Below are positions 1 through 64,000 of a stretch of DNA of 64,000 bases, piece after piece. Each line of letters starts with the position of its first letter. The first letter of the stretch is position 1. Made by a program: the position numbers and the translations under genes. Where the stretch lies: positions 17,708 through 81,707 of the IMG/VR virus record IMGVR_UViG_3300028591_006041. One strand, written 5' to 3'. The DNA is from a virus (taxonomy: Duplodnaviria; Caudoviricetes). The notes beneath the pieces were generated by a model. The model worked only from the letters and a program-made list of their open reading frames with translations. It was not told the origin of the DNA and searched no databases.

Positions 1-10
1 AAACGTAATA

Positions 11-2173
11 ATGTTCATATCTTCTACAAAATTTGTAGACATACATACTGCAGAAGAAATAAAGAAAATAAAGAAGTCAGATTGGACTTATTTAGATTAT
101 TGTGTTTTAGCATGTGAAGAAAATGGATATAATTTATATATATTGTCCAAAAATGATGTAAGGTATTCTTTCCAAAACAACATATTGAATATAGATGATA
201 AGACTACTAAGACAACATTTTCACTTAATGAAACAAATACCGAAAATACAATAATATTCCAAGGTCAAACAAATAATGATTTAAGTGTTGTATATATAGC
301 ATTATTCAAACTATTATATAAGCTTGGTTTTTATATCATAAATCCAATAAATGCTATAATAAATGCTTCTGACAAATATTTAAGTTCAGTAATTCTTTCT
401 AAATTCAATATCCCACAACCAAATTATATAATAATTGGTAAGAATGATATAGAAGATGAGAACGGTATAGTGAATGATGATTTTTACAAAAAGCTTCATT
501 CTATATATTCTGCACATCCAAATATAAATGACAATCATAGTAATTACAAATATGTTTGTAAAATTCTTAATGGTTCATTAGGAATAGGTGTATTCTTATG
601 TCAAGAAGATGAAATATTAAGTATTTTGCAAGCATTGACAACATTGAATCCAAAAATCTACATACTTATTCAAGAATTCAAAAAGAATACAGGTGATATT
701 AGAGCTCATGCTTTCTCATTTGATGGCAACAATTATGAGATAATTGCATCAATGAAAAGAAATAAGATTGATGGAGATTTTAGATCAAATGTATCATTGG
801 GTGCAACAACAGAACAAATTGATTTAAGTGCAGAACAAGAAAAGATAATTCTTGATACCGCTAAAGTATCAGGATGCAAATGGGTTGGTGTTGATTTGAT
901 GGAATGTAAGAATATTTATGATGAGACTGAAAATGTTGTTATTGAATATAATTCAAGTCCAGGAGTAAATGGTATATCTGAACAAATAAAGAAGAATATG
1001 TTCTTAGTTGTATTTGAAAAGATAAATGAGCATTTGAAAAATGATGTTGATGTTTCTGCAAATGACAAATTGGAAGACAATTCTGACAAGGATGGACAAA
1101 TGGCCACAAATGGCATAGATTCAAATAAGATTGATGATCAAAAAAAAACTAACGAAAACTTAGAAGAAAATCCAATTGTAGAAAAGAAAGAATCTGAAAA
1201 ATCATCATACCCATTTGACAATATAATATTGTTTGGAGATGCTGAATCTAGTGCAGATAAGATATTGAATGACTTATGTAAAGCATCAAATGTAAATTTA
1301 TATCAATTCAATACTCAAAGCATCAAATATGAGAATAACAAATTAAATAATATAGTTATAAACAATGATAAGATATCTTCAAAAAATACAGTTATATTCT
1401 CACGAATAAAATATGAAGATATAAACAAATATGAGAAGTTATTTAAGGAATTGTCTAAAGATAAATATCTAATCATAAACAATATAGATGGTGTAAATAA
1501 TGCTTCAGATAAGATAAAAAGTGCAGAACTATTCAAAAAACATAAAATTCAACAACCTTCATATGTAGAATTAGAAGCTAAAGATGTTGAAGTCAATTTG
1601 GACACAAAGGGAAATACAAATATCAAATTATTTAAGAAATTAAAAGATATTTATTCTGATGCAGAAACAAATAAAGAAAGAAAATATGTTGTAAAAAATC
1701 CTGTAGGAAAACAAGGAATAGGTGTATTTGTTGTAAATGGAAATCAAATATTATCAGTATTACAAGCATATTTCGATGTAGCAAAGGATAAGAAATTGAT
1801 TGTACAAGAATTCTTAGATGCAGATGGAGGTGATTTTAGAATACATGTACTTACATTGAAAACTGGACAACATCTATTATATGGAATAAAAAGAAATCAA
1901 GTAAAGAATGACTTCAGATCAAATATAGCATTAGGTGCTACACATACAACACTATCTGAATCAGATTTTACACCGGAACAAAAAGAATTAGCATTAAAGG
2001 CAGCTAAAGCAGTTGATTTGACATGGGCTGGAGTAGATATTATGCCTGTAAAAAACAATAAAATAAAGAATGTAGTCATAGAATGCAATGCTAATCCAGG
2101 AGCTCCAACTACAGCCGACAATAATGTATACAAAATGATTTTGGATAAAATTACAAAGGAAGATTTAGAATGA
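11..2173 (+). CDS. rimK: Tandem (two-domain) RimK-family ATP-grasp ligase; may extend upstream of the window
   Basis: RimK motif set occurs twice: GDIRAH..KRNKIDGDFRSNVSLGA..GVDLM..IEYNSSPG and GGDFRIH..KRNQVKNDFRSNIALGA..GVDIM..IECNANPG. The domains are joined by an acidic linker, and the frame is open back to the window edge. Confidence 0.85.
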   Translation: MFISSTKFVDIHTAEEIKKIKKSDWTYLDYCVLACEENGYNLYILSKNDVRYSFQNNILNIDDKTTKTTFSLNETNTENTIIFQGQTNNDLSVVYIALFKLLYKLGFYIINPINAIINASDKYLSSVILSKFNIPQPNYIIIGKNDIEDENGIVNDDFYKKLHSIYSAHPNINDNHSNYKYVCKILNGSLGIGVFLCQEDEILSILQALTTLNPKIYILIQEFKKNTGDIRAHAFSFDGNNYEIIASMKRNKIDGDFRSNVSLGATTEQIDLSAEQEKIILDTAKVSGCKWVGVDLMECKNIYDETENVVIEYNSSPGVNGISEQIKKNMFLVVFEKINEHLKNDVDVSANDKLEDNSDKDGQMATNGIDSNKIDDQKKTNENLEENPIVEKKESEKSSYPFDNIILFGDAESSADKILNDLCKASNVNLYQFNTQSIKYENNKLNNIVINNDKISSKNTVIFSRIKYEDINKYEKLFKELSKDKYLIINNIDGVNNASDKIKSAELFKKHKIQQPSYVELEAKDVEVNLDTKGNTNIKLFKKLKDIYSDAETNKERKYVVKNPVGKQGIGVFVVNGNQILSVLQAYFDVAKDKKLIVQEFLDADGGDFRIHVLTLKTGQHLLYGIKRNQVKNDFRSNIALGATHTTLSESDFTPEQKELALKAAKAVDLTWAGVDIMPVKNNKIKNVVIECNANPGAPTTADNNVYKMILDKITKEDLE

Positions 2174-2799
2174 GATGTTTAAAAGATTTTATATTAGAAT
2201 CAAATGAATCAAATACAGATAAATGGCTTAGTAATGTAAAGAAGATGTATGAATGGTATTGTGATAACTTTAAGAATTTTTATGACTGTAAACATCAATA
2301 CAATTCTTCAAATTATAAAGAATGTGAATTATTAGATAACAAAAAAGTTGTTGCTGATTGCTCAGGATTTGTTGCAGCATGTTTATGTCTTTCAGGATAT
2401 ACTAATGATACTATCAATTGGAATGTAAGATTAGGTAGTTTCAACTTACATAAAAATCACAATGTAAACACCAATGTTGAAAAGATAAGTCCATTTGATG
2501 AGAAATATAAAGCTAAATTATTATATATGTCAGATATAAATGAATTTGAATGTCATAAGATATCTGATGAAAAGAAACAAAATCAAGATTATAGTGAGAT
2601 AAAAGCAGGTGACATACTCGTAAAAGGATCACATGTTACTATAGCAGCAGAAGATGGTGGAAAATATTTGTATGATTGGGGACGACAAGTTTCAACACAA
2701 AACAACAGTTTGTTCAAACTTAAAAAACCAGTGAAATTTTACATACCTAAAGATAAGACAACTATATTTCCATATAGAAGTTATTGGAGATTAAAATAA
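2170..2799 (+). CDS. NlpC/P60-like cysteine amidase/peptidase with short leader MRCLKDFILE
   Basis: DCSGFVAACL (catalytic Cys), GDILVKGSHV (His), YDWG. Confidence 0.6.
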   Translation: MRCLKDFILESNESNTDKWLSNVKKMYEWYCDNFKNFYDCKHQYNSSNYKECELLDNKKVVADCSGFVAACLCLSGYTNDTINWNVRLGSFNLHKNHNVNTNVEKISPFDEKYKAKLLYMSDINEFECHKISDEKKQNQDYSEIKAGDILVKGSHVTIAAEDGGKYLYDWGRQVSTQNNSLFKLKKPVKFYIPKDKTTIFPYRSYWRLK

Positions 2800-2839
2800 A
2801 AACAAAAATATTTATTTTTAATAAATAAAAACATATTAT

Positions 2840-2920
2840 TTAGTCAGATAGTGGACTTGATAGGCTGGGGACCAACCATACAAGTATAAAAATGAATGTC
2901 TTAGCATTGACTAACATTTT
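2840..2920 (+). ncRNA. Candidate structured RNA (Y-RNA-like stem) or structured 5' leader of the 3017 gene
   Basis: ttagtca (2840-2846) pairs with tgactaa (2908-2914); inner stem acttg/caagt; starts about 15 nt after a TATTTTTAATAAA motif; followed by a short T run. Confidence 0.35.
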
Positions 2921-3016
2921 GTTGCGAAGCATGAAAATATTGCATTTTAATGTAATATTAGTTCATTAAATAAAGTATAAATATTTAAACTAGAAATATA
3001 CCAAATAAAATATAAT

Positions 3017-4411
3017 ATGAACATAAAATTAATTAAAGACCTGGATTTCACAGCTAAATTGAATAATTGCAATGCAGTGACAGAAGCAGGTAAAGAATTA
3101 GTCAAGAACTACAAAGCATATTTGTTTACAAATCCTGCTAATTGTGGTATTGTCAATGGCTTTATAAAAGAAGCACAAAAATATAGCTTTGATACAGGAC
3201 TTGTTTCAATTTTAGAGTCTGTATTGAATTTTATTAAAGAAAACAACATTTCATGGCAATTAGCATCTGCTTGTGAATCAATTGAGAATAGTAAGTCAAC
3301 ATACAACTATATTGCTAAGACAGGTATTGAGCAAGTAAGCAAACTTTTAGAGATGGATGAGTCACAAGTTGTTTCTTATATTAAATCAGGAGCATTAAAA
3401 GGTGTTCAATATATTCCAGAATTCAGAAATGTATGCAAACAAGTATTCAAATCTGCAATTAATGAGACTGTAGCTCCTACTTATGTTACTACAAATCCAA
3501 TATCTTTTGTTTATGAGAATGAAGAAGGTGACAAATATTTTGAAATCCTTCATAAGACTTATAAGATAAATAAAGATCAAACTAAAGTTTGTGAAGCTGT
3601 ATGTGACAATCCTAAGTTCAGAAACATTAATGCATTACTTGAATCATTTACAAATGACAATGAAGGAAATATGAAATATGAGTGGAAGAGTGGATTTGAT
3701 GCTTGTAAAGTAACTATTTCTGAATCAAATGAAAATGATACTTACAATTTGAATTTTGAAAAGGGTAAGAACATTAATGAGAACTTTGATTCAACAGAGA
3801 AATTCAATGAGTATTGTGATACTATTTCAAGAACAATGCCTATGAATGAGAAGATGCAATTCTTGAATATTACAAGAGCAATTGGTCAAGTATTTGAGGC
3901 TATGGAACAAGTTTTCGTTATGGATTGTGCAAAGGTATTGAGAACTTCTACTGGTTCAATTTGTACCATTATTGAAGCTAAAGACAATATTACAATGTCT
4001 GTAAACAACTCATTACACTTCGGAACTTATACAAAAGATTTTGATTACATTACTGAAGCATTGAAAGAAGTTACAGCAGTTTCAGGAATTGATTTGAAAT
4101 ATATGTATGAAGAGAGAATCAATGAAGATGTAAAGAAACATAACCCAACTGAATATCAAGCTATTCAAGAAGAGTTAGCAGCTTCAAAGAAAATCCAAAT
4201 GGATGCAAGAAAGAAAAAGATTGCAATGTTAGCAGAACAATATAAGAATGATCCTGCAATTATCGCTGTATTGAACAAAGCTGCTAGAGACTTAGCTGTA
4301 TTTGAAAAAGAATGTGAATGCACAGGAAAAGAAGATTGCCAATGTGAAAAATGCAAAGGTAAAAAAGCTAAAAAAGAAGAATCAAAGGAAAGTGAAGAAA
4401 AAGGAGAATAA
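3017..4411 (+). CDS. Hypothetical protein, possibly a head core/scaffold component; C-terminal Cys cluster and Lys/Glu tail
   Basis: 464-aa ORF downstream of the putative late promoter; ends CECTGKEDCQCEKCKGKK..EESKESEEKGE. Confidence 0.4.
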   Translation: MNIKLIKDLDFTAKLNNCNAVTEAGKELVKNYKAYLFTNPANCGIVNGFIKEAQKYSFDTGLVSILESVLNFIKENNISWQLASACESIENSKSTYNYIAKTGIEQVSKLLEMDESQVVSYIKSGALKGVQYIPEFRNVCKQVFKSAINETVAPTYVTTNPISFVYENEEGDKYFEILHKTYKINKDQTKVCEAVCDNPKFRNINALLESFTNDNEGNMKYEWKSGFDACKVTISESNENDTYNLNFEKGKNINENFDSTEKFNEYCDTISRTMPMNEKMQFLNITRAIGQVFEAMEQVFVMDCAKVLRTSTGSICTIIEAKDNITMSVNNSLHFGTYTKDFDYITEALKEVTAVSGIDLKYMYEERINEDVKKHNPTEYQAIQEELAASKKIQMDARKKKIAMLAEQYKNDPAIIAVLNKAARDLAVFEKECECTGKEDCQCEKCKGKKAKKEESKESEEKGE

Positions 4412-4438
4412 TATATTACATATAAATATATAAATATG

Positions 4439-4476
4439 AAAATGTCACCCAATAAAATTGTGGTGACATTTTTTAT
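4439..4476 (+). terminator. Intrinsic terminator
   Basis: aaaatgtcacc...ggtgacatttt hairpin plus T run after the 3017 gene. Confidence 0.6.
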
Positions 4477-4492
4477 ATAAACACTATTTAAT

Positions 4493-5371
4493 ATGAGTAA
4501 ATATTTTAAAAAATTCAATACACATGAACAATATGAGCAATATACACAAGAAGATATGATATTGCCAAATATATCTTATTGTGAAAATAAAAATGAAGTG
4601 CATTATAATCCTTTTGTACCTGAAACAAGACTAGTCCTTAAATATAATATTACAAGCACAAGTAGTGCAACCAAATTAACATATAATTCCACATCAGCAG
4701 CATTATTTACTGAAATGGTGATTGACGGAGTAAAACAAGACAGTGTTGTGACTAGTTATACATTTGATACAACTGGTGAACATACAGTTCATTATACTCT
4801 TGCCGACCCAACTACAATCGGCAGTAGTGCTTTCCGTGATTGTATAAATCTTATAAGTGTTACAATTCCTGATAGTGTCACTACTATTGCTACTCAGGCT
4901 TTCAATTATTGTAGGGGTCTTACAAGTGTTACAATACCAAATAGTGTGACTTCTATTGGTAGCAAGAGTTTCAGTACTTGTAGTGGTCTTACAAATGTGA
5001 TAATCGGTAATGGTGTCACTTCAATAAGTAGTCAGGCTTTTGCAAGTTGTGATAGTCTTACAAGTGTTACAATTCCTGATAGTGTAACTACAATTGCTGA
5101 CAGTGCTTTCAATAGTTGTAATCATCTTACAAGTATTATTATACCAAATAGTGTAACATCAATCGGTAGTTATGCTTTCGGTTATTGTAGCCGTCTTGGA
5201 AACATCACTTGTTTTGCCACAACAGCACCAACAATAACAAACAACACATTCATAACAGTCAAATCAAATGGCACATTAACTGTTCCAAGTGGCAGTACGG
5301 GATATGATGTATGGATGGGAACAGATGATTATTACCTTGGCAAGTATAGTTGGACTAAATTAGAACAATAA
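4493..5371 (+). CDS. BspA-type leucine-rich repeat (LRR_5) protein
   Basis: Repeated TIPxSVTxIxxxAFxxCxxLTSV units. Confidence 0.9.
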
Positions 5372-5401
5372 TATTCAAATCAAATAGAATATATAATAAA
5401 T

Positions 5402-5427
5402 AAAAGAGAGCTTTAAAGCTCTCTTTT
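5402..5427. terminator. Bidirectional intrinsic terminator
   Basis: Perfect palindrome aaaagagagctttaaagctctctttt between convergent genes. Confidence 0.8.
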
Positions 5428-5429
5428 TA

Positions 5430-6449
5430 TTAAAACCATTTCTTATATTCTTCTTTATCTTTACATTCATCATTAGAAGCTTTATGATTCACTTCATAAT
5501 TGAATAGCTTCATTTTGTTTATTTCTTTCCAATCATCATAATTCATATATCCTAAAACCGAACCTATGAATATTGAAGGACTTTCGGCATATTCATGTAT
5601 CTTCTTAATAATGTCTGTAAAATCTTTATATTTGTTTGATTTGAATATTTTGTCAAGTTCTTCATATCTTTTAGCTTCAATTTCTCTATCTACTAAATCA
5701 TTTGAATTCTTCCTATTTGTAGTATAAGATCTTATTTGAATAGTTATGAATTGATTTAAATGTTCCCAAGAATCATCTGAATCTCCCCATGAACTTAACT
5801 TATGATTGACACTAAAATTGTTGTCTATGCATTTAAACCATCCATGAGTAAAGCTTTTTATATAATCTAAATAATTCTGATTTTGCTCAATCCTATAAGA
5901 ATTCAAAATTTTTCCAATTACTTCATCATCAGATATTATTTGATAATATAAGAATGGCAATCCTCTTTTCAAAATCAAATCAATTAACTTCTTTGACATC
6001 AATAGTCCATTTCCTCTACCATATAGGTCTAAAGGATTAGGTACAGCAGCATTAGACAATGAATACAACTCACTTGTCCATAATATCTCATCATTATCTA
6101 ATTCCTGTACAAATTTGTTCATTAGCTCAATATTGATATAAGTTGATGTATTTGTTCTAAACACATAATCATATTCTCCAAAAAGTCTTTCTAAAAATTT
6201 GAATGCATAATAAGTTTTCTTGAATGTATTGTGAATGTCATCTTCACATCTCATCAACAATCTATGTTCTTCTTTTGAATACTTATGCTTTGGTATGAAT
6301 TCAGATGCCGAATAAATCATATAGTCTATATTAGGATATTTTCCATCTATGACATCTTTAAGGTAAGTATTCTTAATATCTTCTTCTTGAGCCTTGAAAT
6401 GTCCTAATTCACATGACATAATCAAAATTAATATCTTCTTTTCTTTCAT
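5430..6449 (-). CDS. Glycosyltransferase-like protein (GT-A fold, galactosyltransferase-like)
   Basis: KKTYYAFKFL..YDYVFRTNTSTYIN and DDEVIG motifs, as in GT31-like enzymes. Confidence 0.55.
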   Translation of the reverse strand: MKEKKILILIMSCELGHFKAQEEDIKNTYLKDVIDGKYPNIDYMIYSASEFIPKHKYSKEEHRLLMRCEDDIHNTFKKTYYAFKFLERLFGEYDYVFRTNTSTYINIELMNKFVQELDNDEILWTSELYSLSNAAVPNPLDLYGRGNGLLMSKKLIDLILKRGLPFLYYQIISDDEVIGKILNSYRIEQNQNYLDYIKSFTHGWFKCIDNNFSVNHKLSSWGDSDDSWEHLNQFITIQIRSYTTNRKNSNDLVDREIEAKRYEELDKIFKSNKYKDFTDIIKKIHEYAESPSIFIGSVLGYMNYDDWKEINKMKLFNYEVNHKASNDECKDKEEYKKWF

Positions 6450-6481
6450 ATTTTAATCATGGGTTAATTTTTATCGTAATG

Positions 6482-6537
6482 TAATATAGTTTATAACTTA
6501 GAATACTTATGTATGACACGAGTCATTCTGAATGTAC
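6482..6537 (-). promoter_or_regulatory. 56-bp upstream element, homologous to 21603-21658
   Basis: Aligns without gaps: taatatagtttataact(t/a)agaata...acgagt(c/a)attctgaa(t/g)gta. Confidence 0.6.
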
Positions 6538-7163
6538 TACGAGCACTTTTTATTTATATTTATTAAATATTCGGAAATCCAATAAGAATCAGCCAAATCA
6601 TCATTTTTCTGAATTTGCTTTAATGATGGATTCAAATTTTCAAATAACGCAATCATTGAGTCCTTTTTAGCATTACCATTTCCTGTGGCAAACTTCTTTA
6701 TTTCTCCTGGAGTCAATATAAAAAGCCCACCAAGTTGGTCTTGATGAGACATAAAATAATTCAATATCCTATATCTGATAATATAAGACAATCCCGACAA
6801 ATCTATCAATGACTTAGTTTGTGAAGACTGGAATGAAATTCCCTCTAATGCTATATATAACTTATCTAATTTGTTTTTGACATTGCTATTTATCAAATCT
6901 AATATCTTATCAGATATGTTTATGACATTATGTACTTTAGACAATTCAAAATCATTATTATCTAAACAATCTTTTTTGTCTTTCTTAATATAAGTTATAT
7001 ATTCAAAATCATTCAATAAGCAATTTACATCATTTTCTTTCTTAGTCAACTTATTAGGCTTTATTATGAAAAATTCCTTGCTTATTTTCTTATCGTCTTC
7101 AAATTTTTGTATTGTTATTCCTGTACTGTTTATTGATTGATCAATTCCTATAAAAATTTCCAC
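6537..7163 (-). CDS. ruvC: RuvC-like Holliday junction resolvase
   Basis: IGIDQSINSTG, LEG, EIKKFATGNGNAKKD, DDLADSY; GTG start. Confidence 0.85.
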   Translation of the reverse strand: MEIFIGIDQSINSTGITIQKFEDDKKISKEFFIIKPNKLTKKENDVNCLLNDFEYITYIKKDKKDCLDNNDFELSKVHNVINISDKILDLINSNVKNKLDKLYIALEGISFQSSQTKSLIDLSGLSYIIRYRILNYFMSHQDQLGGLFILTPGEIKKFATGNGNAKKDSMIALFENLNPSLKQIQKNDDLADSYWISEYLININKKCS

Positions 7164-7226
7164 ACTTCTATACTATATAAATATTTGTGGATTATTATAT
7201 AATATAGAAACGTGGAAATAAAAAAT

Positions 7227-7556
7227 TCAATAAACTTTTAATCCATATTTCATAATAAATTCTATTGATGAATTCTTACATTTCTCTTTATTAAAACGAT
7301 AAAGATTGTAAAAAATCATATTAAGCTTTTCTATAAACTTTTTCTGTTTTGATTTAGTCCATTTGAACTCATTAACCCAATTATTGTTTGCTTTAATAAG
7401 ATCAATAATATATTCATTAGAAAAGTCATCATACTTAGCAAATCTAAACATTCCGACAATCAATGAATAAATTAAAGATTTTGTAACTTGATTGATTTCT
7501 TCATCATTGAAATCTTTATACATCAAATCATCAATAGAATAAATGTTAATCTTCAT
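7227..7556 (-). CDS. Hypothetical protein
   Basis: 109-aa ORF in a tightly packed operon. Confidence 0.6.
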   Translation of the reverse strand: MKINIYSIDDLMYKDFNDEEINQVTKSLIYSLIVGMFRFAKYDDFSNEYIIDLIKANNNWVNEFKWTKSKQKKFIEKLNMIFYNLYRFNKEKCKNSSIEFIMKYGLKVY

Positions 7557-7887
7557 TATATGTGTAAAGTTGGTAAATTATTTGCTTATCATATACTTTA
7601 GCCGTTTCATGCTCACATTTACAACCTAATGATTTATGCCATCCACGACCCATAAATATTGCATCACATCTAAGTAATTCTTTAATGTCTTCACCCATAT
7701 ACCAAGCATAATCATGATCACGTTCTTTAACTATTCCATTATCGCTAAAATCTTCGATATTGATTGGACCATGAATTTCAAATTGCTCTCTCAAATCATT
7801 GTTTATATAATCAATAGCTTCTTGGTATCTTTCTTTGACTGTAGCTTCATCAATAGCTATAGGTAAACTAATATAAATTTTTTTCAT
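7546..7887 (-). CDS. DUF4406 / nucleoside 2-deoxyribosyltransferase-like protein
   Basis: KIYISLPI..YMGEDIKELLRCDAIFMGRGWHKSLGCKCEH. Confidence 0.75.
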   Translation of the reverse strand: MKKIYISLPIAIDEATVKERYQEAIDYINNDLREQFEIHGPINIEDFSDNGIVKERDHDYAWYMGEDIKELLRCDAIFMGRGWHKSLGCKCEHETAKVYDKQIIYQLYTYNED

Positions 7888-8291
7888 TTTTCCATTTCAA
7901 TAAATTCTATCATTCTTTCATAAGCTTGTTGTGGTGTATGGCCATCCCACGTATTTGACTTTTCTTTCTCTGGAATGTTGAACATATCCCAATACATATC
8001 TTCATAATGGTTTGAAATTTGACCAGTTGGCAATTCAGCCATTACGATAAACCAACCACCGCCAAAACATTTTTCACCATCTGAATGTCTTAACGATTTA
8101 TGAATGTCATATTCAGGATGAGTCTTATACAATTCATTAAACCACAAAGCATTATAAATCATTCTATAATCATATAGTTCTTTAAATGTATGATATCCAT
8201 CAGATACATCTTCAAAAGAATTATGCAATTGAAAATCTTCTACTTTTCCACTCTTTTCATTCTTTACAAATATTTCTATTCTTTTATTCAT
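7884..8291 (-). CDS. Conserved phage protein with WDGH motif
   Basis: SDGYHTFKELY..LPTGQISNHY..WDGHT. Confidence 0.65.
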   Translation of the reverse strand: MNKRIEIFVKNEKSGKVEDFQLHNSFEDVSDGYHTFKELYDYRMIYNALWFNELYKTHPEYDIHKSLRHSDGEKCFGGGWFIVMAELPTGQISNHYEDMYWDMFNIPEKEKSNTWDGHTPQQAYERMIEFIEMEK

Positions 8292-8437
8292 AATAATATA
8301 TTCTTATGTTTTAATCATAATATAACCAGCTTTTATTCTTTCTTCTTTTTAAATTAATATATGATTTTCTAAACTCATATATTTCTTTAATTAAGATAGT
8401 TAATCCTGTAGACAATATTCCAAATATAATTAATTTA

Positions 8438-8602
8438 TTACTCATCTTTTACTTCTTCTAATTTATACCATTCTACATCAGGATTTTTCAATCCCCAAAA
8501 TTTGATACAATATTTTTCATCCATAGTTTCATCACCCCATAATTCAGGTTTTACTGTGTGCGGATTACCTGCTTCTTTAATTTCACATTTCCAATGCCTC
8601 AT
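8438..8602 (-). CDS. Small hypothetical protein (54 aa, not in ORF track)
   Basis: Manual translation MRHWKCEIKEAGNPH...EEVKDE*; start overlaps the stop of 8599..8802. Confidence 0.5.
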   Translation of the reverse strand: MRHWKCEIKEAGNPHTVKPELWGDETMDEKYCIKFWGLKNPDVEWYKLEEVKDE

Positions 8603-8802
8603 CTTTTTTTAACTAATTTTTCAGTTATATGCTTAAACAAGCAAGGTTTACCATTATATTCACCCATGATATCATAAGATACATCTGATGGATCTTCAAA
8701 AGTACCATATTCATCAATTATATAAATAGTACCTTCATATTTTTTATCTTCTATTATGAAATATACTCTATCTTTAATTTTATATTTTGGATATCCTCTC
8801 AT
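8599..8802 (-). CDS. Hypothetical protein (SH3-like small domain)
   Basis: PKYKIKDRVYF..YEGTIYIID..SYDI. Confidence 0.55.
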   Translation of the reverse strand: MRGYPKYKIKDRVYFIIEDKKYEGTIYIIDEYGTFEDPSDVSYDIMGEYNGKPCLFKHITEKLVKKR

Positions 8803-8956
8803 ATTTTTGCTATTGATAATATTGCATATTTTACAAACCCTTGTGTTGATGACATTGCTTGACTATAACCTAATATATCATCTATTTTCCATCCATTTGG
8901 AATTTGTATTGATAGATCTTTATTAGTAACAATTATTATTTTTTTCATTATAATTA

Positions 8957-9799
8957 TTAATAATATTCATTTGGAATTTGCTCTACAGGATCATCAGTTC
9001 CATATACATTTCGATATTTCTGAAAATCTTTATATTTGATTTTAATAATCAATCTTTCACCTCTACGATTTTTAAGTCCTAGTTCTGTTCTAAGTACAAG
9101 TCCTTCTGCAATAAAATCTTTATTTTCAGCAATTCTTGATTTGAACCCCTTTCGAACATACTCAATAGCTTCATCAAGAGTGAAGTAACCAATAAATGGA
9201 GCAATAGGTGCACCAAGTTTATTTATAATATCATCTCTATTATTAGTAAGAAGATAAATATCATTTACCTTTACATCAAAACCAACAAAACTAACTCCAT
9301 TTTTAATATAATTTTCACCAGCTTTTTGAATTTTAGCTCCATAACCTTCACCATAAATAGTATATTTAGGAATATCAATTACATCATTCCATTTATGATC
9401 TACCCATTCATTAACTGGGATAAATTCTTTCAATCCAATGGCTTCAAGTACTTTCTCTTTAGGATAATTATCTTCCATATATTTTTTAAGCATTGATGGA
9501 ATTTGTGAATTATCTATTTTGCCTTTAATAGTTACATCAAAATGAACTCCAAGGATCTCATTTGTTTCCTCATATTCAATATTATTGACAGTATCAATTA
9601 CATATTCAATACGAGGAGTTACTTCAATACGTATATTTGTTCCATCAATTTTCTCTTCTCCTCTCCATTTAAGACTACGAAGATATTCAAGCTCAGGTGT
9701 GACAAAACCTGCATATTGCATAATCACATTTTTATTGTCCCTCTTAAAGATCGTATTAATCTTTTGATAAGTGTTCTCACTTCTTTTTTGACGTGCCAT
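8957..9799 (-). CDS. ATP-dependent RNA ligase (Rnl2-like nucleotidyltransferase)
   Basis: Motif I EEKIDGTN, III IYGEGYG, IIIa FDV, IV EGLVL, V KIK. Confidence 0.8.
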   Translation of the reverse strand: MARQKRSENTYQKINTIFKRDNKNVIMQYAGFVTPELEYLRSLKWRGEEKIDGTNIRIEVTPRIEYVIDTVNNIEYEETNEILGVHFDVTIKGKIDNSQIPSMLKKYMEDNYPKEKVLEAIGLKEFIPVNEWVDHKWNDVIDIPKYTIYGEGYGAKIQKAGENYIKNGVSFVGFDVKVNDIYLLTNNRDDIINKLGAPIAPFIGYFTLDEAIEYVRKGFKSRIAENKDFIAEGLVLRTELGLKNRRGERLIIKIKYKDFQKYRNVYGTDDPVEQIPNEYY

Positions 9800-9812
9800 A
9801 ATTATATTTAAT

Positions 9813-10322
9813 TTAATTGTTTAATAATTCTTTAATAGCTGGAATTGCTTCATCTTCCCAATCTTTAATATATCCATCTCCATTAATGTCAAGATAAATA
9901 TAATCTCCATAACCTTCATCTCCTACTGAAAGAAACTTTGGAACATAATAATCTTGAAATTCAACAGAATCCCAAATAATATTATCATTTTCATCTAAGA
10001 TTTGATAAAGTCCATCATCACAAACTTTAAACCAAGTTTCAATACAAAAATCTTTAGGCCAATTTTCTACTTTACCTGTGTCGATATCAATAGTTAAAGT
10101 CCAATAATAACCTTCATTATACCCAATATCTTTTAAAACAACAAATGGAATATTGTTTCTAAAATCTTCAGATACTTCTTTTGTATCTCCTTCTTTTGAC
10201 CCGTTTCTCCATGTATTCTTATTATCTTTAGAATATTTACAGTCATTCCAATAACGAACACCTGCACTAACAAGAATTTTTTTCAAGTTAACTTCCTTTT
10301 CAATTTTAATTGTTGCTTTCAT
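9813..10322 (-). CDS. Conserved hypothetical phage protein
   Basis: 169-aa ORF; WFKVCDDGLY..YVPKFL..GYGDYI. Confidence 0.6.
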   Translation of the reverse strand: MKATIKIEKEVNLKKILVSAGVRYWNDCKYSKDNKNTWRNGSKEGDTKEVSEDFRNNIPFVVLKDIGYNEGYYWTLTIDIDTGKVENWPKDFCIETWFKVCDDGLYQILDENDNIIWDSVEFQDYYVPKFLSVGDEGYGDYIYLDINGDGYIKDWEDEAIPAIKELLNN

Positions 10323-10323
10323 G

Positions 10324-10488
10324 TTATTCTTCCCAAACTGAATGTTTATTGACTAAAATTTCTGAACCATCTTCAATAAGTTCATCTTCATTAGTATAAA
10401 TTGGAATACTCATAGGATTTTCCATTATATCTTCTGAATCAATTTCCTGAATTCGAATTGTAGGAATTATATAATGTTTCTTATTCAT
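10324..10488 (-). CDS. 54-aa acidic peptide with YxxP leader-like motif (not in ORF track)
   Basis: Manual translation MNKKHYIIPTIRIQEIDSEDIMENPMSIPIYTNEDELIEDGSEILVNKHSVWEE*; fills the gap between operon genes exactly. Confidence 0.6.
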   Translation of the reverse strand: MNKKHYIIPTIRIQEIDSEDIMENPMSIPIYTNEDELIEDGSEILVNKHSVWEE

Positions 10489-10489
10489 A

Positions 10490-10720
10490 TCAATCATTTT
10501 CTCTTTTAAAATATGTTTCCCAAATCCTATCTGCTATTGCTACTGTCTCATCTTCTTCAGCATACATAAGAGCTTCCGTCAATTCAGGATGCATAGCATA
10601 ATCATATTCACCCCAATTAGGATATTCTCCAGGATATTCATTATCCCATCTAATCAAATACTTAATGGCAAGCATCAAATCATCTACGCTAAATTTTGTT
10701 TTTGGCTTTTCCATGTTCAT
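10490..10720 (-). CDS. Hypothetical protein
   Basis: 76-aa ORF in operon. Confidence 0.55.
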   Translation of the reverse strand: MNMEKPKTKFSVDDLMLAIKYLIRWDNEYPGEYPNWGEYDYAMHPELTEALMYAEEDETVAIADRIWETYFKREND

Positions 10721-11029
10721 TTCTTATTAATGTTAAACAATATTTCTGGATGAAATTCGGTGACAATATCTTTATCATCAACTTTAAATGTACGCTTTGT
10801 ATACTTACGTTTTTTCTTTGGAGTTTCTTTTCCAAATGATGATATTATATCATTAAGCGAATCAAAAAAATCATCAAATGTTTTCATTTTCTACAGTTTT
10901 TAAAATGTCAATAAAAAATCTAAGACTACGTTTTGTTGGCAAATGAGACGAATTGATTGCATCAATCAAAAGCTCAGCAGTTTCTTTATTAATTTCAACA
11001 GTCATAAATTAGAATTTTAATACATTTAT

Positions 11030-11057
11030 AATATAGTTACAAATGGTAAAAATTCAA
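11030..11057 (-). promoter_or_regulatory. Class A promoter TTGAAT-N16-TATATT
   Basis: Same hexamers and spacing at 16238, 22340, 31832 and 44393. Confidence 0.7.
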
Positions 11058-11060
11058 TTT

Positions 11061-11073
11061 TATTTTTAATAAA
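11061..11073 (+). promoter_or_regulatory. Class B (putative late) promoter motif TATTTTTAATAAA
   Basis: Exact copies also at 2813, 16279, 24284, 38409, 44435 and 62817 (minus), each just upstream of a gene or candidate RNA. Confidence 0.6.
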
Positions 11074-11092
11074 TTAAATCTTATTTATAAAG

Positions 11093-13294
11093 ATGTCTAA
11101 ATATTTGCAACAATTTGAAACATTTGATACTTTTTTAAAAAATATTCCAATAAATTTGAATATTAGCTATTTAGAAGATAGTGATACTTTTATTTTTGGT
11201 TTAATAGGATCAGATAATTTAATAATATATGAGAATGAAACAAAACTAAATAATATGACAAGCCCATATGGTGATAATGGTATTTGGTCTTCAACTTTAA
11301 AAGGTAATGATTATTTAGATAGCTATTCTATAGGAATATTGTCCCTTGAAGATAATTATAATATTCAATTTAATGCAAATATATATAAATTATATTTTAA
11401 TGATCCTTATATATTGACTTACAACAGATCTATTTTGGGTGATTATCAACATAATATTGGAGAAATAGAACTTGGTAATAAAGTAACTATACAAAATTTA
11501 TCAAATAATTATATATTACACAAAAGTTCACCCTATGATACAGATATATATAATTGTATAATTGATGAAAATAATCCTGATATAGATTCAAGAGATAATT
11601 GTAATGCTATTATATACACATCAACTAATACTTTAAGTACAGGATTTATTAATACAACTATTCCAAATAGTGTTGTTTCAATAGGAAATAATGCATTTGC
11701 TTATACAAATAAACTTTATATCATAACTATACCAAGTTCAGTTACATCTATAGGTACTCAATCATTTAATTATTGTAAAGATTTACATTATGTTATAATT
11801 GAGTCTACTACACCACCTACAGTAACAAATACTTCATTTGGAAATTGTGCTAATTATATGAAAATATTTGTACCTGATAATAATGTAGATACTTATAAAA
11901 ATGATTCAAATTGGTCAACTTATAGTAGTAGAATTTATTCAATAAATGATATAGGAAAATTTATTTATTATTATGGTAGTAGTAAACTTCCTGAAACAAC
12001 ATCAAGTAAGAATTCAGGAATACATACGGGTGCATTTCCAACAATAACAAATCATTCTTATGATAGTAATAGTCAATGTGGATGTATAGAATTTGAATCA
12101 TCAGTTGAAACTATAGGTGGTTATGGATTTTGGTCATGTAGTTCAATATGCACAAAAATAATATTACCACCAACTATATCTAATGTTAGTACAAACTATT
12201 CATTAGGTGCTAATAATAGTTCATTAGAATTTATTTTTACTAATCGATATTATAATTATAATTTAATAAATCAGTTAAATGATGGAAATACGAGATATCA
12301 ATCTTCAATAAGAATTATTCCTGACATCCTTAATGTATCATATAATTCTAATAATGCAGCAATTCCTGAAATAGTTTTAATTCCACATAGAGTAAAAGCT
12401 ATAACATCATTTAAAATTGCAAATAGAGAAGATTTATTCAAAATTAAATATATAAAAATACCAAAAGGAATAAAATATATACGCAGTTATTTTGGAACAT
12501 GGTCTACACCTTATAATGGTGGTGGTGGATCTAATCAAATAACAGAATATATATGGTGTTCAGCCATTAAAAATAAAAATGGTATATATTATTTAGATGA
12601 TTATGTAATAGCAGTATATAATTCTAATGTTAGTCAAATTATTATTTGGGAAGGAATACATACTATAGCAAATGAATTTATTCTTAAATGCGCTGAAAAT
12701 AGTTATTTAGAAATATCTTCTACAGTAAAAAATATATGTGATAATATATTTGGTTTTTATCAAATATTAATTACTGGAAGTGGAGCTTATATTAAATATA
12801 TATATACAATAAATAATATATCAAATATTGTGGTAAATTCAAATAATACCACATATGATTCACGAAATAATTGTAATGCTATAATAGAAACAGCCACAAA
12901 TAAACTTATAGCGGGATGTAGAAATTCCACTATTCCTAATACTATTACTTCTATTGGTAATAATGCTTTCAGTCATTGTACTGGTATTACAAATATTATA
13001 ATACCAAATAGTGTTACTTCAATTGGTGAATATGCTTTCTATATGTGTAGTGGTCTTGCAAGTGTGACAATTGGTAATAGTGTCACTACCATTGGTCAAA
13101 ATGCTTTCAATGGTTGTAGCGGTCTTACAAGTGTGACAATTGAAGCTACAATACCACCAACACTTATGAGTAATGCATTTGGTAATAATGCAAGTGGTCG
13201 TAAGATATATGTACCGGCTGCAAATGTTGATACTTATAAAACAACAAATGGATGGTCATCTTATGCATCATATATAGAAGCAATACCAACATAA
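11093..13294 (+). CDS. BspA-type LRR protein, mosaic
   Basis: Two DSR(D/N)NCNAII..T.PN+LRR blocks, each ending RKIYVP-type; N-terminus MSKYLQQFET resembles that of 4493. Confidence 0.85.
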   Translation: MSKYLQQFETFDTFLKNIPINLNISYLEDSDTFIFGLIGSDNLIIYENETKLNNMTSPYGDNGIWSSTLKGNDYLDSYSIGILSLEDNYNIQFNANIYKLYFNDPYILTYNRSILGDYQHNIGEIELGNKVTIQNLSNNYILHKSSPYDTDIYNCIIDENNPDIDSRDNCNAIIYTSTNTLSTGFINTTIPNSVVSIGNNAFAYTNKLYIITIPSSVTSIGTQSFNYCKDLHYVIIESTTPPTVTNTSFGNCANYMKIFVPDNNVDTYKNDSNWSTYSSRIYSINDIGKFIYYYGSSKLPETTSSKNSGIHTGAFPTITNHSYDSNSQCGCIEFESSVETIGGYGFWSCSSICTKIILPPTISNVSTNYSLGANNSSLEFIFTNRYYNYNLINQLNDGNTRYQSSIRIIPDILNVSYNSNNAAIPEIVLIPHRVKAITSFKIANREDLFKIKYIKIPKGIKYIRSYFGTWSTPYNGGGGSNQITEYIWCSAIKNKNGIYYLDDYVIAVYNSNVSQIIIWEGIHTIANEFILKCAENSYLEISSTVKNICDNIFGFYQILITGSGAYIKYIYTINNISNIVVNSNNTTYDSRNNCNAIIETATNKLIAGCRNSTIPNTITSIGNNAFSHCTGITNIIIPNSVTSIGEYAFYMCSGLASVTIGNSVTTIGQNAFNGCSGLTSVTIEATIPPTLMSNAFGNNASGRKIYVPAANVDTYKTTNGWSSYASYIEAIPT

Positions 13295-13325
13295 AAAAGG
13301 AATAACCTCAATAGTTATTCCTTTT
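13295..13325. terminator. Bidirectional terminator
   Basis: aaaaggaataac-ctcaata-gttattcctttt. Confidence 0.7.
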
Positions 13326-13478
13326 AAAAGTATATTTATTCCAATCTGATGCATATCTAAAGGGATATTGACAATAAGAACATTGAAATATTTCTCCATC
13401 TTCATCGATGGCCTTAGATATATTTATCTCAACATTTTTATAACATTTTGGACATTTGACTATATCCATTGATTTCAT
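13308..13478 (-). CDS. Small zinc-ribbon protein (56 aa, not in ORF track)
   Basis: Manual translation MKSMDIVKCPKCYK...FQCSYCQYPFRY...NNY*. Confidence 0.55.
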   Translation of the reverse strand: MKSMDIVKCPKCYKNVEINISKAIDEDGEIFQCSYCQYPFRYASDWNKYTFKRNNY

Positions 13479-13493
13479 TATAATATAATTTTG

Positions 13494-13724
13494 TTAGAAT
13501 TCACTCTTCATCCTGACACTAATTCTTCCTTTCGTCAAATCATAAGGACTCATCTCAACCTTTACTCTATCTCCAAGAATAAGTTGAATATTATGAATTC
13601 TCATCTTACCGGAAATAGTGCATCTTACAACAAATCCATTATCTAATTCGACATTAAAGAAAGAACTTGGAAGTACCTCAACAATAGTTCCTTCTTGTAT
13701 TAAACAATTTTGTTTACTCATCAA
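13494..13724 (-). CDS. infA: Translation initiation factor IF-1
   Basis: EGTIVEVLP..FNVELDNG..CTISGKMR...I.LGDRVKVEMSPYDLTKGRI. Confidence 0.95.
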   Translation of the reverse strand: MMSKQNCLIQEGTIVEVLPSSFFNVELDNGFVVRCTISGKMRIHNIQLILGDRVKVEMSPYDLTKGRISVRMKSEF

Positions 13725-13907
13725 TAATTATTTATTAAATTTTTTCAAGAATAAATATTGCACCATTACTTTCAGGTTTCCAGTCTTTTATTGACCAACC
13801 TTCACCTAAAAACTTATTTAATGCTGGGCATTCATAATAGCAATAATTATTATCTATATCTATACATTCCCAACAAAAATTTTCATTTTTTATATTAATA
13901 ACCTTAA

Positions 13908-14078
13908 TCATGTGTCTGTCTTTTTTAGTTCATTAATCAATGCATCTGCATACTCTACTGAAAATTTAGCTATTTCATCAATGTTAATATAATTAATATT
14001 AGAACATCCAAGTATTCTTGAAGTCATAACTTCTTTAGCAACTTCAAATCTTCTTTGCTCCCAATTAATTTCACCCAT
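13908..14078 (-). CDS. Small conserved phage protein (56 aa, not in ORF track)
   Basis: MGEINWEQRRFEVAKE...YADALINELKK; recalled WEQRRYEIAK family of Bacteroidota phages. Confidence 0.6.
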   Translation of the reverse strand: MGEINWEQRRFEVAKEVMTSRILGCSNINYINIDEIAKFSVEYADALINELKKTDT

Positions 14079-14123
14079 ATAATTATAATATTGAAAATTA
14101 ATAATCTTTAATTAAAAATGTAA

Positions 14124-14155
14124 AGAAAGAGCCGTATTAGGCTACAGCTCTTTCT
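14124..14155 (-). terminator. Terminator after the TROVE gene
   Basis: agaaagagc...gctctttct inverted repeat. Confidence 0.55.
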
Positions 14156-15834
14156 GGAGTATAGTTAGGATCGATAACAATCTTTCTAACCTTATCAATA
14201 TGTGCTTGTGGATTGAACTCCAACTTTGCTACATCCTCAAACATTGAGTAGCCATAACCGAAGTAGTAGCCAATTTTATCTGTTTGTGGAAGAATTGTAG
14301 TTCCGTAAGAAGCAAGGTCTACACAGTATACATAAGGACTACATACATCGTGTACATACTTCTTATATGCATCTTTTACCCAATCTCCATAGTAGTAGCT
14401 ACGAGAGTTGCACTCATTATCTGAAAGAACAAATATTCTATCGTATTTTCTCTTCCACATTCTAATCATTTCAAATGCAGAACCAATAGATGTTCCTCCC
14501 CACATAGCTGCATTCTCAATTTGCTTAGCAATAGCAAATACATTGTCTGATTGACGATACTTAAACTCCTTAGCAGATGATGAGAACAAAACAACATCTC
14601 CACCGCATGCCTTAGCAATTGTAGCACCAATAAGTGCAGCTTCTGACATAGCAGTTCTGCTAATTATTTTTCTACCGTTTTTGTTATTTCCCATTGTACA
14701 TGGTGAACTCATAGAACCAGAAGTATCAATCATTACACAAGTCTTTCCTCCAAGCAATACTTTCAAATTAGGAAGAGCTGTCTCATATCCATTACGAAGA
14801 GCTTGTTTGATTTGATCTCCATAAGTGCAATATGGAAATTCAGTTTCAATAGTCATATAAGCCAAATCAAGTTGATAAGGCATAATAAGACCATTACGAA
14901 TCTTATCTCCATCTTGTACTAACTTACAAAGAGCATTGATTACTGACTCACGAGGATCCTTAAGCATGTTACGGATATTTCTCAAAGCTGCAAGAATTCC
15001 AAGCTTACCCTCCATAAGAAGAGACTCCCAGTTGTCATTCTTAGCCTCTGCCAATACCTTCTCAGCTTCATCCTTAGAAATTTTACCCTCCTTAACTGCC
15101 TTGGCAACCTCTTGTCCTGCATCTGATTGAGCAGCTTCCCAAGTGTCTGCAGTAACAGTAATACCTTGCATAAGGGCATCCAAAGTCTTCATCTTTTTGC
15201 CATTAACAGTAATAACTGCATTTGACAATGCTGAATTTGGGTGAACAAGATTAGCCAAGTCAATAGCTGCATCCTTGTACTTAGCAAGTTGATAAGTATC
15301 AAGAGTGATAAGAGCCTTTGCAAAACCCTTCTTCATGGCATTTGACAATGTTCCACCATTCAATGCGCTATAAGCATCCTTGATAGCCTCCATGTCATCA
15401 ACACGATAAATACATCCACCTTGCTTATTCTTCTTATCCCAAAGACCATAGAATGCCTTAGCCCATGGTTGACCAGCAACGAATGGAGCTGCCAATGTAG
15501 CTGCAAGTTGGTTAATAGAACGCATACCTTCTCCACAACAACGTGAATAAACAATTGCTTGAGCAAGAAAATATGGATCCTTAAGACCAATCTTCTCAAT
15601 CAAATCACGAAGCTCAACAAGAATCTCATCCTCACTTCTGTAATATTGATCTTGAATCTTGAGAGTATTAAGCATAGACAAAAGTCTAAGCTCATCAGCT
15701 ACAGAATAAGCTTTGAAACCTTGACGGTTTACAGTGTCCTCATTAGGTATTGAAGCAACCTCTTGGACTCTCTCTTTTGACGCCATTACACCTAGTGCAT
15801 TCTTCAATTGGGCGTTTCTGTCCTTCATCTTCAT
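14137..15834 (-). CDS. Ro60/Rsr-like TROVE-domain RNA-binding protein with C-terminal vWA domain
   Basis: NRQGFKAY, DPYFLAQAIVYSR..GMRS, LVHP, TWE, ALRNIRNM; MIDAS IDTSGSM, GGTSI, LSDNE. Confidence 0.9.
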   Translation of the reverse strand: MKMKDRNAQLKNALGVMASKERVQEVASIPNEDTVNRQGFKAYSVADELRLLSMLNTLKIQDQYYRSEDEILVELRDLIEKIGLKDPYFLAQAIVYSRCCGEGMRSINQLAATLAAPFVAGQPWAKAFYGLWDKKNKQGGCIYRVDDMEAIKDAYSALNGGTLSNAMKKGFAKALITLDTYQLAKYKDAAIDLANLVHPNSALSNAVITVNGKKMKTLDALMQGITVTADTWEAAQSDAGQEVAKAVKEGKISKDEAEKVLAEAKNDNWESLLMEGKLGILAALRNIRNMLKDPRESVINALCKLVQDGDKIRNGLIMPYQLDLAYMTIETEFPYCTYGDQIKQALRNGYETALPNLKVLLGGKTCVMIDTSGSMSSPCTMGNNKNGRKIISRTAMSEAALIGATIAKACGGDVVLFSSSAKEFKYRQSDNVFAIAKQIENAAMWGGTSIGSAFEMIRMWKRKYDRIFVLSDNECNSRSYYYGDWVKDAYKKYVHDVCSPYVYCVDLASYGTTILPQTDKIGYYFGYGYSMFEDVAKLEFNPQAHIDKVRKIVIDPNYTPERAVA

Positions 15835-15878
15835 AATTTTGACTATTCTAAATGTTAATATAAATTTAAAAAGAAATT

Positions 15879-16205
15879 TTAATGTTTATAATGTTTGTTT
15901 TTCAAAACTCTATCATACTTTTGATGATAATATTCTCCAGAACGATAAGGATCTTTATCCATTTTCTTTATGGTGTCTTTATTGACAAGAACATATCCAT
16001 CAGTTGGCTCTCTCCAGGTATCTTTCTTAACCTTTTCAGGATCTGTAATTATGTTCTCTACTTCTTCTGGATCATAATTTGACATTAATGAACGAAGATT
16101 GTTTTTTCCAGCTCGTTTAGTATTTCTACGACGAGTTTTGTAATAACTTCGATTGTCTCCTACCGCGATAGGTTGACGAACATTTTTACGATAAGTTTTA
16201 CTCAT
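15879..16205 (-). CDS. Basic hypothetical protein
   Basis: 108-aa Arg/Lys-rich ORF, first gene after the class A promoter, upstream of TROVE. Confidence 0.6.
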   Translation of the reverse strand: MSKTYRKNVRQPIAVGDNRSYYKTRRRNTKRAGKNNLRSLMSNYDPEEVENIITDPEKVKKDTWREPTDGYVLVNKDTIKKMDKDPYRSGEYYHQKYDRVLKNKHYKH

Positions 16206-16237
16206 TTAAATTAAGTTTAATAATTAATGGTATATTT

Positions 16238-16265
16238 AATATAGTTACATTAATGAAAAATTCAA
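16238..16265 (-). promoter_or_regulatory. Class A promoter driving the TROVE/IF-1 operon
   Basis: TTGAAT-N16-TATATT. Confidence 0.7.
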
Positions 16266-16309
16266 TAAAATAAAAATATATTTTTAATAAAATTAAGAAT
16301 ATTTTTTGA

Positions 16310-18841
16310 ATGGATATTAAAGATAAAGTAAATTATATGATGATTCATAATGATAACTACGATTATCATTATGAAGACTATGATGGTCATCTTAATAATG
16401 GATTTACTAATATAATATTTAATGAATCTACAAATGAATTAATATGCTTATCTCATGTTTATAAAATAATTTATGATAAAGATAGTGGTATAAATATTGA
16501 ATATAATTTTTCTAATTCAGGTAATAATGTTACAGTACTTGATTATGCCACATCAATGTTTAAACTAAATGAAGATTATGCTATAGTTTATATAGAAGTA
16601 ACTACTCCTGAAGAAACATATGAAGAATCTGCATCAGTAATATACAATATAAATGATCAAATAAAAGATAATCAAGAACAACCAAATGAATGTACATTAT
16701 CTTATATATTAGATGAATTAGTTCTTGACGGAGAATTAGATTATTTTGATTACAGAACAATAAAAATAAGAATAAAGACTTCTAAAATAATTCATTTTGA
16801 AGATTCATTAGTCAAACAAATATGTGTAGAAAATTGGGGTAATAATTATACTCGTGCAGAAATAACTGAATATGAGGCAGCTCAAGTAAGCTATTTTGAT
16901 CAAAGATTTCAAAATACTGCAATAACAAAATTCAATGAGCTTAAGTATTTTACAGGAATAATGACATTCCAATATGAGAATTCTTCTGGTAACAATAATG
17001 GTACTGCGACTCATAATAGTTATTCAACTGGACAATTTTATAAGTGTACTAAACTAGAAGAAGTAACTTTACCAGAAATGCAAGTAAGTACATGTATATG
17101 TGGAATGTTTTTGGGTTGTAGCAAGTTGAAATTTGCAGACCTTTCTCCTCTTACTAAGAATTTTAATTTGCATGGTGCCACTTCTTCTTGTTTTAAAGGT
17201 TGTACTTCATTAGAAGAAGTGATTATGCCATCTGGTAAATATAATATTAATAATTCAACAACAAACATGTATCAAATGTTTCTAACTTGTACTTCATTAA
17301 AAAGAATAATATTCAATGGAAATGTTGATTTTGGAAAGTTAAGATATAGAACCTATGGATCAGATAATATATGTAGCAAATGTACAGAAATAATTTTTAA
17401 TGGAACAGTTTCAGGTATCGGCATTTCAAATAGCGATTATCAATGTTATTATTTTTATAATTATCCTAATCTTAACAGAATATCGATGCTTAAAATCATT
17501 TCAGGAATGAATGTAAATGTAACTAACAAAATGGTATACTTTTATGATTTTGGTATAAAAACTCGACTTTACAGCGAAGATTGTCAAGAAATAATAAATA
17601 GAGGTTATACAAATTTATGGAAAATACTATATATAAATGGAATAAAATATGAGCATTGGTTAGTCAATTATAATCCGGTGCCATCAATAAGAATAGGAAC
17701 AAACATAACTTTATCTAATCTTCAAAACTTTACATTCAACAATGATACAAGAGTGTTAAGCTTTCCAATAAAATGTGGAGCATTATCTATGGATTTGTCA
17801 TGTCAAACTGGACAAAATTTTACAATAGGATTGTCAGGTGTAGACTTATATGATATTGCAAGAAATGTTGGAATTATATTCTATACTGAACATGCATGTA
17901 CAATGGATAGTTTGATAATAGATGTTGTTGAAAATGAAGCTGGAAGTATATCTTATGTAGGTTCAAATAGTACGGTACTTTCTGTACAATTAATCAACTC
18001 ATTTGGTGCAACAATGGCAAATATGGGTATGTCTGATTACGGAAGTGCTTATTCACGATTAATATATGCTCATAGTTCATCTAAATCAACAAACATCCAA
18101 ACACATATTGAATTAAATGACTTTTATTGTCCTAAAGGATCATTGATACTTATACAAGATAGAACAGCTGGAGCCACCTTAAGCTATTCAATATCTACTA
18201 CCCAAAATTCTTCTTTAGAAGACATATTCATTAATGGTGAATATTGGTATGTCGATTACGGTATTTGTATAGAAAAGATAATAGATACAGACATAGTACC
18301 TACATCTGACATGAGAATGAAAGCAGAATTCATATTATATAGAAATCCTTATAACAATGATCCTGATCCCAACCAAAAACATATGATTATGGGAAGTGTA
18401 CAAGGAGGTAGTACTGATTCAGGATTATTTCAAATATTTGCAAGTAGTGATAAAGAATTTACTATGGCATGGGCTCATAATTCACAAACAAAAGAAACAT
18501 ACACAAACAGAGTTGCATCAGGAGCAGTATTAGATGGTGTTAGTCATGATATTACTATTGATAAAAATGGATTTACTATATATTGTCCCAATTATAATGG
18601 AACTGAATCTAAAACATTCTCAGGAACCATAATAGCAAATAATGCTGGCTATCATTTGTTATTATATCCTTGCATATGGTTACATAGATTAAGAATATGG
18701 GACAATATAGATTCTACACCTACGCTTATACATGAAATAGTTGGAGTAAGAAACAATCTTAATTCTAAAGAAGGATTATATGATTTGATTACTGGAAAAT
18801 TCTGGACAACAAAATATGACAACTATGAAGTAAAAGTTTGA
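16310..18841 (+). CDS. LRR (BspA-like) protein with C-terminal beta-sandwich; probable virion surface protein
   Basis: FNELKYFTG, FYKCTKLEEVTLP, FKGCTSLEEV; C-terminal EIVGVRN..EGLYDLITGKFW. Confidence 0.65.
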   Translation: MDIKDKVNYMMIHNDNYDYHYEDYDGHLNNGFTNIIFNESTNELICLSHVYKIIYDKDSGINIEYNFSNSGNNVTVLDYATSMFKLNEDYAIVYIEVTTPEETYEESASVIYNINDQIKDNQEQPNECTLSYILDELVLDGELDYFDYRTIKIRIKTSKIIHFEDSLVKQICVENWGNNYTRAEITEYEAAQVSYFDQRFQNTAITKFNELKYFTGIMTFQYENSSGNNNGTATHNSYSTGQFYKCTKLEEVTLPEMQVSTCICGMFLGCSKLKFADLSPLTKNFNLHGATSSCFKGCTSLEEVIMPSGKYNINNSTTNMYQMFLTCTSLKRIIFNGNVDFGKLRYRTYGSDNICSKCTEIIFNGTVSGIGISNSDYQCYYFYNYPNLNRISMLKIISGMNVNVTNKMVYFYDFGIKTRLYSEDCQEIINRGYTNLWKILYINGIKYEHWLVNYNPVPSIRIGTNITLSNLQNFTFNNDTRVLSFPIKCGALSMDLSCQTGQNFTIGLSGVDLYDIARNVGIIFYTEHACTMDSLIIDVVENEAGSISYVGSNSTVLSVQLINSFGATMANMGMSDYGSAYSRLIYAHSSSKSTNIQTHIELNDFYCPKGSLILIQDRTAGATLSYSISTTQNSSLEDIFINGEYWYVDYGICIEKIIDTDIVPTSDMRMKAEFILYRNPYNNDPDPNQKHMIMGSVQGGSTDSGLFQIFASSDKEFTMAWAHNSQTKETYTNRVASGAVLDGVSHDITIDKNGFTIYCPNYNGTESKTFSGTIIANNAGYHLLLYPCIWLHRLRIWDNIDSTPTLIHEIVGVRNNLNSKEGLYDLITGKFWTTKYDNYEVKV

Positions 18842-19584
18842 TTGTCAGTAATATACATTATATTTTCTGAACTGTCATATCTTACTTTTTCCATTCCCAT
18901 CGAATTGAATATTTCTCTTTGAAAATCAATCCAAACAAATCTTTGTTCTCCTATACTTGAATAGTTAGCAAAATTTGTTCGGATTATTTTTTGCTCACTA
19001 TCTAACTCATTTTCAATATCAATATATCTTAAGCATTCTTCATAGAACTTAATCAAATCTTCTCTATATCCTATACAACATCCTGCATTGAAATAAACCA
19101 TCCAATCATCCATCAATTCTCTATTAGGAATGAAATCTATTTCTTCTTCAGGATAGTTATTGTAAGTAGAATTGAACAATATTCTATAAGATTGGCTAGT
19201 AAATTTGTCAACTATTTTGTTGAATGAGCTAATTACTACATCATAAGCATCTAACATCAATACAATATCTGTATTCACTTTATTTTTCAATGCATCAATA
19301 AAGTAAATTATCTTATTTGGCATATACCAATTTTTATTGTAGTCATAATCATCAGGTAATGCATTTGTATAAGGAACTTTATTGTTTTCTAATTGTTGAG
19401 CTAATATTGCTTTATCTTTATCTGTAAAAACTGTCAATATTGAAAGCCTATTATCTAACTTACATAATTTAGCTTTTTCAAATATTGTCTTTACAGTCTT
19501 AGGCAATATATGCACATTCTTTCCTTGAAAATGAAGGACATTCACTTCATTATCATACTTATTCAACGTTTTGAATTTTCTCAT
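18823..19584 (-). CDS. Glycosyltransferase (PLOD GT-domain-like)
   Basis: VLMLDAYDVV (DxD), YFNAGCCIGY, SEQ, WIDFQREIF. Confidence 0.7.
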   Translation of the reverse strand: MRKFKTLNKYDNEVNVLHFQGKNVHILPKTVKTIFEKAKLCKLDNRLSILTVFTDKDKAILAQQLENNKVPYTNALPDDYDYNKNWYMPNKIIYFIDALKNKVNTDIVLMLDAYDVVISSFNKIVDKFTSQSYRILFNSTYNNYPEEEIDFIPNRELMDDWMVYFNAGCCIGYREDLIKFYEECLRYIDIENELDSEQKIIRTNFANYSSIGEQRFVWIDFQREIFNSMGMEKVRYDSSENIMYITDNQTFTS

Positions 19585-21488
19585 ACTATCTTAATTCTGT
19601 TTTGGAGTTCTTCTGAATATTGATGTTTTGTGCTTTGATATAGTCCTTGAAAACATGCATCTAATATATAAGTCACACACCAATCACCATCGTATCTTAC
19701 TCCCCTACCTATGCCTTGTATTATCTCATTGGAAGTATGTGTATTATACCAAAGTGGGAACAATTTGTTTCTTGCATTTACTAATTTGTCCGCTAATGAT
19801 GGATAAGGTACTTTAAGAATGATAATGAATCTGCAATTGTCTCCTGGTAAGTCTACTCCCGTATTCAATGTAGGACCTACTAATACTGTATCTTCTGATA
19901 ATTGATGAATTTTGACCATTGATACCTTTTCTCTTGATCCATTATATACTAATAAACGTTGCTTTATTTCATAGGGAGCATCATCATACAATCTTTTGGC
20001 AAACTCATAAGAACCTGTCTGAATCATTCCTCGTTGATCTTTGAATTTTGTCTTCAATATAGAATATATTACTGTTTTAAGATGTTTGAATGATATTTCT
20101 CTTTCTCTCCAAGACATTTTGAATTTATTGAAGAAAAATATTGGAGATTCTGTGAAGTCAAAAGTAGAAGGTATGACTTCCATGAATGACTCATCTACTA
20201 CAGCATTCTCATGATTCCATGCGTCTTTTTTCTCATATTGGAATCCCATTCTTTCATCATATGCCTCTTTAGTTCCTACTGTAGCAGATACCATAACTTT
20301 ATATTGAGCTCTTTGTAAGAAAAAGTACCAAGTAATGAAATCCTCTTTAGTACATTTGAATGCAACAGAAATATGTTTGTCATCATTGGCTATAGTAATG
20401 TCTTTCAATAGATATTCATTTCCTGTAGTGTTTATAGCATTAACAAAATCATGCCATTGACACATATGATTCTCATACCAAGAAACTAATTTGAACATCT
20501 TGATATCATCTTTAGTAATATTTTCTTTATTGTTTTTCTTTTCAATTATCCTACTTTTTATAAGCTCACATTGAATGCTATAAGATTCTAATATTTTAAG
20601 ATATTTGTCTGCACATTCCATATCTTCATCTTTTCGAGATTCTGGACATGTCCAAATTTTCCAAAATGATACTAATTCTTCTTTCAACTCATTAAATGAC
20701 TTATATTTAGCTCTAATTCCTGTAGCCAATTCGTCTTTTACATCTAAGTCATCAAATAAGGTGGGTTGGTATTCTGTACTTCCATTGTAAAGATGCTCTA
20801 ATTTTTCCCAATGATCTTCAACAATTGTAGGAGAGTATTGGAGTTGTACTATTTCAGGTATGTTATGACACTCGTCACAAAACAATACATCATGAGGTGC
20901 AAAAATAGGACAACCTTTTGAGTCTTGGTTGTAATTTGGATTATTCATTATAAATAGGAATAATTGGTATGTCATAATGCATACCTTAGCCTTTATAGCT
21001 TTCTTTCGTGCTCGTACATAAGGACATGAGTATGCACATTCATAACCATACTTCTCAATAGTTGCAGGATTGAACATAGCTGCCCACGAAAGACCCGCCA
21101 TCTTGCAATCAGCATTCTTCATATCTTCTCCATTAAGCTTACAAACATAGTTTCCAGTTTGTCCCTTAATAGAAGCTATTCCTGTCTTCTTATGTTTCTT
21201 CAAAAAATTCTCATATTGTTCCCATAGAAAAAGATCAGAACATAATATATAAGATGTCATATCAAAATATTCTGCAAGCACTCCAGCAGATATGATATTT
21301 ATCAATGATTTTCCAGATCCTGTAGGCGCCTCAACAATATAATTTTGATATTTATGATCTAATATGTTCTTAATAATTCTTATAATGCACTCTAATTGGT
21401 ATTTTCTAAACTTAAAATCACTTCCTATCTTTACAGACACCCATTCATTTACAATTTCTTCTAAATATTCATTCGTATATTCCATCAT
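19581..21488 (-). CDS. DinG/Rad3-like SF2 helicase
   Basis: APTGSGKS, DECH, GVDLPGD..RFIIILKVPYP, QGIGRGVR; Cys residues suggest an Fe-S site. Confidence 0.88.
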   Translation of the reverse strand: MMEYTNEYLEEIVNEWVSVKIGSDFKFRKYQLECIIRIIKNILDHKYQNYIVEAPTGSGKSLINIISAGVLAEYFDMTSYILCSDLFLWEQYENFLKKHKKTGIASIKGQTGNYVCKLNGEDMKNADCKMAGLSWAAMFNPATIEKYGYECAYSCPYVRARKKAIKAKVCIMTYQLFLFIMNNPNYNQDSKGCPIFAPHDVLFCDECHNIPEIVQLQYSPTIVEDHWEKLEHLYNGSTEYQPTLFDDLDVKDELATGIRAKYKSFNELKEELVSFWKIWTCPESRKDEDMECADKYLKILESYSIQCELIKSRIIEKKNNKENITKDDIKMFKLVSWYENHMCQWHDFVNAINTTGNEYLLKDITIANDDKHISVAFKCTKEDFITWYFFLQRAQYKVMVSATVGTKEAYDERMGFQYEKKDAWNHENAVVDESFMEVIPSTFDFTESPIFFFNKFKMSWREREISFKHLKTVIYSILKTKFKDQRGMIQTGSYEFAKRLYDDAPYEIKQRLLVYNGSREKVSMVKIHQLSEDTVLVGPTLNTGVDLPGDNCRFIIILKVPYPSLADKLVNARNKLFPLWYNTHTSNEIIQGIGRGVRYDGDWCVTYILDACFQGLYQSTKHQYSEELQNRIKIV

Positions 21489-21572
21489 AATAAGTTAAAT
21501 AGTTATTATGTATAAGATAGTAACTAAATGATTAAATTACAACGAAATGATTATTAAAATTAATATGACACA

Positions 21573-21648
21573 AATTACTCGTCTTAAACTCGAATCCATT
21601 TTTAATATAGTTTATAACTAAGAATATTCGAGTTTAAGACGAGTAATT
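21573..21648. repeat. 23-bp perfect inverted repeat flanking a 30-bp promoter core
   Basis: aattactcgtcttaaactcgaat (21573-21595) and attcgagtttaagacgagtaatt (21626-21648). Confidence 0.9.
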
Positions 21649-21668
21649 CTGAAGGTATGTGTGATGAC

Positions 21669-22301
21669 TTATTTCTTTTTCGGAAGAAGATATACTACAT
21701 CTACCTTCTTATTTCCACTGTCCCAGGAGTCCCAGTACTCTCCATCTTTTACGGTTACCTGATGTCCCCTAACGTGAAGGATGAATGTTCCGTAAGGATG
21801 AGACATTGCGAACTCATTGACAGTGATGCGGTCTTTAGCTTTTACCGTCTTCTTATTGTATTTCTCATCGATGGTGCAGTGGAACTCCTCAGTAAGAACC
21901 TTCTCCGCAACATACTGAATCATGCTTGAATTTTCCTTTGCTACTCGAGAAGCGATATCAAAAGCCTTGTCCCAATCAATATTGAATGCTGCGCAATAGG
22001 AACGAAGAGTACAGTCTCCAATGTTACGTGACTTAGGATTTGGATTGTATTTGTGCCAACGATGATTGCCGTTCATCAACTTTGAATACCACCAGTTGTT
22101 TCCTACTACGAAGGCATTCATCTCATTGAAGTCTTCTCCAAACTTCTTCTCAGGTGTGCCATCTTCGAAATAGATAGTCATTTCTCCTCCTTTGATGACC
22201 AAGGTGGCCTTGTTCTCGAAGTCATAGTTTACAAGAGAGAATGAAGAGTCCTCTGAAAGATCGATTACGTGGTTGATTACGAAAGTTTTCTCTTTTTCCA
22301 T
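21669..22301 (-). CDS. Putative papain-fold (C39-like) cysteine peptidase domain protein
   Basis: NPKSRNIGDCTLR (Cys), LHVRGH (His), DGEYWDSWDSG (Asp); visibly higher GC. Confidence 0.5.
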   Translation of the reverse strand: MEKEKTFVINHVIDLSEDSSFSLVNYDFENKATLVIKGGEMTIYFEDGTPEKKFGEDFNEMNAFVVGNNWWYSKLMNGNHRWHKYNPNPKSRNIGDCTLRSYCAAFNIDWDKAFDIASRVAKENSSMIQYVAEKVLTEEFHCTIDEKYNKKTVKAKDRITVNEFAMSHPYGTFILHVRGHQVTVKDGEYWDSWDSGNKKVDVVYLLPKKK

Positions 22302-22339
22302 AATTTGAAATATTTTAAAGATTTATCAATTACAAATTT

Positions 22340-22367
22340 AATATAGTAATAATCGAGAAAAATTCAA
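22340..22367 (-). promoter_or_regulatory. Class A promoter
   Basis: TTGAAT-N16-TATATT. Confidence 0.7.
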
Positions 22368-22409
22368 TAAATTAAGTTATTTTTAAATATAATATGATAT
22401 GATAAAGAA

Positions 22410-22760
22410 ATGAGAAATTTAAATAATTTTATTATAGAAAGACTTAAACTGAATAAAGATACAAAAATACGACAAAGTTTTAGTGAAGAATATTGCATAG
22501 TAGTTCCATTTGAACTTAAGTGGTCTGTTTTTTGTCAAAAATATGAACAATGGTCAATTTGTGGCCATGGAGATTTCAACTTTTTCATTATACCAATAAA
22601 AGATGTTATTGAAAAAACTATTGAACTTAAAAAATATAATGAATCTGTAGAAATCTATAAAATACCTAATAAATATGATAGTTTTGAAGAACTTAAAACA
22701 GATCATAAAAATAAAAAATTTCGTATCCAAGGTGGAAATTTAGAAAATTTAAAAATATGA
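22410..22760 (+). CDS. Leader-family protein (putative internal virion cargo)
   Basis: MRNLNNFIIERLKLNKDTKI. Confidence 0.7.
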   Translation: MRNLNNFIIERLKLNKDTKIRQSFSEEYCIVVPFELKWSVFCQKYEQWSICGHGDFNFFIIPIKDVIEKTIELKKYNESVEIYKIPNKYDSFEELKTDHKNKKFRIQGGNLENLKI

Positions 22761-23068
22761 ATAGAGATGGATATGTTTACTTATTATGTGATGGTGAGAA
22801 ATTCAAAATAGGAATGACTCGTCAATCAAAAATAGAAAAAAGGATATTAGAATTGCAGACAGGTAATCCTAATGAGATATGGTTGCATTCTTATTATAAG
22901 ACAAAATATCCTAATAAAATAGAAAAGATGATGCACAGTAGACATGCATCATCTAATGTAAAAAATGAATGGTTTGATATGACAGTTACGGAAGTATTGA
23001 ATTTTAAGAATGAATGTGCTAAATGTGAAAAAATATTGGATTCAATACAAGAAAACCCATTCATTTAA
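22757..23068 (+). CDS. T5orf172/MUG113 GIY-YIG-like nuclease domain protein
   Basis: GYVYLL..FKIGMT..KRILELQTGNP..IEKMMH..KNEWF. Confidence 0.85.
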   Translation: MNRDGYVYLLCDGEKFKIGMTRQSKIEKRILELQTGNPNEIWLHSYYKTKYPNKIEKMMHSRHASSNVKNEWFDMTVTEVLNFKNECAKCEKILDSIQENPFI

Positions 23069-23072
23069 TAAC

Positions 23073-24278
23073 TTATTTATTGACAGAATTTATTTCCGAT
23101 ATTGAGTTCTTAATGAACTTTTGTTTTCCTATGAAATCTTTTAAAGTAAAACAATTACAATATGACATACAAGACTGTAAATAACTTATCATATTTTTTG
23201 TCCATCTTTTTAATGTAAATTCAATAGGAAGATATTTTGTAATTCCTTCAGCAGTTTTTGTTTTCTCACCGTTTATTGATTTTTGGCCATCTGCAGAAGC
23301 CATTCCAAAAAACTTTACAGTACATTTTCCTAAGTATTGTTCATTTCTTAGATTACGACATCCATTTTCTGTGTAATAATCTTTGGTTCCTCCTGGTGGT
23401 GTATTTGCTATTATAGTATTTATAGCTTCTTCAGTATAATAACCAAAAACTCCACCATTTTCCATTCTTAAAGATTTGAAATCATTTATATTAAAAATAG
23501 TATGTTTGCCATCATATTTTTCTCCAGCAGACTCTAAACATTGTGCAAACAAACTTCCAATCATTACATAATTAGCACCTAAGCCTAATGCTATATTCAC
23601 ATGATTATAATTTCTAATTCCTCCATCTGCGATAATCTTTGGCGCACAAGAATGCTTAAGTTTTATTTTATAGCATTCTTCAATTAATGATGCTTGTGGG
23701 TAATGTGTGCTCACATTAGATGTAGTGATGCAACCGAAACCCCCACCAATGCCTACACGAATATAATCAACAGCAATGTATTTTGATTCAAAATTAAAAT
23801 TACATATCCATTCATATGTAGCTGGATTAGCAATATTTCCTGTCATAATTGTAAGATCATACTTGTAATTATCATAACAGATTATTTTTGCTTCTTCACA
23901 AGCCTCATATAATGATATCATATGACCATTAGCAATATCTACACATATACTATATTGAACATTAAAAAGTCTTTGATGAGCATGCTCAATAAATAAATCT
24001 TTAAATTCGTTTAATGATAAAGCAACCCAAATGCCTTTATTCATTAATCTTATTCTTCTATCTAAATCAATATTTCTTGGGATGATAGGTGTTATTCCAT
24101 TTTCTATAAAAACTTCATAATTCTTATCTGATACTACAGAAGCCATAGGAGCTGTAAATATTGGAAGTCTTTCATCAACAGTAAAAGGATTACATTGACT
24201 TCTTGACTCTACATATGAAATTTTGGCTGGAATAATTGTTAAATCATTATATGCATAACCTTCTTTTTCTAAAATCAT
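23073..24278 (-). CDS. IMP dehydrogenase/GMP reductase family protein
   Basis: PIFTAPM, VDIANGH, RVGIGGGFGCIT, IADGGI, MIGSLFA, FFGMAS. Confidence 0.88.
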   Translation of the reverse strand: MILEKEGYAYNDLTIIPAKISYVESRSQCNPFTVDERLPIFTAPMASVVSDKNYEVFIENGITPIIPRNIDLDRRIRLMNKGIWVALSLNEFKDLFIEHAHQRLFNVQYSICVDIANGHMISLYEACEEAKIICYDNYKYDLTIMTGNIANPATYEWICNFNFESKYIAVDYIRVGIGGGFGCITTSNVSTHYPQASLIEECYKIKLKHSCAPKIIADGGIRNYNHVNIALGLGANYVMIGSLFAQCLESAGEKYDGKHTIFNINDFKSLRMENGGVFGYYTEEAINTIIANTPPGGTKDYYTENGCRNLRNEQYLGKCTVKFFGMASADGQKSINGEKTKTAEGITKYLPIEFTLKRWTKNMISYLQSCMSYCNCFTLKDFIGKQKFIKNSISEINSVNK

Positions 24279-24323
24279 AATATTATTTTTAATAAAATTA
24301 TAAATTTAATATAGAAACATTTC

Positions 24324-24785
24324 ATGAAAAATTTAACTCTATTTATTGCAGAGCGGCTTAAATTGGATAAAGATACTAAAATAAAAGAAAATAATGATGT
24401 ATTAAATTCTATATTAGCTCATTTTGAATTTGATGAATTATTAAACGCAAGTTCAACTTATTTACGAAAAGAACCATTTTTAACTAAAGAAGAAGGTGAA
24501 GAAATAAAATCTAAACTTTTAGAATTCATAATAGATAATAATATAGTAGATGTTAAAAAATTGAAATATTGTACTAATAGAGGAAGAAAGTTTAAAGATA
24601 AGAAAATCAATAAAGATTATAAAAAAGATAATGCATATTGGTCGGCCCTCGATCTTAAATTATATAAAGATAAAGATGCTATTGAAATTTATAAGAAAAA
24701 TGGATTAACTTTTAAAGTTAGTTCAGAAGTCAAATTGATAGCTATGTATGGGCCTTATGGTGGTGTAAAAATATGTGAATTTTAA
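24324..24785 (+). CDS. Leader-family protein
   Basis: MKNLTLFIAERLKLDKDTKI. Confidence 0.7.
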   Translation: MKNLTLFIAERLKLDKDTKIKENNDVLNSILAHFEFDELLNASSTYLRKEPFLTKEEGEEIKSKLLEFIIDNNIVDVKKLKYCTNRGRKFKDKKINKDYKKDNAYWSALDLKLYKDKDAIEIYKKNGLTFKVSSEVKLIAMYGPYGGVKICEF

Positions 24786-24787
24786 TA

Positions 24788-25162
24788 ATGAAAACATTAA
24801 ATAATTTTATAGTTGAACGTCTTAAAATCAATAAAGATACTAAAATATTTAAAATTAGTTTAACTGATGGAGAATTACAAAACTTATATGATGTTTTAGA
24901 AGATTTTTATAATTATGCATATAGTGATCTTTTTAACAAACAAAGTGATAGAGATGAAGCTATGAAATGCTGGAAAAATAGAAAACCTTATGGTTTTTTA
25001 GAAGATGCAAAAACATTTGATGAGGACTTTAGAAATATTATTTCATTTATAGTAGAATATGCTGATGATTATAGTTTAATGAAATCTTTAAGAGATACAG
25101 ATAAAATAATGACTTGTAAACAAATAGAAGATATAAAAAATTATTTTATAGATTTAATATGA
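24788..25162 (+). CDS. Leader-family protein
   Basis: MKTLNNFIVERLKINKDTKI. Confidence 0.7.
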   Translation: MKTLNNFIVERLKINKDTKIFKISLTDGELQNLYDVLEDFYNYAYSDLFNKQSDRDEAMKCWKNRKPYGFLEDAKTFDEDFRNIISFIVEYADDYSLMKSLRDTDKIMTCKQIEDIKNYFIDLI

Positions 25163-25479
25163 AGAATTTAAATGATTTTATATTGGAACGTCTAAAATTA
25201 GATAGAAGTACTAAAATTACTAAAACATCAAGTTCATATAATGCAGAAGACTTTCCAGTAAAAACACGAAAGAACAGTGGTGAAAAATTTCAATGGTTTC
25301 AATGGTGGGAATATGTATTAGATAATGGACCAATAAGTAAATCTGACTTATTGATTAAATTTGGTAAAGAACCAACAAGTTATTCTACAGTATTTGCTGA
25401 TTTATCAAAAAAGAATATTATAGTTCCTCAAAAAAGAAAATTAGTATCAATGCCACCAGAAAAATGGATTATAAAATAA
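25159..25479 (+). CDS. Leader-family protein, possible winged-helix payload
   Basis: MKNLNDFILERLKLDRSTKI; GPISKSDLL..STVFADLSKKNII. Confidence 0.65.
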   Translation: MKNLNDFILERLKLDRSTKITKTSSSYNAEDFPVKTRKNSGEKFQWFQWWEYVLDNGPISKSDLLIKFGKEPTSYSTVFADLSKKNIIVPQKRKLVSMPPEKWIIK

Positions 25480-25531
25480 AACATAAAATTTTATATATAG
25501 AGTGTTTACCAAATAAATTAATTTTTATAAT

Positions 25532-25741
25532 TTGATAGTTAAACCAAGATCAGATTGCAATAAGCATATAATCAGGCGTGAACATTATGCCCGAAAGGAT
25601 GGCCAATGGAAGCCAAAGAAACAATTTGATTCACAAGAAGAATCAGATCAATGGATAAAAAAATATAAACTTTATGGTTATTCTTCATATGTTTGTAAAG
25701 TATGTGGGAAATGGCATATAGGAATGAAAAAGAAAGAATGA
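25532..25741 (+). CDS. Small protein with YxCxxCGKWH zinc motif
   Basis: SYVCKVCGKWHIG; TTG start. Confidence 0.6.
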   Translation: MIVKPRSDCNKHIIRREHYARKDGQWKPKKQFDSQEESDQWIKKYKLYGYSSYVCKVCGKWHIGMKKKE

Positions 25742-26589
25742 GAAATTTAAATCAATTTATTATAGAACGACTTAAACTTAATAAAAACTCTAGAGTTAAA
25801 GATATATTAAGACCAAAGGATTTTTTTGAATTTCAAGAAATAATTGGTAATAAGCTTAAAAATTTAGGTGACAATAAAGAATATTTAGATTTAAAAGATT
25901 TAGATATATCTGACTATAAAGGTTCGGGAAAACAAGATGAACGTTTTGATAGGATTTTGAAAAAATTTTTATCTTCATATAATACAAAATATGATTATAA
26001 TATAAAATATATTGATGTTACAGGATGGGATTTGACTCATATAGATTCTGTAGCAGGACTTTTTCATGCACTCCAAGATATTGAAGAAATTATAGGTATT
26101 GATGATTGGGATATGTCTAATGTAGAACATATTGAATGGATATTTTCCGATTGTGTTAAATTAAAAAATATAGGTAATTTAGGAAAATGGAAATTCAATA
26201 ATTTAAAAAGAGCACAAGGATTTATTTATGGATGTCAACATTTGAAAACTATAGGTGACATATCTAAATGGGATATGTCTAATGTAGATTTTTTAGCTAA
26301 TATGTTTGCTCATTGTTATGATTTACAAGATGTTGGCGAAATAGCTAATTGGGATTTATCATCTTGTATATCTTATAGAAGTATATTTTATTATACCATT
26401 AATTTAAGAAATGTAGGAGATCTTACAAAATGGAATAAATATATAAAATCAAATATTCAAAATATAAAAAACAGATATAATGGATATTTGGATGATGGAT
26501 TTGAAGAAATATTTGATAATTCTGCTGTAGAATATAACTATGAATTAATAATAACTGAAAAAACCGCAAAAATAAAAAAATTAGTATAA
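25738..26589 (+). CDS. Leader-family protein with DUF285-like repeats (start revised from 25702)
   Basis: MRNLNQFIIERLKLNKNSRV at an ATGA overlap; W(D)MSNV repeats. Confidence 0.75.
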   Translation: MRNLNQFIIERLKLNKNSRVKDILRPKDFFEFQEIIGNKLKNLGDNKEYLDLKDLDISDYKGSGKQDERFDRILKKFLSSYNTKYDYNIKYIDVTGWDLTHIDSVAGLFHALQDIEEIIGIDDWDMSNVEHIEWIFSDCVKLKNIGNLGKWKFNNLKRAQGFIYGCQHLKTIGDISKWDMSNVDFLANMFAHCYDLQDVGEIANWDLSSCISYRSIFYYTINLRNVGDLTKWNKYIKSNIQNIKNRYNGYLDDGFEEIFDNSAVEYNYELIITEKTAKIKKLV

Positions 26590-27050
26590 TGAGAAATTTA
26601 AATCAGTTTATTGTTGAAAGACTTAAAATTAATAAAGATACTAAAGTCAATCCGTATGAGTTTTCTGATGAAGAATTAATGAAAGATTATAATGAAATAT
26701 CATATGCTTATACTAAAGCAGAAAAAATGCCTATAGCTAAAAAGTATGGTATTACAACAATAAGAATAAAAGATATTCAACAAGCTATTTTAATAAAACT
26801 TAGAGATAATCGTCATATTAAAAAAGATTTTACAGAAGATGATGTTCGTAATTTTTTCAGATTAGATGTTCCAGAAAGATATAATAGAATGAAAGAATAT
26901 TTAGATCAAGAATCAACAGAATTTATAGAATATTTATTAGAACATCTTAAAGAAAAAGCCAAGAAAATACGATATCCATATTTGAGTTATGCAGATAAAA
27001 CATTATTGAATAGAATTAAAAATATTGAGAAATATTTAAATGAAAAATAG
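26589..27050 (+). CDS. Leader-family protein
   Basis: MRNLNQFIVERLKINKDTKV. Confidence 0.7.
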   Translation: MRNLNQFIVERLKINKDTKVNPYEFSDEELMKDYNEISYAYTKAEKMPIAKKYGITTIRIKDIQQAILIKLRDNRHIKKDFTEDDVRNFFRLDVPERYNRMKEYLDQESTEFIEYLLEHLKEKAKKIRYPYLSYADKTLLNRIKNIEKYLNEK

Positions 27051-27058
27051 ATAGTTGA

Positions 27059-27700
27059 TTACCAACTATCTATATTTGTTATATTATATATGAAATCTTC
27101 TACATAAATATCAAAAATCCATCCTAATCCTGTACCAGTTATTTTTATTGTTAATGGTTGTTTATATTCATTATAGATTTCCATAAATCTGTAAAATTCT
27201 ATTTTATCAAATTTAGGATAATGAAATTTCTTGTTAGTTATTTCTACTGATGAATTTATGCATTTATCCTTTTCTTCACAATCTAAACATTGTACATATT
27301 CAAAATTACATCTTGGAAGCATTAGTTCTTCTTGGTTGTAATTTATCTTATAAACTAATTCAAATCCACCTCCAATTGTTCCGAATTTATTCATTCCATT
27401 TTCTTTTCTAACACATGAGCTATGTTTTTTCTCAAAATTCGATATTTGTTGAAGTTGTAATGAATCAAGTTTGAACAATTTATATGCATACTTATCCCAG
27501 AAAAATTCAGTTATTCTATCTCTTAATTGATTGATTGTCTTAATATTTATGTAATCATATTTCTCTCCAATATGTCTTGAAAAATTAAGTACTTCACCAT
27601 TTTTATCTATTAAATACTCTTGAGCTAAATACTCATAATTATTTATATTACTGAAAAAATTTCCTGCGTTTCTTGTGTTGTCAATAATTATTGTTTTCAT
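27059..27700 (-). CDS. Hypothetical protein
   Basis: 213-aa ORF. Confidence 0.6.
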   Translation of the reverse strand: MKTIIIDNTRNAGNFFSNINNYEYLAQEYLIDKNGEVLNFSRHIGEKYDYINIKTINQLRDRITEFFWDKYAYKLFKLDSLQLQQISNFEKKHSSCVRKENGMNKFGTIGGGFELVYKINYNQEELMLPRCNFEYVQCLDCEEKDKCINSSVEITNKKFHYPKFDKIEFYRFMEIYNEYKQPLTIKITGTGLGWIFDIYVEDFIYNITNIDSW

Positions 27701-28083
27701 AACTTCTTTACATTTTTAGTTTTTTCATCCAATTCATATCCTGCCTTTTTCATTCCTTTAAATAACATTTGTCGTTCTTCATTTGATGATAAATGATAGT
27801 CTTTTTTATCATAATCATCAACAAACCCCATACTGGCGCTAGAACCATCATTATAATAAATATCTTTTTTACTATCATAATATCCTATATATCTAACTAA
27901 TTTACCATAAGGTTGCCTATCTTCAAACTTATCAAATATGAATATCAATAAATGATTTTTATCATTTATATAATACGTTGTTATGATATCACCCTTTTTA
28001 GCATCTTTAATTGAGTATGAAGACAATTTAGAATTTTTATTTAGTTTTAGACGTTCATTTACAAATTCATTGATTTTTTTCAT
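27697..28083 (-). CDS. Leader-family protein (minus strand)
   Basis: MKKINEFVNERLKLNKNSKL. Confidence 0.7.
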   Translation of the reverse strand: MKKINEFVNERLKLNKNSKLSSYSIKDAKKGDIITTYYINDKNHLLIFIFDKFEDRQPYGKLVRYIGYYDSKKDIYYNDGSSASMGFVDDYDKKDYHLSSNEERQMLFKGMKKAGYELDEKTKNVKKL

Positions 28084-28118
28084 AGATTATTTCATTAATT
28101 TATAATTAAAAATAATTC

Positions 28119-31100
28119 CTAAAATGGCACCTCGTTGCCAAATAAATCTAACTTATTGTCATTATTGTTTTCTTCATTCTCATCATTCTCATTTTCTATG
28201 CTAAATATGTCATCTTTAAGTTTGTTTGTATTCTTTTGCTTAATCATAAATCTGTTATTTGAATTATCCTTTTCACTGTAATCATAATAATCAAATTCCT
28301 TATGTACAATATTTGGCAATTCACTAATGATATCTTCTAATTTGACCTTTGATGTATGCTCAAAATCTTTGAGTTCTTCTTCTACGTCATCTTTATTATT
28401 ATCTTTTATATTATTTTCATCTATTAATTGTTCTAAGAAGAATGTCTTTGTATTTATATCACCATAAATATTGATTACATCCAATTTTGATTCCCATAAT
28501 AACTCAAATGGCTTAATGTTTATTTTTCCATTTTTTGGCCTACTTTCAACAATTATTATTTTCCAATAATCTTGAATTATGTCAAATATCTTAGAAGCAT
28601 ATTCAATATCATCAATAACAACATCTTTAATAGAATTGCAATATTTACATGACCATTCTGCCAAAAACATATCAATATCTCCTCGAGTTGTTTCAGGATT
28701 TTCTTGTGCCCAATTCTTACAATCATATAAGAATCTCATTATTGGAAAATCCAAACGTTTTTTCTTTCTGTTATTTTCAATATTGACAAACATTCTTATT
28801 CTGTTAAGTTTTGAAAAATTCAAACGATTAGATTTCAAATCAATACAATAATCATAGATTTCTCGAATTCTGTCACAATCATATGTTTTGTAAAGACTTA
28901 ATATTATTGGTACATGTTTTTCAAGAATCTCAATATCATCAACATATAAGTCATTTTCTTCTCTTATTCTCTTATTGTCTTCATCAGTATCTTTATATAT
29001 TGAATAATTTCCTTTCAATAATTCTCTATATAAGTCAATATTTCCATCAGATACATGACTAAGAAGTTTTCTAACTTTTATAGTATCTTCATTGAATTTA
29101 ACATTTCGACAAGCCTTCATGAATTCTTCTAATTCTTCAACTTTATCTTCAGGAGTTTCTTTATCACTTTTCGATATTTTGACATCATATCCATAATATT
29201 TGATTCCATTAATCATAACATTCAATTGTTTAGAATATTCAGAATATCTTTCTTCAAATACCTTCAATTTATAAGTAGTCTCATCAATATAATATTTGCA
29301 ATCATTCTCATCATATTTAAGATATTTGTTTGTACTAAGTAATGAGCTTATAATTGGATTATATTTTGATTCTTCATAGTTTCTTTCTAACATATCATTA
29401 CAAGTCTTAACTAAATCTCTTGCTGTCATCAAATCATTTTGACTAAAACTTAAGTCAAGTGGTTTAATATAATCATAATTCAATGGTAATCCATTTTTAT
29501 CGAATAATGGTAAATATATCTTAATATGTAAATTATTGTTTCTAATCCTATTTGCGAATTGTTCAATATCTTGAGGAATCCAAGTCTCATTGAAATATAT
29601 TACAAAATCATAAGGATCACAAATATCTACTCCTACACTTAAATAAGTTGAACAAAATATTATATCATTATTTCCAATTGTCTTATTTATGTTTATATTA
29701 TCCATTGACTCTTCACCATATTGTGATTTCTTATAATAGAATTTTTTCAGTTCTCTTGGAAATTCCATTTCATTCAATATTTTTTGAATCATTCCGGTTA
29801 TTTGCTCATAATATAATATTCCGCGATTTGTTGGAAATAATATTTTTTTACCTTCTTTTATATTTTGTGCCATATCTACACACATGTCTCTAATTTGTTC
29901 TGTAGATGATGGTACTAAATTGATTATGCATTCTTTAACTCTTAAGTCTTCCTTTTTCACTTTAATATGTTTGATATTTGGAAAGAATAGCATTTCTCCT
30001 GTTGGTGTTCCACTCATCATAATTATCTTAGCTTTACAATTTGCTAAACGTTGAATACATGGTCCCATAACTTCTCGATAAGATGATGTAAACAATAAAT
30101 GAGACTCATCTATAACTATATATTTGAAATTTGCGGCATCCAACTCATAAACATTCAAATGAGAAAACTTATCAATAGTCATAGACATATTTTGATTTCC
30201 CATAATGTCACTTAATGTAGGTTTTTTATTTCCATAAAAATACAACCAATCTTTTGTTACACTTGATGCTTCAACTTTAGCTTTAATAGTTGATGTGAAT
30301 GGTAATATAAGTAATGTTTTGTCTTTTAGAGACTTAATCATTTCTGTCTTACCATATCCTGCACCTGCCTCTAATAGAGTTATATGATCCAAATTTTTCA
30401 CAATTTCATCTTTTATGTCACTAAGATATTGATCTTTAGTAATTGTCAATATTGTTTGATTTGTTTTATCATTCAATATTTTTATTGGATCAATTTTATT
30501 GTCTAAATTTTTTATCTCATTTTCTATTTGAGTTAAGTTGACATTATCAATATCTTTCTTAATCTTTATATTGAATCCATGTTGGTTATTAAGCTCATTG
30601 ATAGCCCAAGTTGTCATTGGTTTATGATGTATTGCTGCAGTCTTTATATCTCCTTTCAATTCCCTCATAGATACATCTTTACATATACTGCATATTATCT
30701 TAAATGCTTTTTGTTCACCAAATAATGATGTAAGAGTATTAGCCAATTGCCATCTATGGAAGTGTTTGTAGTGTTTGCTACCTTTTGACTTACTTAAATC
30801 ATAATTTATGTCTTTATCAATATTTTCTAATTCAATATTTGTACTATCATTGAAGTCATCATTACTAAACCAATCCAATTTACTAAATATGTTTTTCAAA
30901 TCAGGATGAGATATCCAATTTATTGACTCAACACCATTGTTCAAAGCTGACTCAAAGTTGATATCTAATCTTAAATCATTGAAATTAGTTGAAAGATAAG
31001 CATTGTCTGAAGATATGAATATACCCTGTTGAGGTTTACCTACAGCCATATCCATATAATTGTATATAGATTCTTTGTTATATCCATATTTGTCACAATA

Positions 31101-31742
31101 TTTCAATAACATAATATATACATAAGAATACTTATGCCTAAAATTGCATAGATATTCAATTCTTCTGTTCTCATATTTCACAGTTATTGGAGTTATCTTT
31201 GTCCAAACATGAAGAGATTTCTTAGATGCTGACCTACATATTCCTAAGAACCAATGAAATTTTGACAAATCATTAAACAAATCATCTTTCAACTCATTAG
31301 ATATGTTCTCATCTTTTATATCCAAGTCAATAATTTGAAGACCATTCCACATTTGATAAGCTATATCTCCAATTGGACGATTATTTGATGAAGTTGGAAA
31401 TACCATATTACGATGAATCTTATCTATTTTTGAATAATCCTCATCATACATTAAATCATAAATTTCTTTCCAATTGAATATTCTACCAACTTTATCATAT
31501 ATAGAATTTACAACCAAACATTCTATCAATTGTAGTTGATCATTATAGAATTCTTGTTGTTCTTCTTTAGAACATTTATCAAATAATATGTTTGAATATT
31601 TGTTTAAGTTTGAATTATAATCTATATTTATGTTTTCTTTAGAAATACAACTAAATGATTCTAAAATTTCAGATAATGACTTATTCTTAGTATTATCATA
31701 TAAGCTATTTATTTTCTTTATACCGTTATTCAAAACTGTCAT
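28119..31742 (-). CDS. Primase(VirE-N/AEP-like)-SF2 helicase fusion
   Basis: WNGLQIIDLDIK..SASKKSLHVW; AGAGYGKT, VIDESH, MSGTP, STYLSVGVDI. Confidence 0.75.
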   Translation of the reverse strand: MTVLNNGIKKINSLYDNTKNKSLSEILESFSCISKENINIDYNSNLNKYSNILFDKCSKEEQQEFYNDQLQLIECLVVNSIYDKVGRIFNWKEIYDLMYDEDYSKIDKIHRNMVFPTSSNNRPIGDIAYQMWNGLQIIDLDIKDENISNELKDDLFNDLSKFHWFLGICRSASKKSLHVWTKITPITVKYENRRIEYLCNFRHKYSYVYIMLLKYCDKYGYNKESIYNYMDMAVGKPQQGIFISSDNAYLSTNFNDLRLDINFESALNNGVESINWISHPDLKNIFSKLDWFSNDDFNDSTNIELENIDKDINYDLSKSKGSKHYKHFHRWQLANTLTSLFGEQKAFKIICSICKDVSMRELKGDIKTAAIHHKPMTTWAINELNNQHGFNIKIKKDIDNVNLTQIENEIKNLDNKIDPIKILNDKTNQTILTITKDQYLSDIKDEIVKNLDHITLLEAGAGYGKTEMIKSLKDKTLLILPFTSTIKAKVEASSVTKDWLYFYGNKKPTLSDIMGNQNMSMTIDKFSHLNVYELDAANFKYIVIDESHLLFTSSYREVMGPCIQRLANCKAKIIMMSGTPTGEMLFFPNIKHIKVKKEDLRVKECIINLVPSSTEQIRDMCVDMAQNIKEGKKILFPTNRGILYYEQITGMIQKILNEMEFPRELKKFYYKKSQYGEESMDNININKTIGNNDIIFCSTYLSVGVDICDPYDFVIYFNETWIPQDIEQFANRIRNNNLHIKIYLPLFDKNGLPLNYDYIKPLDLSFSQNDLMTARDLVKTCNDMLERNYEESKYNPIISSLLSTNKYLKYDENDCKYYIDETTYKLKVFEERYSEYSKQLNVMINGIKYYGYDVKISKSDKETPEDKVEELEEFMKACRNVKFNEDTIKVRKLLSHVSDGNIDLYRELLKGNYSIYKDTDEDNKRIREENDLYVDDIEILEKHVPIILSLYKTYDCDRIREIYDYCIDLKSNRLNFSKLNRIRMFVNIENNRKKKRLDFPIMRFLYDCKNWAQENPETTRGDIDMFLAEWSCKYCNSIKDVVIDDIEYASKIFDIIQDYWKIIIVESRPKNGKINIKPFELLWESKLDVINIYGDINTKTFFLEQLIDENNIKDNNKDDVEEELKDFEHTSKVKLEDIISELPNIVHKEFDYYDYSEKDNSNNRFMIKQKNTNKLKDDIFSIENENDENEENNNDNKLDLFGNEVPF

Positions 31743-31831
31743 TAAAAATATAATTAATTAAATATAGTTAACTATTTGACAAAGATTCCTATTAAAAATA
31801 TTTTTTATTTCGATTATTTTTTATGATTTTA

Positions 31832-31859
31832 TTGAATTTTTTCATTTAATAACTATATT
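31832..31859 (+). promoter_or_regulatory. Class A promoter pointing into the tandem repeat array
   Basis: TTGAAT (31832-37), N16, TATATT (31854-59). Confidence 0.7.
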
Positions 31860-31879
31860 ATATATGTAATTAATTTATA

Positions 31880-32143
31880 TATGTTAAACTTTTAATGGTC
31901 TCTAAAATATGTTAATCCGTAACAAATCAGATCCCAGGCATTAAGGATTATTAATTAAATTTTTAGATGAATATAGCTTAATGTTTAACCTTTTAAAACC
32001 GCGGAGATTATGGTAATTCGCAACAAATCAGATCCCAAATACTAAGAATTATTATTTAAATTTTTAGATGAATATAGCTTAATGTTTAACCTTTTAAAAC
32101 CGCGGAGATTATGGTAATTCGCAACAAATCAGATCCCAATTAA
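31880..32143 (+). repeat. 101-bp tandem repeat (2 near-identical units plus a degenerate first unit) carrying micro-ORFs M(L/V)IRNKSDP
   Basis: aacaaatcagatccc at 31921, 32022 and 32123; ORFs 31909-31944, 32010-32045, 32111-32143. Confidence 0.9.
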
Positions 32144-32185
32144 ACATAATAATTTTTTATAATTCAATATTAATATTTATTTTAC

Positions 32186-32210
32186 AAGGAGCTCACTAAG
32201 GGCTCCTTTT
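32186..32210 (+). terminator. Intrinsic terminator closing the repeat unit
   Basis: aaggagc-tcactaagg-gctcctttt. Confidence 0.75.
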
Positions 32211-32242
32211 TATTTTTATATAAAATATAGTTATTTATATAA

Positions 32243-33121
32243 ATGCCTTGCAATACAATTAATCAAAAAATAAATAACATTAATATTGATGAAACTCAAA
32301 ACAATTCTTCTCAATCAATGGAAGAATTTTTGAAACTAAAACAACAACAAGAAGATCAAGTTGACTATCAATTCATACAAAGAATAATTCAAGAATTGAC
32401 ACAATCATGTGCATTACCTCTTCCAATTCCTGCAGCTTCAATTCCACCATTGATTATTCAGGCTGCTCAATGGTTTTGGGCTAATGATGATAGAATGATT
32501 AATGAAAGATATTTTGTAGTTCGTAATAAAGATTTTTGTAGGAAATGCAGTAATACAATTATCAAATTACCACCTCAAATTCTTAGTGTATTTGGAGTAT
32601 ATAAAGTTCATCCTAATTATTATTATGGAGCAATGGGAGATTTTTCACTTGAACGTATGGTAATTAATAATACTGTTTTAGCTTCTGGCGCAGGTGGATC
32701 ATTATCAGATACTTATGGAATGGGAACAGGATATAACCTTACCGATATGATGGCAGGGCTCTATGAAATACAAACTTTTAAAGCTATGTTTGATGTTCCT
32801 TTGACATTCAATTACAATGAATTTTCAAATGAGTTAGTAATACTTGGACAGTTAGGAGTTTCTGATGTAGTATTACAAACATTTACAAGATGTAAAATTC
32901 AAGATATGTATAAAGATTATTATTTCTTTAGACTTTGTGTATGTTTTGGATTAAGAAGTATGGCTACTATTATGGGTGCTTTTGAGTTTAGATTACCCGG
33001 TGGTACTACAATAAACTATTCTACATTTAGAGAAATGGCTGAAACTGAAATAGATAAGATAGAAGAATGGGTAGTTAAAAATCATTCTACTGACTATTTC
33101 TTCAATTCGAATACAATTTAA
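32243..33121 (+). CDS. Neck/head-completion protein (T4 gp13-like)
   Basis: C-terminal FRLPGGTTINY...AETEIDKIEE matches the recalled gp13 LPGGV motif; class B-like motif at 32211. Confidence 0.7.
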   Translation: MPCNTINQKINNINIDETQNNSSQSMEEFLKLKQQQEDQVDYQFIQRIIQELTQSCALPLPIPAASIPPLIIQAAQWFWANDDRMINERYFVVRNKDFCRKCSNTIIKLPPQILSVFGVYKVHPNYYYGAMGDFSLERMVINNTVLASGAGGSLSDTYGMGTGYNLTDMMAGLYEIQTFKAMFDVPLTFNYNEFSNELVILGQLGVSDVVLQTFTRCKIQDMYKDYYFFRLCVCFGLRSMATIMGAFEFRLPGGTTINYSTFREMAETEIDKIEEWVVKNHSTDYFFNSNTI

Positions 33122-33206
33122 AATTGAAGAAGAATTTCATAATTTCTTCAATTCTAATACAATTTAAGAAACAATTTTATTATTTCTTCAATTCAAATAC
33201 AATTTA
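33096..33206 (+). repeat. Three 25-bp direct repeats atttcttcaattcNaatacaattta
   Basis: Copies at 33096, 33142 and 33182; the first is the 3' end of the neck gene. Confidence 0.9.
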
Positions 33207-33212
33207 AAGAAA

Positions 33213-33238
33213 AAAGGAGATACTTAAGTATCTCCTTT
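33213..33238. terminator. Bidirectional terminator
   Basis: Perfect palindrome aaaggagatacttaagtatctccttt. Confidence 0.8.
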
Positions 33239-36200
33239 ATTCATTAATGAATATGTATGGTATAGATTCCCAATCAGCATCTTTGACAAATACATGACAT
33301 ACCCCAAACATATGGATATCCCATAAAGTTGTATTAGATGATGGACTAGGTGTAGAAGTAAAGAATGTATTTCCATTTCCACTAAGTAAATCAGATTTAC
33401 AATAAGGTTTATATTCATCGTGACTGGTAAGCTCAAGGAATATATCTGAGTATTTCTTAAAGTTAAACATCATAAATAATACATTAGGAACAGATGGTAT
33501 AAACCAATCTCCTTGATTAGTTGACACTGTATGATATCTCCATGCACAAGCTACAGCTGGTGAGAATTTTTTATCTTTAGGATTTGGCATTGGATGATCA
33601 CTACTATATTGTTCTGTACGCCAATTTGGATATAGATTCTCATCAAAATTATCAATAATTATTCTATTATTTTCTAATCCATTCCAATTAGATAATGCAC
33701 AATTATTATCAAACATATTTGTATTGAATGTATCATCATCATTTAATATATTTATACAACAATTATTACGTACTGATGGGTCTCTTGTCCACATTCTATT
33801 ATTTGGTGCTGGCCATCTTGGAGTTCCATCTGAATTACACCAAGGTCTAGGAGAACCATTATCATATAATGCTATATCTGTTTGAGGACATAAATGAGTT
33901 GAAGAACTTGTACCAGTTTCATTATAAAAACATATTTTAGTATATCCAGGTAATCCATCAATATAATGTCCTGACATACCAAAATATGGACGTTCATTTA
34001 TAGTTTCAGCGCCTATTTCTGTTCTTCCATGATCAGGATTAAATAATGATAATCTAGTAAGACCCATATATAATGCAGGAGAGCCTTCTTCAAAATAATT
34101 TGCATTGACTACTTTAATACCAATTGGATGATATCCTATAGATGGATCTAATATATTAGTAGTATATATTCTTTCTCCATTATTATTTTCATACATTATC
34201 TTAAAGTCACTTATAACAGTATTTATATTATAACTTTCTTTAGGTATAACATATTCTTTTATTTTAGGATAATATATGCTTTCAATATTATTGTTTATTT
34301 TATAAATAGCTTTTGTCTCATATTGATAACCATCTAATCCACTTATTGTATAATTAAGTCTTACATCATAATAACCAGGATCATAAAAACCATCCATATT
34401 GTTATTGTTTATTATTGCCAAATTAGTATTTTGATATACATTCAAATTATATTTTGTATCATATATCTTGCTAATTTCCCATTTAGTATTCAAATCTATA
34501 TTGAATTGCAAATCATTATTATATACCCCAACTACAACTAAGTCATTCTTATTGAAATGATTGAGTCCATTTGTAGGAATTACATTCATTCTGTTAACTA
34601 AAAATTTTTGAGTATTATAACCAGTATATCTTATTTTATAGTTATCAAATACATATTCTGTTTTTTGTAATTCTAATAAAGAATCATCATTATAATTTCC
34701 TATAGGATATCTTGATATGAATACAATATACCAATAAGGTATCTTTCCATCTTCAGTTATATTTGGATTGTCATGCATCAAATAAGCATCATATTGTACC
34801 GCTTCTTCAATTATACCTTTGAAATTAGTATTTTCAAATAAATCATCATATAATTCCTGATTGAATGGATTTCCATCATATTGAACCTTTTGATTAGTTG
34901 ACTTATCATATAGTTCAAATAAATGAATCTTATTGAAGTAATTCTTATTATAAGGAATTTGAATTTTGTTCTTATAATATCTCAAATAGAATTCTTGCAT
35001 TCTTCTATTTGTATTATCATTGTCTTCATCATTCTTATCTTTAATATCTGCCAGTTTCTCAATAAATGTCAATACATTATCTGTATCTTTATCATAGAAT
35101 AATGTATCAATTGATACCAAATTAGGTTGATACATAAATGAGTTGAATATTAAATTAGGATGTTGTTGAGATAATTGTTTGAACATAGATATCTCATCCT
35201 TCAAATAATATTGGTATTTCAATTTACCAAATTCGAGATATATGCTTGGTACATTTATAGTAAAGTCATAATAGAACCACTTATTATTTACAAATACAGA
35301 TAATCTATACTCACAATTAAGCCAATCCATTTTACTAAGATTGTTTTTCTTATTAAGATATCTTGGCAATATGATATAATTATTGAAATAGTTTTCTGGT
35401 GTTTGATAGAAAATAAAGTCATTATCTTCTACCAAAATATGACTTTCTATATCATACCTATCTTTTTTATCAACATATATACATTTTCCATTATAATCAA
35501 CATAATTTCTTTTTATGTTTTCATAATAGATATTATTTTCTAATGTAAAGTCATCTATGAATTGATTGTAGAATTTATCTTTATATTTGTATTTTCCATC
35601 TATATATATGTATTTTCCCGTGTCTGATTGAGTTCTTTTTATACATGATAATATCAATTTACATTTAAACAATCCTGATGATATTTTAGTATAACGGTTA
35701 TATAATATTTCATTTGTTTCTATATCTTTGAATGCATATATTGTCTTATCATATTTAGATACTCTAAAATGTGTTGCTAATTTTAGATCATTTGTTTCTT
35801 CTAATGATATTGTATTATTATCTAATTTACTACTAAATAATTTATATATCTTCATATATTCACCATAAGAAGTCTTTATATAATTTCCATATTCATATTC
35901 AGAATATAATGAGTTATTGTCAATTATTCTTATAGGAATATAAATACAGTTCTCATTAATTAAATACAAGTCTTCATTAGAATAATTTTCATTATAATTT
36001 GAAAATTCATTAAAGTTTGAATCAATATAATGTTGAGACTTATAAAATAGAAGTTTATTATAAGATGGAAATTCTACTCGTATATTGTCATTTGTCACAA
36101 ATATTGGAGTAGCAGTATTCAATATCATAGGATTAGATGTCAACTTAATTGTGTTAGCATAAACTTTATAGTTTATAGATGCTCGTTTTATCTTAATATG

Positions 36201-38369
36201 AATTGGTAAGAAATAAGTTTGCCAATAATATTTAAGGGCATCTAATTTAAGCGCCATTTCAGTAAATATGAATCTATAATAAGGTTTATAGAATGATATG
36301 TCATCATGAACAACTTCTACATTTTTCTTAAATAAATCTTCTAATATAGGTTTTCCTTCACCTATTAATTGATTAGAATAATTTTGATCATATTTTTCTC
36401 CTGTCTCAATATTGCCATTCATTGTTAAGGAAATAAGATTTGTAGTATTAAAATATTTGAAGGTAGATTTCATATCATTCTCAACATTGAAATAATCTAA
36501 TACATATTGGTCAAATATGTCATTATCTGTTTTCAATAATTTGCTAATTGTTAAATGATTATGCCATCCAAACCATTTAAGTGAATTTATTACTGATTTG
36601 AAATTTCCACATTCTCCTTTTATTGACATATAATTCATTAATAGCTCTTTCATTTTTTGTTTTAAAAGTTCTTCATTAGGATATAAAGATTCAAAAGAAC
36701 TATCATAGAATGCTCTTAATATGTCTTTAGGTAAATTAATACCCATATTTTTTCCATTAATTATAAGTGGTTCACATTCATCAACAAAAGTGCAACCAAC
36801 AGTAATAGGTGTATATTTTGTTTTATATACATATTCTTCTATTTCAATTGTATCATTAGTTAATTGACTTATTATAGAATTATCTACATCAAACCAAATA
36901 TCTCTTATCGCATCATTATACAAATATTGAGTTGGTTTAAGTTCTAAACTATAACCACCATTTTCATCTCTTGGAAAAATTTCATGATTTCTGTATTGAC
37001 TAAATTCTGTCGATTTAAAGTCATATTCTATTCCATCATATTCATATCTTGTAAATGTTGTTTCACCGTCCTTTTGATTACCGCTTTCATTTATAATTTT
37101 ATGTTTTTCTGTAAAAAATTTACCACCATATACTGGAAAAAATTGATCATAATATATACGTTTAACTGTTTCAATCAAATTATTCATTGTGTTTTTATAT
37201 TCACTGGCTGCATCAGGACCAACCATTGTAATCCACCATTCACCATTAGAATATTCCATCATATCATATGATGTAATAGGAATGTCATCATCATAACTAT
37301 ATGAAATACTTAATTTATATTGTTTTCCATCATATTCAATAATATTTTCATCTGCAATTTCTTGTAAGCTTTTTACATTTACATTTAAAGATTCAATATT
37401 AGGATATTCATCATAAATTAAATATTCTTTATTATATCCATTGCTTGGATATGAATTGTTACCATCATAATTTATTCTTAATACACTTCCACATTCTCTA
37501 CATCCATATTTTATTTTTCCAATAAATTTATATTTATCATCATTTTTCAACCATTTGTTTTTAGGTAATTTAAATATGATTTGATATATATCATTAGGTA
37601 AATTTGACCAAAAATTTATTCTGAATTTTTGATCAGGAACATTAGCATCATTAGAATCAAATTTAGTAGATAATATTTTATTATTGTTTTTATATAATAT
37701 TTCTACTGATTCTGGATTAAATTCATTTTTGATAGTATACCACTGTTCATAATTATTAGAATTTTCATTATATTTAAGAATATTTATATTGGAAAATGTT
37801 TCTTTAATTATTTTATTGAATACTTGTTCTTTTGTATATACTACTGTTTTCTTTTCTTCTGTTTTTGAATTTATCTTAATCATTATGTTTGAAAGATAAG
37901 TACCCTCAAACTTAGATCTACCTATAACATAAAATGGAAATAAATAAAATTTCTTACCTTTATCCTCTACAATTAAATTTTGTGTATTATCATAAAAATC
38001 AAAATAAAAATCATCTAAAGTCAATATAGTCTTACATTCATTAAAATCAATTAATAAGCTTTCATTAATATTTGATTTTTGTTCTAATTTTTCTTGTATA
38101 TATTTTGGACCAATTAATTTAAACACACTTGATTGAATGCTTATTTCAATATCAAATGGTTTTGTCAAATGATCATTTTCATCTTCTTCAAATGATATTT
38201 CATTTTCGTTAATTATAAATCTAATTGGTTTTATATAAAAATTATTTACAGAAACTTCATTATCTTTTAACCAAAATATATAATCATTTTCTTTATATTT
38301 ATATAAAACAGGATTATCATCATATGTTTGTAAACTAAAAACATGTCCTGTACTATCTATGAACTCCAT
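33237..38369 (-). CDS. Large virion protein (baseplate wedge-like) with C-terminal DUF1566-like domain
   Basis: YMSIKGECGNFKSVINSLKWFGW baseplate-type motif; C-terminal AVACAWRY..GDWFIPS..FFTST. Confidence 0.55.
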   Translation of the reverse strand: MEFIDSTGHVFSLQTYDDNPVLYKYKENDYIFWLKDNEVSVNNFYIKPIRFIINENEISFEEDENDHLTKPFDIEISIQSSVFKLIGPKYIQEKLEQKSNINESLLIDFNECKTILTLDDFYFDFYDNTQNLIVEDKGKKFYLFPFYVIGRSKFEGTYLSNIMIKINSKTEEKKTVVYTKEQVFNKIIKETFSNINILKYNENSNNYEQWYTIKNEFNPESVEILYKNNNKILSTKFDSNDANVPDQKFRINFWSNLPNDIYQIIFKLPKNKWLKNDDKYKFIGKIKYGCRECGSVLRINYDGNNSYPSNGYNKEYLIYDEYPNIESLNVNVKSLQEIADENIIEYDGKQYKLSISYSYDDDIPITSYDMMEYSNGEWWITMVGPDAASEYKNTMNNLIETVKRIYYDQFFPVYGGKFFTEKHKIINESGNQKDGETTFTRYEYDGIEYDFKSTEFSQYRNHEIFPRDENGGYSLELKPTQYLYNDAIRDIWFDVDNSIISQLTNDTIEIEEYVYKTKYTPITVGCTFVDECEPLIINGKNMGINLPKDILRAFYDSSFESLYPNEELLKQKMKELLMNYMSIKGECGNFKSVINSLKWFGWHNHLTISKLLKTDNDIFDQYVLDYFNVENDMKSTFKYFNTTNLISLTMNGNIETGEKYDQNYSNQLIGEGKPILEDLFKKNVEVVHDDISFYKPYYRFIFTEMALKLDALKYYWQTYFLPIHIKIKRASINYKVYANTIKLTSNPMILNTATPIFVTNDNIRVEFPSYNKLLFYKSQHYIDSNFNEFSNYNENYSNEDLYLINENCIYIPIRIIDNNSLYSEYEYGNYIKTSYGEYMKIYKLFSSKLDNNTISLEETNDLKLATHFRVSKYDKTIYAFKDIETNEILYNRYTKISSGLFKCKLILSCIKRTQSDTGKYIYIDGKYKYKDKFYNQFIDDFTLENNIYYENIKRNYVDYNGKCIYVDKKDRYDIESHILVEDNDFIFYQTPENYFNNYIILPRYLNKKNNLSKMDWLNCEYRLSVFVNNKWFYYDFTINVPSIYLEFGKLKYQYYLKDEISMFKQLSQQHPNLIFNSFMYQPNLVSIDTLFYDKDTDNVLTFIEKLADIKDKNDEDNDNTNRRMQEFYLRYYKNKIQIPYNKNYFNKIHLFELYDKSTNQKVQYDGNPFNQELYDDLFENTNFKGIIEEAVQYDAYLMHDNPNITEDGKIPYWYIVFISRYPIGNYNDDSLLELQKTEYVFDNYKIRYTGYNTQKFLVNRMNVIPTNGLNHFNKNDLVVVGVYNNDLQFNIDLNTKWEISKIYDTKYNLNVYQNTNLAIINNNNMDGFYDPGYYDVRLNYTISGLDGYQYETKAIYKINNNIESIYYPKIKEYVIPKESYNINTVISDFKIMYENNNGERIYTTNILDPSIGYHPIGIKVVNANYFEEGSPALYMGLTRLSLFNPDHGRTEIGAETINERPYFGMSGHYIDGLPGYTKICFYNETGTSSSTHLCPQTDIALYDNGSPRPWCNSDGTPRWPAPNNRMWTRDPSVRNNCCINILNDDDTFNTNMFDNNCALSNWNGLENNRIIIDNFDENLYPNWRTEQYSSDHPMPNPKDKKFSPAVACAWRYHTVSTNQGDWFIPSVPNVLFMMFNFKKYSDIFLELTSHDEYKPYCKSDLLSGNGNTFFTSTPSPSSNTTLWDIHMFGVCHVFVKDADWESIPYIFINE

Positions 38370-38443
38370 ATACCTAAAATATTTATATATAATTAAAAAT
38401 AATTAGTTTATTTTTAATAAAGCATAAATTTGTTATTTTACGT

Positions 38444-39469
38444 ATGAAAAGTTTTAAAAAGACTTATATAATTAACGAGAATGTCAACGGTATAAATGGG
38501 TTTGTCATTCTTAAACCTGAATTCTTAAATCATAAAGAAAATTTTTTGAAAATGTTATCAAATAATGGATGGCAAATAATTCAAAAAAATGAAAGAACAT
38601 TATCTTTAGAAGAAGCCAAAGAACTATATAAGATGCATAGTAAAAAGGATTTCTATAATGACTTATGTAAGTATATGAGTTCTTCTAATTGTTTATGTTG
38701 TTCATGTCATAAGGATTGTAAAGATCCTATTAAAGAAATGAATGATTTGAAAGATAAGGTTCGTAAGACTTGGGGTAAAGATGAGATGAAAAATGGAATG
38801 CATTCATCTGACTCATTAGAAAATGTCAATAGAGAAAGTAAGTTGATATTTGAAAAGAAATTTACAGAAGAAATGGACATTAAAGTAACTACAGAACCTG
38901 ACACATTTGTAGATTTATTTGATAATGTAAAATTTTTAGATGAGCCACAACAACCAATTTCTAAAGTTCAATCTAAATGTGTTGAATTAGGAATAAGCAT
39001 GAATGATGAAGAATTTGAAAAATTGAAATTTATGCTTAGCAATGCATTGGCTGAAGAATTCAATGCTTGGTATGCTTATACTATAATCATTCCATTCTTA
39101 TATGGTCCACTACGTCCAGATGTTGTTGAGTTCTTTAAAGAAACAGCTAAAGATGAGTTAGAAGATCATGCTTATTGGTTGATGGAAAGACTTAATCAAT
39201 TAGGAGTAGAATTGAGTAATGTTTCTGATCCAGCATTTTGGAATACTGTAGCTACTCATAAATACATTTATCCTACTAATGACACTTTAGGTGCAATTCA
39301 AAACAATATCAAAGCAGAACAAGGAGCTATAGAGACTTATACTAAATTAGAAGAATTTACAAGAGATAAAGATGTTGTAACGAATTGTAAGATAAAGGAA
39401 ATACTTAAAGATGAACAAGAGCATTTGTCAGATCTTTATGATTTGAGAAAAGATATAACTAATTTTTAA
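38444..39469 (+). CDS. Nucleoside diphosphate kinase - ferritin/Dps-like fusion
   Basis: ILKPE..AKELYKMH..FYNDLCKYM..HSSDS (NDK); AEEFNAWYAY..DELEDH..EQGAIETY..DEQEH (ferroxidase helices). Confidence 0.85.
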   Translation: MKSFKKTYIINENVNGINGFVILKPEFLNHKENFLKMLSNNGWQIIQKNERTLSLEEAKELYKMHSKKDFYNDLCKYMSSSNCLCCSCHKDCKDPIKEMNDLKDKVRKTWGKDEMKNGMHSSDSLENVNRESKLIFEKKFTEEMDIKVTTEPDTFVDLFDNVKFLDEPQQPISKVQSKCVELGISMNDEEFEKLKFMLSNALAEEFNAWYAYTIIIPFLYGPLRPDVVEFFKETAKDELEDHAYWLMERLNQLGVELSNVSDPAFWNTVATHKYIYPTNDTLGAIQNNIKAEQGAIETYTKLEEFTRDKDVVTNCKIKEILKDEQEHLSDLYDLRKDITNF

Positions 39470-39472
39470 TTT

Positions 39473-40063
39473 ATGGCAGATTTAGAAAAACGTTTTTTCA
39501 TAACTAATTCTCATAGTGATTATGAAACTTTTATAAATGATAACATCTTTGAAAGAGAAACATTGATATATGATCAAGAACATCTTCATTATAATAAACC
39601 AACAAAAATTCCATATTTGGAATCTAATTTTTATAATGGATATGATGGACAATTAGGAGCTAAAGATATCTTTGAAACATTAGAATCATTTTATAATGAT
39701 TATAATAAAAATTATAATAATCAGTTTAATGTTAATAATAGTGCATATTATTATTTTTTGTTAATGACTGAGTCAGAATATAGTGAGGTATATGGTAACA
39801 TATATAGTAAATTATCTGATTATATAAAACAACATAATTCAAATGCTAGTTCTAATTTTAATTTACAAAATTATGAATCTTCATATGGTGAAAGTTATTA
39901 TAATCTTTATTTAAGATGTAATACTATAGGAACAGGATATCATGAAGTTAATGGTGGTAGAGGTTATCTTTCTGGTTATTATTTAACTGTAAAAGATACA
40001 TTAACAAATGAAACTTTACAAGAAGTATTTTTAGGATACGTTGTGGAAGGTTTTTATAATTAA
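39473..40063 (+). CDS. Hypothetical protein (Asn/Tyr-rich)
   Basis: 196-aa ORF in operon. Confidence 0.55.
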   Translation: MADLEKRFFITNSHSDYETFINDNIFERETLIYDQEHLHYNKPTKIPYLESNFYNGYDGQLGAKDIFETLESFYNDYNKNYNNQFNVNNSAYYYFLLMTESEYSEVYGNIYSKLSDYIKQHNSNASSNFNLQNYESSYGESYYNLYLRCNTIGTGYHEVNGGRGYLSGYYLTVKDTLTNETLQEVFLGYVVEGFYN

Positions 40064-40085
40064 ATAAACTGTTTAAATTATTTAT

Positions 40086-40838
40086 ATGAAAAATTTAAAT
40101 CAATTCATTATAGAACGTCTTAAGATTACTAAAGATTCTAAGTTTTCTAAAGCTAAATTAGATAGAAGTTTTATAGATATATTAAGTTATGTAATTAATG
40201 ATTTTGAGGGTAAACGATTTAGTGCAAGATATTCATTAGAATTTTTATATAATATTTTCTGTGAAGCTATGTCAGAATCAGCAGAAGTAATACATTATGC
40301 ATATGATAAAAAAGGAAAACGTATACAAAGTGATATGCAAATGTGTACTATTAAAGCTGGTAAAAATTTATTTCATATTAAAGAAGATAATTATGGACAA
40401 TTAGAATTCGATGATAATGATAAATGCCTTGATATATGGGGAAGTGGTAGAGGAAGTGAAGTATATTTTGGTGTATGTCTTATAGAAGATGTATTCAATA
40501 AATCTATTCATTTTAAAATAAAAGAAGATCAAATTGATTTATCAGATATTAAGAATATATTTGGTATAGAAGATGAATCAAAATTTAAAATTGATATTAG
40601 AGTTTATAATGTTAATGGATGGAAAGTTTATGTTGGAACAATACATAAAAAGAATGCAACAAGTTTGTCAAATTACATACATACAACTGTTGTATTACCG
40701 AATAATAATACATATAAAAGTTATTATTATTGTGATGGGGCAGGAATGACTGGTTCTGATGATCATTATTCAGGAAATGATGAAAATGACTTTAAAGATA
40801 GTATAAAAAAACTAATAGAAAATCATTTACACTTATGA
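40086..40838 (+). CDS. Leader-family protein
   Basis: MKNLNQFIIERLKITKDSKF. Confidence 0.7.
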   Translation: MKNLNQFIIERLKITKDSKFSKAKLDRSFIDILSYVINDFEGKRFSARYSLEFLYNIFCEAMSESAEVIHYAYDKKGKRIQSDMQMCTIKAGKNLFHIKEDNYGQLEFDDNDKCLDIWGSGRGSEVYFGVCLIEDVFNKSIHFKIKEDQIDLSDIKNIFGIEDESKFKIDIRVYNVNGWKVYVGTIHKKNATSLSNYIHTTVVLPNNNTYKSYYYCDGAGMTGSDDHYSGNDENDFKDSIKKLIENHLHL

Positions 40839-41371
40839 AAAATATTGTACAATATATAACTGAAGCAATTAAAGATGTTGATCAGCAAATAATTGAAATA
40901 CTTAATTTTTATGCCAAAAATATGTCTGGTGTTCAACAAGAACTATATAAGCAAAAAATAAAAGATGCTGATTCTGTTGATATAGTTCCATTATCAGAAG
41001 TATTTTCTGAAGAAGAAATTGAAGATATTGAACGTATAGTCAGACCTCAACCAAAATGTTGTTATGAGAATGCATGGAAATTATGTGATAGGTTATCTTA
41101 TGGAAAACATGACATAAAATATTGCGAAGGATATCTTAATATGAGAGGACTTCCTATAGATCATGCATTCAATAAAGTTGATGGAAAATATGTAGATATT
41201 ACTATTGAATTAGCTTTAAATAAAGACATATCAAAAGAAGAAGATACTTATGTGATTATTGGAGAATATGATGACAATCAAGTTAGAGAAATATTGCTTC
41301 AAAATGGATTCTATGGAGATATCTATAATACAATATTTTTGAATAAATATAAAGAAAACGTTAAGAAATGA
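40835..41371 (+). CDS. Short-leader protein with transglutaminase/papain-like Cys-His-Asp triad
   Basis: MKNIVQYITE; CCYENA, EGY..PIDHAFN, YVDIT. Confidence 0.6.
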   Translation: MKNIVQYITEAIKDVDQQIIEILNFYAKNMSGVQQELYKQKIKDADSVDIVPLSEVFSEEEIEDIERIVRPQPKCCYENAWKLCDRLSYGKHDIKYCEGYLNMRGLPIDHAFNKVDGKYVDITIELALNKDISKEEDTYVIIGEYDDNQVREILLQNGFYGDIYNTIFLNKYKENVKK

Positions 41372-41880
41372 GAAACTTAAATCAATTTATTACAGAACGA
41401 CTTAAACTTACTAAAGATACAAAAGTATTTAATGATTATGAAGGTTTAGCTGAGAAAATGGTAAATTATGTTTGGCCAATAACTTATGAAAATGATCAAG
41501 ATGATATGAAAGAACATAAAAAATATGTTGAAGAAATAACAGAAATATTTAAGAAAAATGCAATTGTTGAAATTTCTAAACCAATGTACGGAGGTATGGA
41601 CGGTTTAAAGGATTCACTATATGGATTAAATATTGATAAAGATATAGCTAAACAATATGGATTTAAAATGTCAGATTATAAAGAAGCACCAATTCCAGAT
41701 ATTCAACATAATACAAAAATTAATTTAGATGATTTAGAAGATGAAGATAATGATAATTATATATTAATGAATGATTCAAATTTATGCTATACAATTTATG
41801 GTGATTTTTCAGGAAAAAAGAATTTAATCATATTTTATAATTCTAGTGCAGATTATGCATTTATATTTTACGTAAAATAA
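41368..41880 (+). CDS. Leader-family protein
   Basis: MRNLNQFITERLKLTKDTKV. Confidence 0.7.
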   Translation: MRNLNQFITERLKLTKDTKVFNDYEGLAEKMVNYVWPITYENDQDDMKEHKKYVEEITEIFKKNAIVEISKPMYGGMDGLKDSLYGLNIDKDIAKQYGFKMSDYKEAPIPDIQHNTKINLDDLEDEDNDNYILMNDSNLCYTIYGDFSGKKNLIIFYNSSADYAFIFYVK

Positions 41881-41892
41881 GTTTTATTAAAA

Positions 41893-42438
41893 ATGAGAAA
41901 TTTAAATAATTTTATATTAGAACGTCTTAAGTTAAATAAAGATACTAAAATTGATGACAGTAAATACTGTATATCATTAGATAATTTCATTAAGAAATAT
42001 GATTTAGAATATAATGGAGAAACTATACATAATGGAATGACAGAATATAAAGTTCCGAGAGAAAAACCATTATGGAAAATTGTTAAGAAAAATAATTCTT
42101 GGGAATATTGGACAGAATCTATAAATCATATTGAATCAGAATTCAATATTGATAAAGATAAATGGAGGATCAATATGAGTACTCCTGATGAAAGACGTGT
42201 AAGTTTCTTTATACAAAAATATATTTTTAGTAATGATCCGTGGACAACTATATCATTTGTAAGATTTGTTGATAAAGACTTAATAAAAATGGCAAATGAT
42301 CCAGATTGTTATTTAGAATATTTTGTAGAAAATAATCATTATATTTTAAATGCATGTAAAATATCTAAAGATGAATTTCAATGGATAGAAAGAGTATTAT
42401 TTACATGGATAGATTGGTTTATAGAAAAATGTAAATGA
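41893..42438 (+). CDS. Leader-family protein
   Basis: MRNLNNFILERLKLNKDTKI. Confidence 0.7.
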   Translation: MRNLNNFILERLKLNKDTKIDDSKYCISLDNFIKKYDLEYNGETIHNGMTEYKVPREKPLWKIVKKNNSWEYWTESINHIESEFNIDKDKWRINMSTPDERRVSFFIQKYIFSNDPWTTISFVRFVDKDLIKMANDPDCYLEYFVENNHYILNACKISKDEFQWIERVLFTWIDWFIEKCK

Positions 42439-42467
42439 ATTTATATACAATAAAATTTATTTTAATT

Positions 42468-43076
42468 ATGAAAAATTTAAATCAATTCATTATAGAACGA
42501 CTTAAACTAAATAATAACAGTAAAGCAGATATTTATAATTTTTTTCCTAAATCTGCAATTGAATTAAATAATTTAGTAGAAAAATTATTGAATGAAAGAG
42601 GACCTGATGCAGATTTAAATGATATAAATGTATCTAATGTTCCTGATTTTAATTATTCTCCTGAAGATAAAATAAAATATGATTTAGAACTTGATTTTGG
42701 AATATTCTCTAATTTAGATCCTCACAACATTAAAATAGATAAATGGGATGTGCGTCATATTACAGATATGTCAAATATGTTTTTTAATTGTTATAATTTA
42801 GATTGTAATTTAAATAATTGGAAAACAACTAATCTTGAAAATATATCTTATATGTTTTATGAATGTAAAAGATTTGATTCTAATTTAAGTAATTGGGATG
42901 TTAGAAATGTTTTATATTGGGCAAATGCATTTGAAGGATGTATAAATTTTAAGGGTAAAGGATTAAATCAATGGAATCCAGAAAAATTAAAATATGGATA
43001 TCATTGGGATATGTTTAAACAATGTAAAAAAATAAGAAAAAAACCACAATGGTATATTGATAAAATAATAAATTAA
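42468..43076 (+). CDS. Leader-family protein with DUF285-like repeats (start revised from 42435)
   Basis: MKNLNQFIIERLKLNNNSKA; LNDINVSNV, KWDVRHITDMSNMF, NLSNWDV. Confidence 0.75.
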   Translation: MKNLNQFIIERLKLNNNSKADIYNFFPKSAIELNNLVEKLLNERGPDADLNDINVSNVPDFNYSPEDKIKYDLELDFGIFSNLDPHNIKIDKWDVRHITDMSNMFFNCYNLDCNLNNWKTTNLENISYMFYECKRFDSNLSNWDVRNVLYWANAFEGCINFKGKGLNQWNPEKLKYGYHWDMFKQCKKIRKKPQWYIDKIIN

Positions 43077-43099
43077 GGAGGCATTTAACCTCCTTAATT
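43071..43099. terminator. Bidirectional terminator
   Basis: aattaaggagg...cctccttaatt. Confidence 0.7.
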
Positions 43100-43494
43100 T
43101 ATGGGTTCATAATTGGTTCTAAATGAAATTCATAATTTTTCTTAATAAGATTGTTGATATATTGTCCTTTGTTTTCTGCATGCATCAAATAATCAAATAC
43201 ATGTACAGGTACATCATGATAAAAATACCCAAAATTCTGTTCTCTCATACCAATATCATATCCATCAGGAGTTTTTTTCATTTCTTTATATTGTATGAAA
43301 AGCTGATTTGTTTCACTAATATATCCAATCCATGCAACATTTGAATTCTCTTCAACTTTATGCATTCCAAACATATATTCATTTGGTTTAGCTGCAACTC
43401 CTTCAATTACTTTAATGTTCTCATAATTATAATCTACGATATTCTTCTTATCTTTATTTTTCTTCATATCTTTACTTTTAAATATTATTGTCAT
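43099..43494 (-). CDS. KTSC domain protein
   Basis: SNVAWIGY..QLFIQY..YFYHDVP..F..LM.AENKGQYIN..IK. Confidence 0.8.
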   Translation of the reverse strand: MTIIFKSKDMKKNKDKKNIVDYNYENIKVIEGVAAKPNEYMFGMHKVEENSNVAWIGYISETNQLFIQYKEMKKTPDGYDIGMREQNFGYFYHDVPVHVFDYLMHAENKGQYINNLIKKNYEFHLEPIMNP

Positions 43495-43498
43495 ATTA

Positions 43499-43912
43499 TT
43501 ATAAATTATGTTCAGTATAATACATTACTCGTACTCTATATTTGATAACTTCAGCATAATCTAAAGTTCTTAAGAATTCATTTACCTGTTTTCTGTTTAG
43601 AAATCTTGGATGACTACTCATTATATCATATAATTCAATAACCTTTTTATCATAGGTAATAGGCCATTTTTGTTGAGATCTCTTATAAGCATTAATTAAT
43701 CTATCAGTATTGTAATTGTTGTCCAAAATTTGTTTATATTGTTTATGAGAAATATGCCAACCACAACAAGCAGGACAATAATATGATCTTAATTCATCTC
43801 CATTTTCTATATCATCCTTATTGAATTTAATGAAATTGTTTGCCTTAGATTCTGATTCAAAAAACATCTTTAGTCGACTACAATCTGGGCACATTACTCT
43901 ATTTTTTGGCTT
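43499..43912 (-). CDS. Zn-motif hypothetical protein (start probably MKPKNRVMC; coordinate approximate)
   Basis: CPDC..SYYCPACCGWHIS. Confidence 0.55.
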   Translation of the reverse strand, partial: KPKNRVMCPDCSRLKMFFESESKANNFIKFNKDDIENGDELRSYYCPACCGWHISHKQYKQILDNNYNTDRLINAYKRSQQKWPITYDKKVIELYDIMSSHPRFLNRKQVNEFLRTLDYAEVIKYRVRVMYYTEHNL

Positions 43913-44081
43913 CATAATAATTATAACTTTTATTATAGTTTTCCATGCAATAAAGCTGTGCAAAAGCCATTACTAATTGATCCATTGTTTTGTTTTTTCC
44001 TTGTCCAGACAAAAAATATCCACATGCATCCAATTCACGAATGACCATGTCCTCAAATAATTGATTGTCTTTCTCATCCAT
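43899..44081 (-). CDS. Hypothetical protein
   Basis: 60-aa ORF in operon. Confidence 0.5.
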   Translation of the reverse strand: MDEKDNQLFEDMVIRELDACGYFLSGQGKNKTMDQLVMAFAQLYCMENYNKSYNYYEAKK

Positions 44082-44367
44082 AATTAATAATATCTTTATA
44101 AGAAATTCTATAATACTGTGTGCATTTTACCGTTTTTCTAATTTTTTCTTTAGAAAAATATGTCATATCTTTCATATGATTAATAACATAATTAAATGGT
44201 AAAACTTTGGTAACATGTTCTTTAGTCAAGGGATTAATCCAATCAAATAAGAAATCTTTTTCTTTATAAATACAACTTACAGGAAAAGTAAAATAACCTG
44301 TATTTTCATTTTCAAATGTTGGATTACTAATTAGATGATAATTAGTTGAATTTCTTTTTCTGCACAT
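44074..44367 (-). CDS. Hypothetical protein
   Basis: 97-aa ORF after a class A promoter. Confidence 0.55.
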   Translation of the reverse strand: MCRKRNSTNYHLISNPTFENENTGYFTFPVSCIYKEKDFLFDWINPLTKEHVTKVLPFNYVINHMKDMTYFSKEKIRKTVKCTQYYRISYKDIINYG

Positions 44368-44392
44368 TTTTATAATTTTTGGTTACATATAT

Positions 44393-44420
44393 AATATAGT
44401 TATTAGTTTTAAAAGTTCAA
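44393..44420 (-). promoter_or_regulatory. Class A promoter
   Basis: TTGAAC-N16-TATATT. Confidence 0.65.
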
Positions 44421-44473
44421 TATAATATGATTATTATTTTTAATAAAAGATTTAAATATTCTATTTATACTAA

Positions 44474-47400
44474 ATGGCAAAGAAAACAATTAGTGGAGCA
44501 TTAGGTAATCTTGGAAAAACAATGGCAAATATGTTTGGACCTAAAACTCCATCTGGACCAGAAGACAATACGGAAGAGATAAAAGAATTCTTAGAATCAA
44601 TAAAAATGAATATGTCTATGAGTTATGCTAGTTTCTTTTTAGGAAATTCTGCGAAAGGACTTAAAGACACATCTTTTTTAGGTGCAACAAAATCAAATAA
44701 AAATTCTATTCTCGGTGAAAATAAGTCAATATATAGTTTATTAGAAGATATTAAAAAACAATTAGATAAGAATACTAAAGAATCTCCAATTGTTTCAATG
44801 TCAGAAAATATAAAGAAACTTCAAACATCATTCAAAAAATATCCTGATGATATAGAAGAAATATTAGAATCTTCTTTGAAGACTCTAAATAAAGAAGATA
44901 GTGAAAATAAAGAAGAAGGTGAATTAAGTAATGAAGTAAGACTAATCATATCAGGATTAGATGGTAAAGGAATAAATGGATTAATTGAATTAGCTAAAAT
45001 GGATTCTGATAAAGTATCTCAAGGATTGAAGAATTTATTAGAAGTCATAAAACCATTTAATGAATTGAAGTTAGATGAAAAAATCATACAAAACCATGTT
45101 TCTTTAATAGAAACAATAATGAATAAAGTAAATACTGTAAAAGTTCCAGATAGTGAAAAACAAGTTGATGTCATAGAATCTATACAAGCAATTTTAGGAA
45201 TATTAGGTTCTTTGGAAACAATTGGTAAAATGGAAGACAATTCAGATAAAGCCAAAACAATTATTGTAAACTATCTTAAAGCTTTACAGGAATCTTATGC
45301 TGAAGTAGAAAAATCATTCAACCAAATTATAGCTATATCTACTTTGGTAGATCAATCTAAAAGTGCTTCAGCTAAAATAAAAGAAGGATTAGATGCTTGT
45401 AATCAAACTGCAATAGAAACAGCAAATAATGAATCAACATTGAAAGCTAGTAATAGGTCAATGGGTGAATTGACAGGATTCATGATAGCTGCCGCAGCTG
45501 TAATGATGATTGGTGCATTATTCATGGAATTGAGTAATGGAAAAATGTTCATTAATGCACTTAAATTTGGTGCTGCATTAATGGCATTTGAAGCTTTAGT
45601 GTTAGCTCCTATATTGATTTTCTCTAAAATGAAAGGAGAAGTCGCTAAAGGCTTAGAAGACTTTTCAGATTTTGTTATAGTATGTGCTGGAGTAATGATG
45701 GTTGGTGCATTATTTATGCACCTAAGTGGTGGAAAAATGTTTATGAATGCACTTAAGTTTGGATTAGTTCTTGGTTTATTTGAAGCTTTAGTGTTAGCTC
45801 CTATATTGATTTTCTCCAGAATGAAAGGAGAAGTTGTACAAGGTCTTAAAGATTTTTCAGGATTCATTATCGTTTGTACGGCAGTTATGCTTATAGGAGC
45901 ATTATTTATGGGTTTGGCTGGAGGTAAATTAGTCATAAATGCGTTAGCTTTTGGATTGACTCTTGGATTATTTGAAGCATTGGTATTAGCTCCTATATTA
46001 GCATTCAACAAAATGGAAGGAGAAGTTGTACAAGGACTTAAAGATTTTTCAGGATTTTTAATAACTTGCACAATAGTTATGCTTATAGGAGCATTATTTA
46101 TTGAACTTGGTGGTGGAAAGTTTGTATTGAATGCTTTGGCATTTGGATTTGTTTTAGGAATGTTTGAAGCTATGGTAATTGCACCATTTTTATTATTCAA
46201 TTTAATAGATAGACAAGTATTTCAAGGATTAAAAGCATTTAGCGGAACATTGATAACATGTACAGTAGTTCTATTAATTGGTGCTTTATTTATGCAATTA
46301 GGTGGTGGAAAATTTGTAAAAGCAGCAATGGAGTTTACAGTATTGTTAATGGCTTTTGAAGCTGCAGTAATAGCACCAATATTGCTATTTAATTTGGCTA
46401 AACCTGTCATATTTAGTGGTTTGAAAGATTTTTCAACATTCTTAATTACTGTTACTGCATGTTTGTTGATTGGTGCATTATTTATGACACTGAAAAATGG
46501 AACAATACCTAAATATGCTATGGAATTTACTGGAGTTTTTGCTTCATTTATTGCGGCTATTGGTGTAGCAATCATACCTCTTATGAAATGGCTTAAACCT
46601 GCAGTAATGGAAAAGATGCATGAGTTCAATTTATTCTTAGCTATATCAAGTGCATGTTTAGTAATTGGTTCATTATACATATATAAATTTGGAACAATGT
46701 CTGCATTAAAATATGTAGGTGTATTTGAATTATTTATTTTAGGTATGGGTAAAGTTGCTAAGACTATTGTAGAATTATTTGATAAAAAGACATTAGATAG
46801 TCTTAAACCATTCTCAATATTCTTAGGAACTATGCACGCTATACTTATAACAGGTGGATTATTTACTAAAAAATATGGTGCTACAATAGGAGCAAAATAT
46901 GCAACAGTATTTGATTTATTTGTGTGGGGTATGGCTAAAGTATCTAAAAACATAACAGATAATTTTGATAAAACAACGTTGGATAGTTTAATTCCATTTT
47001 CAATATTCTTAGGAACTATGCATACTGTATTAGTTACTGGAGCAATGTTCATGGATAAATACGGAAATACAGCAGTATCAAAATATGGAATAGCTATAAC
47101 CACATTTATTTATGGTATATTACCTGCTATGGCAGCAGTAATTGCAATAACAACTATCGCTAAAATATCTCAAATGAATGCTATTCTTGCTGGAGGTGGT
47201 TCACTTGGATTTACAATTCCTGCTGAAGGTGGTGGAATGACAAGTTTCTTCATATTTGTAGGACTTATGCACGCAGTATTATTAACTGGTTCAATGTTTG
47301 TTCATCAATTTGGAGTAGAACCTATTGCTGAATATGGTATATGTATAGCTGGATTTATTTATACTATGGTTGGTGCTTTAGCTCTTTTTAATGCCATAGA

Positions 47401-50400
47401 TATTAAAGAAAAGAAATTAACAGATTTTATCGTTTTTGTTGGAGCATTACATGCAATAATATTGACTGGAGCATTATTCATAAATCAATTTGGAACAGAA
47501 GATGTAGTAACTTACGGTATTATTTTAACAGTATTTGTTGGTGCAATGTCTGGTATATTTATTTTACTGTCTAAAACTATTAGCAATAAAGTTGAGAAAG
47601 ATGTATTGATTTTTGCGGCAATGGTAGGAATATTCCATGCAATAGTATTGTCTGCAGTATTAGCAGTAAGAGACACATTTGATATTGTGGCAGTTGGAGA
47701 ATACTTAGCAGTTTTAGGATTATTTACAACAGGTATGGTATTCTTATTTAAAGCTTTACAAAAACATATGCAAGATATAACTAAAGGAGCATTAGCAATG
47801 TTAGCTATATCAGGTTCAATGCTTGTATTTAGTGGAGTAATATTCTTAATAACTAAGATATTTGAAAAGAAAAATCCTGATGAAGTTCTTGAATTAGTTG
47901 GTGGTTTAGCATTGATTTCTGGAGCTTTAGGATTGTTTTATGGTATAATAGGTTCTTATGCCGGTCCCGTCGCAATGGGTTCTTTAGTAATGTTGGCAGT
48001 TAGTGCATCATTTGGAATTTATTCACTTATTATCAGTATGATTGTTGATATGTTTAGAAATACAACAATGGAAGAAATTCTTGGATGTACAACTAATCTT
48101 ATATTATCAGCAGGAGAATTATCATTATTCTTTGGTATAGTTGGTATTCCTCCATTTGCATTACTTGTATCTTTAGGTTCAGCAGCAATTGCAGCAATGG
48201 CTTTAGCATTACAACAATATGTAAAAGGATTAGGAGATACAATCAATTTATTAGCGCCTTATGGTGATCCTAAAAATTATGATGATTCAACTGTTCATTA
48301 TGCTATAGAATATTTAAGTAAAGCTAATGAAGAATTGACAGAACTATTTGAAAGTTTTGGATTTTTTGCGATTAAAGTAAAGACTGGAGCAAAAGCAATA
48401 ACTTCAATATCAACTGGAATACAACATATAAATGAAGCCTTTGAATCATTGACAAATGGATATGCATCATGGGGTAATAGTATTGTTGAAGCTATAGTTA
48501 CTACTCATGAAATGATTAGTGATCAATTAGTTCCAATGTATAATGATATATGTAATAATAGCCCACAAATATTAGTTACTTCTTTAGCAACTGTAATGAT
48601 GAGAGGTATAGCTAAAGATATAGATAGTATTGTTGAGTATATTGTACAATCTGTTGATAAAATTAGTAAAACTGGAGACATAACAGATAATATTCAATTA
48701 GTAATAGACAATATATCTAAATATTTTTCAATACCTGATCAAGTATCATTAGGATTTTGGGGAGCAATAGGATTAAAATTAAAACTTATTGCATTGAAAG
48801 AATTGTCTCATGATATAGCACAAATAATTGGTGAAGTTGGAGATGCAGTAGCACATATAGCATCATTAGAAATACCTTGGAAATATGACGAAAAAGGTAG
48901 AGTAGTAAAATACAGACAATTAAGAGAATCAGACTTTGATTTAGCAGGAGAAAATGTAGGAAAGATATTGATGACTATAGCCGATGCTTTAAATAAAGTC
49001 TGGGATGGTGGTGATGGAAAACAAGGTCTTAAAGAAATGTATGGAGTTGATGCTCAAATTGGAGAATTTTTTGGTATAGACTCACCTCTTACTTCAGTAA
49101 TGAATTTTGGTATGGATGTTTCTAAAGTATTAAGTGGTGTTGGTGAGTCTGTTGGTATGATAGCTAAAATGCAAATTCCAACCAAATGGGATGAGCATGG
49201 AAAACCAATCGCATTCAGACAACTTAAAGAAAAAGACTTTACTATGGCTGGTGAAGGTGTAGGTTTTATCCTCACTCATATGGCAACAGTATTAGGAGAT
49301 ATATATAAAAATGGTTGGGTTGATGAAAGTGGAAATATTGGAAATACTTCAGGAAAATACAATATATTTGATAGAACTTCTGGAGGATTTCTTAGAATGG
49401 ATGAAGACCCAAGTCCTATTGAAAAGGTTTTAGGAGCATCATTTCAAATAAGTGAGATATTAGCAAATATTGGTGAAGGTGTAGGTAAAATTGCTAAATT
49501 ACAAATTCCTACAGCTTGGGACACTAAAACAGGAAAAGTGACAAATTATAGAACCTTGAAAGATCAAGATTTTAGAGACATGGGAATTGGTGTTTCAACA
49601 ATATTGACATCAATATTCAATGCATTAATAAATGATGTATATAAAGGAAATGAAGAATTATTTAAAGAAATAAGTGGAGGACTATTTTCTAGTGACAAAC
49701 CATCTCCAATGATGACAGTATTAGAAGCTTCTGCTAAAGTTAGTGAAATCATATCTAATACAGCAAAAGGAATATCTCAAATGGCAAAAATGCAAATTCC
49801 TGATAAATGGGATGAAAAGGGAAAACCAATACATTACAAAGAACTTACCAAAGAAGATTTTACTAAAGCAGGTGAATCTATTGGAAGTATAGTAAAATGT
49901 GTAGTAGATAAGTTAATAACATTTGCAGATGATCCAGTATTTAAAGATGATACATTCAAACATGTTATGGATTCAGTAATGCCAATATCTGAACTTATTT
50001 CAAATATGGCAGAAGGAGTATTGAAATTAGCTTCAGGACAAATACCATCTAAATGGAATGATCAAGGAAAACCAATAGAATTCAAAAAAATAGAACCTGC
50101 TGATTATGCAGCTGCAGGAGTAACTGTTGGTGTCATAACTACTTCAATAGCACAAACATTACTTGATTTAGTAAAAAATGATCAATATAAAGATTATTTC
50201 TTTGATGAAAATGGTAAACCTTCAGAAAAAATGCAAGTTGTAGTTGAATCATTTAGTGGAATTTCCGGATTAGTTACTGATATGGCTGATGCAGTAGTAA
50301 AACTTGGACAAGGATTAGTTGCGGATCAATGGAAAGATGGTAAACCTACACATTATAAACCTATTGATTTCATTAAGATAATTCCATCAATGCAACAAAT

Positions 50401-53020
50401 TGTCGAAAAAATAACAACATCTATAGCACAAACATTAATAAGTATAGTGCAAGCACATCCTGATTATTTTGGAAAAGAGAATACAAAATTCCAAAATGCA
50501 GTAGAAAGTATTCAAGGAACAACAAAAATTGTTACTGATTTAGTAGATACTGTAATAAAAATAGGTAGTGCACAAATACCTGTACACTGGGATGAACATG
50601 GCAAACCAGATAGATTCATTAGTATAGAAGGAAAAATTGATACTGCAATTGAAAATACTAAGAAAATATTTGAAGGAACTATTGGAGGATTGCTTGGAAC
50701 AATAAAACTATTATGGAATGAAGGATTAGATGTTCCTGGAATAGGCATAATAAAAATAGATAATGCTAATACGTGGAAAAAATGGATTAATGATACTGTT
50801 GATATCTCACAAAACATTGTTTCAATGATATCTTCATTAGCTGAATGTATAATAAATGTATCATCATTGAAAATTCCTACAGGATTTGATGAAAGTGGAA
50901 AAGCTAAAGGATATATTTTATTGAAAGACAATGATATAAATAATGCATCAAACAGAATTACTCAAATAATAACATCATTATTAGGAATATTCTATGATAA
51001 TACATCTGGAGAAACAGATAATTCTACAATAACAATTAGTAAAATTTTAAACAATCAAGAACAAATAAAAAATAATGCAACAAATATAAAAAGTACAGCA
51101 ATAACAATATTTGATACAGTAGATGAGATTGCAAGTAGAGTTTCTGAATTAATGGATAGCAAAGAGTCAATTGATACTTTATTTGACTACAAACAAAAAT
51201 CACATACAGATAAAGCTATTAATGATTCTATTCAAATAGGATTCTTTAGAGATATTGCAGTATTGATAACAGACATATCTCAATTAATGTCATTGTTTAA
51301 TGGAGTAAAAGACAATATTTTAATAGAAAATGAATTATCAGACAGTTTCTTTAATATTACAAAACAAGATTTAGATGCAACAAAGATAAAGAACAATATA
51401 AAATCTATATTTTCAATCGTATCATCAATAATTGGACAAATTGATAGCTTAGATGAAACAGTAATAGGAGACAATAATAAGATAAACTTAATATTAGGTA
51501 AAGATCAAAATAAAACTGATTTAGTTGCTATTGTAACTTCAATATTGAATATTTATATTTCTATAGATGAATTATTGAATAAGATTCCTGATGTCAAAAA
51601 GGAAAAGATATTTAAAACAAAAACATATATAACTTATATATCACTTTTAAATGATATATTGAATGATTTGTTAAAGAATGTAAATGTCATAACATCTATA
51701 AATGTTTCACAATTCAAGACATTAAGTAGTAGTTTATTGACTTCGACAATATCTAATATTGGAGCATTCTATAGTAATATTATTTCTGCTATGATGGAAA
51801 TAAATTCTAATACTGAAAATAGCATAAATGGCGGAATGAAATTACAAGCATTGAGTATGCAATTCAAAATAATGGGTTCTTTATTTACTGATTTGTTTAG
51901 TAATATTGAGTTATTGACATCTATTGATGTATCAAAAATGAATGATTTAGACAGTAAGTCATTGACATCAACTATATCTAATATTGGAGTATTCTATAAT
52001 GATATCATACAAACAATATTAGAAATAAATGAAAGTATTGATGGATCAGCAAAATCTACTATAATGTCATTGAATGTTCAGTTATTAGAAACAACAATGT
52101 TAGTAACTGAAATATTTGAAAATATGTCTAATGCTTATTTGACATTTTATTCAAATGTAGACAACTTCAATTCAACAATAAGTGGAATATTTTCACAATT
52201 AGATGTATCAAATAGTTCATTAGATATAGCTGTATATAAATTGAAGGATAATGTACAAGTAGTACTTGATACATTCAATTCAATAGATTTAGATACTAAC
52301 TTATTTGGTAAAACAGACTTAGCAAAAATGACAGATGACTTAGATTATTTCATTACTAATATATCTAAGTTCAATGAACAAATGTCAGATAATGCCAATA
52401 AGCTTAAGTCATCTATAGATAATATATATCAAGCAGTATCTAATCAAAAGACATCAAAGGTATTTAAAGATAATACATCATTATTAGAGAAATATGTTAA
52501 GACAATAAACTCAATAAACATAAAGAGTACAAATGCTTTTACAGAATTAGTAAGACAATTGAATATGTTAGCGGCTAAATTAGGAAATGTTGATAAATTG
52601 ACTGATGTAATGGCTAACAGACTTTCAGTAGTATTAGATCATCTTGTAAAACGTCTTGAGGAATCTAAAGAAGCAATTGATAAAGCAGATGAAATACAAA
52701 CTAAGAGACATAATTTGATTAATGAATCAATTCAAAAGGTTAAAGATTTGATGGAAAATCCATTAAGCATAACTATTACACAAGATATGTCTAACATGAC
52801 AATGGGTGGTGGACCTTCAGAAAGTGGAGGTAATACTACTACTGGTGGAGGTGTAGCAGGAAACGGTACAGGATCACCTGATTTTGATATTTATGATAAA
52901 AATGCTAAAAATACTAAGGGTTATACATGGAATGATATTGCTAAATTAGAATCAAGAAAAGAGAAAATAGATAGTAAAACTAGAAAGGCAGGAGGTAGAT
53001 GGGTTCAAAATCAAAAATAA
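44474..53020 (+). CDS. Tape-measure-like protein
   Basis: 2848 aa, helical; hydrophobic repeats of about 60 aa and repeated QIPxKWDxxGKP modules; followed by a tail-tube-like gene. Confidence 0.7.
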   Translation: MAKKTISGALGNLGKTMANMFGPKTPSGPEDNTEEIKEFLESIKMNMSMSYASFFLGNSAKGLKDTSFLGATKSNKNSILGENKSIYSLLEDIKKQLDKNTKESPIVSMSENIKKLQTSFKKYPDDIEEILESSLKTLNKEDSENKEEGELSNEVRLIISGLDGKGINGLIELAKMDSDKVSQGLKNLLEVIKPFNELKLDEKIIQNHVSLIETIMNKVNTVKVPDSEKQVDVIESIQAILGILGSLETIGKMEDNSDKAKTIIVNYLKALQESYAEVEKSFNQIIAISTLVDQSKSASAKIKEGLDACNQTAIETANNESTLKASNRSMGELTGFMIAAAAVMMIGALFMELSNGKMFINALKFGAALMAFEALVLAPILIFSKMKGEVAKGLEDFSDFVIVCAGVMMVGALFMHLSGGKMFMNALKFGLVLGLFEALVLAPILIFSRMKGEVVQGLKDFSGFIIVCTAVMLIGALFMGLAGGKLVINALAFGLTLGLFEALVLAPILAFNKMEGEVVQGLKDFSGFLITCTIVMLIGALFIELGGGKFVLNALAFGFVLGMFEAMVIAPFLLFNLIDRQVFQGLKAFSGTLITCTVVLLIGALFMQLGGGKFVKAAMEFTVLLMAFEAAVIAPILLFNLAKPVIFSGLKDFSTFLITVTACLLIGALFMTLKNGTIPKYAMEFTGVFASFIAAIGVAIIPLMKWLKPAVMEKMHEFNLFLAISSACLVIGSLYIYKFGTMSALKYVGVFELFILGMGKVAKTIVELFDKKTLDSLKPFSIFLGTMHAILITGGLFTKKYGATIGAKYATVFDLFVWGMAKVSKNITDNFDKTTLDSLIPFSIFLGTMHTVLVTGAMFMDKYGNTAVSKYGIAITTFIYGILPAMAAVIAITTIAKISQMNAILAGGGSLGFTIPAEGGGMTSFFIFVGLMHAVLLTGSMFVHQFGVEPIAEYGICIAGFIYTMVGALALFNAIDIKEKKLTDFIVFVGALHAIILTGALFINQFGTEDVVTYGIILTVFVGAMSGIFILLSKTISNKVEKDVLIFAAMVGIFHAIVLSAVLAVRDTFDIVAVGEYLAVLGLFTTGMVFLFKALQKHMQDITKGALAMLAISGSMLVFSGVIFLITKIFEKKNPDEVLELVGGLALISGALGLFYGIIGSYAGPVAMGSLVMLAVSASFGIYSLIISMIVDMFRNTTMEEILGCTTNLILSAGELSLFFGIVGIPPFALLVSLGSAAIAAMALALQQYVKGLGDTINLLAPYGDPKNYDDSTVHYAIEYLSKANEELTELFESFGFFAIKVKTGAKAITSISTGIQHINEAFESLTNGYASWGNSIVEAIVTTHEMISDQLVPMYNDICNNSPQILVTSLATVMMRGIAKDIDSIVEYIVQSVDKISKTGDITDNIQLVIDNISKYFSIPDQVSLGFWGAIGLKLKLIALKELSHDIAQIIGEVGDAVAHIASLEIPWKYDEKGRVVKYRQLRESDFDLAGENVGKILMTIADALNKVWDGGDGKQGLKEMYGVDAQIGEFFGIDSPLTSVMNFGMDVSKVLSGVGESVGMIAKMQIPTKWDEHGKPIAFRQLKEKDFTMAGEGVGFILTHMATVLGDIYKNGWVDESGNIGNTSGKYNIFDRTSGGFLRMDEDPSPIEKVLGASFQISEILANIGEGVGKIAKLQIPTAWDTKTGKVTNYRTLKDQDFRDMGIGVSTILTSIFNALINDVYKGNEELFKEISGGLFSSDKPSPMMTVLEASAKVSEIISNTAKGISQMAKMQIPDKWDEKGKPIHYKELTKEDFTKAGESIGSIVKCVVDKLITFADDPVFKDDTFKHVMDSVMPISELISNMAEGVLKLASGQIPSKWNDQGKPIEFKKIEPADYAAAGVTVGVITTSIAQTLLDLVKNDQYKDYFFDENGKPSEKMQVVVESFSGISGLVTDMADAVVKLGQGLVADQWKDGKPTHYKPIDFIKIIPSMQQIVEKITTSIAQTLISIVQAHPDYFGKENTKFQNAVESIQGTTKIVTDLVDTVIKIGSAQIPVHWDEHGKPDRFISIEGKIDTAIENTKKIFEGTIGGLLGTIKLLWNEGLDVPGIGIIKIDNANTWKKWINDTVDISQNIVSMISSLAECIINVSSLKIPTGFDESGKAKGYILLKDNDINNASNRITQIITSLLGIFYDNTSGETDNSTITISKILNNQEQIKNNATNIKSTAITIFDTVDEIASRVSELMDSKESIDTLFDYKQKSHTDKAINDSIQIGFFRDIAVLITDISQLMSLFNGVKDNILIENELSDSFFNITKQDLDATKIKNNIKSIFSIVSSIIGQIDSLDETVIGDNNKINLILGKDQNKTDLVAIVTSILNIYISIDELLNKIPDVKKEKIFKTKTYITYISLLNDILNDLLKNVNVITSINVSQFKTLSSSLLTSTISNIGAFYSNIISAMMEINSNTENSINGGMKLQALSMQFKIMGSLFTDLFSNIELLTSIDVSKMNDLDSKSLTSTISNIGVFYNDIIQTILEINESIDGSAKSTIMSLNVQLLETTMLVTEIFENMSNAYLTFYSNVDNFNSTISGIFSQLDVSNSSLDIAVYKLKDNVQVVLDTFNSIDLDTNLFGKTDLAKMTDDLDYFITNISKFNEQMSDNANKLKSSIDNIYQAVSNQKTSKVFKDNTSLLEKYVKTINSINIKSTNAFTELVRQLNMLAAKLGNVDKLTDVMANRLSVVLDHLVKRLEESKEAIDKADEIQTKRHNLINESIQKVKDLMENPLSITITQDMSNMTMGGGPSESGGNTTTGGGVAGNGTGSPDFDIYDKNAKNTKGYTWNDIAKLESRKEKIDSKTRKAGGRWVQNQK

Positions 53021-53033
53021 TTAAATTAATATA

Positions 53034-53660
53034 ATGTTTGCATTAAAAGGAAGACAGGATTTTTTTAGATTAATATTACCGGACAATTTTATTGTTCCAG
53101 AAATAGAAGAAAAATATACAAATATAATAAAAGAGAAAAAAAGTTTCTTATATAAACCTATTGATTTCATTAATGAGACAATTCAGGGAATACAAATATT
53201 AGGTTTTCAAGAAGCATCTATTCCTCAACAGCAACCAGCAAGAGGTTATCCTATAATTGACGAAAATAGAGTAAGACAAAATAATTTCTTACATACTAGT
53301 TCAGATTATAATTATAGAGCAGAAAAATCACCTTTAGCTATATTAGATAAGACTCTTAATGTTACATTTAGACATACATTAGGATTTTTGAATTATTTCA
53401 TATTATTTGAAAATTTTTGGTACCAATATTCAAGAGATAGAAAATACAAAGATCTTCCTGAACATTTCAATATAGAACTAATGAACAATATTGGTGAAGT
53501 ATATTCAAAGATAATAATATATGATCCTATAATTAATTCTATGGATATGCTTGATATGAATTATACTCAACCTATTGCTCAATCACAAACTTTTAATTTG
53601 ACATTTAAATATTCTAATATAGATTATCAATTCATTAATCATGATAAAGAGGAACTTTAA
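53034..53660 (+). CDS. Tail tube / tube-initiator-like protein (gp19/gp48/gp54 fold)
   Basis: LNVTF..FENFW..FNIELMN..P....MLDMNY...QTFNLTFKY pattern; position after the tape measure gene. Confidence 0.55.
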   Translation: MFALKGRQDFFRLILPDNFIVPEIEEKYTNIIKEKKSFLYKPIDFINETIQGIQILGFQEASIPQQQPARGYPIIDENRVRQNNFLHTSSDYNYRAEKSPLAILDKTLNVTFRHTLGFLNYFILFENFWYQYSRDRKYKDLPEHFNIELMNNIGEVYSKIIIYDPIINSMDMLDMNYTQPIAQSQTFNLTFKYSNIDYQFINHDKEEL

Positions 53661-53670
53661 AGTTCCTCTT
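53647..53670. terminator. Bidirectional terminator (identical core at 60655-60680)
   Basis: aagaggaactttaaagttcctctt. Confidence 0.8.
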
Positions 53671-53851
53671 CTTCATTTAATTTTAATAGTTTTTCATACG
53701 CAGACATCATTCCTTCATAAAACCACATCCAATTACGATATTCTGCATCTTCATTTGACAAATAACCTTCTTCTGCAAAATTCTTATTTACTTTTGCTTC
53801 ATCATATAACTGTGAAATTTTTTCTTTCAAATTATGCGGACACTTCTTCAT
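53657..53851 (-). CDS. Hypothetical protein
   Basis: 64-aa ORF. Confidence 0.5.
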   Translation of the reverse strand: MKKCPHNLKEKISQLYDEAKVNKNFAEEGYLSNEDAEYRNWMWFYEGMMSAYEKLLKLNEEEEL

Positions 53852-53938
53852 ATTTACTTTTTTTAATCATTACTACTTTATCGTATGGTAATACTGATAT
53901 TAATTCTTCAAAATTTAAACTTATTTCTTTCATAATCA

Positions 53939-54697
53939 TTAATGTTTTACATCTGAACTTCCAAATCCTGCATCTCCTCGATTTGATTCTTCCATTATTT
54001 TATTATATTCCTTTTCGGTAACTTCTTCATATTCAGTATGAAATACAGGAATAAGCATCATTTGTGTAAGTTTGTCTCCACAATAAATATTCTTATTTTT
54101 CTCTGTATCTTTTGTGAATGCCATTGAAAGATGTACATATCCTGCATAATCTTCATCAACCAAACAAGCTCGTACATCATATCCTTTATTACCCATTCCT
54201 GACTTATTTACATAAAGTCCTGCAACACCAATTCCAAGTAATCTTAAATTATTTATTTGCTGATGAACATTAGGACCATTTTGATCACTAAGTACAGTAT
54301 CAAGTGCTATCTTAATTCCTGAATTGATAAATAATGTATCATTCAATTGTGGCTCAATACCCCATACATCTTTATCTCCATCATAAATCAAAAAATTATC
54401 AATGAAATATCTTAATCCTTTAATTAATGAAGCCTCTTTCATCATTTCAAGCTTAGCATTATGATAAGCCAAATACAAATGAACAATATTTATTTGTCCA
54501 TTATTAGAACTAATATAACTATCAATAAACTCAATCATTTGGTTGATATCTTTCTTAGTAACTTTATAAGACTTTTGAAAAGCTTCTATAGCTAACTCCT
54601 TTTGTTTTTCCGTTTTAATGTTTGGAATGTAATAATCAGAACCTGCTGATGTAAAAGTATTAGTTGGCTTTATGCCAAATGCATTATAAATTTTCAT
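53939..54697 (-). CDS. dut: Trimeric dUTPase with large insertion
   Basis: SAGSD, NKSG, LVDEDYAG, GDKLTQ, RGDAGFGSS. Confidence 0.9.
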   Translation of the reverse strand: MKIYNAFGIKPTNTFTSAGSDYYIPNIKTEKQKELAIEAFQKSYKVTKKDINQMIEFIDSYISSNNGQINIVHLYLAYHNAKLEMMKEASLIKGLRYFIDNFLIYDGDKDVWGIEPQLNDTLFINSGIKIALDTVLSDQNGPNVHQQINNLRLLGIGVAGLYVNKSGMGNKGYDVRACLVDEDYAGYVHLSMAFTKDTEKNKNIYCGDKLTQMMLIPVFHTEYEEVTEKEYNKIMEESNRGDAGFGSSDVKH

Positions 54698-54784
54698 TTT
54701 AAAACTAAATATTTTTATATTATTAATATAGTAATTAGAATATGATAATTATTTTTAATTAACAACAAATATTAAATTTTATAT

Positions 54785-57724
54785 ATGGCTGATAAATTGT
54801 TTTATAGTTATAATGCTACTTGGATAAATAATAATTCTATAAAGTATACTGAGAAATATAGTTATGCATTTATAGTCAATCCTAAAAATCATATTTTAGC
54901 ATATAATGGAAAAGACTATGGTGTATTTCATAATGAAAACTATATATCATGTATACCTCAATCTAATTTTGTAAATGTTTCAAATGTTGTTAGTAATACT
55001 GCTGTAACAAAAATTTATATTAAAATTCCGTCTAATCCTCATACAATATGGACTGCTAATACTGGAGCAGGATCACCTGCAAATACATCTTCATTAAACC
55101 TATCGGATGGACAATATAATAAATTGAATTTTGATTTATGTATTAATGCATCAATATATCATATTAGTGCAAATATAAATAGTAGTACAAAATCTAAAAA
55201 ATTTTGGAGTAATTGTAATGTATTGAAATTATCTAATTCTAATATTAGTAATGATAGCGTAAGTTTTGGATATTATAGAACTGCTGGAAGCGGAAACTTA
55301 AGTGGACATTCATATTTACCATTCATATCTATTAATGGATTAAATCCAGGATTAGGAACTCCTGTTAGTATTTATAATATATCTTTTTCAACACAGACTA
55401 GTAGTGGATTCAATACTACTGATTATCCTAATTTAAATTATGTTGATAATGATAAAACCACTACATATATGTGGGAGATTAAAATAAATCCATCAGGAGC
55501 ATATTTTGTAGATACTACTGTAACAAATAGTCAAATGATTACAAATAGTAAATTACCTATACGTACTATTTGGGGACAAGCATTTGATGGAACAGGTAAT
55601 GTACAAGGAAATTTGACAATAAATTCATATACACACGGAGGAACTACTGAATTAGGTGTTTTAAAAACTAATTATGTCAATATTAATTGTGAAGATACTG
55701 GTAATCAATTAGCAGTAGCTGGAACTGGAGTTATTTCTAATACTACATATTTATGCTCTGGTGGAGGAAATGCTTATATTGGTGTTTCAAATACTAATGC
55801 TGATGCTAGATTTAATAATGGAGATTTACAAGCTAAATTATATGTTAATGGAATATCTTATGTATCTAAATTAAATATTAATTCAAAAGATACATCATTA
55901 AATTATGCATGTCGTATTGCAGGAAAAAATACTTCAAGTACTGGAGGTAATTCATCTCAATATTCAATCTATGCAACTAATGGATGGAATTATTTAGCTG
56001 GTAATACAGGAATAAAACATGTTCCTAATACAAAATATAAATTATATATTCAAGGAGATAATGCAGATGAATTTGGTGGTTCTTCTAATGACTATTCAAC
56101 ATATATAACTCATGGATGGAATTTTTTAGCAGGAAATACAGGAATTGGTCAATTTCCTAATACAGGAATAAAATTATGGGTTTTTGGAGATGCTACAAAT
56201 GAAACTGGGGGTAGTGCCAATGAATATTCATTATATTCAACCAATGGTTGGAATTATTTAGCATCTAATACAGGAATTGGTGTTAATCCAAGTACAGATT
56301 ATAGATTACATATTAAAGGATCTTCTTCTACATCTACAGGTGGTGATTCATCTCATTATGCTTTATATACAGATTATGGATGGAATTATTTAGCTTCTAA
56401 TACAGGAATAGGTATTGCTCCAAATATAAATTATAAATTATATGTAAGTGGTAGAACATATTTAAATGGAAATGTTGGAATAGGAGTTGCACCAGATACA
56501 GAAAGTACATATAGACTAAAAGTTGATGGTAGTTCTAGTAATTTATCAACATTATTTTCAAATGGCAAAATCATATTAAATGATGAATATACTTTTATAC
56601 AAAAAATTCATGCAGCCGGTTTACAACCACATTACGATATTTCAAATGGTGGTAGTAATGGAATATTAAATATGTATATATCTAATAATGCAACAACATT
56701 ATGGCATTCTAATTATAAAAATAGTAATTTAGGAATACATAAAATATTTAGTGCACAAGCGAATATTCATAGTAATTATTGTGGATTATGGAATATGGGA
56801 TTATGGAATTATAGACATTATGATGCATCTGGGCAAGATATGAGTCAACAAACTAAAGCTGGAATGATATCTTCATCAGTTATAACTCCTATCTCTGAAC
56901 ATAGATATAATTCTCAATTAGGAGGTCTTAATATGATTTTATTTTATCATACTGTAAAAAATAATACTACTGAATTAACAAATAATGTTAATTATGTATT
57001 TAGAAGTGCATATAGAAATAGAATATTATTTTATGGATCATATATAGATTCTACTAATTATACTTGGCAATATAAATCTCCTTCTACTAATAAATCTTGG
57101 GGAGTAGTAGGCAATGATACACCAGGTACTATGGACTCAACCCATTTTGGAAATAATACCTCAATGCCGGCTGTATATGGTGATTTTGGAGGATTTGTAT
57201 CATGTATGGAAGGAAATATATATAATATTGTTGTTTTAGGAGTTGTTAATTTATGTAAATACCGAACTAATAATGCATGGTCATTTAATAATAGTGACTA
57301 TAATTCTATATATAATGATAAATCTTTTATAACTTCTTCTGGTGTATTAATATATGGATGTTGGTTTACTAATGCTTTAACTGGAACAAATCATAATGGA
57401 TTATCTTCAGGAGTAGCAGAGGCAAATAAATCAATTAGATTTAGATGTAAAGTAAATCCTAATTTAACATGGAAAAGACATATACATGTATCAAATACTA
57501 TTTGTGAAATACATACTCACTGGGGCAGTAGTGATTCATCTATTAATGGACCTACTGCAGTAGATAATGGAAATAAATATGAATTGCACTCTGGATTTTT
57601 AAATAATAATACTACAGAAGTTCAAATATATGTATATGGTCCAAATATAAATGATACAGGTACATTAACTATTAGAACAATATCTATAACTATTTTAGGA
57701 TGGCTATATGATGGTGATAATTAA
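54785..57724 (+). CDS. Tail fibre / receptor-binding protein
   Basis: RTIWGQAFDGTGNV motif and four GWN(Y/F)LA(G/S)NTGI repeats. Confidence 0.75.
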   Translation: MADKLFYSYNATWINNNSIKYTEKYSYAFIVNPKNHILAYNGKDYGVFHNENYISCIPQSNFVNVSNVVSNTAVTKIYIKIPSNPHTIWTANTGAGSPANTSSLNLSDGQYNKLNFDLCINASIYHISANINSSTKSKKFWSNCNVLKLSNSNISNDSVSFGYYRTAGSGNLSGHSYLPFISINGLNPGLGTPVSIYNISFSTQTSSGFNTTDYPNLNYVDNDKTTTYMWEIKINPSGAYFVDTTVTNSQMITNSKLPIRTIWGQAFDGTGNVQGNLTINSYTHGGTTELGVLKTNYVNINCEDTGNQLAVAGTGVISNTTYLCSGGGNAYIGVSNTNADARFNNGDLQAKLYVNGISYVSKLNINSKDTSLNYACRIAGKNTSSTGGNSSQYSIYATNGWNYLAGNTGIKHVPNTKYKLYIQGDNADEFGGSSNDYSTYITHGWNFLAGNTGIGQFPNTGIKLWVFGDATNETGGSANEYSLYSTNGWNYLASNTGIGVNPSTDYRLHIKGSSSTSTGGDSSHYALYTDYGWNYLASNTGIGIAPNINYKLYVSGRTYLNGNVGIGVAPDTESTYRLKVDGSSSNLSTLFSNGKIILNDEYTFIQKIHAAGLQPHYDISNGGSNGILNMYISNNATTLWHSNYKNSNLGIHKIFSAQANIHSNYCGLWNMGLWNYRHYDASGQDMSQQTKAGMISSSVITPISEHRYNSQLGGLNMILFYHTVKNNTTELTNNVNYVFRSAYRNRILFYGSYIDSTNYTWQYKSPSTNKSWGVVGNDTPGTMDSTHFGNNTSMPAVYGDFGGFVSCMEGNIYNIVVLGVVNLCKYRTNNAWSFNNSDYNSIYNDKSFITSSGVLIYGCWFTNALTGTNHNGLSSGVAEANKSIRFRCKVNPNLTWKRHIHVSNTICEIHTHWGSSDSSINGPTAVDNGNKYELHSGFLNNNTTEVQIYVYGPNINDTGTLTIRTISITILGWLYDGDN

Positions 57725-57751
57725 AAGAGGAATCATTAAGATTCCTCTTTT
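57723..57751. terminator. Bidirectional terminator
   Basis: aaaagaggaatc...gattcctctttt. Confidence 0.75.
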
Positions 57752-58215
57752 TCTATTAACATATCATAAATTAGTTCAAGATAATCTGGAGCAGATATTT
57801 TCATTCCATTTATTTCTACATCATTAGCAGAATTTAAATCAATAATTTCTTCATATTCTAATTCAGAAAATTTCCAATCATTAACATTTTCAATTATATC
57901 ATTTGATCTAGATTCTATATATTCAGAAATATCTTTATTATAAGATTGTTCTAATTGATTAAATTCTTCTAATTCTTCAGTATTTTTATTTGGAATATTC
58001 ATTAAATTTTTATATCTTTCTGATACTAATTCATTAGTAAATTCTTTAATATCAGAATCTAATGCTTTTTTATATTTTCCATATTCAATACGCATCTTAA
58101 TAATCTTTAATTTCAATTGTTTTGAAAATTCTTTTCCATTATATTCAAATTTTAATTGTTTTATAAGATTATATTTAGATACAATATCGTTTAAAGTCAT
58201 ATTAATTTTTTCCAT
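57736..58215 (-). CDS. Hypothetical helical protein
   Basis: 159-aa ORF. Confidence 0.55.
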   Translation of the reverse strand: MEKINMTLNDIVSKYNLIKQLKFEYNGKEFSKQLKLKIIKMRIEYGKYKKALDSDIKEFTNELVSERYKNLMNIPNKNTEELEEFNQLEQSYNKDISEYIESRSNDIIENVNDWKFSELEYEEIIDLNSANDVEINGMKISAPDYLELIYDMLIEKEES

Positions 58216-58217
58216 AA

Positions 58218-59207
58218 TTATTCTATATCTATATCATTAAAGCTTTCTTCTGGTGTAAGTAAATTTTCATCTTGATTAATTATTTGAGGTTCTTCATTAT
58301 CAATATGATATGTCATTTCTTTATAAGTATTTGGATATATGAATGAAAGCATATAAGTATTAAGTTTTGACATCTCATTAAATCCCTCATTATTTGATGA
58401 ATGATTATGTAATAAAGCTTCTAAATCAATCATGGCTCTTCCATACATTGCTTTAAGAACTTGTAAGTCATTAGCAAATCTTGGGAATAATTCCGCAATT
58501 CCACTAATTGTACCTAAACGAGTATCAATCATATTTGTCCTGATTATAGATCCAGAAGCTGCTCTATAATTGATTTCAGTTACAGGCATTATTACAATCT
58601 TTTTGGCATTGCTAATCCATACAGGAATAGTTCTTACATCCTCATAAGTTCTAACAGTACTATAAGGATAAGATTCAACTACCCATCTCTTATATATTTT
58701 TGACCAAACATTGAATTTAATAAGATTATCTTTAAATAATGCTAATTCTGCCAAAGACGGATTGTTTTCTATAGTCACCTTTTGAGGAGCAGTATTATTT
58801 ACTTGTTGACCATCTTGTTGATTGAACAATATTCCATATTCAACAATATCTGCTTTCTCATTAATAATATCATGATAAGCTCTATGTACAAAATCTTTAT
58901 GCATATAATAATCATCTGCATCAAGAAACATAAAATAATCTCCAGTTGCATGATCTATTCCAAATTTTCTTGCACCACCACAACCAAGATTTTCTTCAGG
59001 TTCATAAAATCTAAATTCTATGTTTGGATTACCATATTGTTGTATGAAATTTCTAACGATATCTAATGACTCATCGGTAGACTTATCATTAACTAATACA
59101 TATTCTACTTTAAATCCATTGAATTCTTGTTGATTAATACTATTTATAGCATCAACAATAAATTCCTTTGCATTATAAAATGTTGTAATTATACTAACTT
59201 TTTCCAT
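58218..59207 (-). CDS. GT2 family glycosyltransferase
   Basis: VSIITTFYN, LVNDKSTD, NLGCGGARKFG, FMFLDADD, WSKIYKR, YED. Confidence 0.92.
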   Translation of the reverse strand: MEKVSIITTFYNAKEFIVDAINSINQQEFNGFKVEYVLVNDKSTDESLDIVRNFIQQYGNPNIEFRFYEPEENLGCGGARKFGIDHATGDYFMFLDADDYYMHKDFVHRAYHDIINEKADIVEYGILFNQQDGQQVNNTAPQKVTIENNPSLAELALFKDNLIKFNVWSKIYKRWVVESYPYSTVRTYEDVRTIPVWISNAKKIVIMPVTEINYRAASGSIIRTNMIDTRLGTISGIAELFPRFANDLQVLKAMYGRAMIDLEALLHNHSSNNEGFNEMSKLNTYMLSFIYPNTYKEMTYHIDNEEPQIINQDENLLTPEESFNDIDIE

Positions 59208-59223
59208 AATTTGATATTAAAAT

Positions 59224-59838
59224 TTATTTGTTTACTATAAGTATAGTATTATCTGAAATTCTTTCTAATACATAGAATTTCTCATTTTTATGTTTTTTAC
59301 TATCATAAGGTATCGCTGTACCCCATTTCTCTTTTATCTTTCCGGAATATACTGTACAAAATTCTCCTGGAACACATTTACCATTATCTTCAACAATTAC
59401 TTTTCCAACTAAATTTACTCTCATCCATTCTTGTCTATTTGAACGTTTTACATAATTCTTTTCTTTATCATAATATTGACTTTCAATCTTTATGTAATGT
59501 TCCCATGGATAAGTCTTAATATAGTTCATCTCCATTTTTTGATCATATACTTTACTTCCTACAGCAAGCTTTTCTTTTTTAAGATATAAATCTCCATATT
59601 CATTACAAAGATAAGCATATTTCCATTCATCTGGATCATCTGATGTTTCCAACGCGCATACTGTTGAAACACCTAATATATAATCATCATCATGAGCTAA
59701 TGTAATTTTTGAATGATTTTCTTTATCAAAAGTGACAAATTTTCCAATCAAATTTTTTACTTGAATTGAAAATACCTTTTGATCCCATTCATACATTTCA
59801 GTATATCCAAATTTTTGAATATTCAACTCATTCTCCAT
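59224..59838 (-). CDS. Stand-alone Peptidase_G2 / intramolecular-chaperone-like domain protein
   Basis: GYTEMYEW, GKFVT, ILGVS, RSNRQEW..V.LVGKVIV.D.G. Confidence 0.65.
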   Translation of the reverse strand: MENELNIQKFGYTEMYEWDQKVFSIQVKNLIGKFVTFDKENHSKITLAHDDDYILGVSTVCALETSDDPDEWKYAYLCNEYGDLYLKKEKLAVGSKVYDQKMEMNYIKTYPWEHYIKIESQYYDKEKNYVKRSNRQEWMRVNLVGKVIVEDNGKCVPGEFCTVYSGKIKEKWGTAIPYDSKKHKNEKFYVLERISDNTILIVNK

Positions 59839-60377
59839 TAGTGATTATTACAAATATATTTATAATGACTGTGTGATTTATTCATAAATTTCTTCTTAAA
59901 ATCACAGTAATAATTTGAATAATAATCATTAGCATTCTTACCTCTGTTATAGATATTCAAATCTTTGTTTTCTTCAATTAACTCTGATTTTGTCTTAATA
60001 AACTTAATAGGTAAAGACAAAACATAAGCTTCAATTATACAATAAATAAAATCTTCTGTAGCTTCATTATCTTCAACTAACATAATAGTAGGATTAATCA
60101 AAGCATTTTCTGAAGCTATCTCATATCCTGTTTCTTCATCTAAAATTGTATCACCAGGATTTTGTCGTGCAAAACCAATCAATATGGCATATTTATACTT
60201 ATTAATACTTGGATCAAAAACTCTATATTCAAATCCTACGGCAGTTGTTGCACAATCAACACCATATTTGTCATAAAGTCGTCCGTTAATTCTCTCTGAT
60301 TTAATACAACTACGATCCTCATCAATGTTATTCCAATACCATTCATTGATAAGCTCTTTAGTCAACCAATCAATCAT
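59838..60377 (-). CDS. Hypothetical protein
   Basis: 179-aa ORF. Confidence 0.55.
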   Translation of the reverse strand: MIDWLTKELINEWYWNNIDEDRSCIKSERINGRLYDKYGVDCATTAVGFEYRVFDPSINKYKYAILIGFARQNPGDTILDEETGYEIASENALINPTIMLVEDNEATEDFIYCIIEAYVLSLPIKFIKTKSELIEENKDLNIYNRGKNANDYYSNYYCDFKKKFMNKSHSHYKYICNNH

Positions 60378-60492
60378 TAATAAACAAAAATATATTTTTT
60401 AAAAATTATATAATTAATTATAATATAGAAATAGGCAATCAAAATTTCATTAAAATAAACTTATTTTTATATATAAATATAATTTTAAGTAT

Positions 60493-60669
60493 ATGAAAGA
60501 ATTAGATTATTCTACAATAATTAGTGATGTTTCTGAAGTTTGTATTACTGATTGTCCTTATAATAAAGATATAAAAATTGGAAGTGATGAATGTAAAAAT
60601 TGTCAATATTTTCATTCAGATAATTTTTTAGCTAAAAAGATAAAATGCAATAAAAAAGAGGAACTTTAA
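60493..60669 (+). CDS. Small Cys-rich protein (58 aa, not in ORF track)
   Basis: MKELDYS..CITDCPY..IGSDECKNCQYF..KC; has its own AT-rich promoter motif and terminator. Confidence 0.5.
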   Translation: MKELDYSTIISDVSEVCITDCPYNKDIKIGSDECKNCQYFHSDNFLAKKIKCNKKEEL

Positions 60670-60698
60670 AGTTCCTCTTTAACATTTATAATAATTTA

Positions 60699-60965
60699 TT
60701 ATTCATCTTCTGGAGTAGGTTCAGGTTGTTCTACATAAGCCACAAAACAATTATCTAAAATATCTTCTTTATATGCATATAAATCATTTTCATTGCATCT
60801 TTCTTCAAATGTTTCATTATCATCTTCATGACGTAAATCATAATTGAATCCAGATCCATCAAACCATTCAGGTATACCTACTACAACATATTCATAAAAA
60901 CAATTAGAATATTGTCTAGCTTTCCAAACTCTGTCACCTACATTAAATTTTGTTTGTAATGTCAT
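60699..60965 (-). CDS. Hypothetical protein (SH3-like)
   Basis: TKFNVGDRVW.. Confidence 0.55.
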   Translation of the reverse strand: MTLQTKFNVGDRVWKARQYSNCFYEYVVVGIPEWFDGSGFNYDLRHEDDNETFEERCNENDLYAYKEDILDNCFVAYVEQPEPTPEDE

Positions 60966-60987
60966 AACGCGTTATTTTATTATATTT

Positions 60988-61695
60988 TTATTTTATTTTC
61001 AACCCTACTGTAGCATTGATTCCTATAGTTGGTCCAAATTTCTTTCCATTAAAATCATATCCATAACCTACTGAAGGACCAACTGTAATTCCCCATATTG
61101 ATTTTTTAGGTTTAGGTAATTCTATTCCTTGTATATTATTATATTTAATATAAGGATTATTAGACTTTACATAAACTTTATTATTTTCTATAGCTAATGT
61201 ATAATCAAAGAAAACTTTATCTTTATCTATACTTAAGCTTAATGTTGAATCTTTTAATGATACATTTCCTTCTAATTCTCTAAATTCATTATTGAAATTG
61301 AATTCTTTAGTCAAATCTACATTTTCATATAAAGTATCATGCTTTACAATATAAATTGGATCTGAAATTTGCCATACGGTATCTTTTTTGCCATTATCTA
61401 TTTGATTTTCTATATAAACTACTGATTCTGGTTTTTTCAATTTCATTTCCTTAATAACTTTAAATAAACTATCATTAACTAATTTCAAAGTATTCAAATC
61501 ACCTATCAACATTTCTTTAGAAACATAAGTATCACCAGTTTTTGTTGTATAATACTTAATAGTATCTGTCAATGCTATCAAATTTTGATTGTTTTGTTCT
61601 TTATATTGTTGACAACCCTTAACAGTAAATATTGTATTAATACATAAAACTATTATAATCAATATCAATATGATTTGTTGTTTGAATTTATTCAT
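60988..61695 (-). CDS. Membrane-anchored protein, spanin/DUF6549-like
   Basis: N-terminal TM helix, coiled coil, C-terminal WGITVGPSVGYG...IGINATVG. Confidence 0.55.
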   Translation of the reverse strand: MNKFKQQIILILIIIVLCINTIFTVKGCQQYKEQNNQNLIALTDTIKYYTTKTGDTYVSKEMLIGDLNTLKLVNDSLFKVIKEMKLKKPESVVYIENQIDNGKKDTVWQISDPIYIVKHDTLYENVDLTKEFNFNNEFRELEGNVSLKDSTLSLSIDKDKVFFDYTLAIENNKVYVKSNNPYIKYNNIQGIELPKPKKSIWGITVGPSVGYGYDFNGKKFGPTIGINATVGLKIK

Positions 61696-61698
61696 AGT

Positions 61699-62796
61699 TT
61701 ATAATAAGTCATCATCATTTTCATCATCTGATTTATCATCTTTCTTATCATCAGAAGTTCCTAATAAATCATCTTCTTCATTATTGTCTTTATCTTTCTT
61801 TGTGTCTTCATCCTTCTCATCTTTATTGTCTTTGTCTTTATCTTCATCTTCATCCTTCTTATCTTCTTTCTTCTCTTCTTTCTTTTCAGTTTCTTTCATT
61901 GACCATACAGAAGGATTGTTTGTTTCAGAAGCACCTAAGAAATCCAATATAGTATGAATTAACTTATCTACTTCATCAGGTAATTTTACGATAGAGTCTT
62001 TATCAAAATCTTGTACCCAAATACCATCTTCGCCATCATTATAAATATTTATCAATGAACGAGTATATTCTGATGTCTTATTTCCTGGACGTTTCTTTGT
62101 ATATTTCCATCTTAATGCAATTGATTCATCACCATCTTTAGATTTTACACCTGCAAAATAATATTCGCGTGGTAATTCTAATTGTTGAGTAACTAACAAT
62201 TCAAATTGCTTAGCTGCTTTAACTTTATCTTTAGAATTAATCAATTCAATTATTTTCTTTCTAGTCAAATCTTCCATTTCCTCATCATCGTCAGATTCTA
62301 ATACTATTTCTAAATTATCTAAATTTTCTAATGTCAACATTTCTGTTTCATCAATATTGTATTGTAACATTTCTGTACATGGAAGATTAGCTGGTTCTGG
62401 TTCTTTACCAGGTTTAGCACCTTTAATGTCTGAAGGGCTGAAATAAACTACAAAGTATTGACCAACACTTACTAATTTTATTTTATCTAATCCTTGACTT
62501 GTTATTTGTTGAGCTAAACAAGTATTTCTCATTACTGTGTAGTCATAAAGTATTCTATTAACTTCTTCTTTTGATACAAATTTTGATGAATTCAATTTTA
62601 CTGAATATCCATCTTCCGCAACAGAAGCAACTATTCCTGTGACAGGTGAAAATATGTTACGAATTTGAGTAACAATATTTCCTACTGGTGTCAAATGATT
62701 TGTAACACCTGTACTTGGATAGCTATTTCCAGGATTTACATCAGCTGTTGTGCAATTTTCCTTTATTATTTTATTATAATTGCTGAATTTTTTCAT
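61699..62796 (-). CDS. Hypothetical late protein with acidic low-complexity tail
   Basis: Exact class B motif at 62817-62829; MKKFSNYNKIIKE start; D/K/E-rich C-terminus. Confidence 0.6.
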   Translation of the reverse strand: MKKFSNYNKIIKENCTTADVNPGNSYPSTGVTNHLTPVGNIVTQIRNIFSPVTGIVASVAEDGYSVKLNSSKFVSKEEVNRILYDYTVMRNTCLAQQITSQGLDKIKLVSVGQYFVVYFSPSDIKGAKPGKEPEPANLPCTEMLQYNIDETEMLTLENLDNLEIVLESDDDEEMEDLTRKKIIELINSKDKVKAAKQFELLVTQQLELPREYYFAGVKSKDGDESIALRWKYTKKRPGNKTSEYTRSLINIYNDGEDGIWVQDFDKDSIVKLPDEVDKLIHTILDFLGASETNNPSVWSMKETEKKEEKKEDKKDEDEDKDKDNKDEKDEDTKKDKDNNEEDDLLGTSDDKKDDKSDDENDDDLL

Positions 62797-62832
62797 TACG
62801 TAAATTTATATATACTTTTATTAAAAATAATA

Positions 62833-63975
62833 TTATTCTTTATCATATATGCTCATATCAACTTCTTTAGTTTTTAAGTTGTTTTTTGTAATATATACGT
62901 TCAATAGTCTTTCTCCCAAAAATCCATAAATTCTTGCAAAGTTATTTCTCATTTCCTCATATTTGTCTTTAGGCATATCACTAAGTTTAGTTCCTTCAAA
63001 TTTAAATTCTGAAGAATTATTATTTATATAATCATATACATCTTCTACAGAATTAAACTTGAAATATTGTCCAAATTTGTCAAATATATCAAAAACAAAC
63101 TTACAATAATCTAAAAATATATCTTTTCTTGTAATGAATATTGAATTTGAATATAATTTATTATCATTAAAGAAATCACAATAAATTTGTAAATAATCAG
63201 GATAATATTTTTTGATTATTGCACCTACAACCATTAAGAATTCTTTATTAAAATTCTGAGTATATTGTTTATAATTAGAAATTCCAAATGTATATTTTTT
63301 AGGAAGTATCATATCAATATTACTGTTTTCTAAATTTTCTAAATCTTCATCTGATACATTTAAAAATCTTCTATAATGACATATACCAATAAAATTAGGA
63401 ATATCAATATTTTTCCATATTTCATAAAAATGATAGTATTCTGAGTATAATAACTTTATATCATTTAAATCATTATTACAATCACTATAATTCAATACTT
63501 TATAATAATCTTTATTAGGTATATTAGACATATTTAAATTTTTATAAGCACAAACATATATATTCAAATCATTTTCATTTACCAAAATTTGACAATATTC
63601 TAATGTATTGTTTTTTTGTAATATATATTTACCTCTTATAAATATTTGTTTTTCTAAATCATATGCTAATAGATTAAAATTATTTCCTATTCTTAAATTT
63701 TCTAAACTATCATATATAGAATCAATTTCATAACATCTTCCTAATTCTATATATCTATTAAAATCATCTTGTAAATTTTTTTCTAAATCATTTGATTTAA
63801 TTATTCTATAACTTATGAAAACTATTCCTTCACATAATTCTTTATTTACTGTATGAATTGCTTGAGGATGATATGAAAAATGTCCTTCATTTGAATAATA
63901 CCTAAAAGGAACAGAATGTATTCTTAGATTTTCAATATTCTTAAATATATTTTGATATACTTCATCATCATACAT
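62833..63975 (-). CDS. DUF4422-like glycosyltransferase domain protein
   Basis: YSEY..IWKN..FIGICHYRRFL..NSIFITRKDIFLDYCKFVF..RIYGFLGERL. Confidence 0.75.
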   Translation of the reverse strand: MYDDEVYQNIFKNIENLRIHSVPFRYYSNEGHFSYHPQAIHTVNKELCEGIVFISYRIIKSNDLEKNLQDDFNRYIELGRCYEIDSIYDSLENLRIGNNFNLLAYDLEKQIFIRGKYILQKNNTLEYCQILVNENDLNIYVCAYKNLNMSNIPNKDYYKVLNYSDCNNDLNDIKLLYSEYYHFYEIWKNIDIPNFIGICHYRRFLNVSDEDLENLENSNIDMILPKKYTFGISNYKQYTQNFNKEFLMVVGAIIKKYYPDYLQIYCDFFNDNKLYSNSIFITRKDIFLDYCKFVFDIFDKFGQYFKFNSVEDVYDYINNNSSEFKFEGTKLSDMPKDKYEEMRNNFARIYGFLGERLLNVYITKNNLKTKEVDMSIYDKE

Positions 63976-64000
63976 ATGTTCATTATTTGGATATATATTG

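Follow-up and report, generated by a model that had tools for sequence, protein, structure and literature searches.

The head-loading tag of phage T4, the CTS, has the sequence MKTYQEFIAE, and a single cut is made next to it (PMC8442874); the T4 protease gp21 cuts after Glu, as at ITE-6 in Alt (PMC5694885). The phiKZ-like giants (SPN3US, phiKZ, 201phi2-1) load dozens of proteins into the head and process them after Glu with a gp21-related protease, as is proposed for the phages described here, but they differ in that their ejection or inner-body proteins carry long propeptides without a common leader, are cut at the motif [A/S/G]-x-E and depend on a protease of family S80 (PMC5694885, PMC7411985). 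In phage P1, an N-terminal peptide of DarB suffices to send a protein into the myovirus head (PMC9024508); by comparison with the present system, the Dar proteins are without a consensus leader, the description of them includes no cleavage motif, and the cargo is single and large. Encapsulin cargo-loading peptides, which are usually C-terminal and bind the interior of a shell encoded nearby, offer an analogy only; the tag described below is strictly N-terminal, and the family scans made here brought up no encapsulin gene. Branched tail-fibre systems place one conserved N-terminal plug on many divergent C-terminal receptor-binding modules and are expressed late; their anchors are uncut and their payloads are fibres or depolymerases. 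We know of no NDK or ADP-ribosyltransferases among those payloads.

The window considered here, that is, the whole 64,000-nucleotide stretch of DNA that was analysed, encodes eleven proteins with unalignable bodies that open with the same 19-residue leader, and we hold with moderate confidence that this leader is the lineage's version of a T4-type, protease-cleavable head-loading tag. Because the tag closely resembles that of T4, the phage probably carries a large, swappable protein cargo. The two tags have the skeleton M-K-x-x-x-x-[F/Y]-I-x-E in common and both end in (I/L)-x-E, the T4 cleavage motif; with E10 of the leader at P1 and the 91%-conserved I8 at P3, cleavage is predicted. Leaders of the window share M1, K2, F7, I8 and E10 with the CTS (the gene at 24788 also T3), and the highest identity, 7 of 10 residues, is reached by related tags such as MKTLQNFINE.

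As among the T4 internal proteins, small unrelated payloads have only the leader in common and show cassette-like gain and loss; expression would likewise be late, with the head genes (here judged from a box motif only), and the lineage has a gp21-type protease (Peptidase_S77) and gp20/gp23-type portal and capsid genes, found in related contigs. Unlike in T4, most copies add an equally conserved nonapeptide, [R/K]LK[L/I]xK[D/N][S/T]K, and the scale is far larger, with 13 of the 83 genes tagged in the 81.7-kb record that contains the window (about 16%, roughly one in six) and at least 140 clusters overall. Further differences from T4 are the place of the arrays, between portal and protease genes, and the fusion of the protease to a scaffold-like tail; the head-loading function is here predicted from sequence.

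The leader in the window and its upstream box

The eleven ORF starts to which an earlier note on this DNA had assigned a common leader (from 22410 to 42468, with 28083 on the minus strand) all carry it. They are given here with the other tagged genes, the boxes and the neck gene.

2170..2799, plus strand: short-tag gene (10 residues, MRCLKDFILE), 209 aa
22377..22386, plus strand: promoter-like box of the late type (TTATTTTTAA), 33 nt upstream of leader gene 1
22410..22760, plus strand: leader gene 1, 116 aa; leader at residues 1-19, small alpha/beta body
24283..24292, plus strand: late-type box copy, 41 nt before the operon starting at 24324
24324..24785, plus strand: leader gene 2, 153 aa; opens operon 24324-27050
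24788..25162, plus strand: leader gene 3, 124 aa; N-terminus MKTLNNFIVE
25159..25479, plus strand: leader gene 4, 106 aa; start overlaps the stop of the preceding gene
25738..26589, plus strand: leader gene 5, 283 aa; DUF285 repeat body (PF03382, 3.3e-22)
26589..27050, plus strand: leader gene 6, 153 aa
27697..28083, minus strand: leader gene 7, 128 aa; leader MKKINEFVNERLKLNKNSK, the most divergent of all; body a beta-barrel
28106..28115, minus strand: late-type box copy, 32 nt before leader gene 7
32243..33121, plus strand: neck / head-tail adaptor gene behind the same box, which thus heads virion genes
38408..38417, plus strand: late-type box copy, 36 nt before operon 38444-43076
38444..39469, plus strand: NDK-ferritin fusion with loosened tag MKSFKKTYIINE; homologues in relatives with canonical tag
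40086..40838, plus strand: leader gene 8, 250 aa
40835..41371, plus strand: short-tag gene (10 residues, MKNIVQYITE), 178 aa; within operon 38444-43076
41368..41880, plus strand: leader gene 9, 170 aa
41893..42438, plus strand: leader gene 10, 181 aa
42468..43076, plus strand: leader gene 11, 202 aa; DUF285 body (PF03382, 2.3e-23)
61699..62796, minus strand: 365-aa gene with loosened tag MKKFSNYNKIIKE; apparent counterpart L121:874-1884

The eleven N-termini follow the consensus M-[KR]-x-[LI]-N-x-F-[IV]-x-E-R-L-K-[LI]-x-K-[DN]-[ST]-K, in which M1, F7, E10, R11, L12 and K13 are invariant and L4, N5, I8 and K19 are at least 90% conserved. That the bodies diverge fully after the leader also holds: they cannot be aligned, and their mean column identity of 21% derives nearly all from the leader. 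When residues 7-19 are written as a degenerate DNA pattern, nine matches are found in the window and none in 100 shuffles; eleven copies where none is expected by chance count in favour of a head-loading tag. Upstream of the window, the record extends for another 17.7 kb, in which there is no further copy. The true start of leader gene 5 is 25738, with an ATGA overlap with a zinc-ribbon ORF (25532-25741). While the ten-residue tags at 2170 and 40835 are real, the label of enzymes given to these two genes finds no family match. The looser tags noted at 38444 and 61699 are supported, as homologues in related contigs bear the canonical 10-residue tag: tagged NDK homologues of the former are found at L022:3834-4256 and L076:10201-10620, and the apparent counterpart of the latter in contig L121 starts MKRFSTYVNE and shares ...VNPGN after the tag, as seen without a formal alignment.

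Leader genes are tightly coupled in arrays (median intergenic gap -1 nt), one of which contains a T5orf172/MUG113 gene, and leader DNA is on average 78% identical, with a longest identical run of 32 nt (40086 against 42468). Such features would suit a cassette for translation initiation or recombination that is conserved as nucleic acid and yields the peptide only incidentally. However, four codons are used for R11, and at position 14 there are five for Leu and two for Ile; the codon differs in 27% of identical residue pairs, regions upstream of the leaders are not conserved and the peptide profile matches loci across 19-43% GC (nearly all 19-35%). Leader codons thus vary synonymously, and selection therefore acts on the peptide, not the DNA; the cassette reading is very improbable, having already been largely refuted by the codon data.

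Every leader operon is preceded by the box TTATTTTTA[AT], at a distance of 32-41 nt from its first ATG. This box also precedes the neck gene and genes of 1710, 2848 and 979 codons, whereas the DnaK, helicase, IMPDH-like and Ro60 genes have another box in front of them. The upstream motif said to be common to the leader clusters and to the neck, tape-measure and fibre genes is thus shared and the neck gene correctly named; the tape-measure and fibre labels are without a family match. From this motif, the leader operons would be expressed late with the virion genes, and their position behind the box of the neck gene and of three giant genes counts for the head-loading reading.

Other roles for the leader were considered and rejected. 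Signal peptides of the Sec/Tat or lipoprotein type have a basic n-region followed by a hydrophobic h-region of 7-15 residues or more, and the leader is an amphipathic charged helix without a hydrophobic stretch. A polymorphic-toxin N-domain would be longer than 19 residues, and MuF, Rhs and LXG gave no match.

The tag in related metagenomic loci and its head-gene neighbours

A 30-residue leader profile, akin to the 20-residue one that the earlier note had proposed, recovers 140 protein clusters at the 50% identity level, of which 135 match from residue 1 and the other five from 4-19 residues in. A metagenome scan gave at least 119 AT-rich loci, in which 285 leader genes stand close together in tandem, with up to ten tagged genes per 8-kb locus. 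M1 is invariant among the profile-matched leaders, E10 is present in 138 of 138 and I8 in 126 of 138 (91%). The bodies of 128 clusters sort into 86 unrelated payload groups, and those of 332 tagged genes into 167; so many clusters and more than 80 unrelated bodies behind so constant a core speak for the head-loading reading. The true unit is the 10-residue tag, of which the 20-residue form is the commonest extension: most tagged proteins extend it by [R/K]-L-K-[L/I]-x-K-[D/N]-[S/T]-K, and short-tag proteins are without residues 11-19. Of 1011 gene calls, 358 start with the tag, written as M-K-x-L-x-x-[FY]-I-x-E, whereas of 3879 internal Met positions only 5 do; this strict N-terminal position, together with the likeness to the CTS, counts for the same reading. 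The leader also has genome-specific dialects irrespective of payload: F7 and R11 occur in 11 of 11 copies in G000, whereas nearly all other loci have K11 and mostly Y7, and position 14 is usually all-L or all-I within a locus. This is the pattern expected from a shared receptor, and it too favours a head-loading tag.

The tag sits beside head genes in related contigs, immediately after a T4-type portal gene and immediately before a gp21-type protease and a gp23-type (Gp23) capsid gene. The protease (Peptidase_S77) scores above the Pfam cut-off in two tag-bearing contigs, where it adjoins tagged genes: a run of nine in L027 leads into a 227-aa gene, behind which come the protease and then the capsid gene, and in L063, one tagged gene is followed by protease and capsid. 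Behind the portal gene (Portal_T4) there is one tagged gene each in L052 and L087 and there are four in L131; the slot after it is variable (0, 1, 1 or 4 tagged genes). The protease of these contigs is fused to a long scaffold-like tail. Genes for protease, portal and capsid are all absent from the 81.7-kb record to which the window belongs (29% complete), so the linkage is that of the related contigs, where Peptidase_S77, Gp23 and Portal_T4 genes next to tagged genes argue for head loading. Of 1750 protease matches in a large protein collection, the 120 listed include none from the contig of a 428-kb relative, which is uninformative. Capsid proteins of relatives starting MFINE/MFITE were not counted as evidence, there being no aligned Glu in PTm1.

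Judged by its neck protein, the closest relative in culture is Tenacibaculum phage PTm1. Both this phage and LR756500 (462 kb) encode the prohead protease, yet leader profile and short-tag pattern are absent from both; the tag is thus not general to this protease clade, and its likeness to T4 may reflect convergence. Neither megablast with the region nor tblastn with the 20-residue consensus gave a match among 50,697 phage records, and two DNA-pattern scans of IMG/VR found no true copy, their sole match being an unrelated MKSLKQFITES protein in 40%-GC contigs. Payload swapping by recombination finds support that is only indirect, from the dialects, the 32-nt run and the variable cassette slot after the portal gene.

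That the tag instead serves inside the cell, as an address or handling signal that has nothing to do with the virion (DnaK/DnaJ recognition, degradation or timing, compartment localisation) is improbable. DnaK and DnaJ homologues are encoded just upstream of the window in the same record, the tag, with a hydrophobic core flanked by Lys/Arg, may resemble generic Hsp70-binding peptides, metabolic enzymes such as NDK are tagged, and a sixth of the genes is high for head cargo; such a signal leaves the invariant Glu10/Ile8 pair, the T4 likeness and the head-module position of the arrays unexplained, and all tagged operons use the virion-type box.

Payloads, predicted structures and the two halves of the leader

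One tagged payload is an ADP-ribosyltransferase (PF03496, 1.3e-15) whose domain begins at residue 27; it parallels the packaged Alt of T4 and thus counts for head loading. On the other side stand tagged housekeeping-type enzymes, an NDK and a HAD hydrolase, which would be odd head cargo, and the DUF285/LRR-type (BspA-type) binding modules, the commonest payloads, which are surface proteins elsewhere. Acidic payloads also count against head loading, the T4 internal proteins (IPI-III) being small and highly basic; the median pI of 5.3-5.4 is the same as that of untagged proteins, and charge does not separate the two. Pfam and PHROGs searches with the eleven leader-gene bodies matched only DUF285, on two.

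Structure prediction, also proposed in the earlier note, was carried out with AlphaFold for two proteins and gave the leader as a lone, detached helix (pLDDT 45-56), followed by a flexible linker and a confident domain. In leader gene 1 the helix spans residues 5-17 at a pLDDT of about 50-55 (body 77-89), and in leader gene 7 residues 2-16, with residues 12-21 below 50 (body 79-96); this detached arrangement counts for a head-loading tag. Foldseek comparison of the two payload models with the PDB returned nothing below E = 0.06. Weak resemblances, Tudor/SH3-like and ferredoxin-like, were the only ones seen.

A single conserved helix of the full 19 residues would also fit an uncleaved docking helix that plugs interchangeable binding modules (DUF285/LRR, lectin-like, barrel) onto a common virion site, such as head fibres, neck or tail, so that the phage displays a variable adhesin set and not internal cargo. 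The largest payload groups are indeed DUF285/BspA-type repeats, with 10 of the 140 clusters and, in one group, 52 of the 332 tagged genes; late-type boxes stand upstream with virion genes nearby, and genome-specific dialects fit a single docking partner. We nevertheless consider such docking unlikely: it is not obvious what tagged ADP-ribosyltransferase, NDK and HAD enzymes would do outside the particle, E10 and I8, the best conserved residues after M1, are exactly the T4-type cleavage motif, residues 11-19 are wholly missing from short-tag proteins, and the arrays lie between portal and protease genes, not among tail-fibre genes. A stricter version, a virion-surface docking peptide with binding or fibre payloads only, was rejected, as tagged enzymes exist.

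On the favoured reading of a T4-type head-loading tag, tagged proteins would be made late alongside virion proteins, and the whole leader, as one amphipathic helix on a flexible linker, would bind the scaffolding core (here the protease-scaffold fusion protein) during prohead assembly. The gp21-type serine protease would then cut after the invariant Glu10, with Ile8 at P3, freeing the cargo within the head, from which it would exit with the DNA at the next infection. This is the T4 parallel that the earlier note had drawn; the T4-like core, the S77 linkage, the ADP-ribosyltransferase and the box lend it support, and core binding, cleavage, packaging and injection are steps that we infer.

A simple cut-here tag does not account for the position of Glu10 mid-helix in the predicted structure or for residues 11-19, which are as conserved as residues 1-10. 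A bipartite leader, with residues 1-10 as targeting and cleavage tag and residues 11-19 ([R/K]LK[L/I]NK[D/N][S/T]K) staying on the mature cargo as a second address, is a tentative and rather doubtful answer. The latter would form a basic new N-terminus that tethers acidic cargo to DNA, sets ejection order or acts in the host; as both halves lie in one helix in the AlphaFold models, the split into two decamers may be artificial. If the bipartite reading were true, there would be two cargo classes, short-tag enzymes and long-tag binding modules, and about a sixth of the genome would be a deliverable protein kit.

Implications for the phage lineage

Should the tag function as it does in T4, the proteins that a whole uncultured lineage of AT-rich giant phages packages and probably injects could be read directly from its genes, with hundreds of payload families, mostly of unknown function, that include an ADP-ribosyltransferase and many repeat-type binders; this payload list would be one of candidate host-takeover and anti-defence proteins. 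The leader extension and the genome-specific dialects offer a route to the receptor on the scaffold, and the leader would be a second natural one, with a conserved extension, for protein-packaging applications. The T4 head-loading mechanism would then be used on a far larger scale in giant phages.

Leader peptide and predicted structure

The claim of the earlier note that eleven ORFs of the window begin with a common N-terminal leader and then diverge holds: the first 19 residues are shared and the remainder is unalignable. A degenerate pattern for residues 7-19 has nine matches in the window versus none in 100 shuffles, and the other 17.7 kb of G000, the 81.7-kb record containing the window, hold no additional leader copy. 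Because the codons of Arg11 (AGA, CGG, CGT, CGA) and of position 14 (five Leu codons and two Ile codons) vary, and codons differ in 27% of identical residue pairs among the window leaders, conservation acts on the peptide. The same codon data essentially exclude a cassette acting at the nucleic-acid level, which we consider highly improbable; the longest run of identical leader DNA within the window is 32 nt, and the regions upstream of leader genes are unrelated except where a promoter box is present. The likely start of the 25738 and 42468 genes is the leader Met rather than the upstream in-frame ATG; at 25738 that Met forms an ATGA overlap with the ORF before it.

AlphaFold models were obtained for the families of leader genes 28083 (10 sequences) and 22410 (12 sequences). 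Both show one leader helix (residues 2-16 and 5-17, respectively; pLDDT 45-56), then a linker of low confidence that ends near residue 21-23, and beyond it a globular body modelled with confidence (pLDDT ~77-96); in these models the leader stands outside the payload fold. Of the proposal that the leader consists of two decamers, the conservation of the second decamer stands, but the models place both in one helix. The modelled bodies, a small β-barrel (28083) and an α/β domain (22410), have no significant match in the PDB.

Leader family, arrays and dialects

The suggested scan of relatives used a 30-residue N-terminal profile; among 1.84 billion cluster representatives it recovered the leader in 140 clusters at E <= 0.001, with the match at residue 1 in 135 and 4-19 residues in for the other five. 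Once the leader is removed, 128 payloads sort into 86 groups that BLAST does not link to one another. The logo reads M-K-[N/T]-[L/I]-N-x-[F/Y]-I-x-E-[R/K]-L-K-[L/I]-N-K-D-[S/T]-K-[I/V]; M1 and E10 are invariant across the profile matches, and I8, L12, K13 and K19 exceed 90%. JGI metagenome contigs yielded at least 119 loci (588 kb; GC 19-43%, nearly all 19-35%) with at least 285 leader genes of 30-306 aa. Among the loci listed, these form tandem arrays on one strand, with a median intergenic gap of -1 nt and 187 same-strand pairs of tagged neighbors versus 1 opposite. In these contigs the core motif lies six residues after a Met in 71 of 72 cases.

Leaders are 67% identical within a locus versus 54% between loci. 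All eleven G000 leaders have F7 and R11; K11 is found throughout in nearly all other loci and Y7 in most, and a locus usually keeps to Leu or to Ile at position 14, irrespective of payload. A FILEHLECPKLSI[IL]ERLKL leader, with a partial internal duplication or 10-residue insertion, is shared by P0011, P0158 and P0205, whose payloads are unrelated. These patterns fit co-evolution with one receptor, recombinational homogenization of leaders, or both. Other anomalies in relatives are a duplicated second leader half in P0019 and P0179, and a second half (FMTEKLNINKDTK) in the middle of P0218, which looks like two cassette genes fused into one. An NDK domain is joined to a ferritin/rubrerythrin-like domain at window 38444-39469 and to DUF285 repeats instead in relatives (e.g., L065:9952-11067; a cluster of 17 neighboring genes); NDK seems to be an N-terminal module for varied C-terminal domains.

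Source phage and promoter-like boxes

The record, from IMG/VR, is 29% complete by CheckV; the window covers its bases 17708-81707 and is AT-rich (GC 23-36%). Its nameable genes include a neck/head-tail adaptor gene, whose relatives come from jumbo phages (PAU, PTm1, MA9V) and uncultured phages of 462-636 kb, as well as helicases, Ro60/TROVE-vWA, a double RimK ATP-grasp protein, BspA-type LRR proteins and the NDK-ferritin fusion. Near-identical proteins are found on contigs of 140,632 bp and 428,112 bp from other collections, which makes the source a giant phage. Genes of this phage with their positions include:

G000 ~3700-7400, minus strand, upstream of the window: DnaK (645 aa), DnaJ (360 aa) and a small adjoining gene
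window 11-2173: 720-aa protein with two RimK-type ATP-grasp domains
window 14137-15834: Ro60/TROVE-vWA protein, local GC higher (36%)
window 22757-23068: T5orf172/MUG113 (GIY-YIG-related) gene, directly after the first leader gene (22410); it may encode a mobile nuclease, which could assist cassette movement

The upstream motif said to be common to leader clusters and virion-type genes is borne out. The box TTATTTTTA[AT] occurs 25 times in G000, of which 15 are intergenic, correctly oriented and 32-41 nt 5' of a start codon; it precedes all leader operons (22410; 24324-27050; 28083-27059; 38444-43076), as well as the neck gene, the 1710-, 2848- and 979-codon genes and one BspA-LRR gene. A different box, ACTATATT, precedes DnaK, a 1207-aa helicase, an IMPDH-like gene and the Ro60 operon, and at the seven sites listed lies 26-52 nt upstream of the start (33-41 nt at five of them). 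The expression timing of TTATTTTTA[AT] genes is something we infer from sequence.

Example sites of the two boxes (window coordinates)
TTATTTTTA[AT], virion-type and leader genes: 22377, 24283, 32210, 38402(-), 38408, 44434, 54749, 62830(-)
ACTATATT, replication, metabolism and Ro60 genes: 6490(-), 16245(-), 22347(-), 24315(-), 31768(-), 44400(-), 54732(-)

The ten-residue core and the head-assembly module

The pattern M-[KR..]-x-[LIFMV]-x-x-[FYH]-[ILVF]-x-E begins 358 of 1011 gene calls in G000 and the loci listed, a sample biased to long leaders, and is seen at just 5 of the 3879 internal Met positions of that same sample. The [R/K]LK[L/I] extension is present in 267 of these starts and absent from 91; the core unit is the ten residues. 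Short-tag proteins include NDK (domain from residue 18), a HAD-type hydrolase and a 189-aa ADP-ribosyltransferase (PF03496, 1.3e-15, from residue 27; R, STT and QEE motifs).

The likeness to the T4 capsid-targeting sequence (CTS) MKTYQEFIAE pointed out in the earlier note is upheld by related tags such as MKTLQNFINE, identical at 7 of 10 positions. T4 internal proteins have nothing in common but this CTS, which attaches them to the scaffolding core; gp21 makes a single cut beside it, after Glu, as it does at ITE-6 in the ADP-ribosyltransferase Alt (PMC8442874, PMC5694885, PMC3012670, PMC12373910). After Met1, the best-conserved leader positions are Glu10 and Ile8, which correspond to P1 and P3 of the gp21 cleavage motif.

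No protease gene lies in G000 (81.7 kb, 29% complete); protease genes are present in related tag-bearing contigs. In L027, a run of nine tagged genes leads into a 227-aa gene and a 570-aa Peptidase_S77 gene (L027:5348-7060; 51% identity over the catalytic domain to the PTm1 "prohead core scaffolding protein and protease"), after which come the genes for a Gp23-type capsid protein and the sheath. L063 has one tagged gene immediately 5' of the protease gene (L063:11455-13113), with the capsid gene next. One tagged gene comes after the Portal_T4 gene in L052 and in L087, and four do in L131; in all three a conserved baseplate-V-type gene closes the slot, which is empty in L056. Since zero to four tagged genes follow the portal gene and tagged genes precede those of protease and capsid, they fill a variable slot within the head-assembly module. 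In PTm1, a single hypothetical gene separates the portal gene from the protease-scaffold gene, which the capsid gene follows; in T4, prohead-core genes 67 and 68 lie between those for portal and protease. The Phage_base_V-like protein, always found after the portal/tag slot, is an unusual portal neighbor.

Conserved 225-258-aa protein after the portal/tag slot (weak Phage_base_V OB-domain match)
L131:1378-2055
L052:2749-3447
L056:4029-4805
L087:8034-8741

The Gp23-type capsid proteins L027:7191-8912 and L063:9498-11282 themselves start MFINE or MFITE (an N-terminal F-I-x-E), and the aligned PTm1 position has no Glu. Separately, a 204-aa protein starting MKSLKQFITESLK, which may carry a short T4-like tag of another lineage, adjoins T4-like tail genes in the unrelated IMG/VR contigs L003-L005 and L007 (~40% GC).

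The reading best supported by sequence and gene context is that the leader would be a T4-type head-loading tag, which is probable, if by no great measure. Against it count the NDK and HAD enzymes and the mass of DUF285 binders, which are unusual head cargo, the payloads, which are not basic, and residues 11-19, whose role it leaves unaccounted for; the main rival, a docking helix that stays uncleaved and serves binding modules displayed on the virion, is rather unlikely. Also against head loading, the nearest cultured relative and the 462-kb relative have the protease and lack the tag; that the leader is a handling tag with no virion role is more doubtful still. An N-terminal tag system of the head-loading kind is already known in print from T4; new here are the conserved 9-residue extension, the scale of the tagged family, the location of tagged genes between portal and protease genes, and leader dialects specific to each genome.

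Follow-up and report, generated by a model that had tools for sequence, protein, structure and literature searches.

A strain-variable cassette of 101-bp repeats between an early-type promoter and a terminator in a T4-like rumen phage, with high depth in RNA libraries

In an AT-rich, T4-like rumen phage, a set of 101-bp direct repeats lies between a helicase-like gene and a neck-protein gene and is enclosed by a promoter and a terminator of its own. This arrangement raises the question whether the locus works through its RNA, through very short peptides encoded in each repeat or as a DNA element, or whether it is a by-product of genome shuffling. The window, that is, the whole stretch of DNA analysed here (64,000 nt), comprises bases 17708-81707 of an IMG/VR virus record of 81.7 kb and has a GC content of 27%. 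The completeness of the record, estimated as 29% by CheckV, indicates that the phage is probably large. Parts of the stretch were found in runs of 19 studies of sheep and cattle gut.

The two genes that flank the locus are as follows.

28119..31742 (-): DEAD/ResIII-type helicase-like gene, 1207 aa, left neighbour of the cassette (Pfam PF00270, E=3.4e-7)
32243..33121 (+): T4 gp13-type neck protein, 292 aa, right neighbour of the cassette (PF26809 Phage_T4_gp13, precomputed; phrog_211)

From the start of the helicase gene to the start of the gp13 gene there are 500 nt with no ORF of at least 50 aa. Look-up of the exact 1207-aa helicase-like protein returned no record. By its family matches the right neighbour is a neck protein and not a toxin, and it has no significant PADLOC hit. 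Shine-Dalgarno sequences are absent from the genes of this phage, with GGAG present in 1/60 upstream regions (60 ORFs of at least 120 aa from the whole record), and TATAAATA-like motifs precede many of the same ORFs, as at T4 late promoters. Taken together with gp13, these features suggest a T4-like phage of a host that initiates translation independently of Shine-Dalgarno sequences, possibly a member of the Bacteroidota.

The cassette itself and the short repeats that bracket it resolve into the following elements.

31757..31775 (no strand assigned): left 19-nt direct repeat, a TAAATATAG-type promoter-like motif (repeat finder; 84% identity to 32220-32238)
31826..31860 (+): class A promoter, sigma70-like and early-type, with -35 TTGAAT at 31832-37, N16 and -10 TATATT at 31854-59 (extended consensus)
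~31880-31907 (+): diverged partial 'unit 0' (ATGTTAAACTTTTAA...), which aligns with the ATGTTTAACCTTTTAA block of the full units (alignment and sequence reading)
31908..32008 (+): unit a, with core 1 (31909-31936), then a variable tail and 54 nt that unit b shares without a difference (repeat finder, TRF)
32009..32109 (+): unit b, with core 2 (32010-32037) (repeat finder, TRF)
32110..32185 (+): core 3 (32111-32138) and, after it, a very AT-rich tail found only in this unit (repeat finder, sequence)
32186..32218 (+): intrinsic terminator with a 9-bp stem (5 G-C pairs), a 5-nt loop and a T-run, stem and T-run at 32186-32208 (terminator search; the hairpin also appears in the fold)
32220..32238 (no strand assigned): right 19-nt direct repeat, a TATAAAATA late-promoter-like motif (repeat finder)

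The promoter and the terminator, which the original prediction had placed at 31832-59 and 32186-210, are both corroborated, the former as a member of a recurrent family and the latter as the sole terminator-like site nearby. The class A family has the extended consensus ATTTTATTGAATTTTT-N11-TAACTATATTA and about eight members in the window, including those at 7230, 11057, 16265, 22367 and 44420. All of the listed members (8/8) point at an adjacent gene, usually 25-38 nt before its ATG. The cassette copy is the only one on the plus strand and points into the repeats; 23 nt of it are identical to the promoter at 44383-44405, and transcription is predicted to start near 31866. At the other end, the terminator at 32186-32208 is the only such site in 31000-33000 (0.3 expected) and is conserved in six contigs of related strains (L034 and L036-L040). 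The right 19-nt repeat lies 19 nt before the gp13 start and is also an inverted copy of the class A -10 region. As a separate observation, a promoter-like site of the form TTGCAA-N18-TATATT at 32224-32253 (-), an inverted near-copy of the same -10 region, overlaps the start of gp13 and faces left, towards the cassette, so that an antisense transcript is possible.

The 101-bp repeats described in the earlier account of the locus were recovered by two programs: TRF reports a period of 101 with 2.3-2.7 copies, 93% matches and a score of 401 at 31908-32139/32176, and the repeat finder reports three copies, at 31908, 32009 and 32110. 'Unit 0', which precedes core 1, is an addition to that account. 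The units are 91-93% alike, and each of the three copies in 31908-32176 contains a 28-nt core that reads AUG(K)UAAUYCGYAACAAAUCAGAUCCCA as RNA and holds much of the G and C of the cassette. The cassette contains the 18-nt core pattern CGYAACAAATCAGATCCC three times, where shuffles predict 0.04, and the pattern has no further occurrence in the 81.7-kb record. A check of DNA motifs found that GATC is not avoided and that CCGCGG occurs only in the cassette. The differences between units a and b are unevenly placed, with 25/28 nt kept in the core, 3/13 in the 13 nt upstream of it and 7/12 in the tail; overall, there are 9 differences in 47 nt and none in the remaining 54 nt, a pattern that speaks against neutral decay of a simple kind. 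The strains differ too little for purifying selection on the core to be demonstrated. The window contains other repeats of a different kind. A second tandem repeat at 33096-33212 (period 40, 2.8 copies, 84% matches) takes in the final 26 nt of gp13 together with the gap that separates it from a convergent 1710-aa gene, and three copies of ~40 nt or more at 45615, 45807 and 45999 (-), at a spacing of 192 nt inside a 2848-aa ORF (44474-53020), indicate internal repeats in that giant protein.

Comparison with relatives points to an accessory element. Seven relatives (L006-L012; gp13 identity 74-85%) keep the helicase-gp13 pair with a spacer much shorter than 500 nt, and the core motif is absent from all seven even when 3 mismatches are allowed; the helicase-like gene stands beside gp13 in these cassette-free relatives and also in L036, a 284-kb ENA contig. 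The short intergenic region of the relatives carries one TATAAATATAG motif (seen in L006-L010), to which the left 19-nt repeat corresponds, and the window has the 19-nt version on both sides of the insert. Judged from these alignments, the cassette is an insertion of ~400 nt between the helicase and gp13 genes. Its unit number is polymorphic. Two cores are present in L036, in the Logan contig L040 and in a 13,966-nt bovine DNA contig from run X3; three are present in the window, and one ENA contig has the three-core length (502-nt spacer). The intergenic region measures 399 nt in L036 and L040 as against 500 nt in the window, and in the X3 contig the joint runs from 32038 to 32181, with one 101-nt unit absent in the two-core strains. 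In two further contigs with an identical gp13 protein, L033 and L035, a different module lies upstream of the gene.

L033:1-72, L035:1-119 and window 2880-2975 (by homology): alternative stem-loop module, in the window upstream of the gene at 3017

This homology suggests either a repeated module of stem-loop plus late promoter or a rearrangement. The insertion, the variation between two and three cores and the alternative module together mark the site as a hot spot for the gain, loss and exchange of cassettes. The cassette is found with promoter and terminator intact in strains from several studies and from two host animals.

These comparisons bear directly on the idea, offered originally as an alternative, that the repeats are iterons of a replication origin. 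On such a reading, the locus would be an auxiliary origin primed by the early transcript. T4 origins consist of a promoter and a downstream unwinding region, and they are redundant and poorly conserved between relatives. The locus sits in a very AT-rich junction where the helicase gene and its neighbour diverge, and it combines an early promoter, a short non-coding transcript and three direct repeats, all of which would suit such an origin. However, 7/7 of the more distant relatives retain the gene pair but lack the cassette, strains exist with one unit fewer, and a spacing of 101 bp is not iteron-like. Moreover, the RNA is made discrete by a strong terminator, unlike a primer that enters an unwinding region, and cumulative GC skew, a weak test in phages, follows gene orientation and has its minimum near 38 kb rather than at the cassette. 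With no positive support from these comparisons, we regard a DNA-level element as improbable.

Sequencing libraries from the rumen provide evidence for the RNA. We compared the depths of contigs from four runs, two of DNA (X3 and X2) and two of RNA (X6 and X12; two studies). In the DNA libraries the cassette and the flanking genes are level, at 17.4 and 17.4 in X3 and at 2.6-4.1 and 4.1 in X2. In the RNA libraries the cassette reaches 63 (31883-32034) and 93 (a 131-nt collapsed unit) in X6, with flanking genes at 0-5, and 475 (the 131-nt collapsed unit) in X12, with flanking genes at 0-7; such depths are a rough guide to RNA level only, in which strand, ends and exact level are unreadable and to which DNA carry-over may contribute. 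The X6 RNA contig starts at 31883, 17 nt past the predicted start, at a point through which the DNA contigs run. The terminal tail and the terminator (32140-32210) are uncovered in both RNA runs, and X12 yielded only the 131-nt collapsed unit, without the unit a side; processing, expansion of the array or loss in assembly could account for the missing parts. Transcription of the unit is well supported, and the original notion of a self-contained transcription unit is borne out by the class of its promoter, its terminator and a depth in RNA contigs far above that of the flanks where DNA libraries are flat. The strand and direction of the RNA, its ends and its action at the RNA level are inferred.

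Given transcription, the next issue is whether the product is translated. The repeats were originally described as encoding micro-peptides, and the reading frames in question are present exactly as described: MLIRNKSDPRH*, MVIRNKSDPKY* and MVIRNKSDPN* in the three units, with core differences TTA/GTA, ATC/ATT and CGT/CGC, and upstream MNIA* and MFNLLKPRRLW* with overlaps TAATG and ATGGTAA. Each unit could accordingly yield a peptide of 10-11 aa, M(L/V)IRNKSDP(x), acting as an inhibitor or signal whose dose is raised by amplification. The ATG, the open frame and a stop 1-2 codons past the core are kept in 8/8 units from 4 strains; the core differences amount to L/V and two synonymous changes, and the one additional core variant, ATC>ATT in L040, is synonymous as well. 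Fold predictions place the start codon in a loop or an unpaired stretch, and the lack of a ribosome-binding site is no objection because this phage initiates without Shine-Dalgarno sequences.

Several observations run the other way. The hint of protein-level selection that had been read from the three core differences is no better than chance: by our own arithmetic, P is ~0.26 for at least two of three changes falling at third positions, and 3-4 variable sites carry no statistical weight. When ranked by codon usage among 8-codon windows from the genes of the phage, the core is in the lowest 0.3-0.6%, with CGC making up 0.8% of Arg, CCC 2% of Pro and ATC 6% of Ile codons, so that the 'synonymous' change CGT>CGC leads to the rarest Arg codon. 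GGAG, which precedes the ATG in units b and c and is lacking in unit a, is not a normal ribosome site here because only 1/60 genes has one. At the C-terminus the peptides differ freely (RH, SH, KY, RY, N), only the MLNF* of unit 0 is opened by the first ATG at the usual class A distance (25-38 nt), and there is neither an export signal nor a modifying enzyme nearby. Nor is there conservation of the upstream micro-ORFs: in natural DNA and RNA contigs, 31983 G>A removes the ATG of MFNLLKPRRLW. On balance, the peptide reading is weakly disfavoured, and we consider it unlikely.

If the RNA is the product, it does not appear to act through a fold. Predicted minimum-free-energy folds, which do not model pseudoknots, give z-scores of -0.74 to +0.9 against shuffles for the whole unit and for single units, none of them significant, and the consensus fold of the three units has an energy of -0.58 kcal/mol and shows no consensus structure. 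The hairpin between gcgga (32001-05) and ttcgc (32017-21), which had been suggested to cover the ATG, exists in units b and c; unit a cannot form it, and its stability does not exceed that of shuffled sequences. Natural variants are compatible with it (32004 G>A, which turns G.U into A-U, and 32000 C>T, which turns C.A into U-A), these being one-sided changes. Rfam at gathering thresholds and ARAGORN both return 0 hits over the whole window, and Rfam in E-value mode on the cassette returns only noise. The lack of significant secondary structure makes the cassette RNA unlike the folded decoy RNAs known so far.

Searches for homologues and targets were likewise negative within their scope. Phage blastn detected no homologue of the cassette, exact matching of a core 21-mer, which is blind to diverged arrays, gave 0 matches in the genomes of 185,579 species, and a search for the two-core tandem pattern gave two matches, both to unrelated repeats. 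The core 18-mer has about ten unrelated chance matches in viral and metagenome contig collections and one match in an unrelated marine phage contig, L004 (also L005, L023 and L025; 68,981 nt, 30% GC). This contig shares 25/26 nt with core 1 (GTTAATCCGCAACAAATCAGATCCC), a 7-nt extension that the other ~ten matches lack. The match covers codons 7-15 of an 81-aa ORFan (6289-6534) between genes for a 5'-3' exonuclease and a primase, in sense orientation and in a frame that differs from that of the micro-ORF. The similarity of the flanks is marginal (12-21 of 500 shuffles), the ORFan protein has no relative in the rumen phage and belongs to no family, and the match is probably due to chance (~1e-3 by our own rough estimate). 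As for antisense targets, the 81.7-kb record contains no complement of at least 12 nt to the core, and one of 11 nt, TTTGTTGCGAA at 2918, is no more than chance would give. The module of the L033/L035 type contains (A)TTTGTTGCGAA, complementary to 11-12 nt of the core, which is the only antisense candidate found and stands at chance level.

With no partner or target found, and no homologue in the viral, metagenome and genome collections, it has to be considered that the RNA has no function. The cassette would then be a remnant made up of a promoter, a leader and the opening bases of a cargo gene since lost; slippage or unequal recombination would have duplicated it, and it would be transcribed merely from its location behind a strong early promoter. 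Confinement to one narrow lineage, the drift of copy number between 2 and 3, the lack of both structure and a good ORF, and the similarity of the units, which on this account would be young, all agree with such an origin, as does the fact that T4-type variable regions are full of shuffled pieces (PMC2839356). Against it stand the very uneven divergence of units a and b, the identity retained by the core between an upstream segment that has been replaced and a tail that varies, and the maintenance of an intact promoter and terminator across several studies and two host animals. We consider a functionless by-product a serious competitor, though not a likely one.

The explanation that we prefer, tentatively and with somewhat less than even confidence, is that the locus is a moron-like accessory early cassette whose abundant, mostly unstructured RNA acts through the repeated motif, with copy number setting the dose. 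This proposal builds on the observed anatomy, insertion, copy-number polymorphism and high depth in RNA libraries, and its mechanism is conjectural. In outline, the cassette would occupy a site of variable content between the helicase gene and gp13, where the early-type promoter would drive an RNA of ~340 nt (~240 nt in two-core strains) and the intrinsic terminator would insulate its transcription from the late gp13 gene. The cargo would be an AU-rich, largely unstructured RNA displaying two or three 28-nt motifs and acting in trans via the repeated single-stranded motif, either as a decoy or sponge that titrates an RNA-binding protein or nuclease, or by pairing with a target RNA; the dose would be adjusted by unequal recombination among the units. 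The ATG, frame and stop kept in 8 units leave room for translation. A bolder version, which we consider speculative and rather unlikely, is a new kind of counter-defence or host-takeover RNA: its 2-3 baits, cut after each ...GAUCCCA into ~101-nt units or otherwise presented as single-stranded 28-nt motifs, might soak up a host RNA-targeting nuclease or RNA-binding factor, with the gain and loss of units tuning the dose. The small share of probability beyond the working RNA, the by-product, the peptide array and the DNA element belongs to something else.

RNA-based accessory functions of phages are few and were mostly found by chance. The cassette adds a cleanly delimited, strain-variable and apparently highly expressed repeat RNA, with no homologue found and a dose that varies in nature. 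If this RNA has a partner, it would represent a new class of RNA decoy or regulator in phages of a poorly studied host group; if it is functionless, it would exemplify how promoter-terminator cassettes and unequal recombination create abundant junk transcripts.

With respect to known systems, several repeat or small RNAs of comparable layout can be set against the cassette. Y RNAs are ~100 nt long, with 5' and 3' ends that form a long stem carrying the Ro-binding helix. No terminal stem is found in any unit or in the whole RNA, and the cassette has no match to an Rfam Y-RNA model at E<=10. The window does contain a Ro60-like gene, 14137-15834 (-), which encodes 565 aa, matches TROVE and VWA weakly and lies where the GC content is locally higher (36%); around it, in 10300-16400, there is no Y-RNA-like gene at E<=1. 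The likeness to sponge RNAs of the CsrB/RsmZ type, namely an abundant small RNA with its own promoter and terminator and a repeated short motif, is a functional analogy only: the cassette lacks their GGA-in-loop architecture and its motif is 28 nt long. The presumed host group is not known to have a CsrA-type partner. RNA anti-CRISPRs and phage mini-CRISPR arrays likewise place short repeated phage RNA motifs behind a promoter of their own. However, unlike CRISPR arrays, in which repeats of about 24-48 nt alternate with unique spacers, the cassette has a period of 101 nt, would-be spacers that are 91% identical and no conserved repeat hairpin, and its best match to a CRISPR direct repeat is noise (CRISPR-DR3 RF01316, which reaches 21.6 bits where the gathering score is 41, E=2.8).

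The decoy RNA suggested in the original prediction invites comparison with the pseudo-ToxI of PhiTE (Blower et al., 2012; PMC3475682; PMC3401426), which is also a phage intergenic tandem repeat expressed as a non-coding RNA with a repeat number that expands and contracts between strains. Type III arrays contain 1.9-5.6 repeats between a promoter and a terminator (PMC3401426), an architecture that the cassette shares, its 2-3 units lying within this range. Nevertheless, the unit of 101 nt is far from the 31-62 nt of toxIN, 40-48 nt of cptIN and 39-57 nt of tenpIN (PMC3401426, Table 2). Type III antitoxin units are pseudoknots that the toxin cuts into unit-length RNAs (PMC3401426; PMC3475682); for the cassette RNA, folds that do not model pseudoknots predict no structure. 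In type III systems an endoribonuclease toxin gene follows the terminator, but there is no ToxN-, CptN- or TenpN-like gene near the cassette, and no cognate host array was found by exact matching. The variation in copy number fits a decoy, but the unit length and the lack of a toxin gene or of a host array in exact-match scans speak against a type III antitoxin or a mimic of the ToxI type. The bait described above would share with pseudo-ToxI the tuning of dose but have a unit that is unrelated, much longer and unstructured.

A close parallel in overall build is offered by the PeSL (promoter-early stem-loop) cassettes of T4-type phages, which combine a strong promoter of the sigma70 type with a terminator stem-loop and so protect the late genes that lie downstream (Arbiol et al., 2010, PMC2839356). 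As in PeSL and ORFan cassettes (PMC2839356; PMC4122927), the terminator shields a late virion gene downstream, and the cassette is present, absent or replaced between close relatives, with short promoter-like repeats flanking the insertion. The host phage is again T4-like, with a gp13 neck protein and TATAAATA-type late motifs. The defining combination of an early promoter and a terminator with non-essential cargo that varies between close relatives is found here. PeSL cargo has at both ends a composite motif that mediates recombination and holds the stem-loop within or beside the promoter; here, a 19-nt promoter-like repeat brackets the insert and a stem-loop is present only on the 3' side. 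The cassette differs in having this stem-loop behind its cargo and not within the promoter motif, in lacking the GGGG...CCCC stem of PeSLs and in carrying a tandem repeat without an ordinary ORF as its cargo. Thus, the locus offers a concrete PeSL-like cassette with RNA cargo in place of an ORFan protein.
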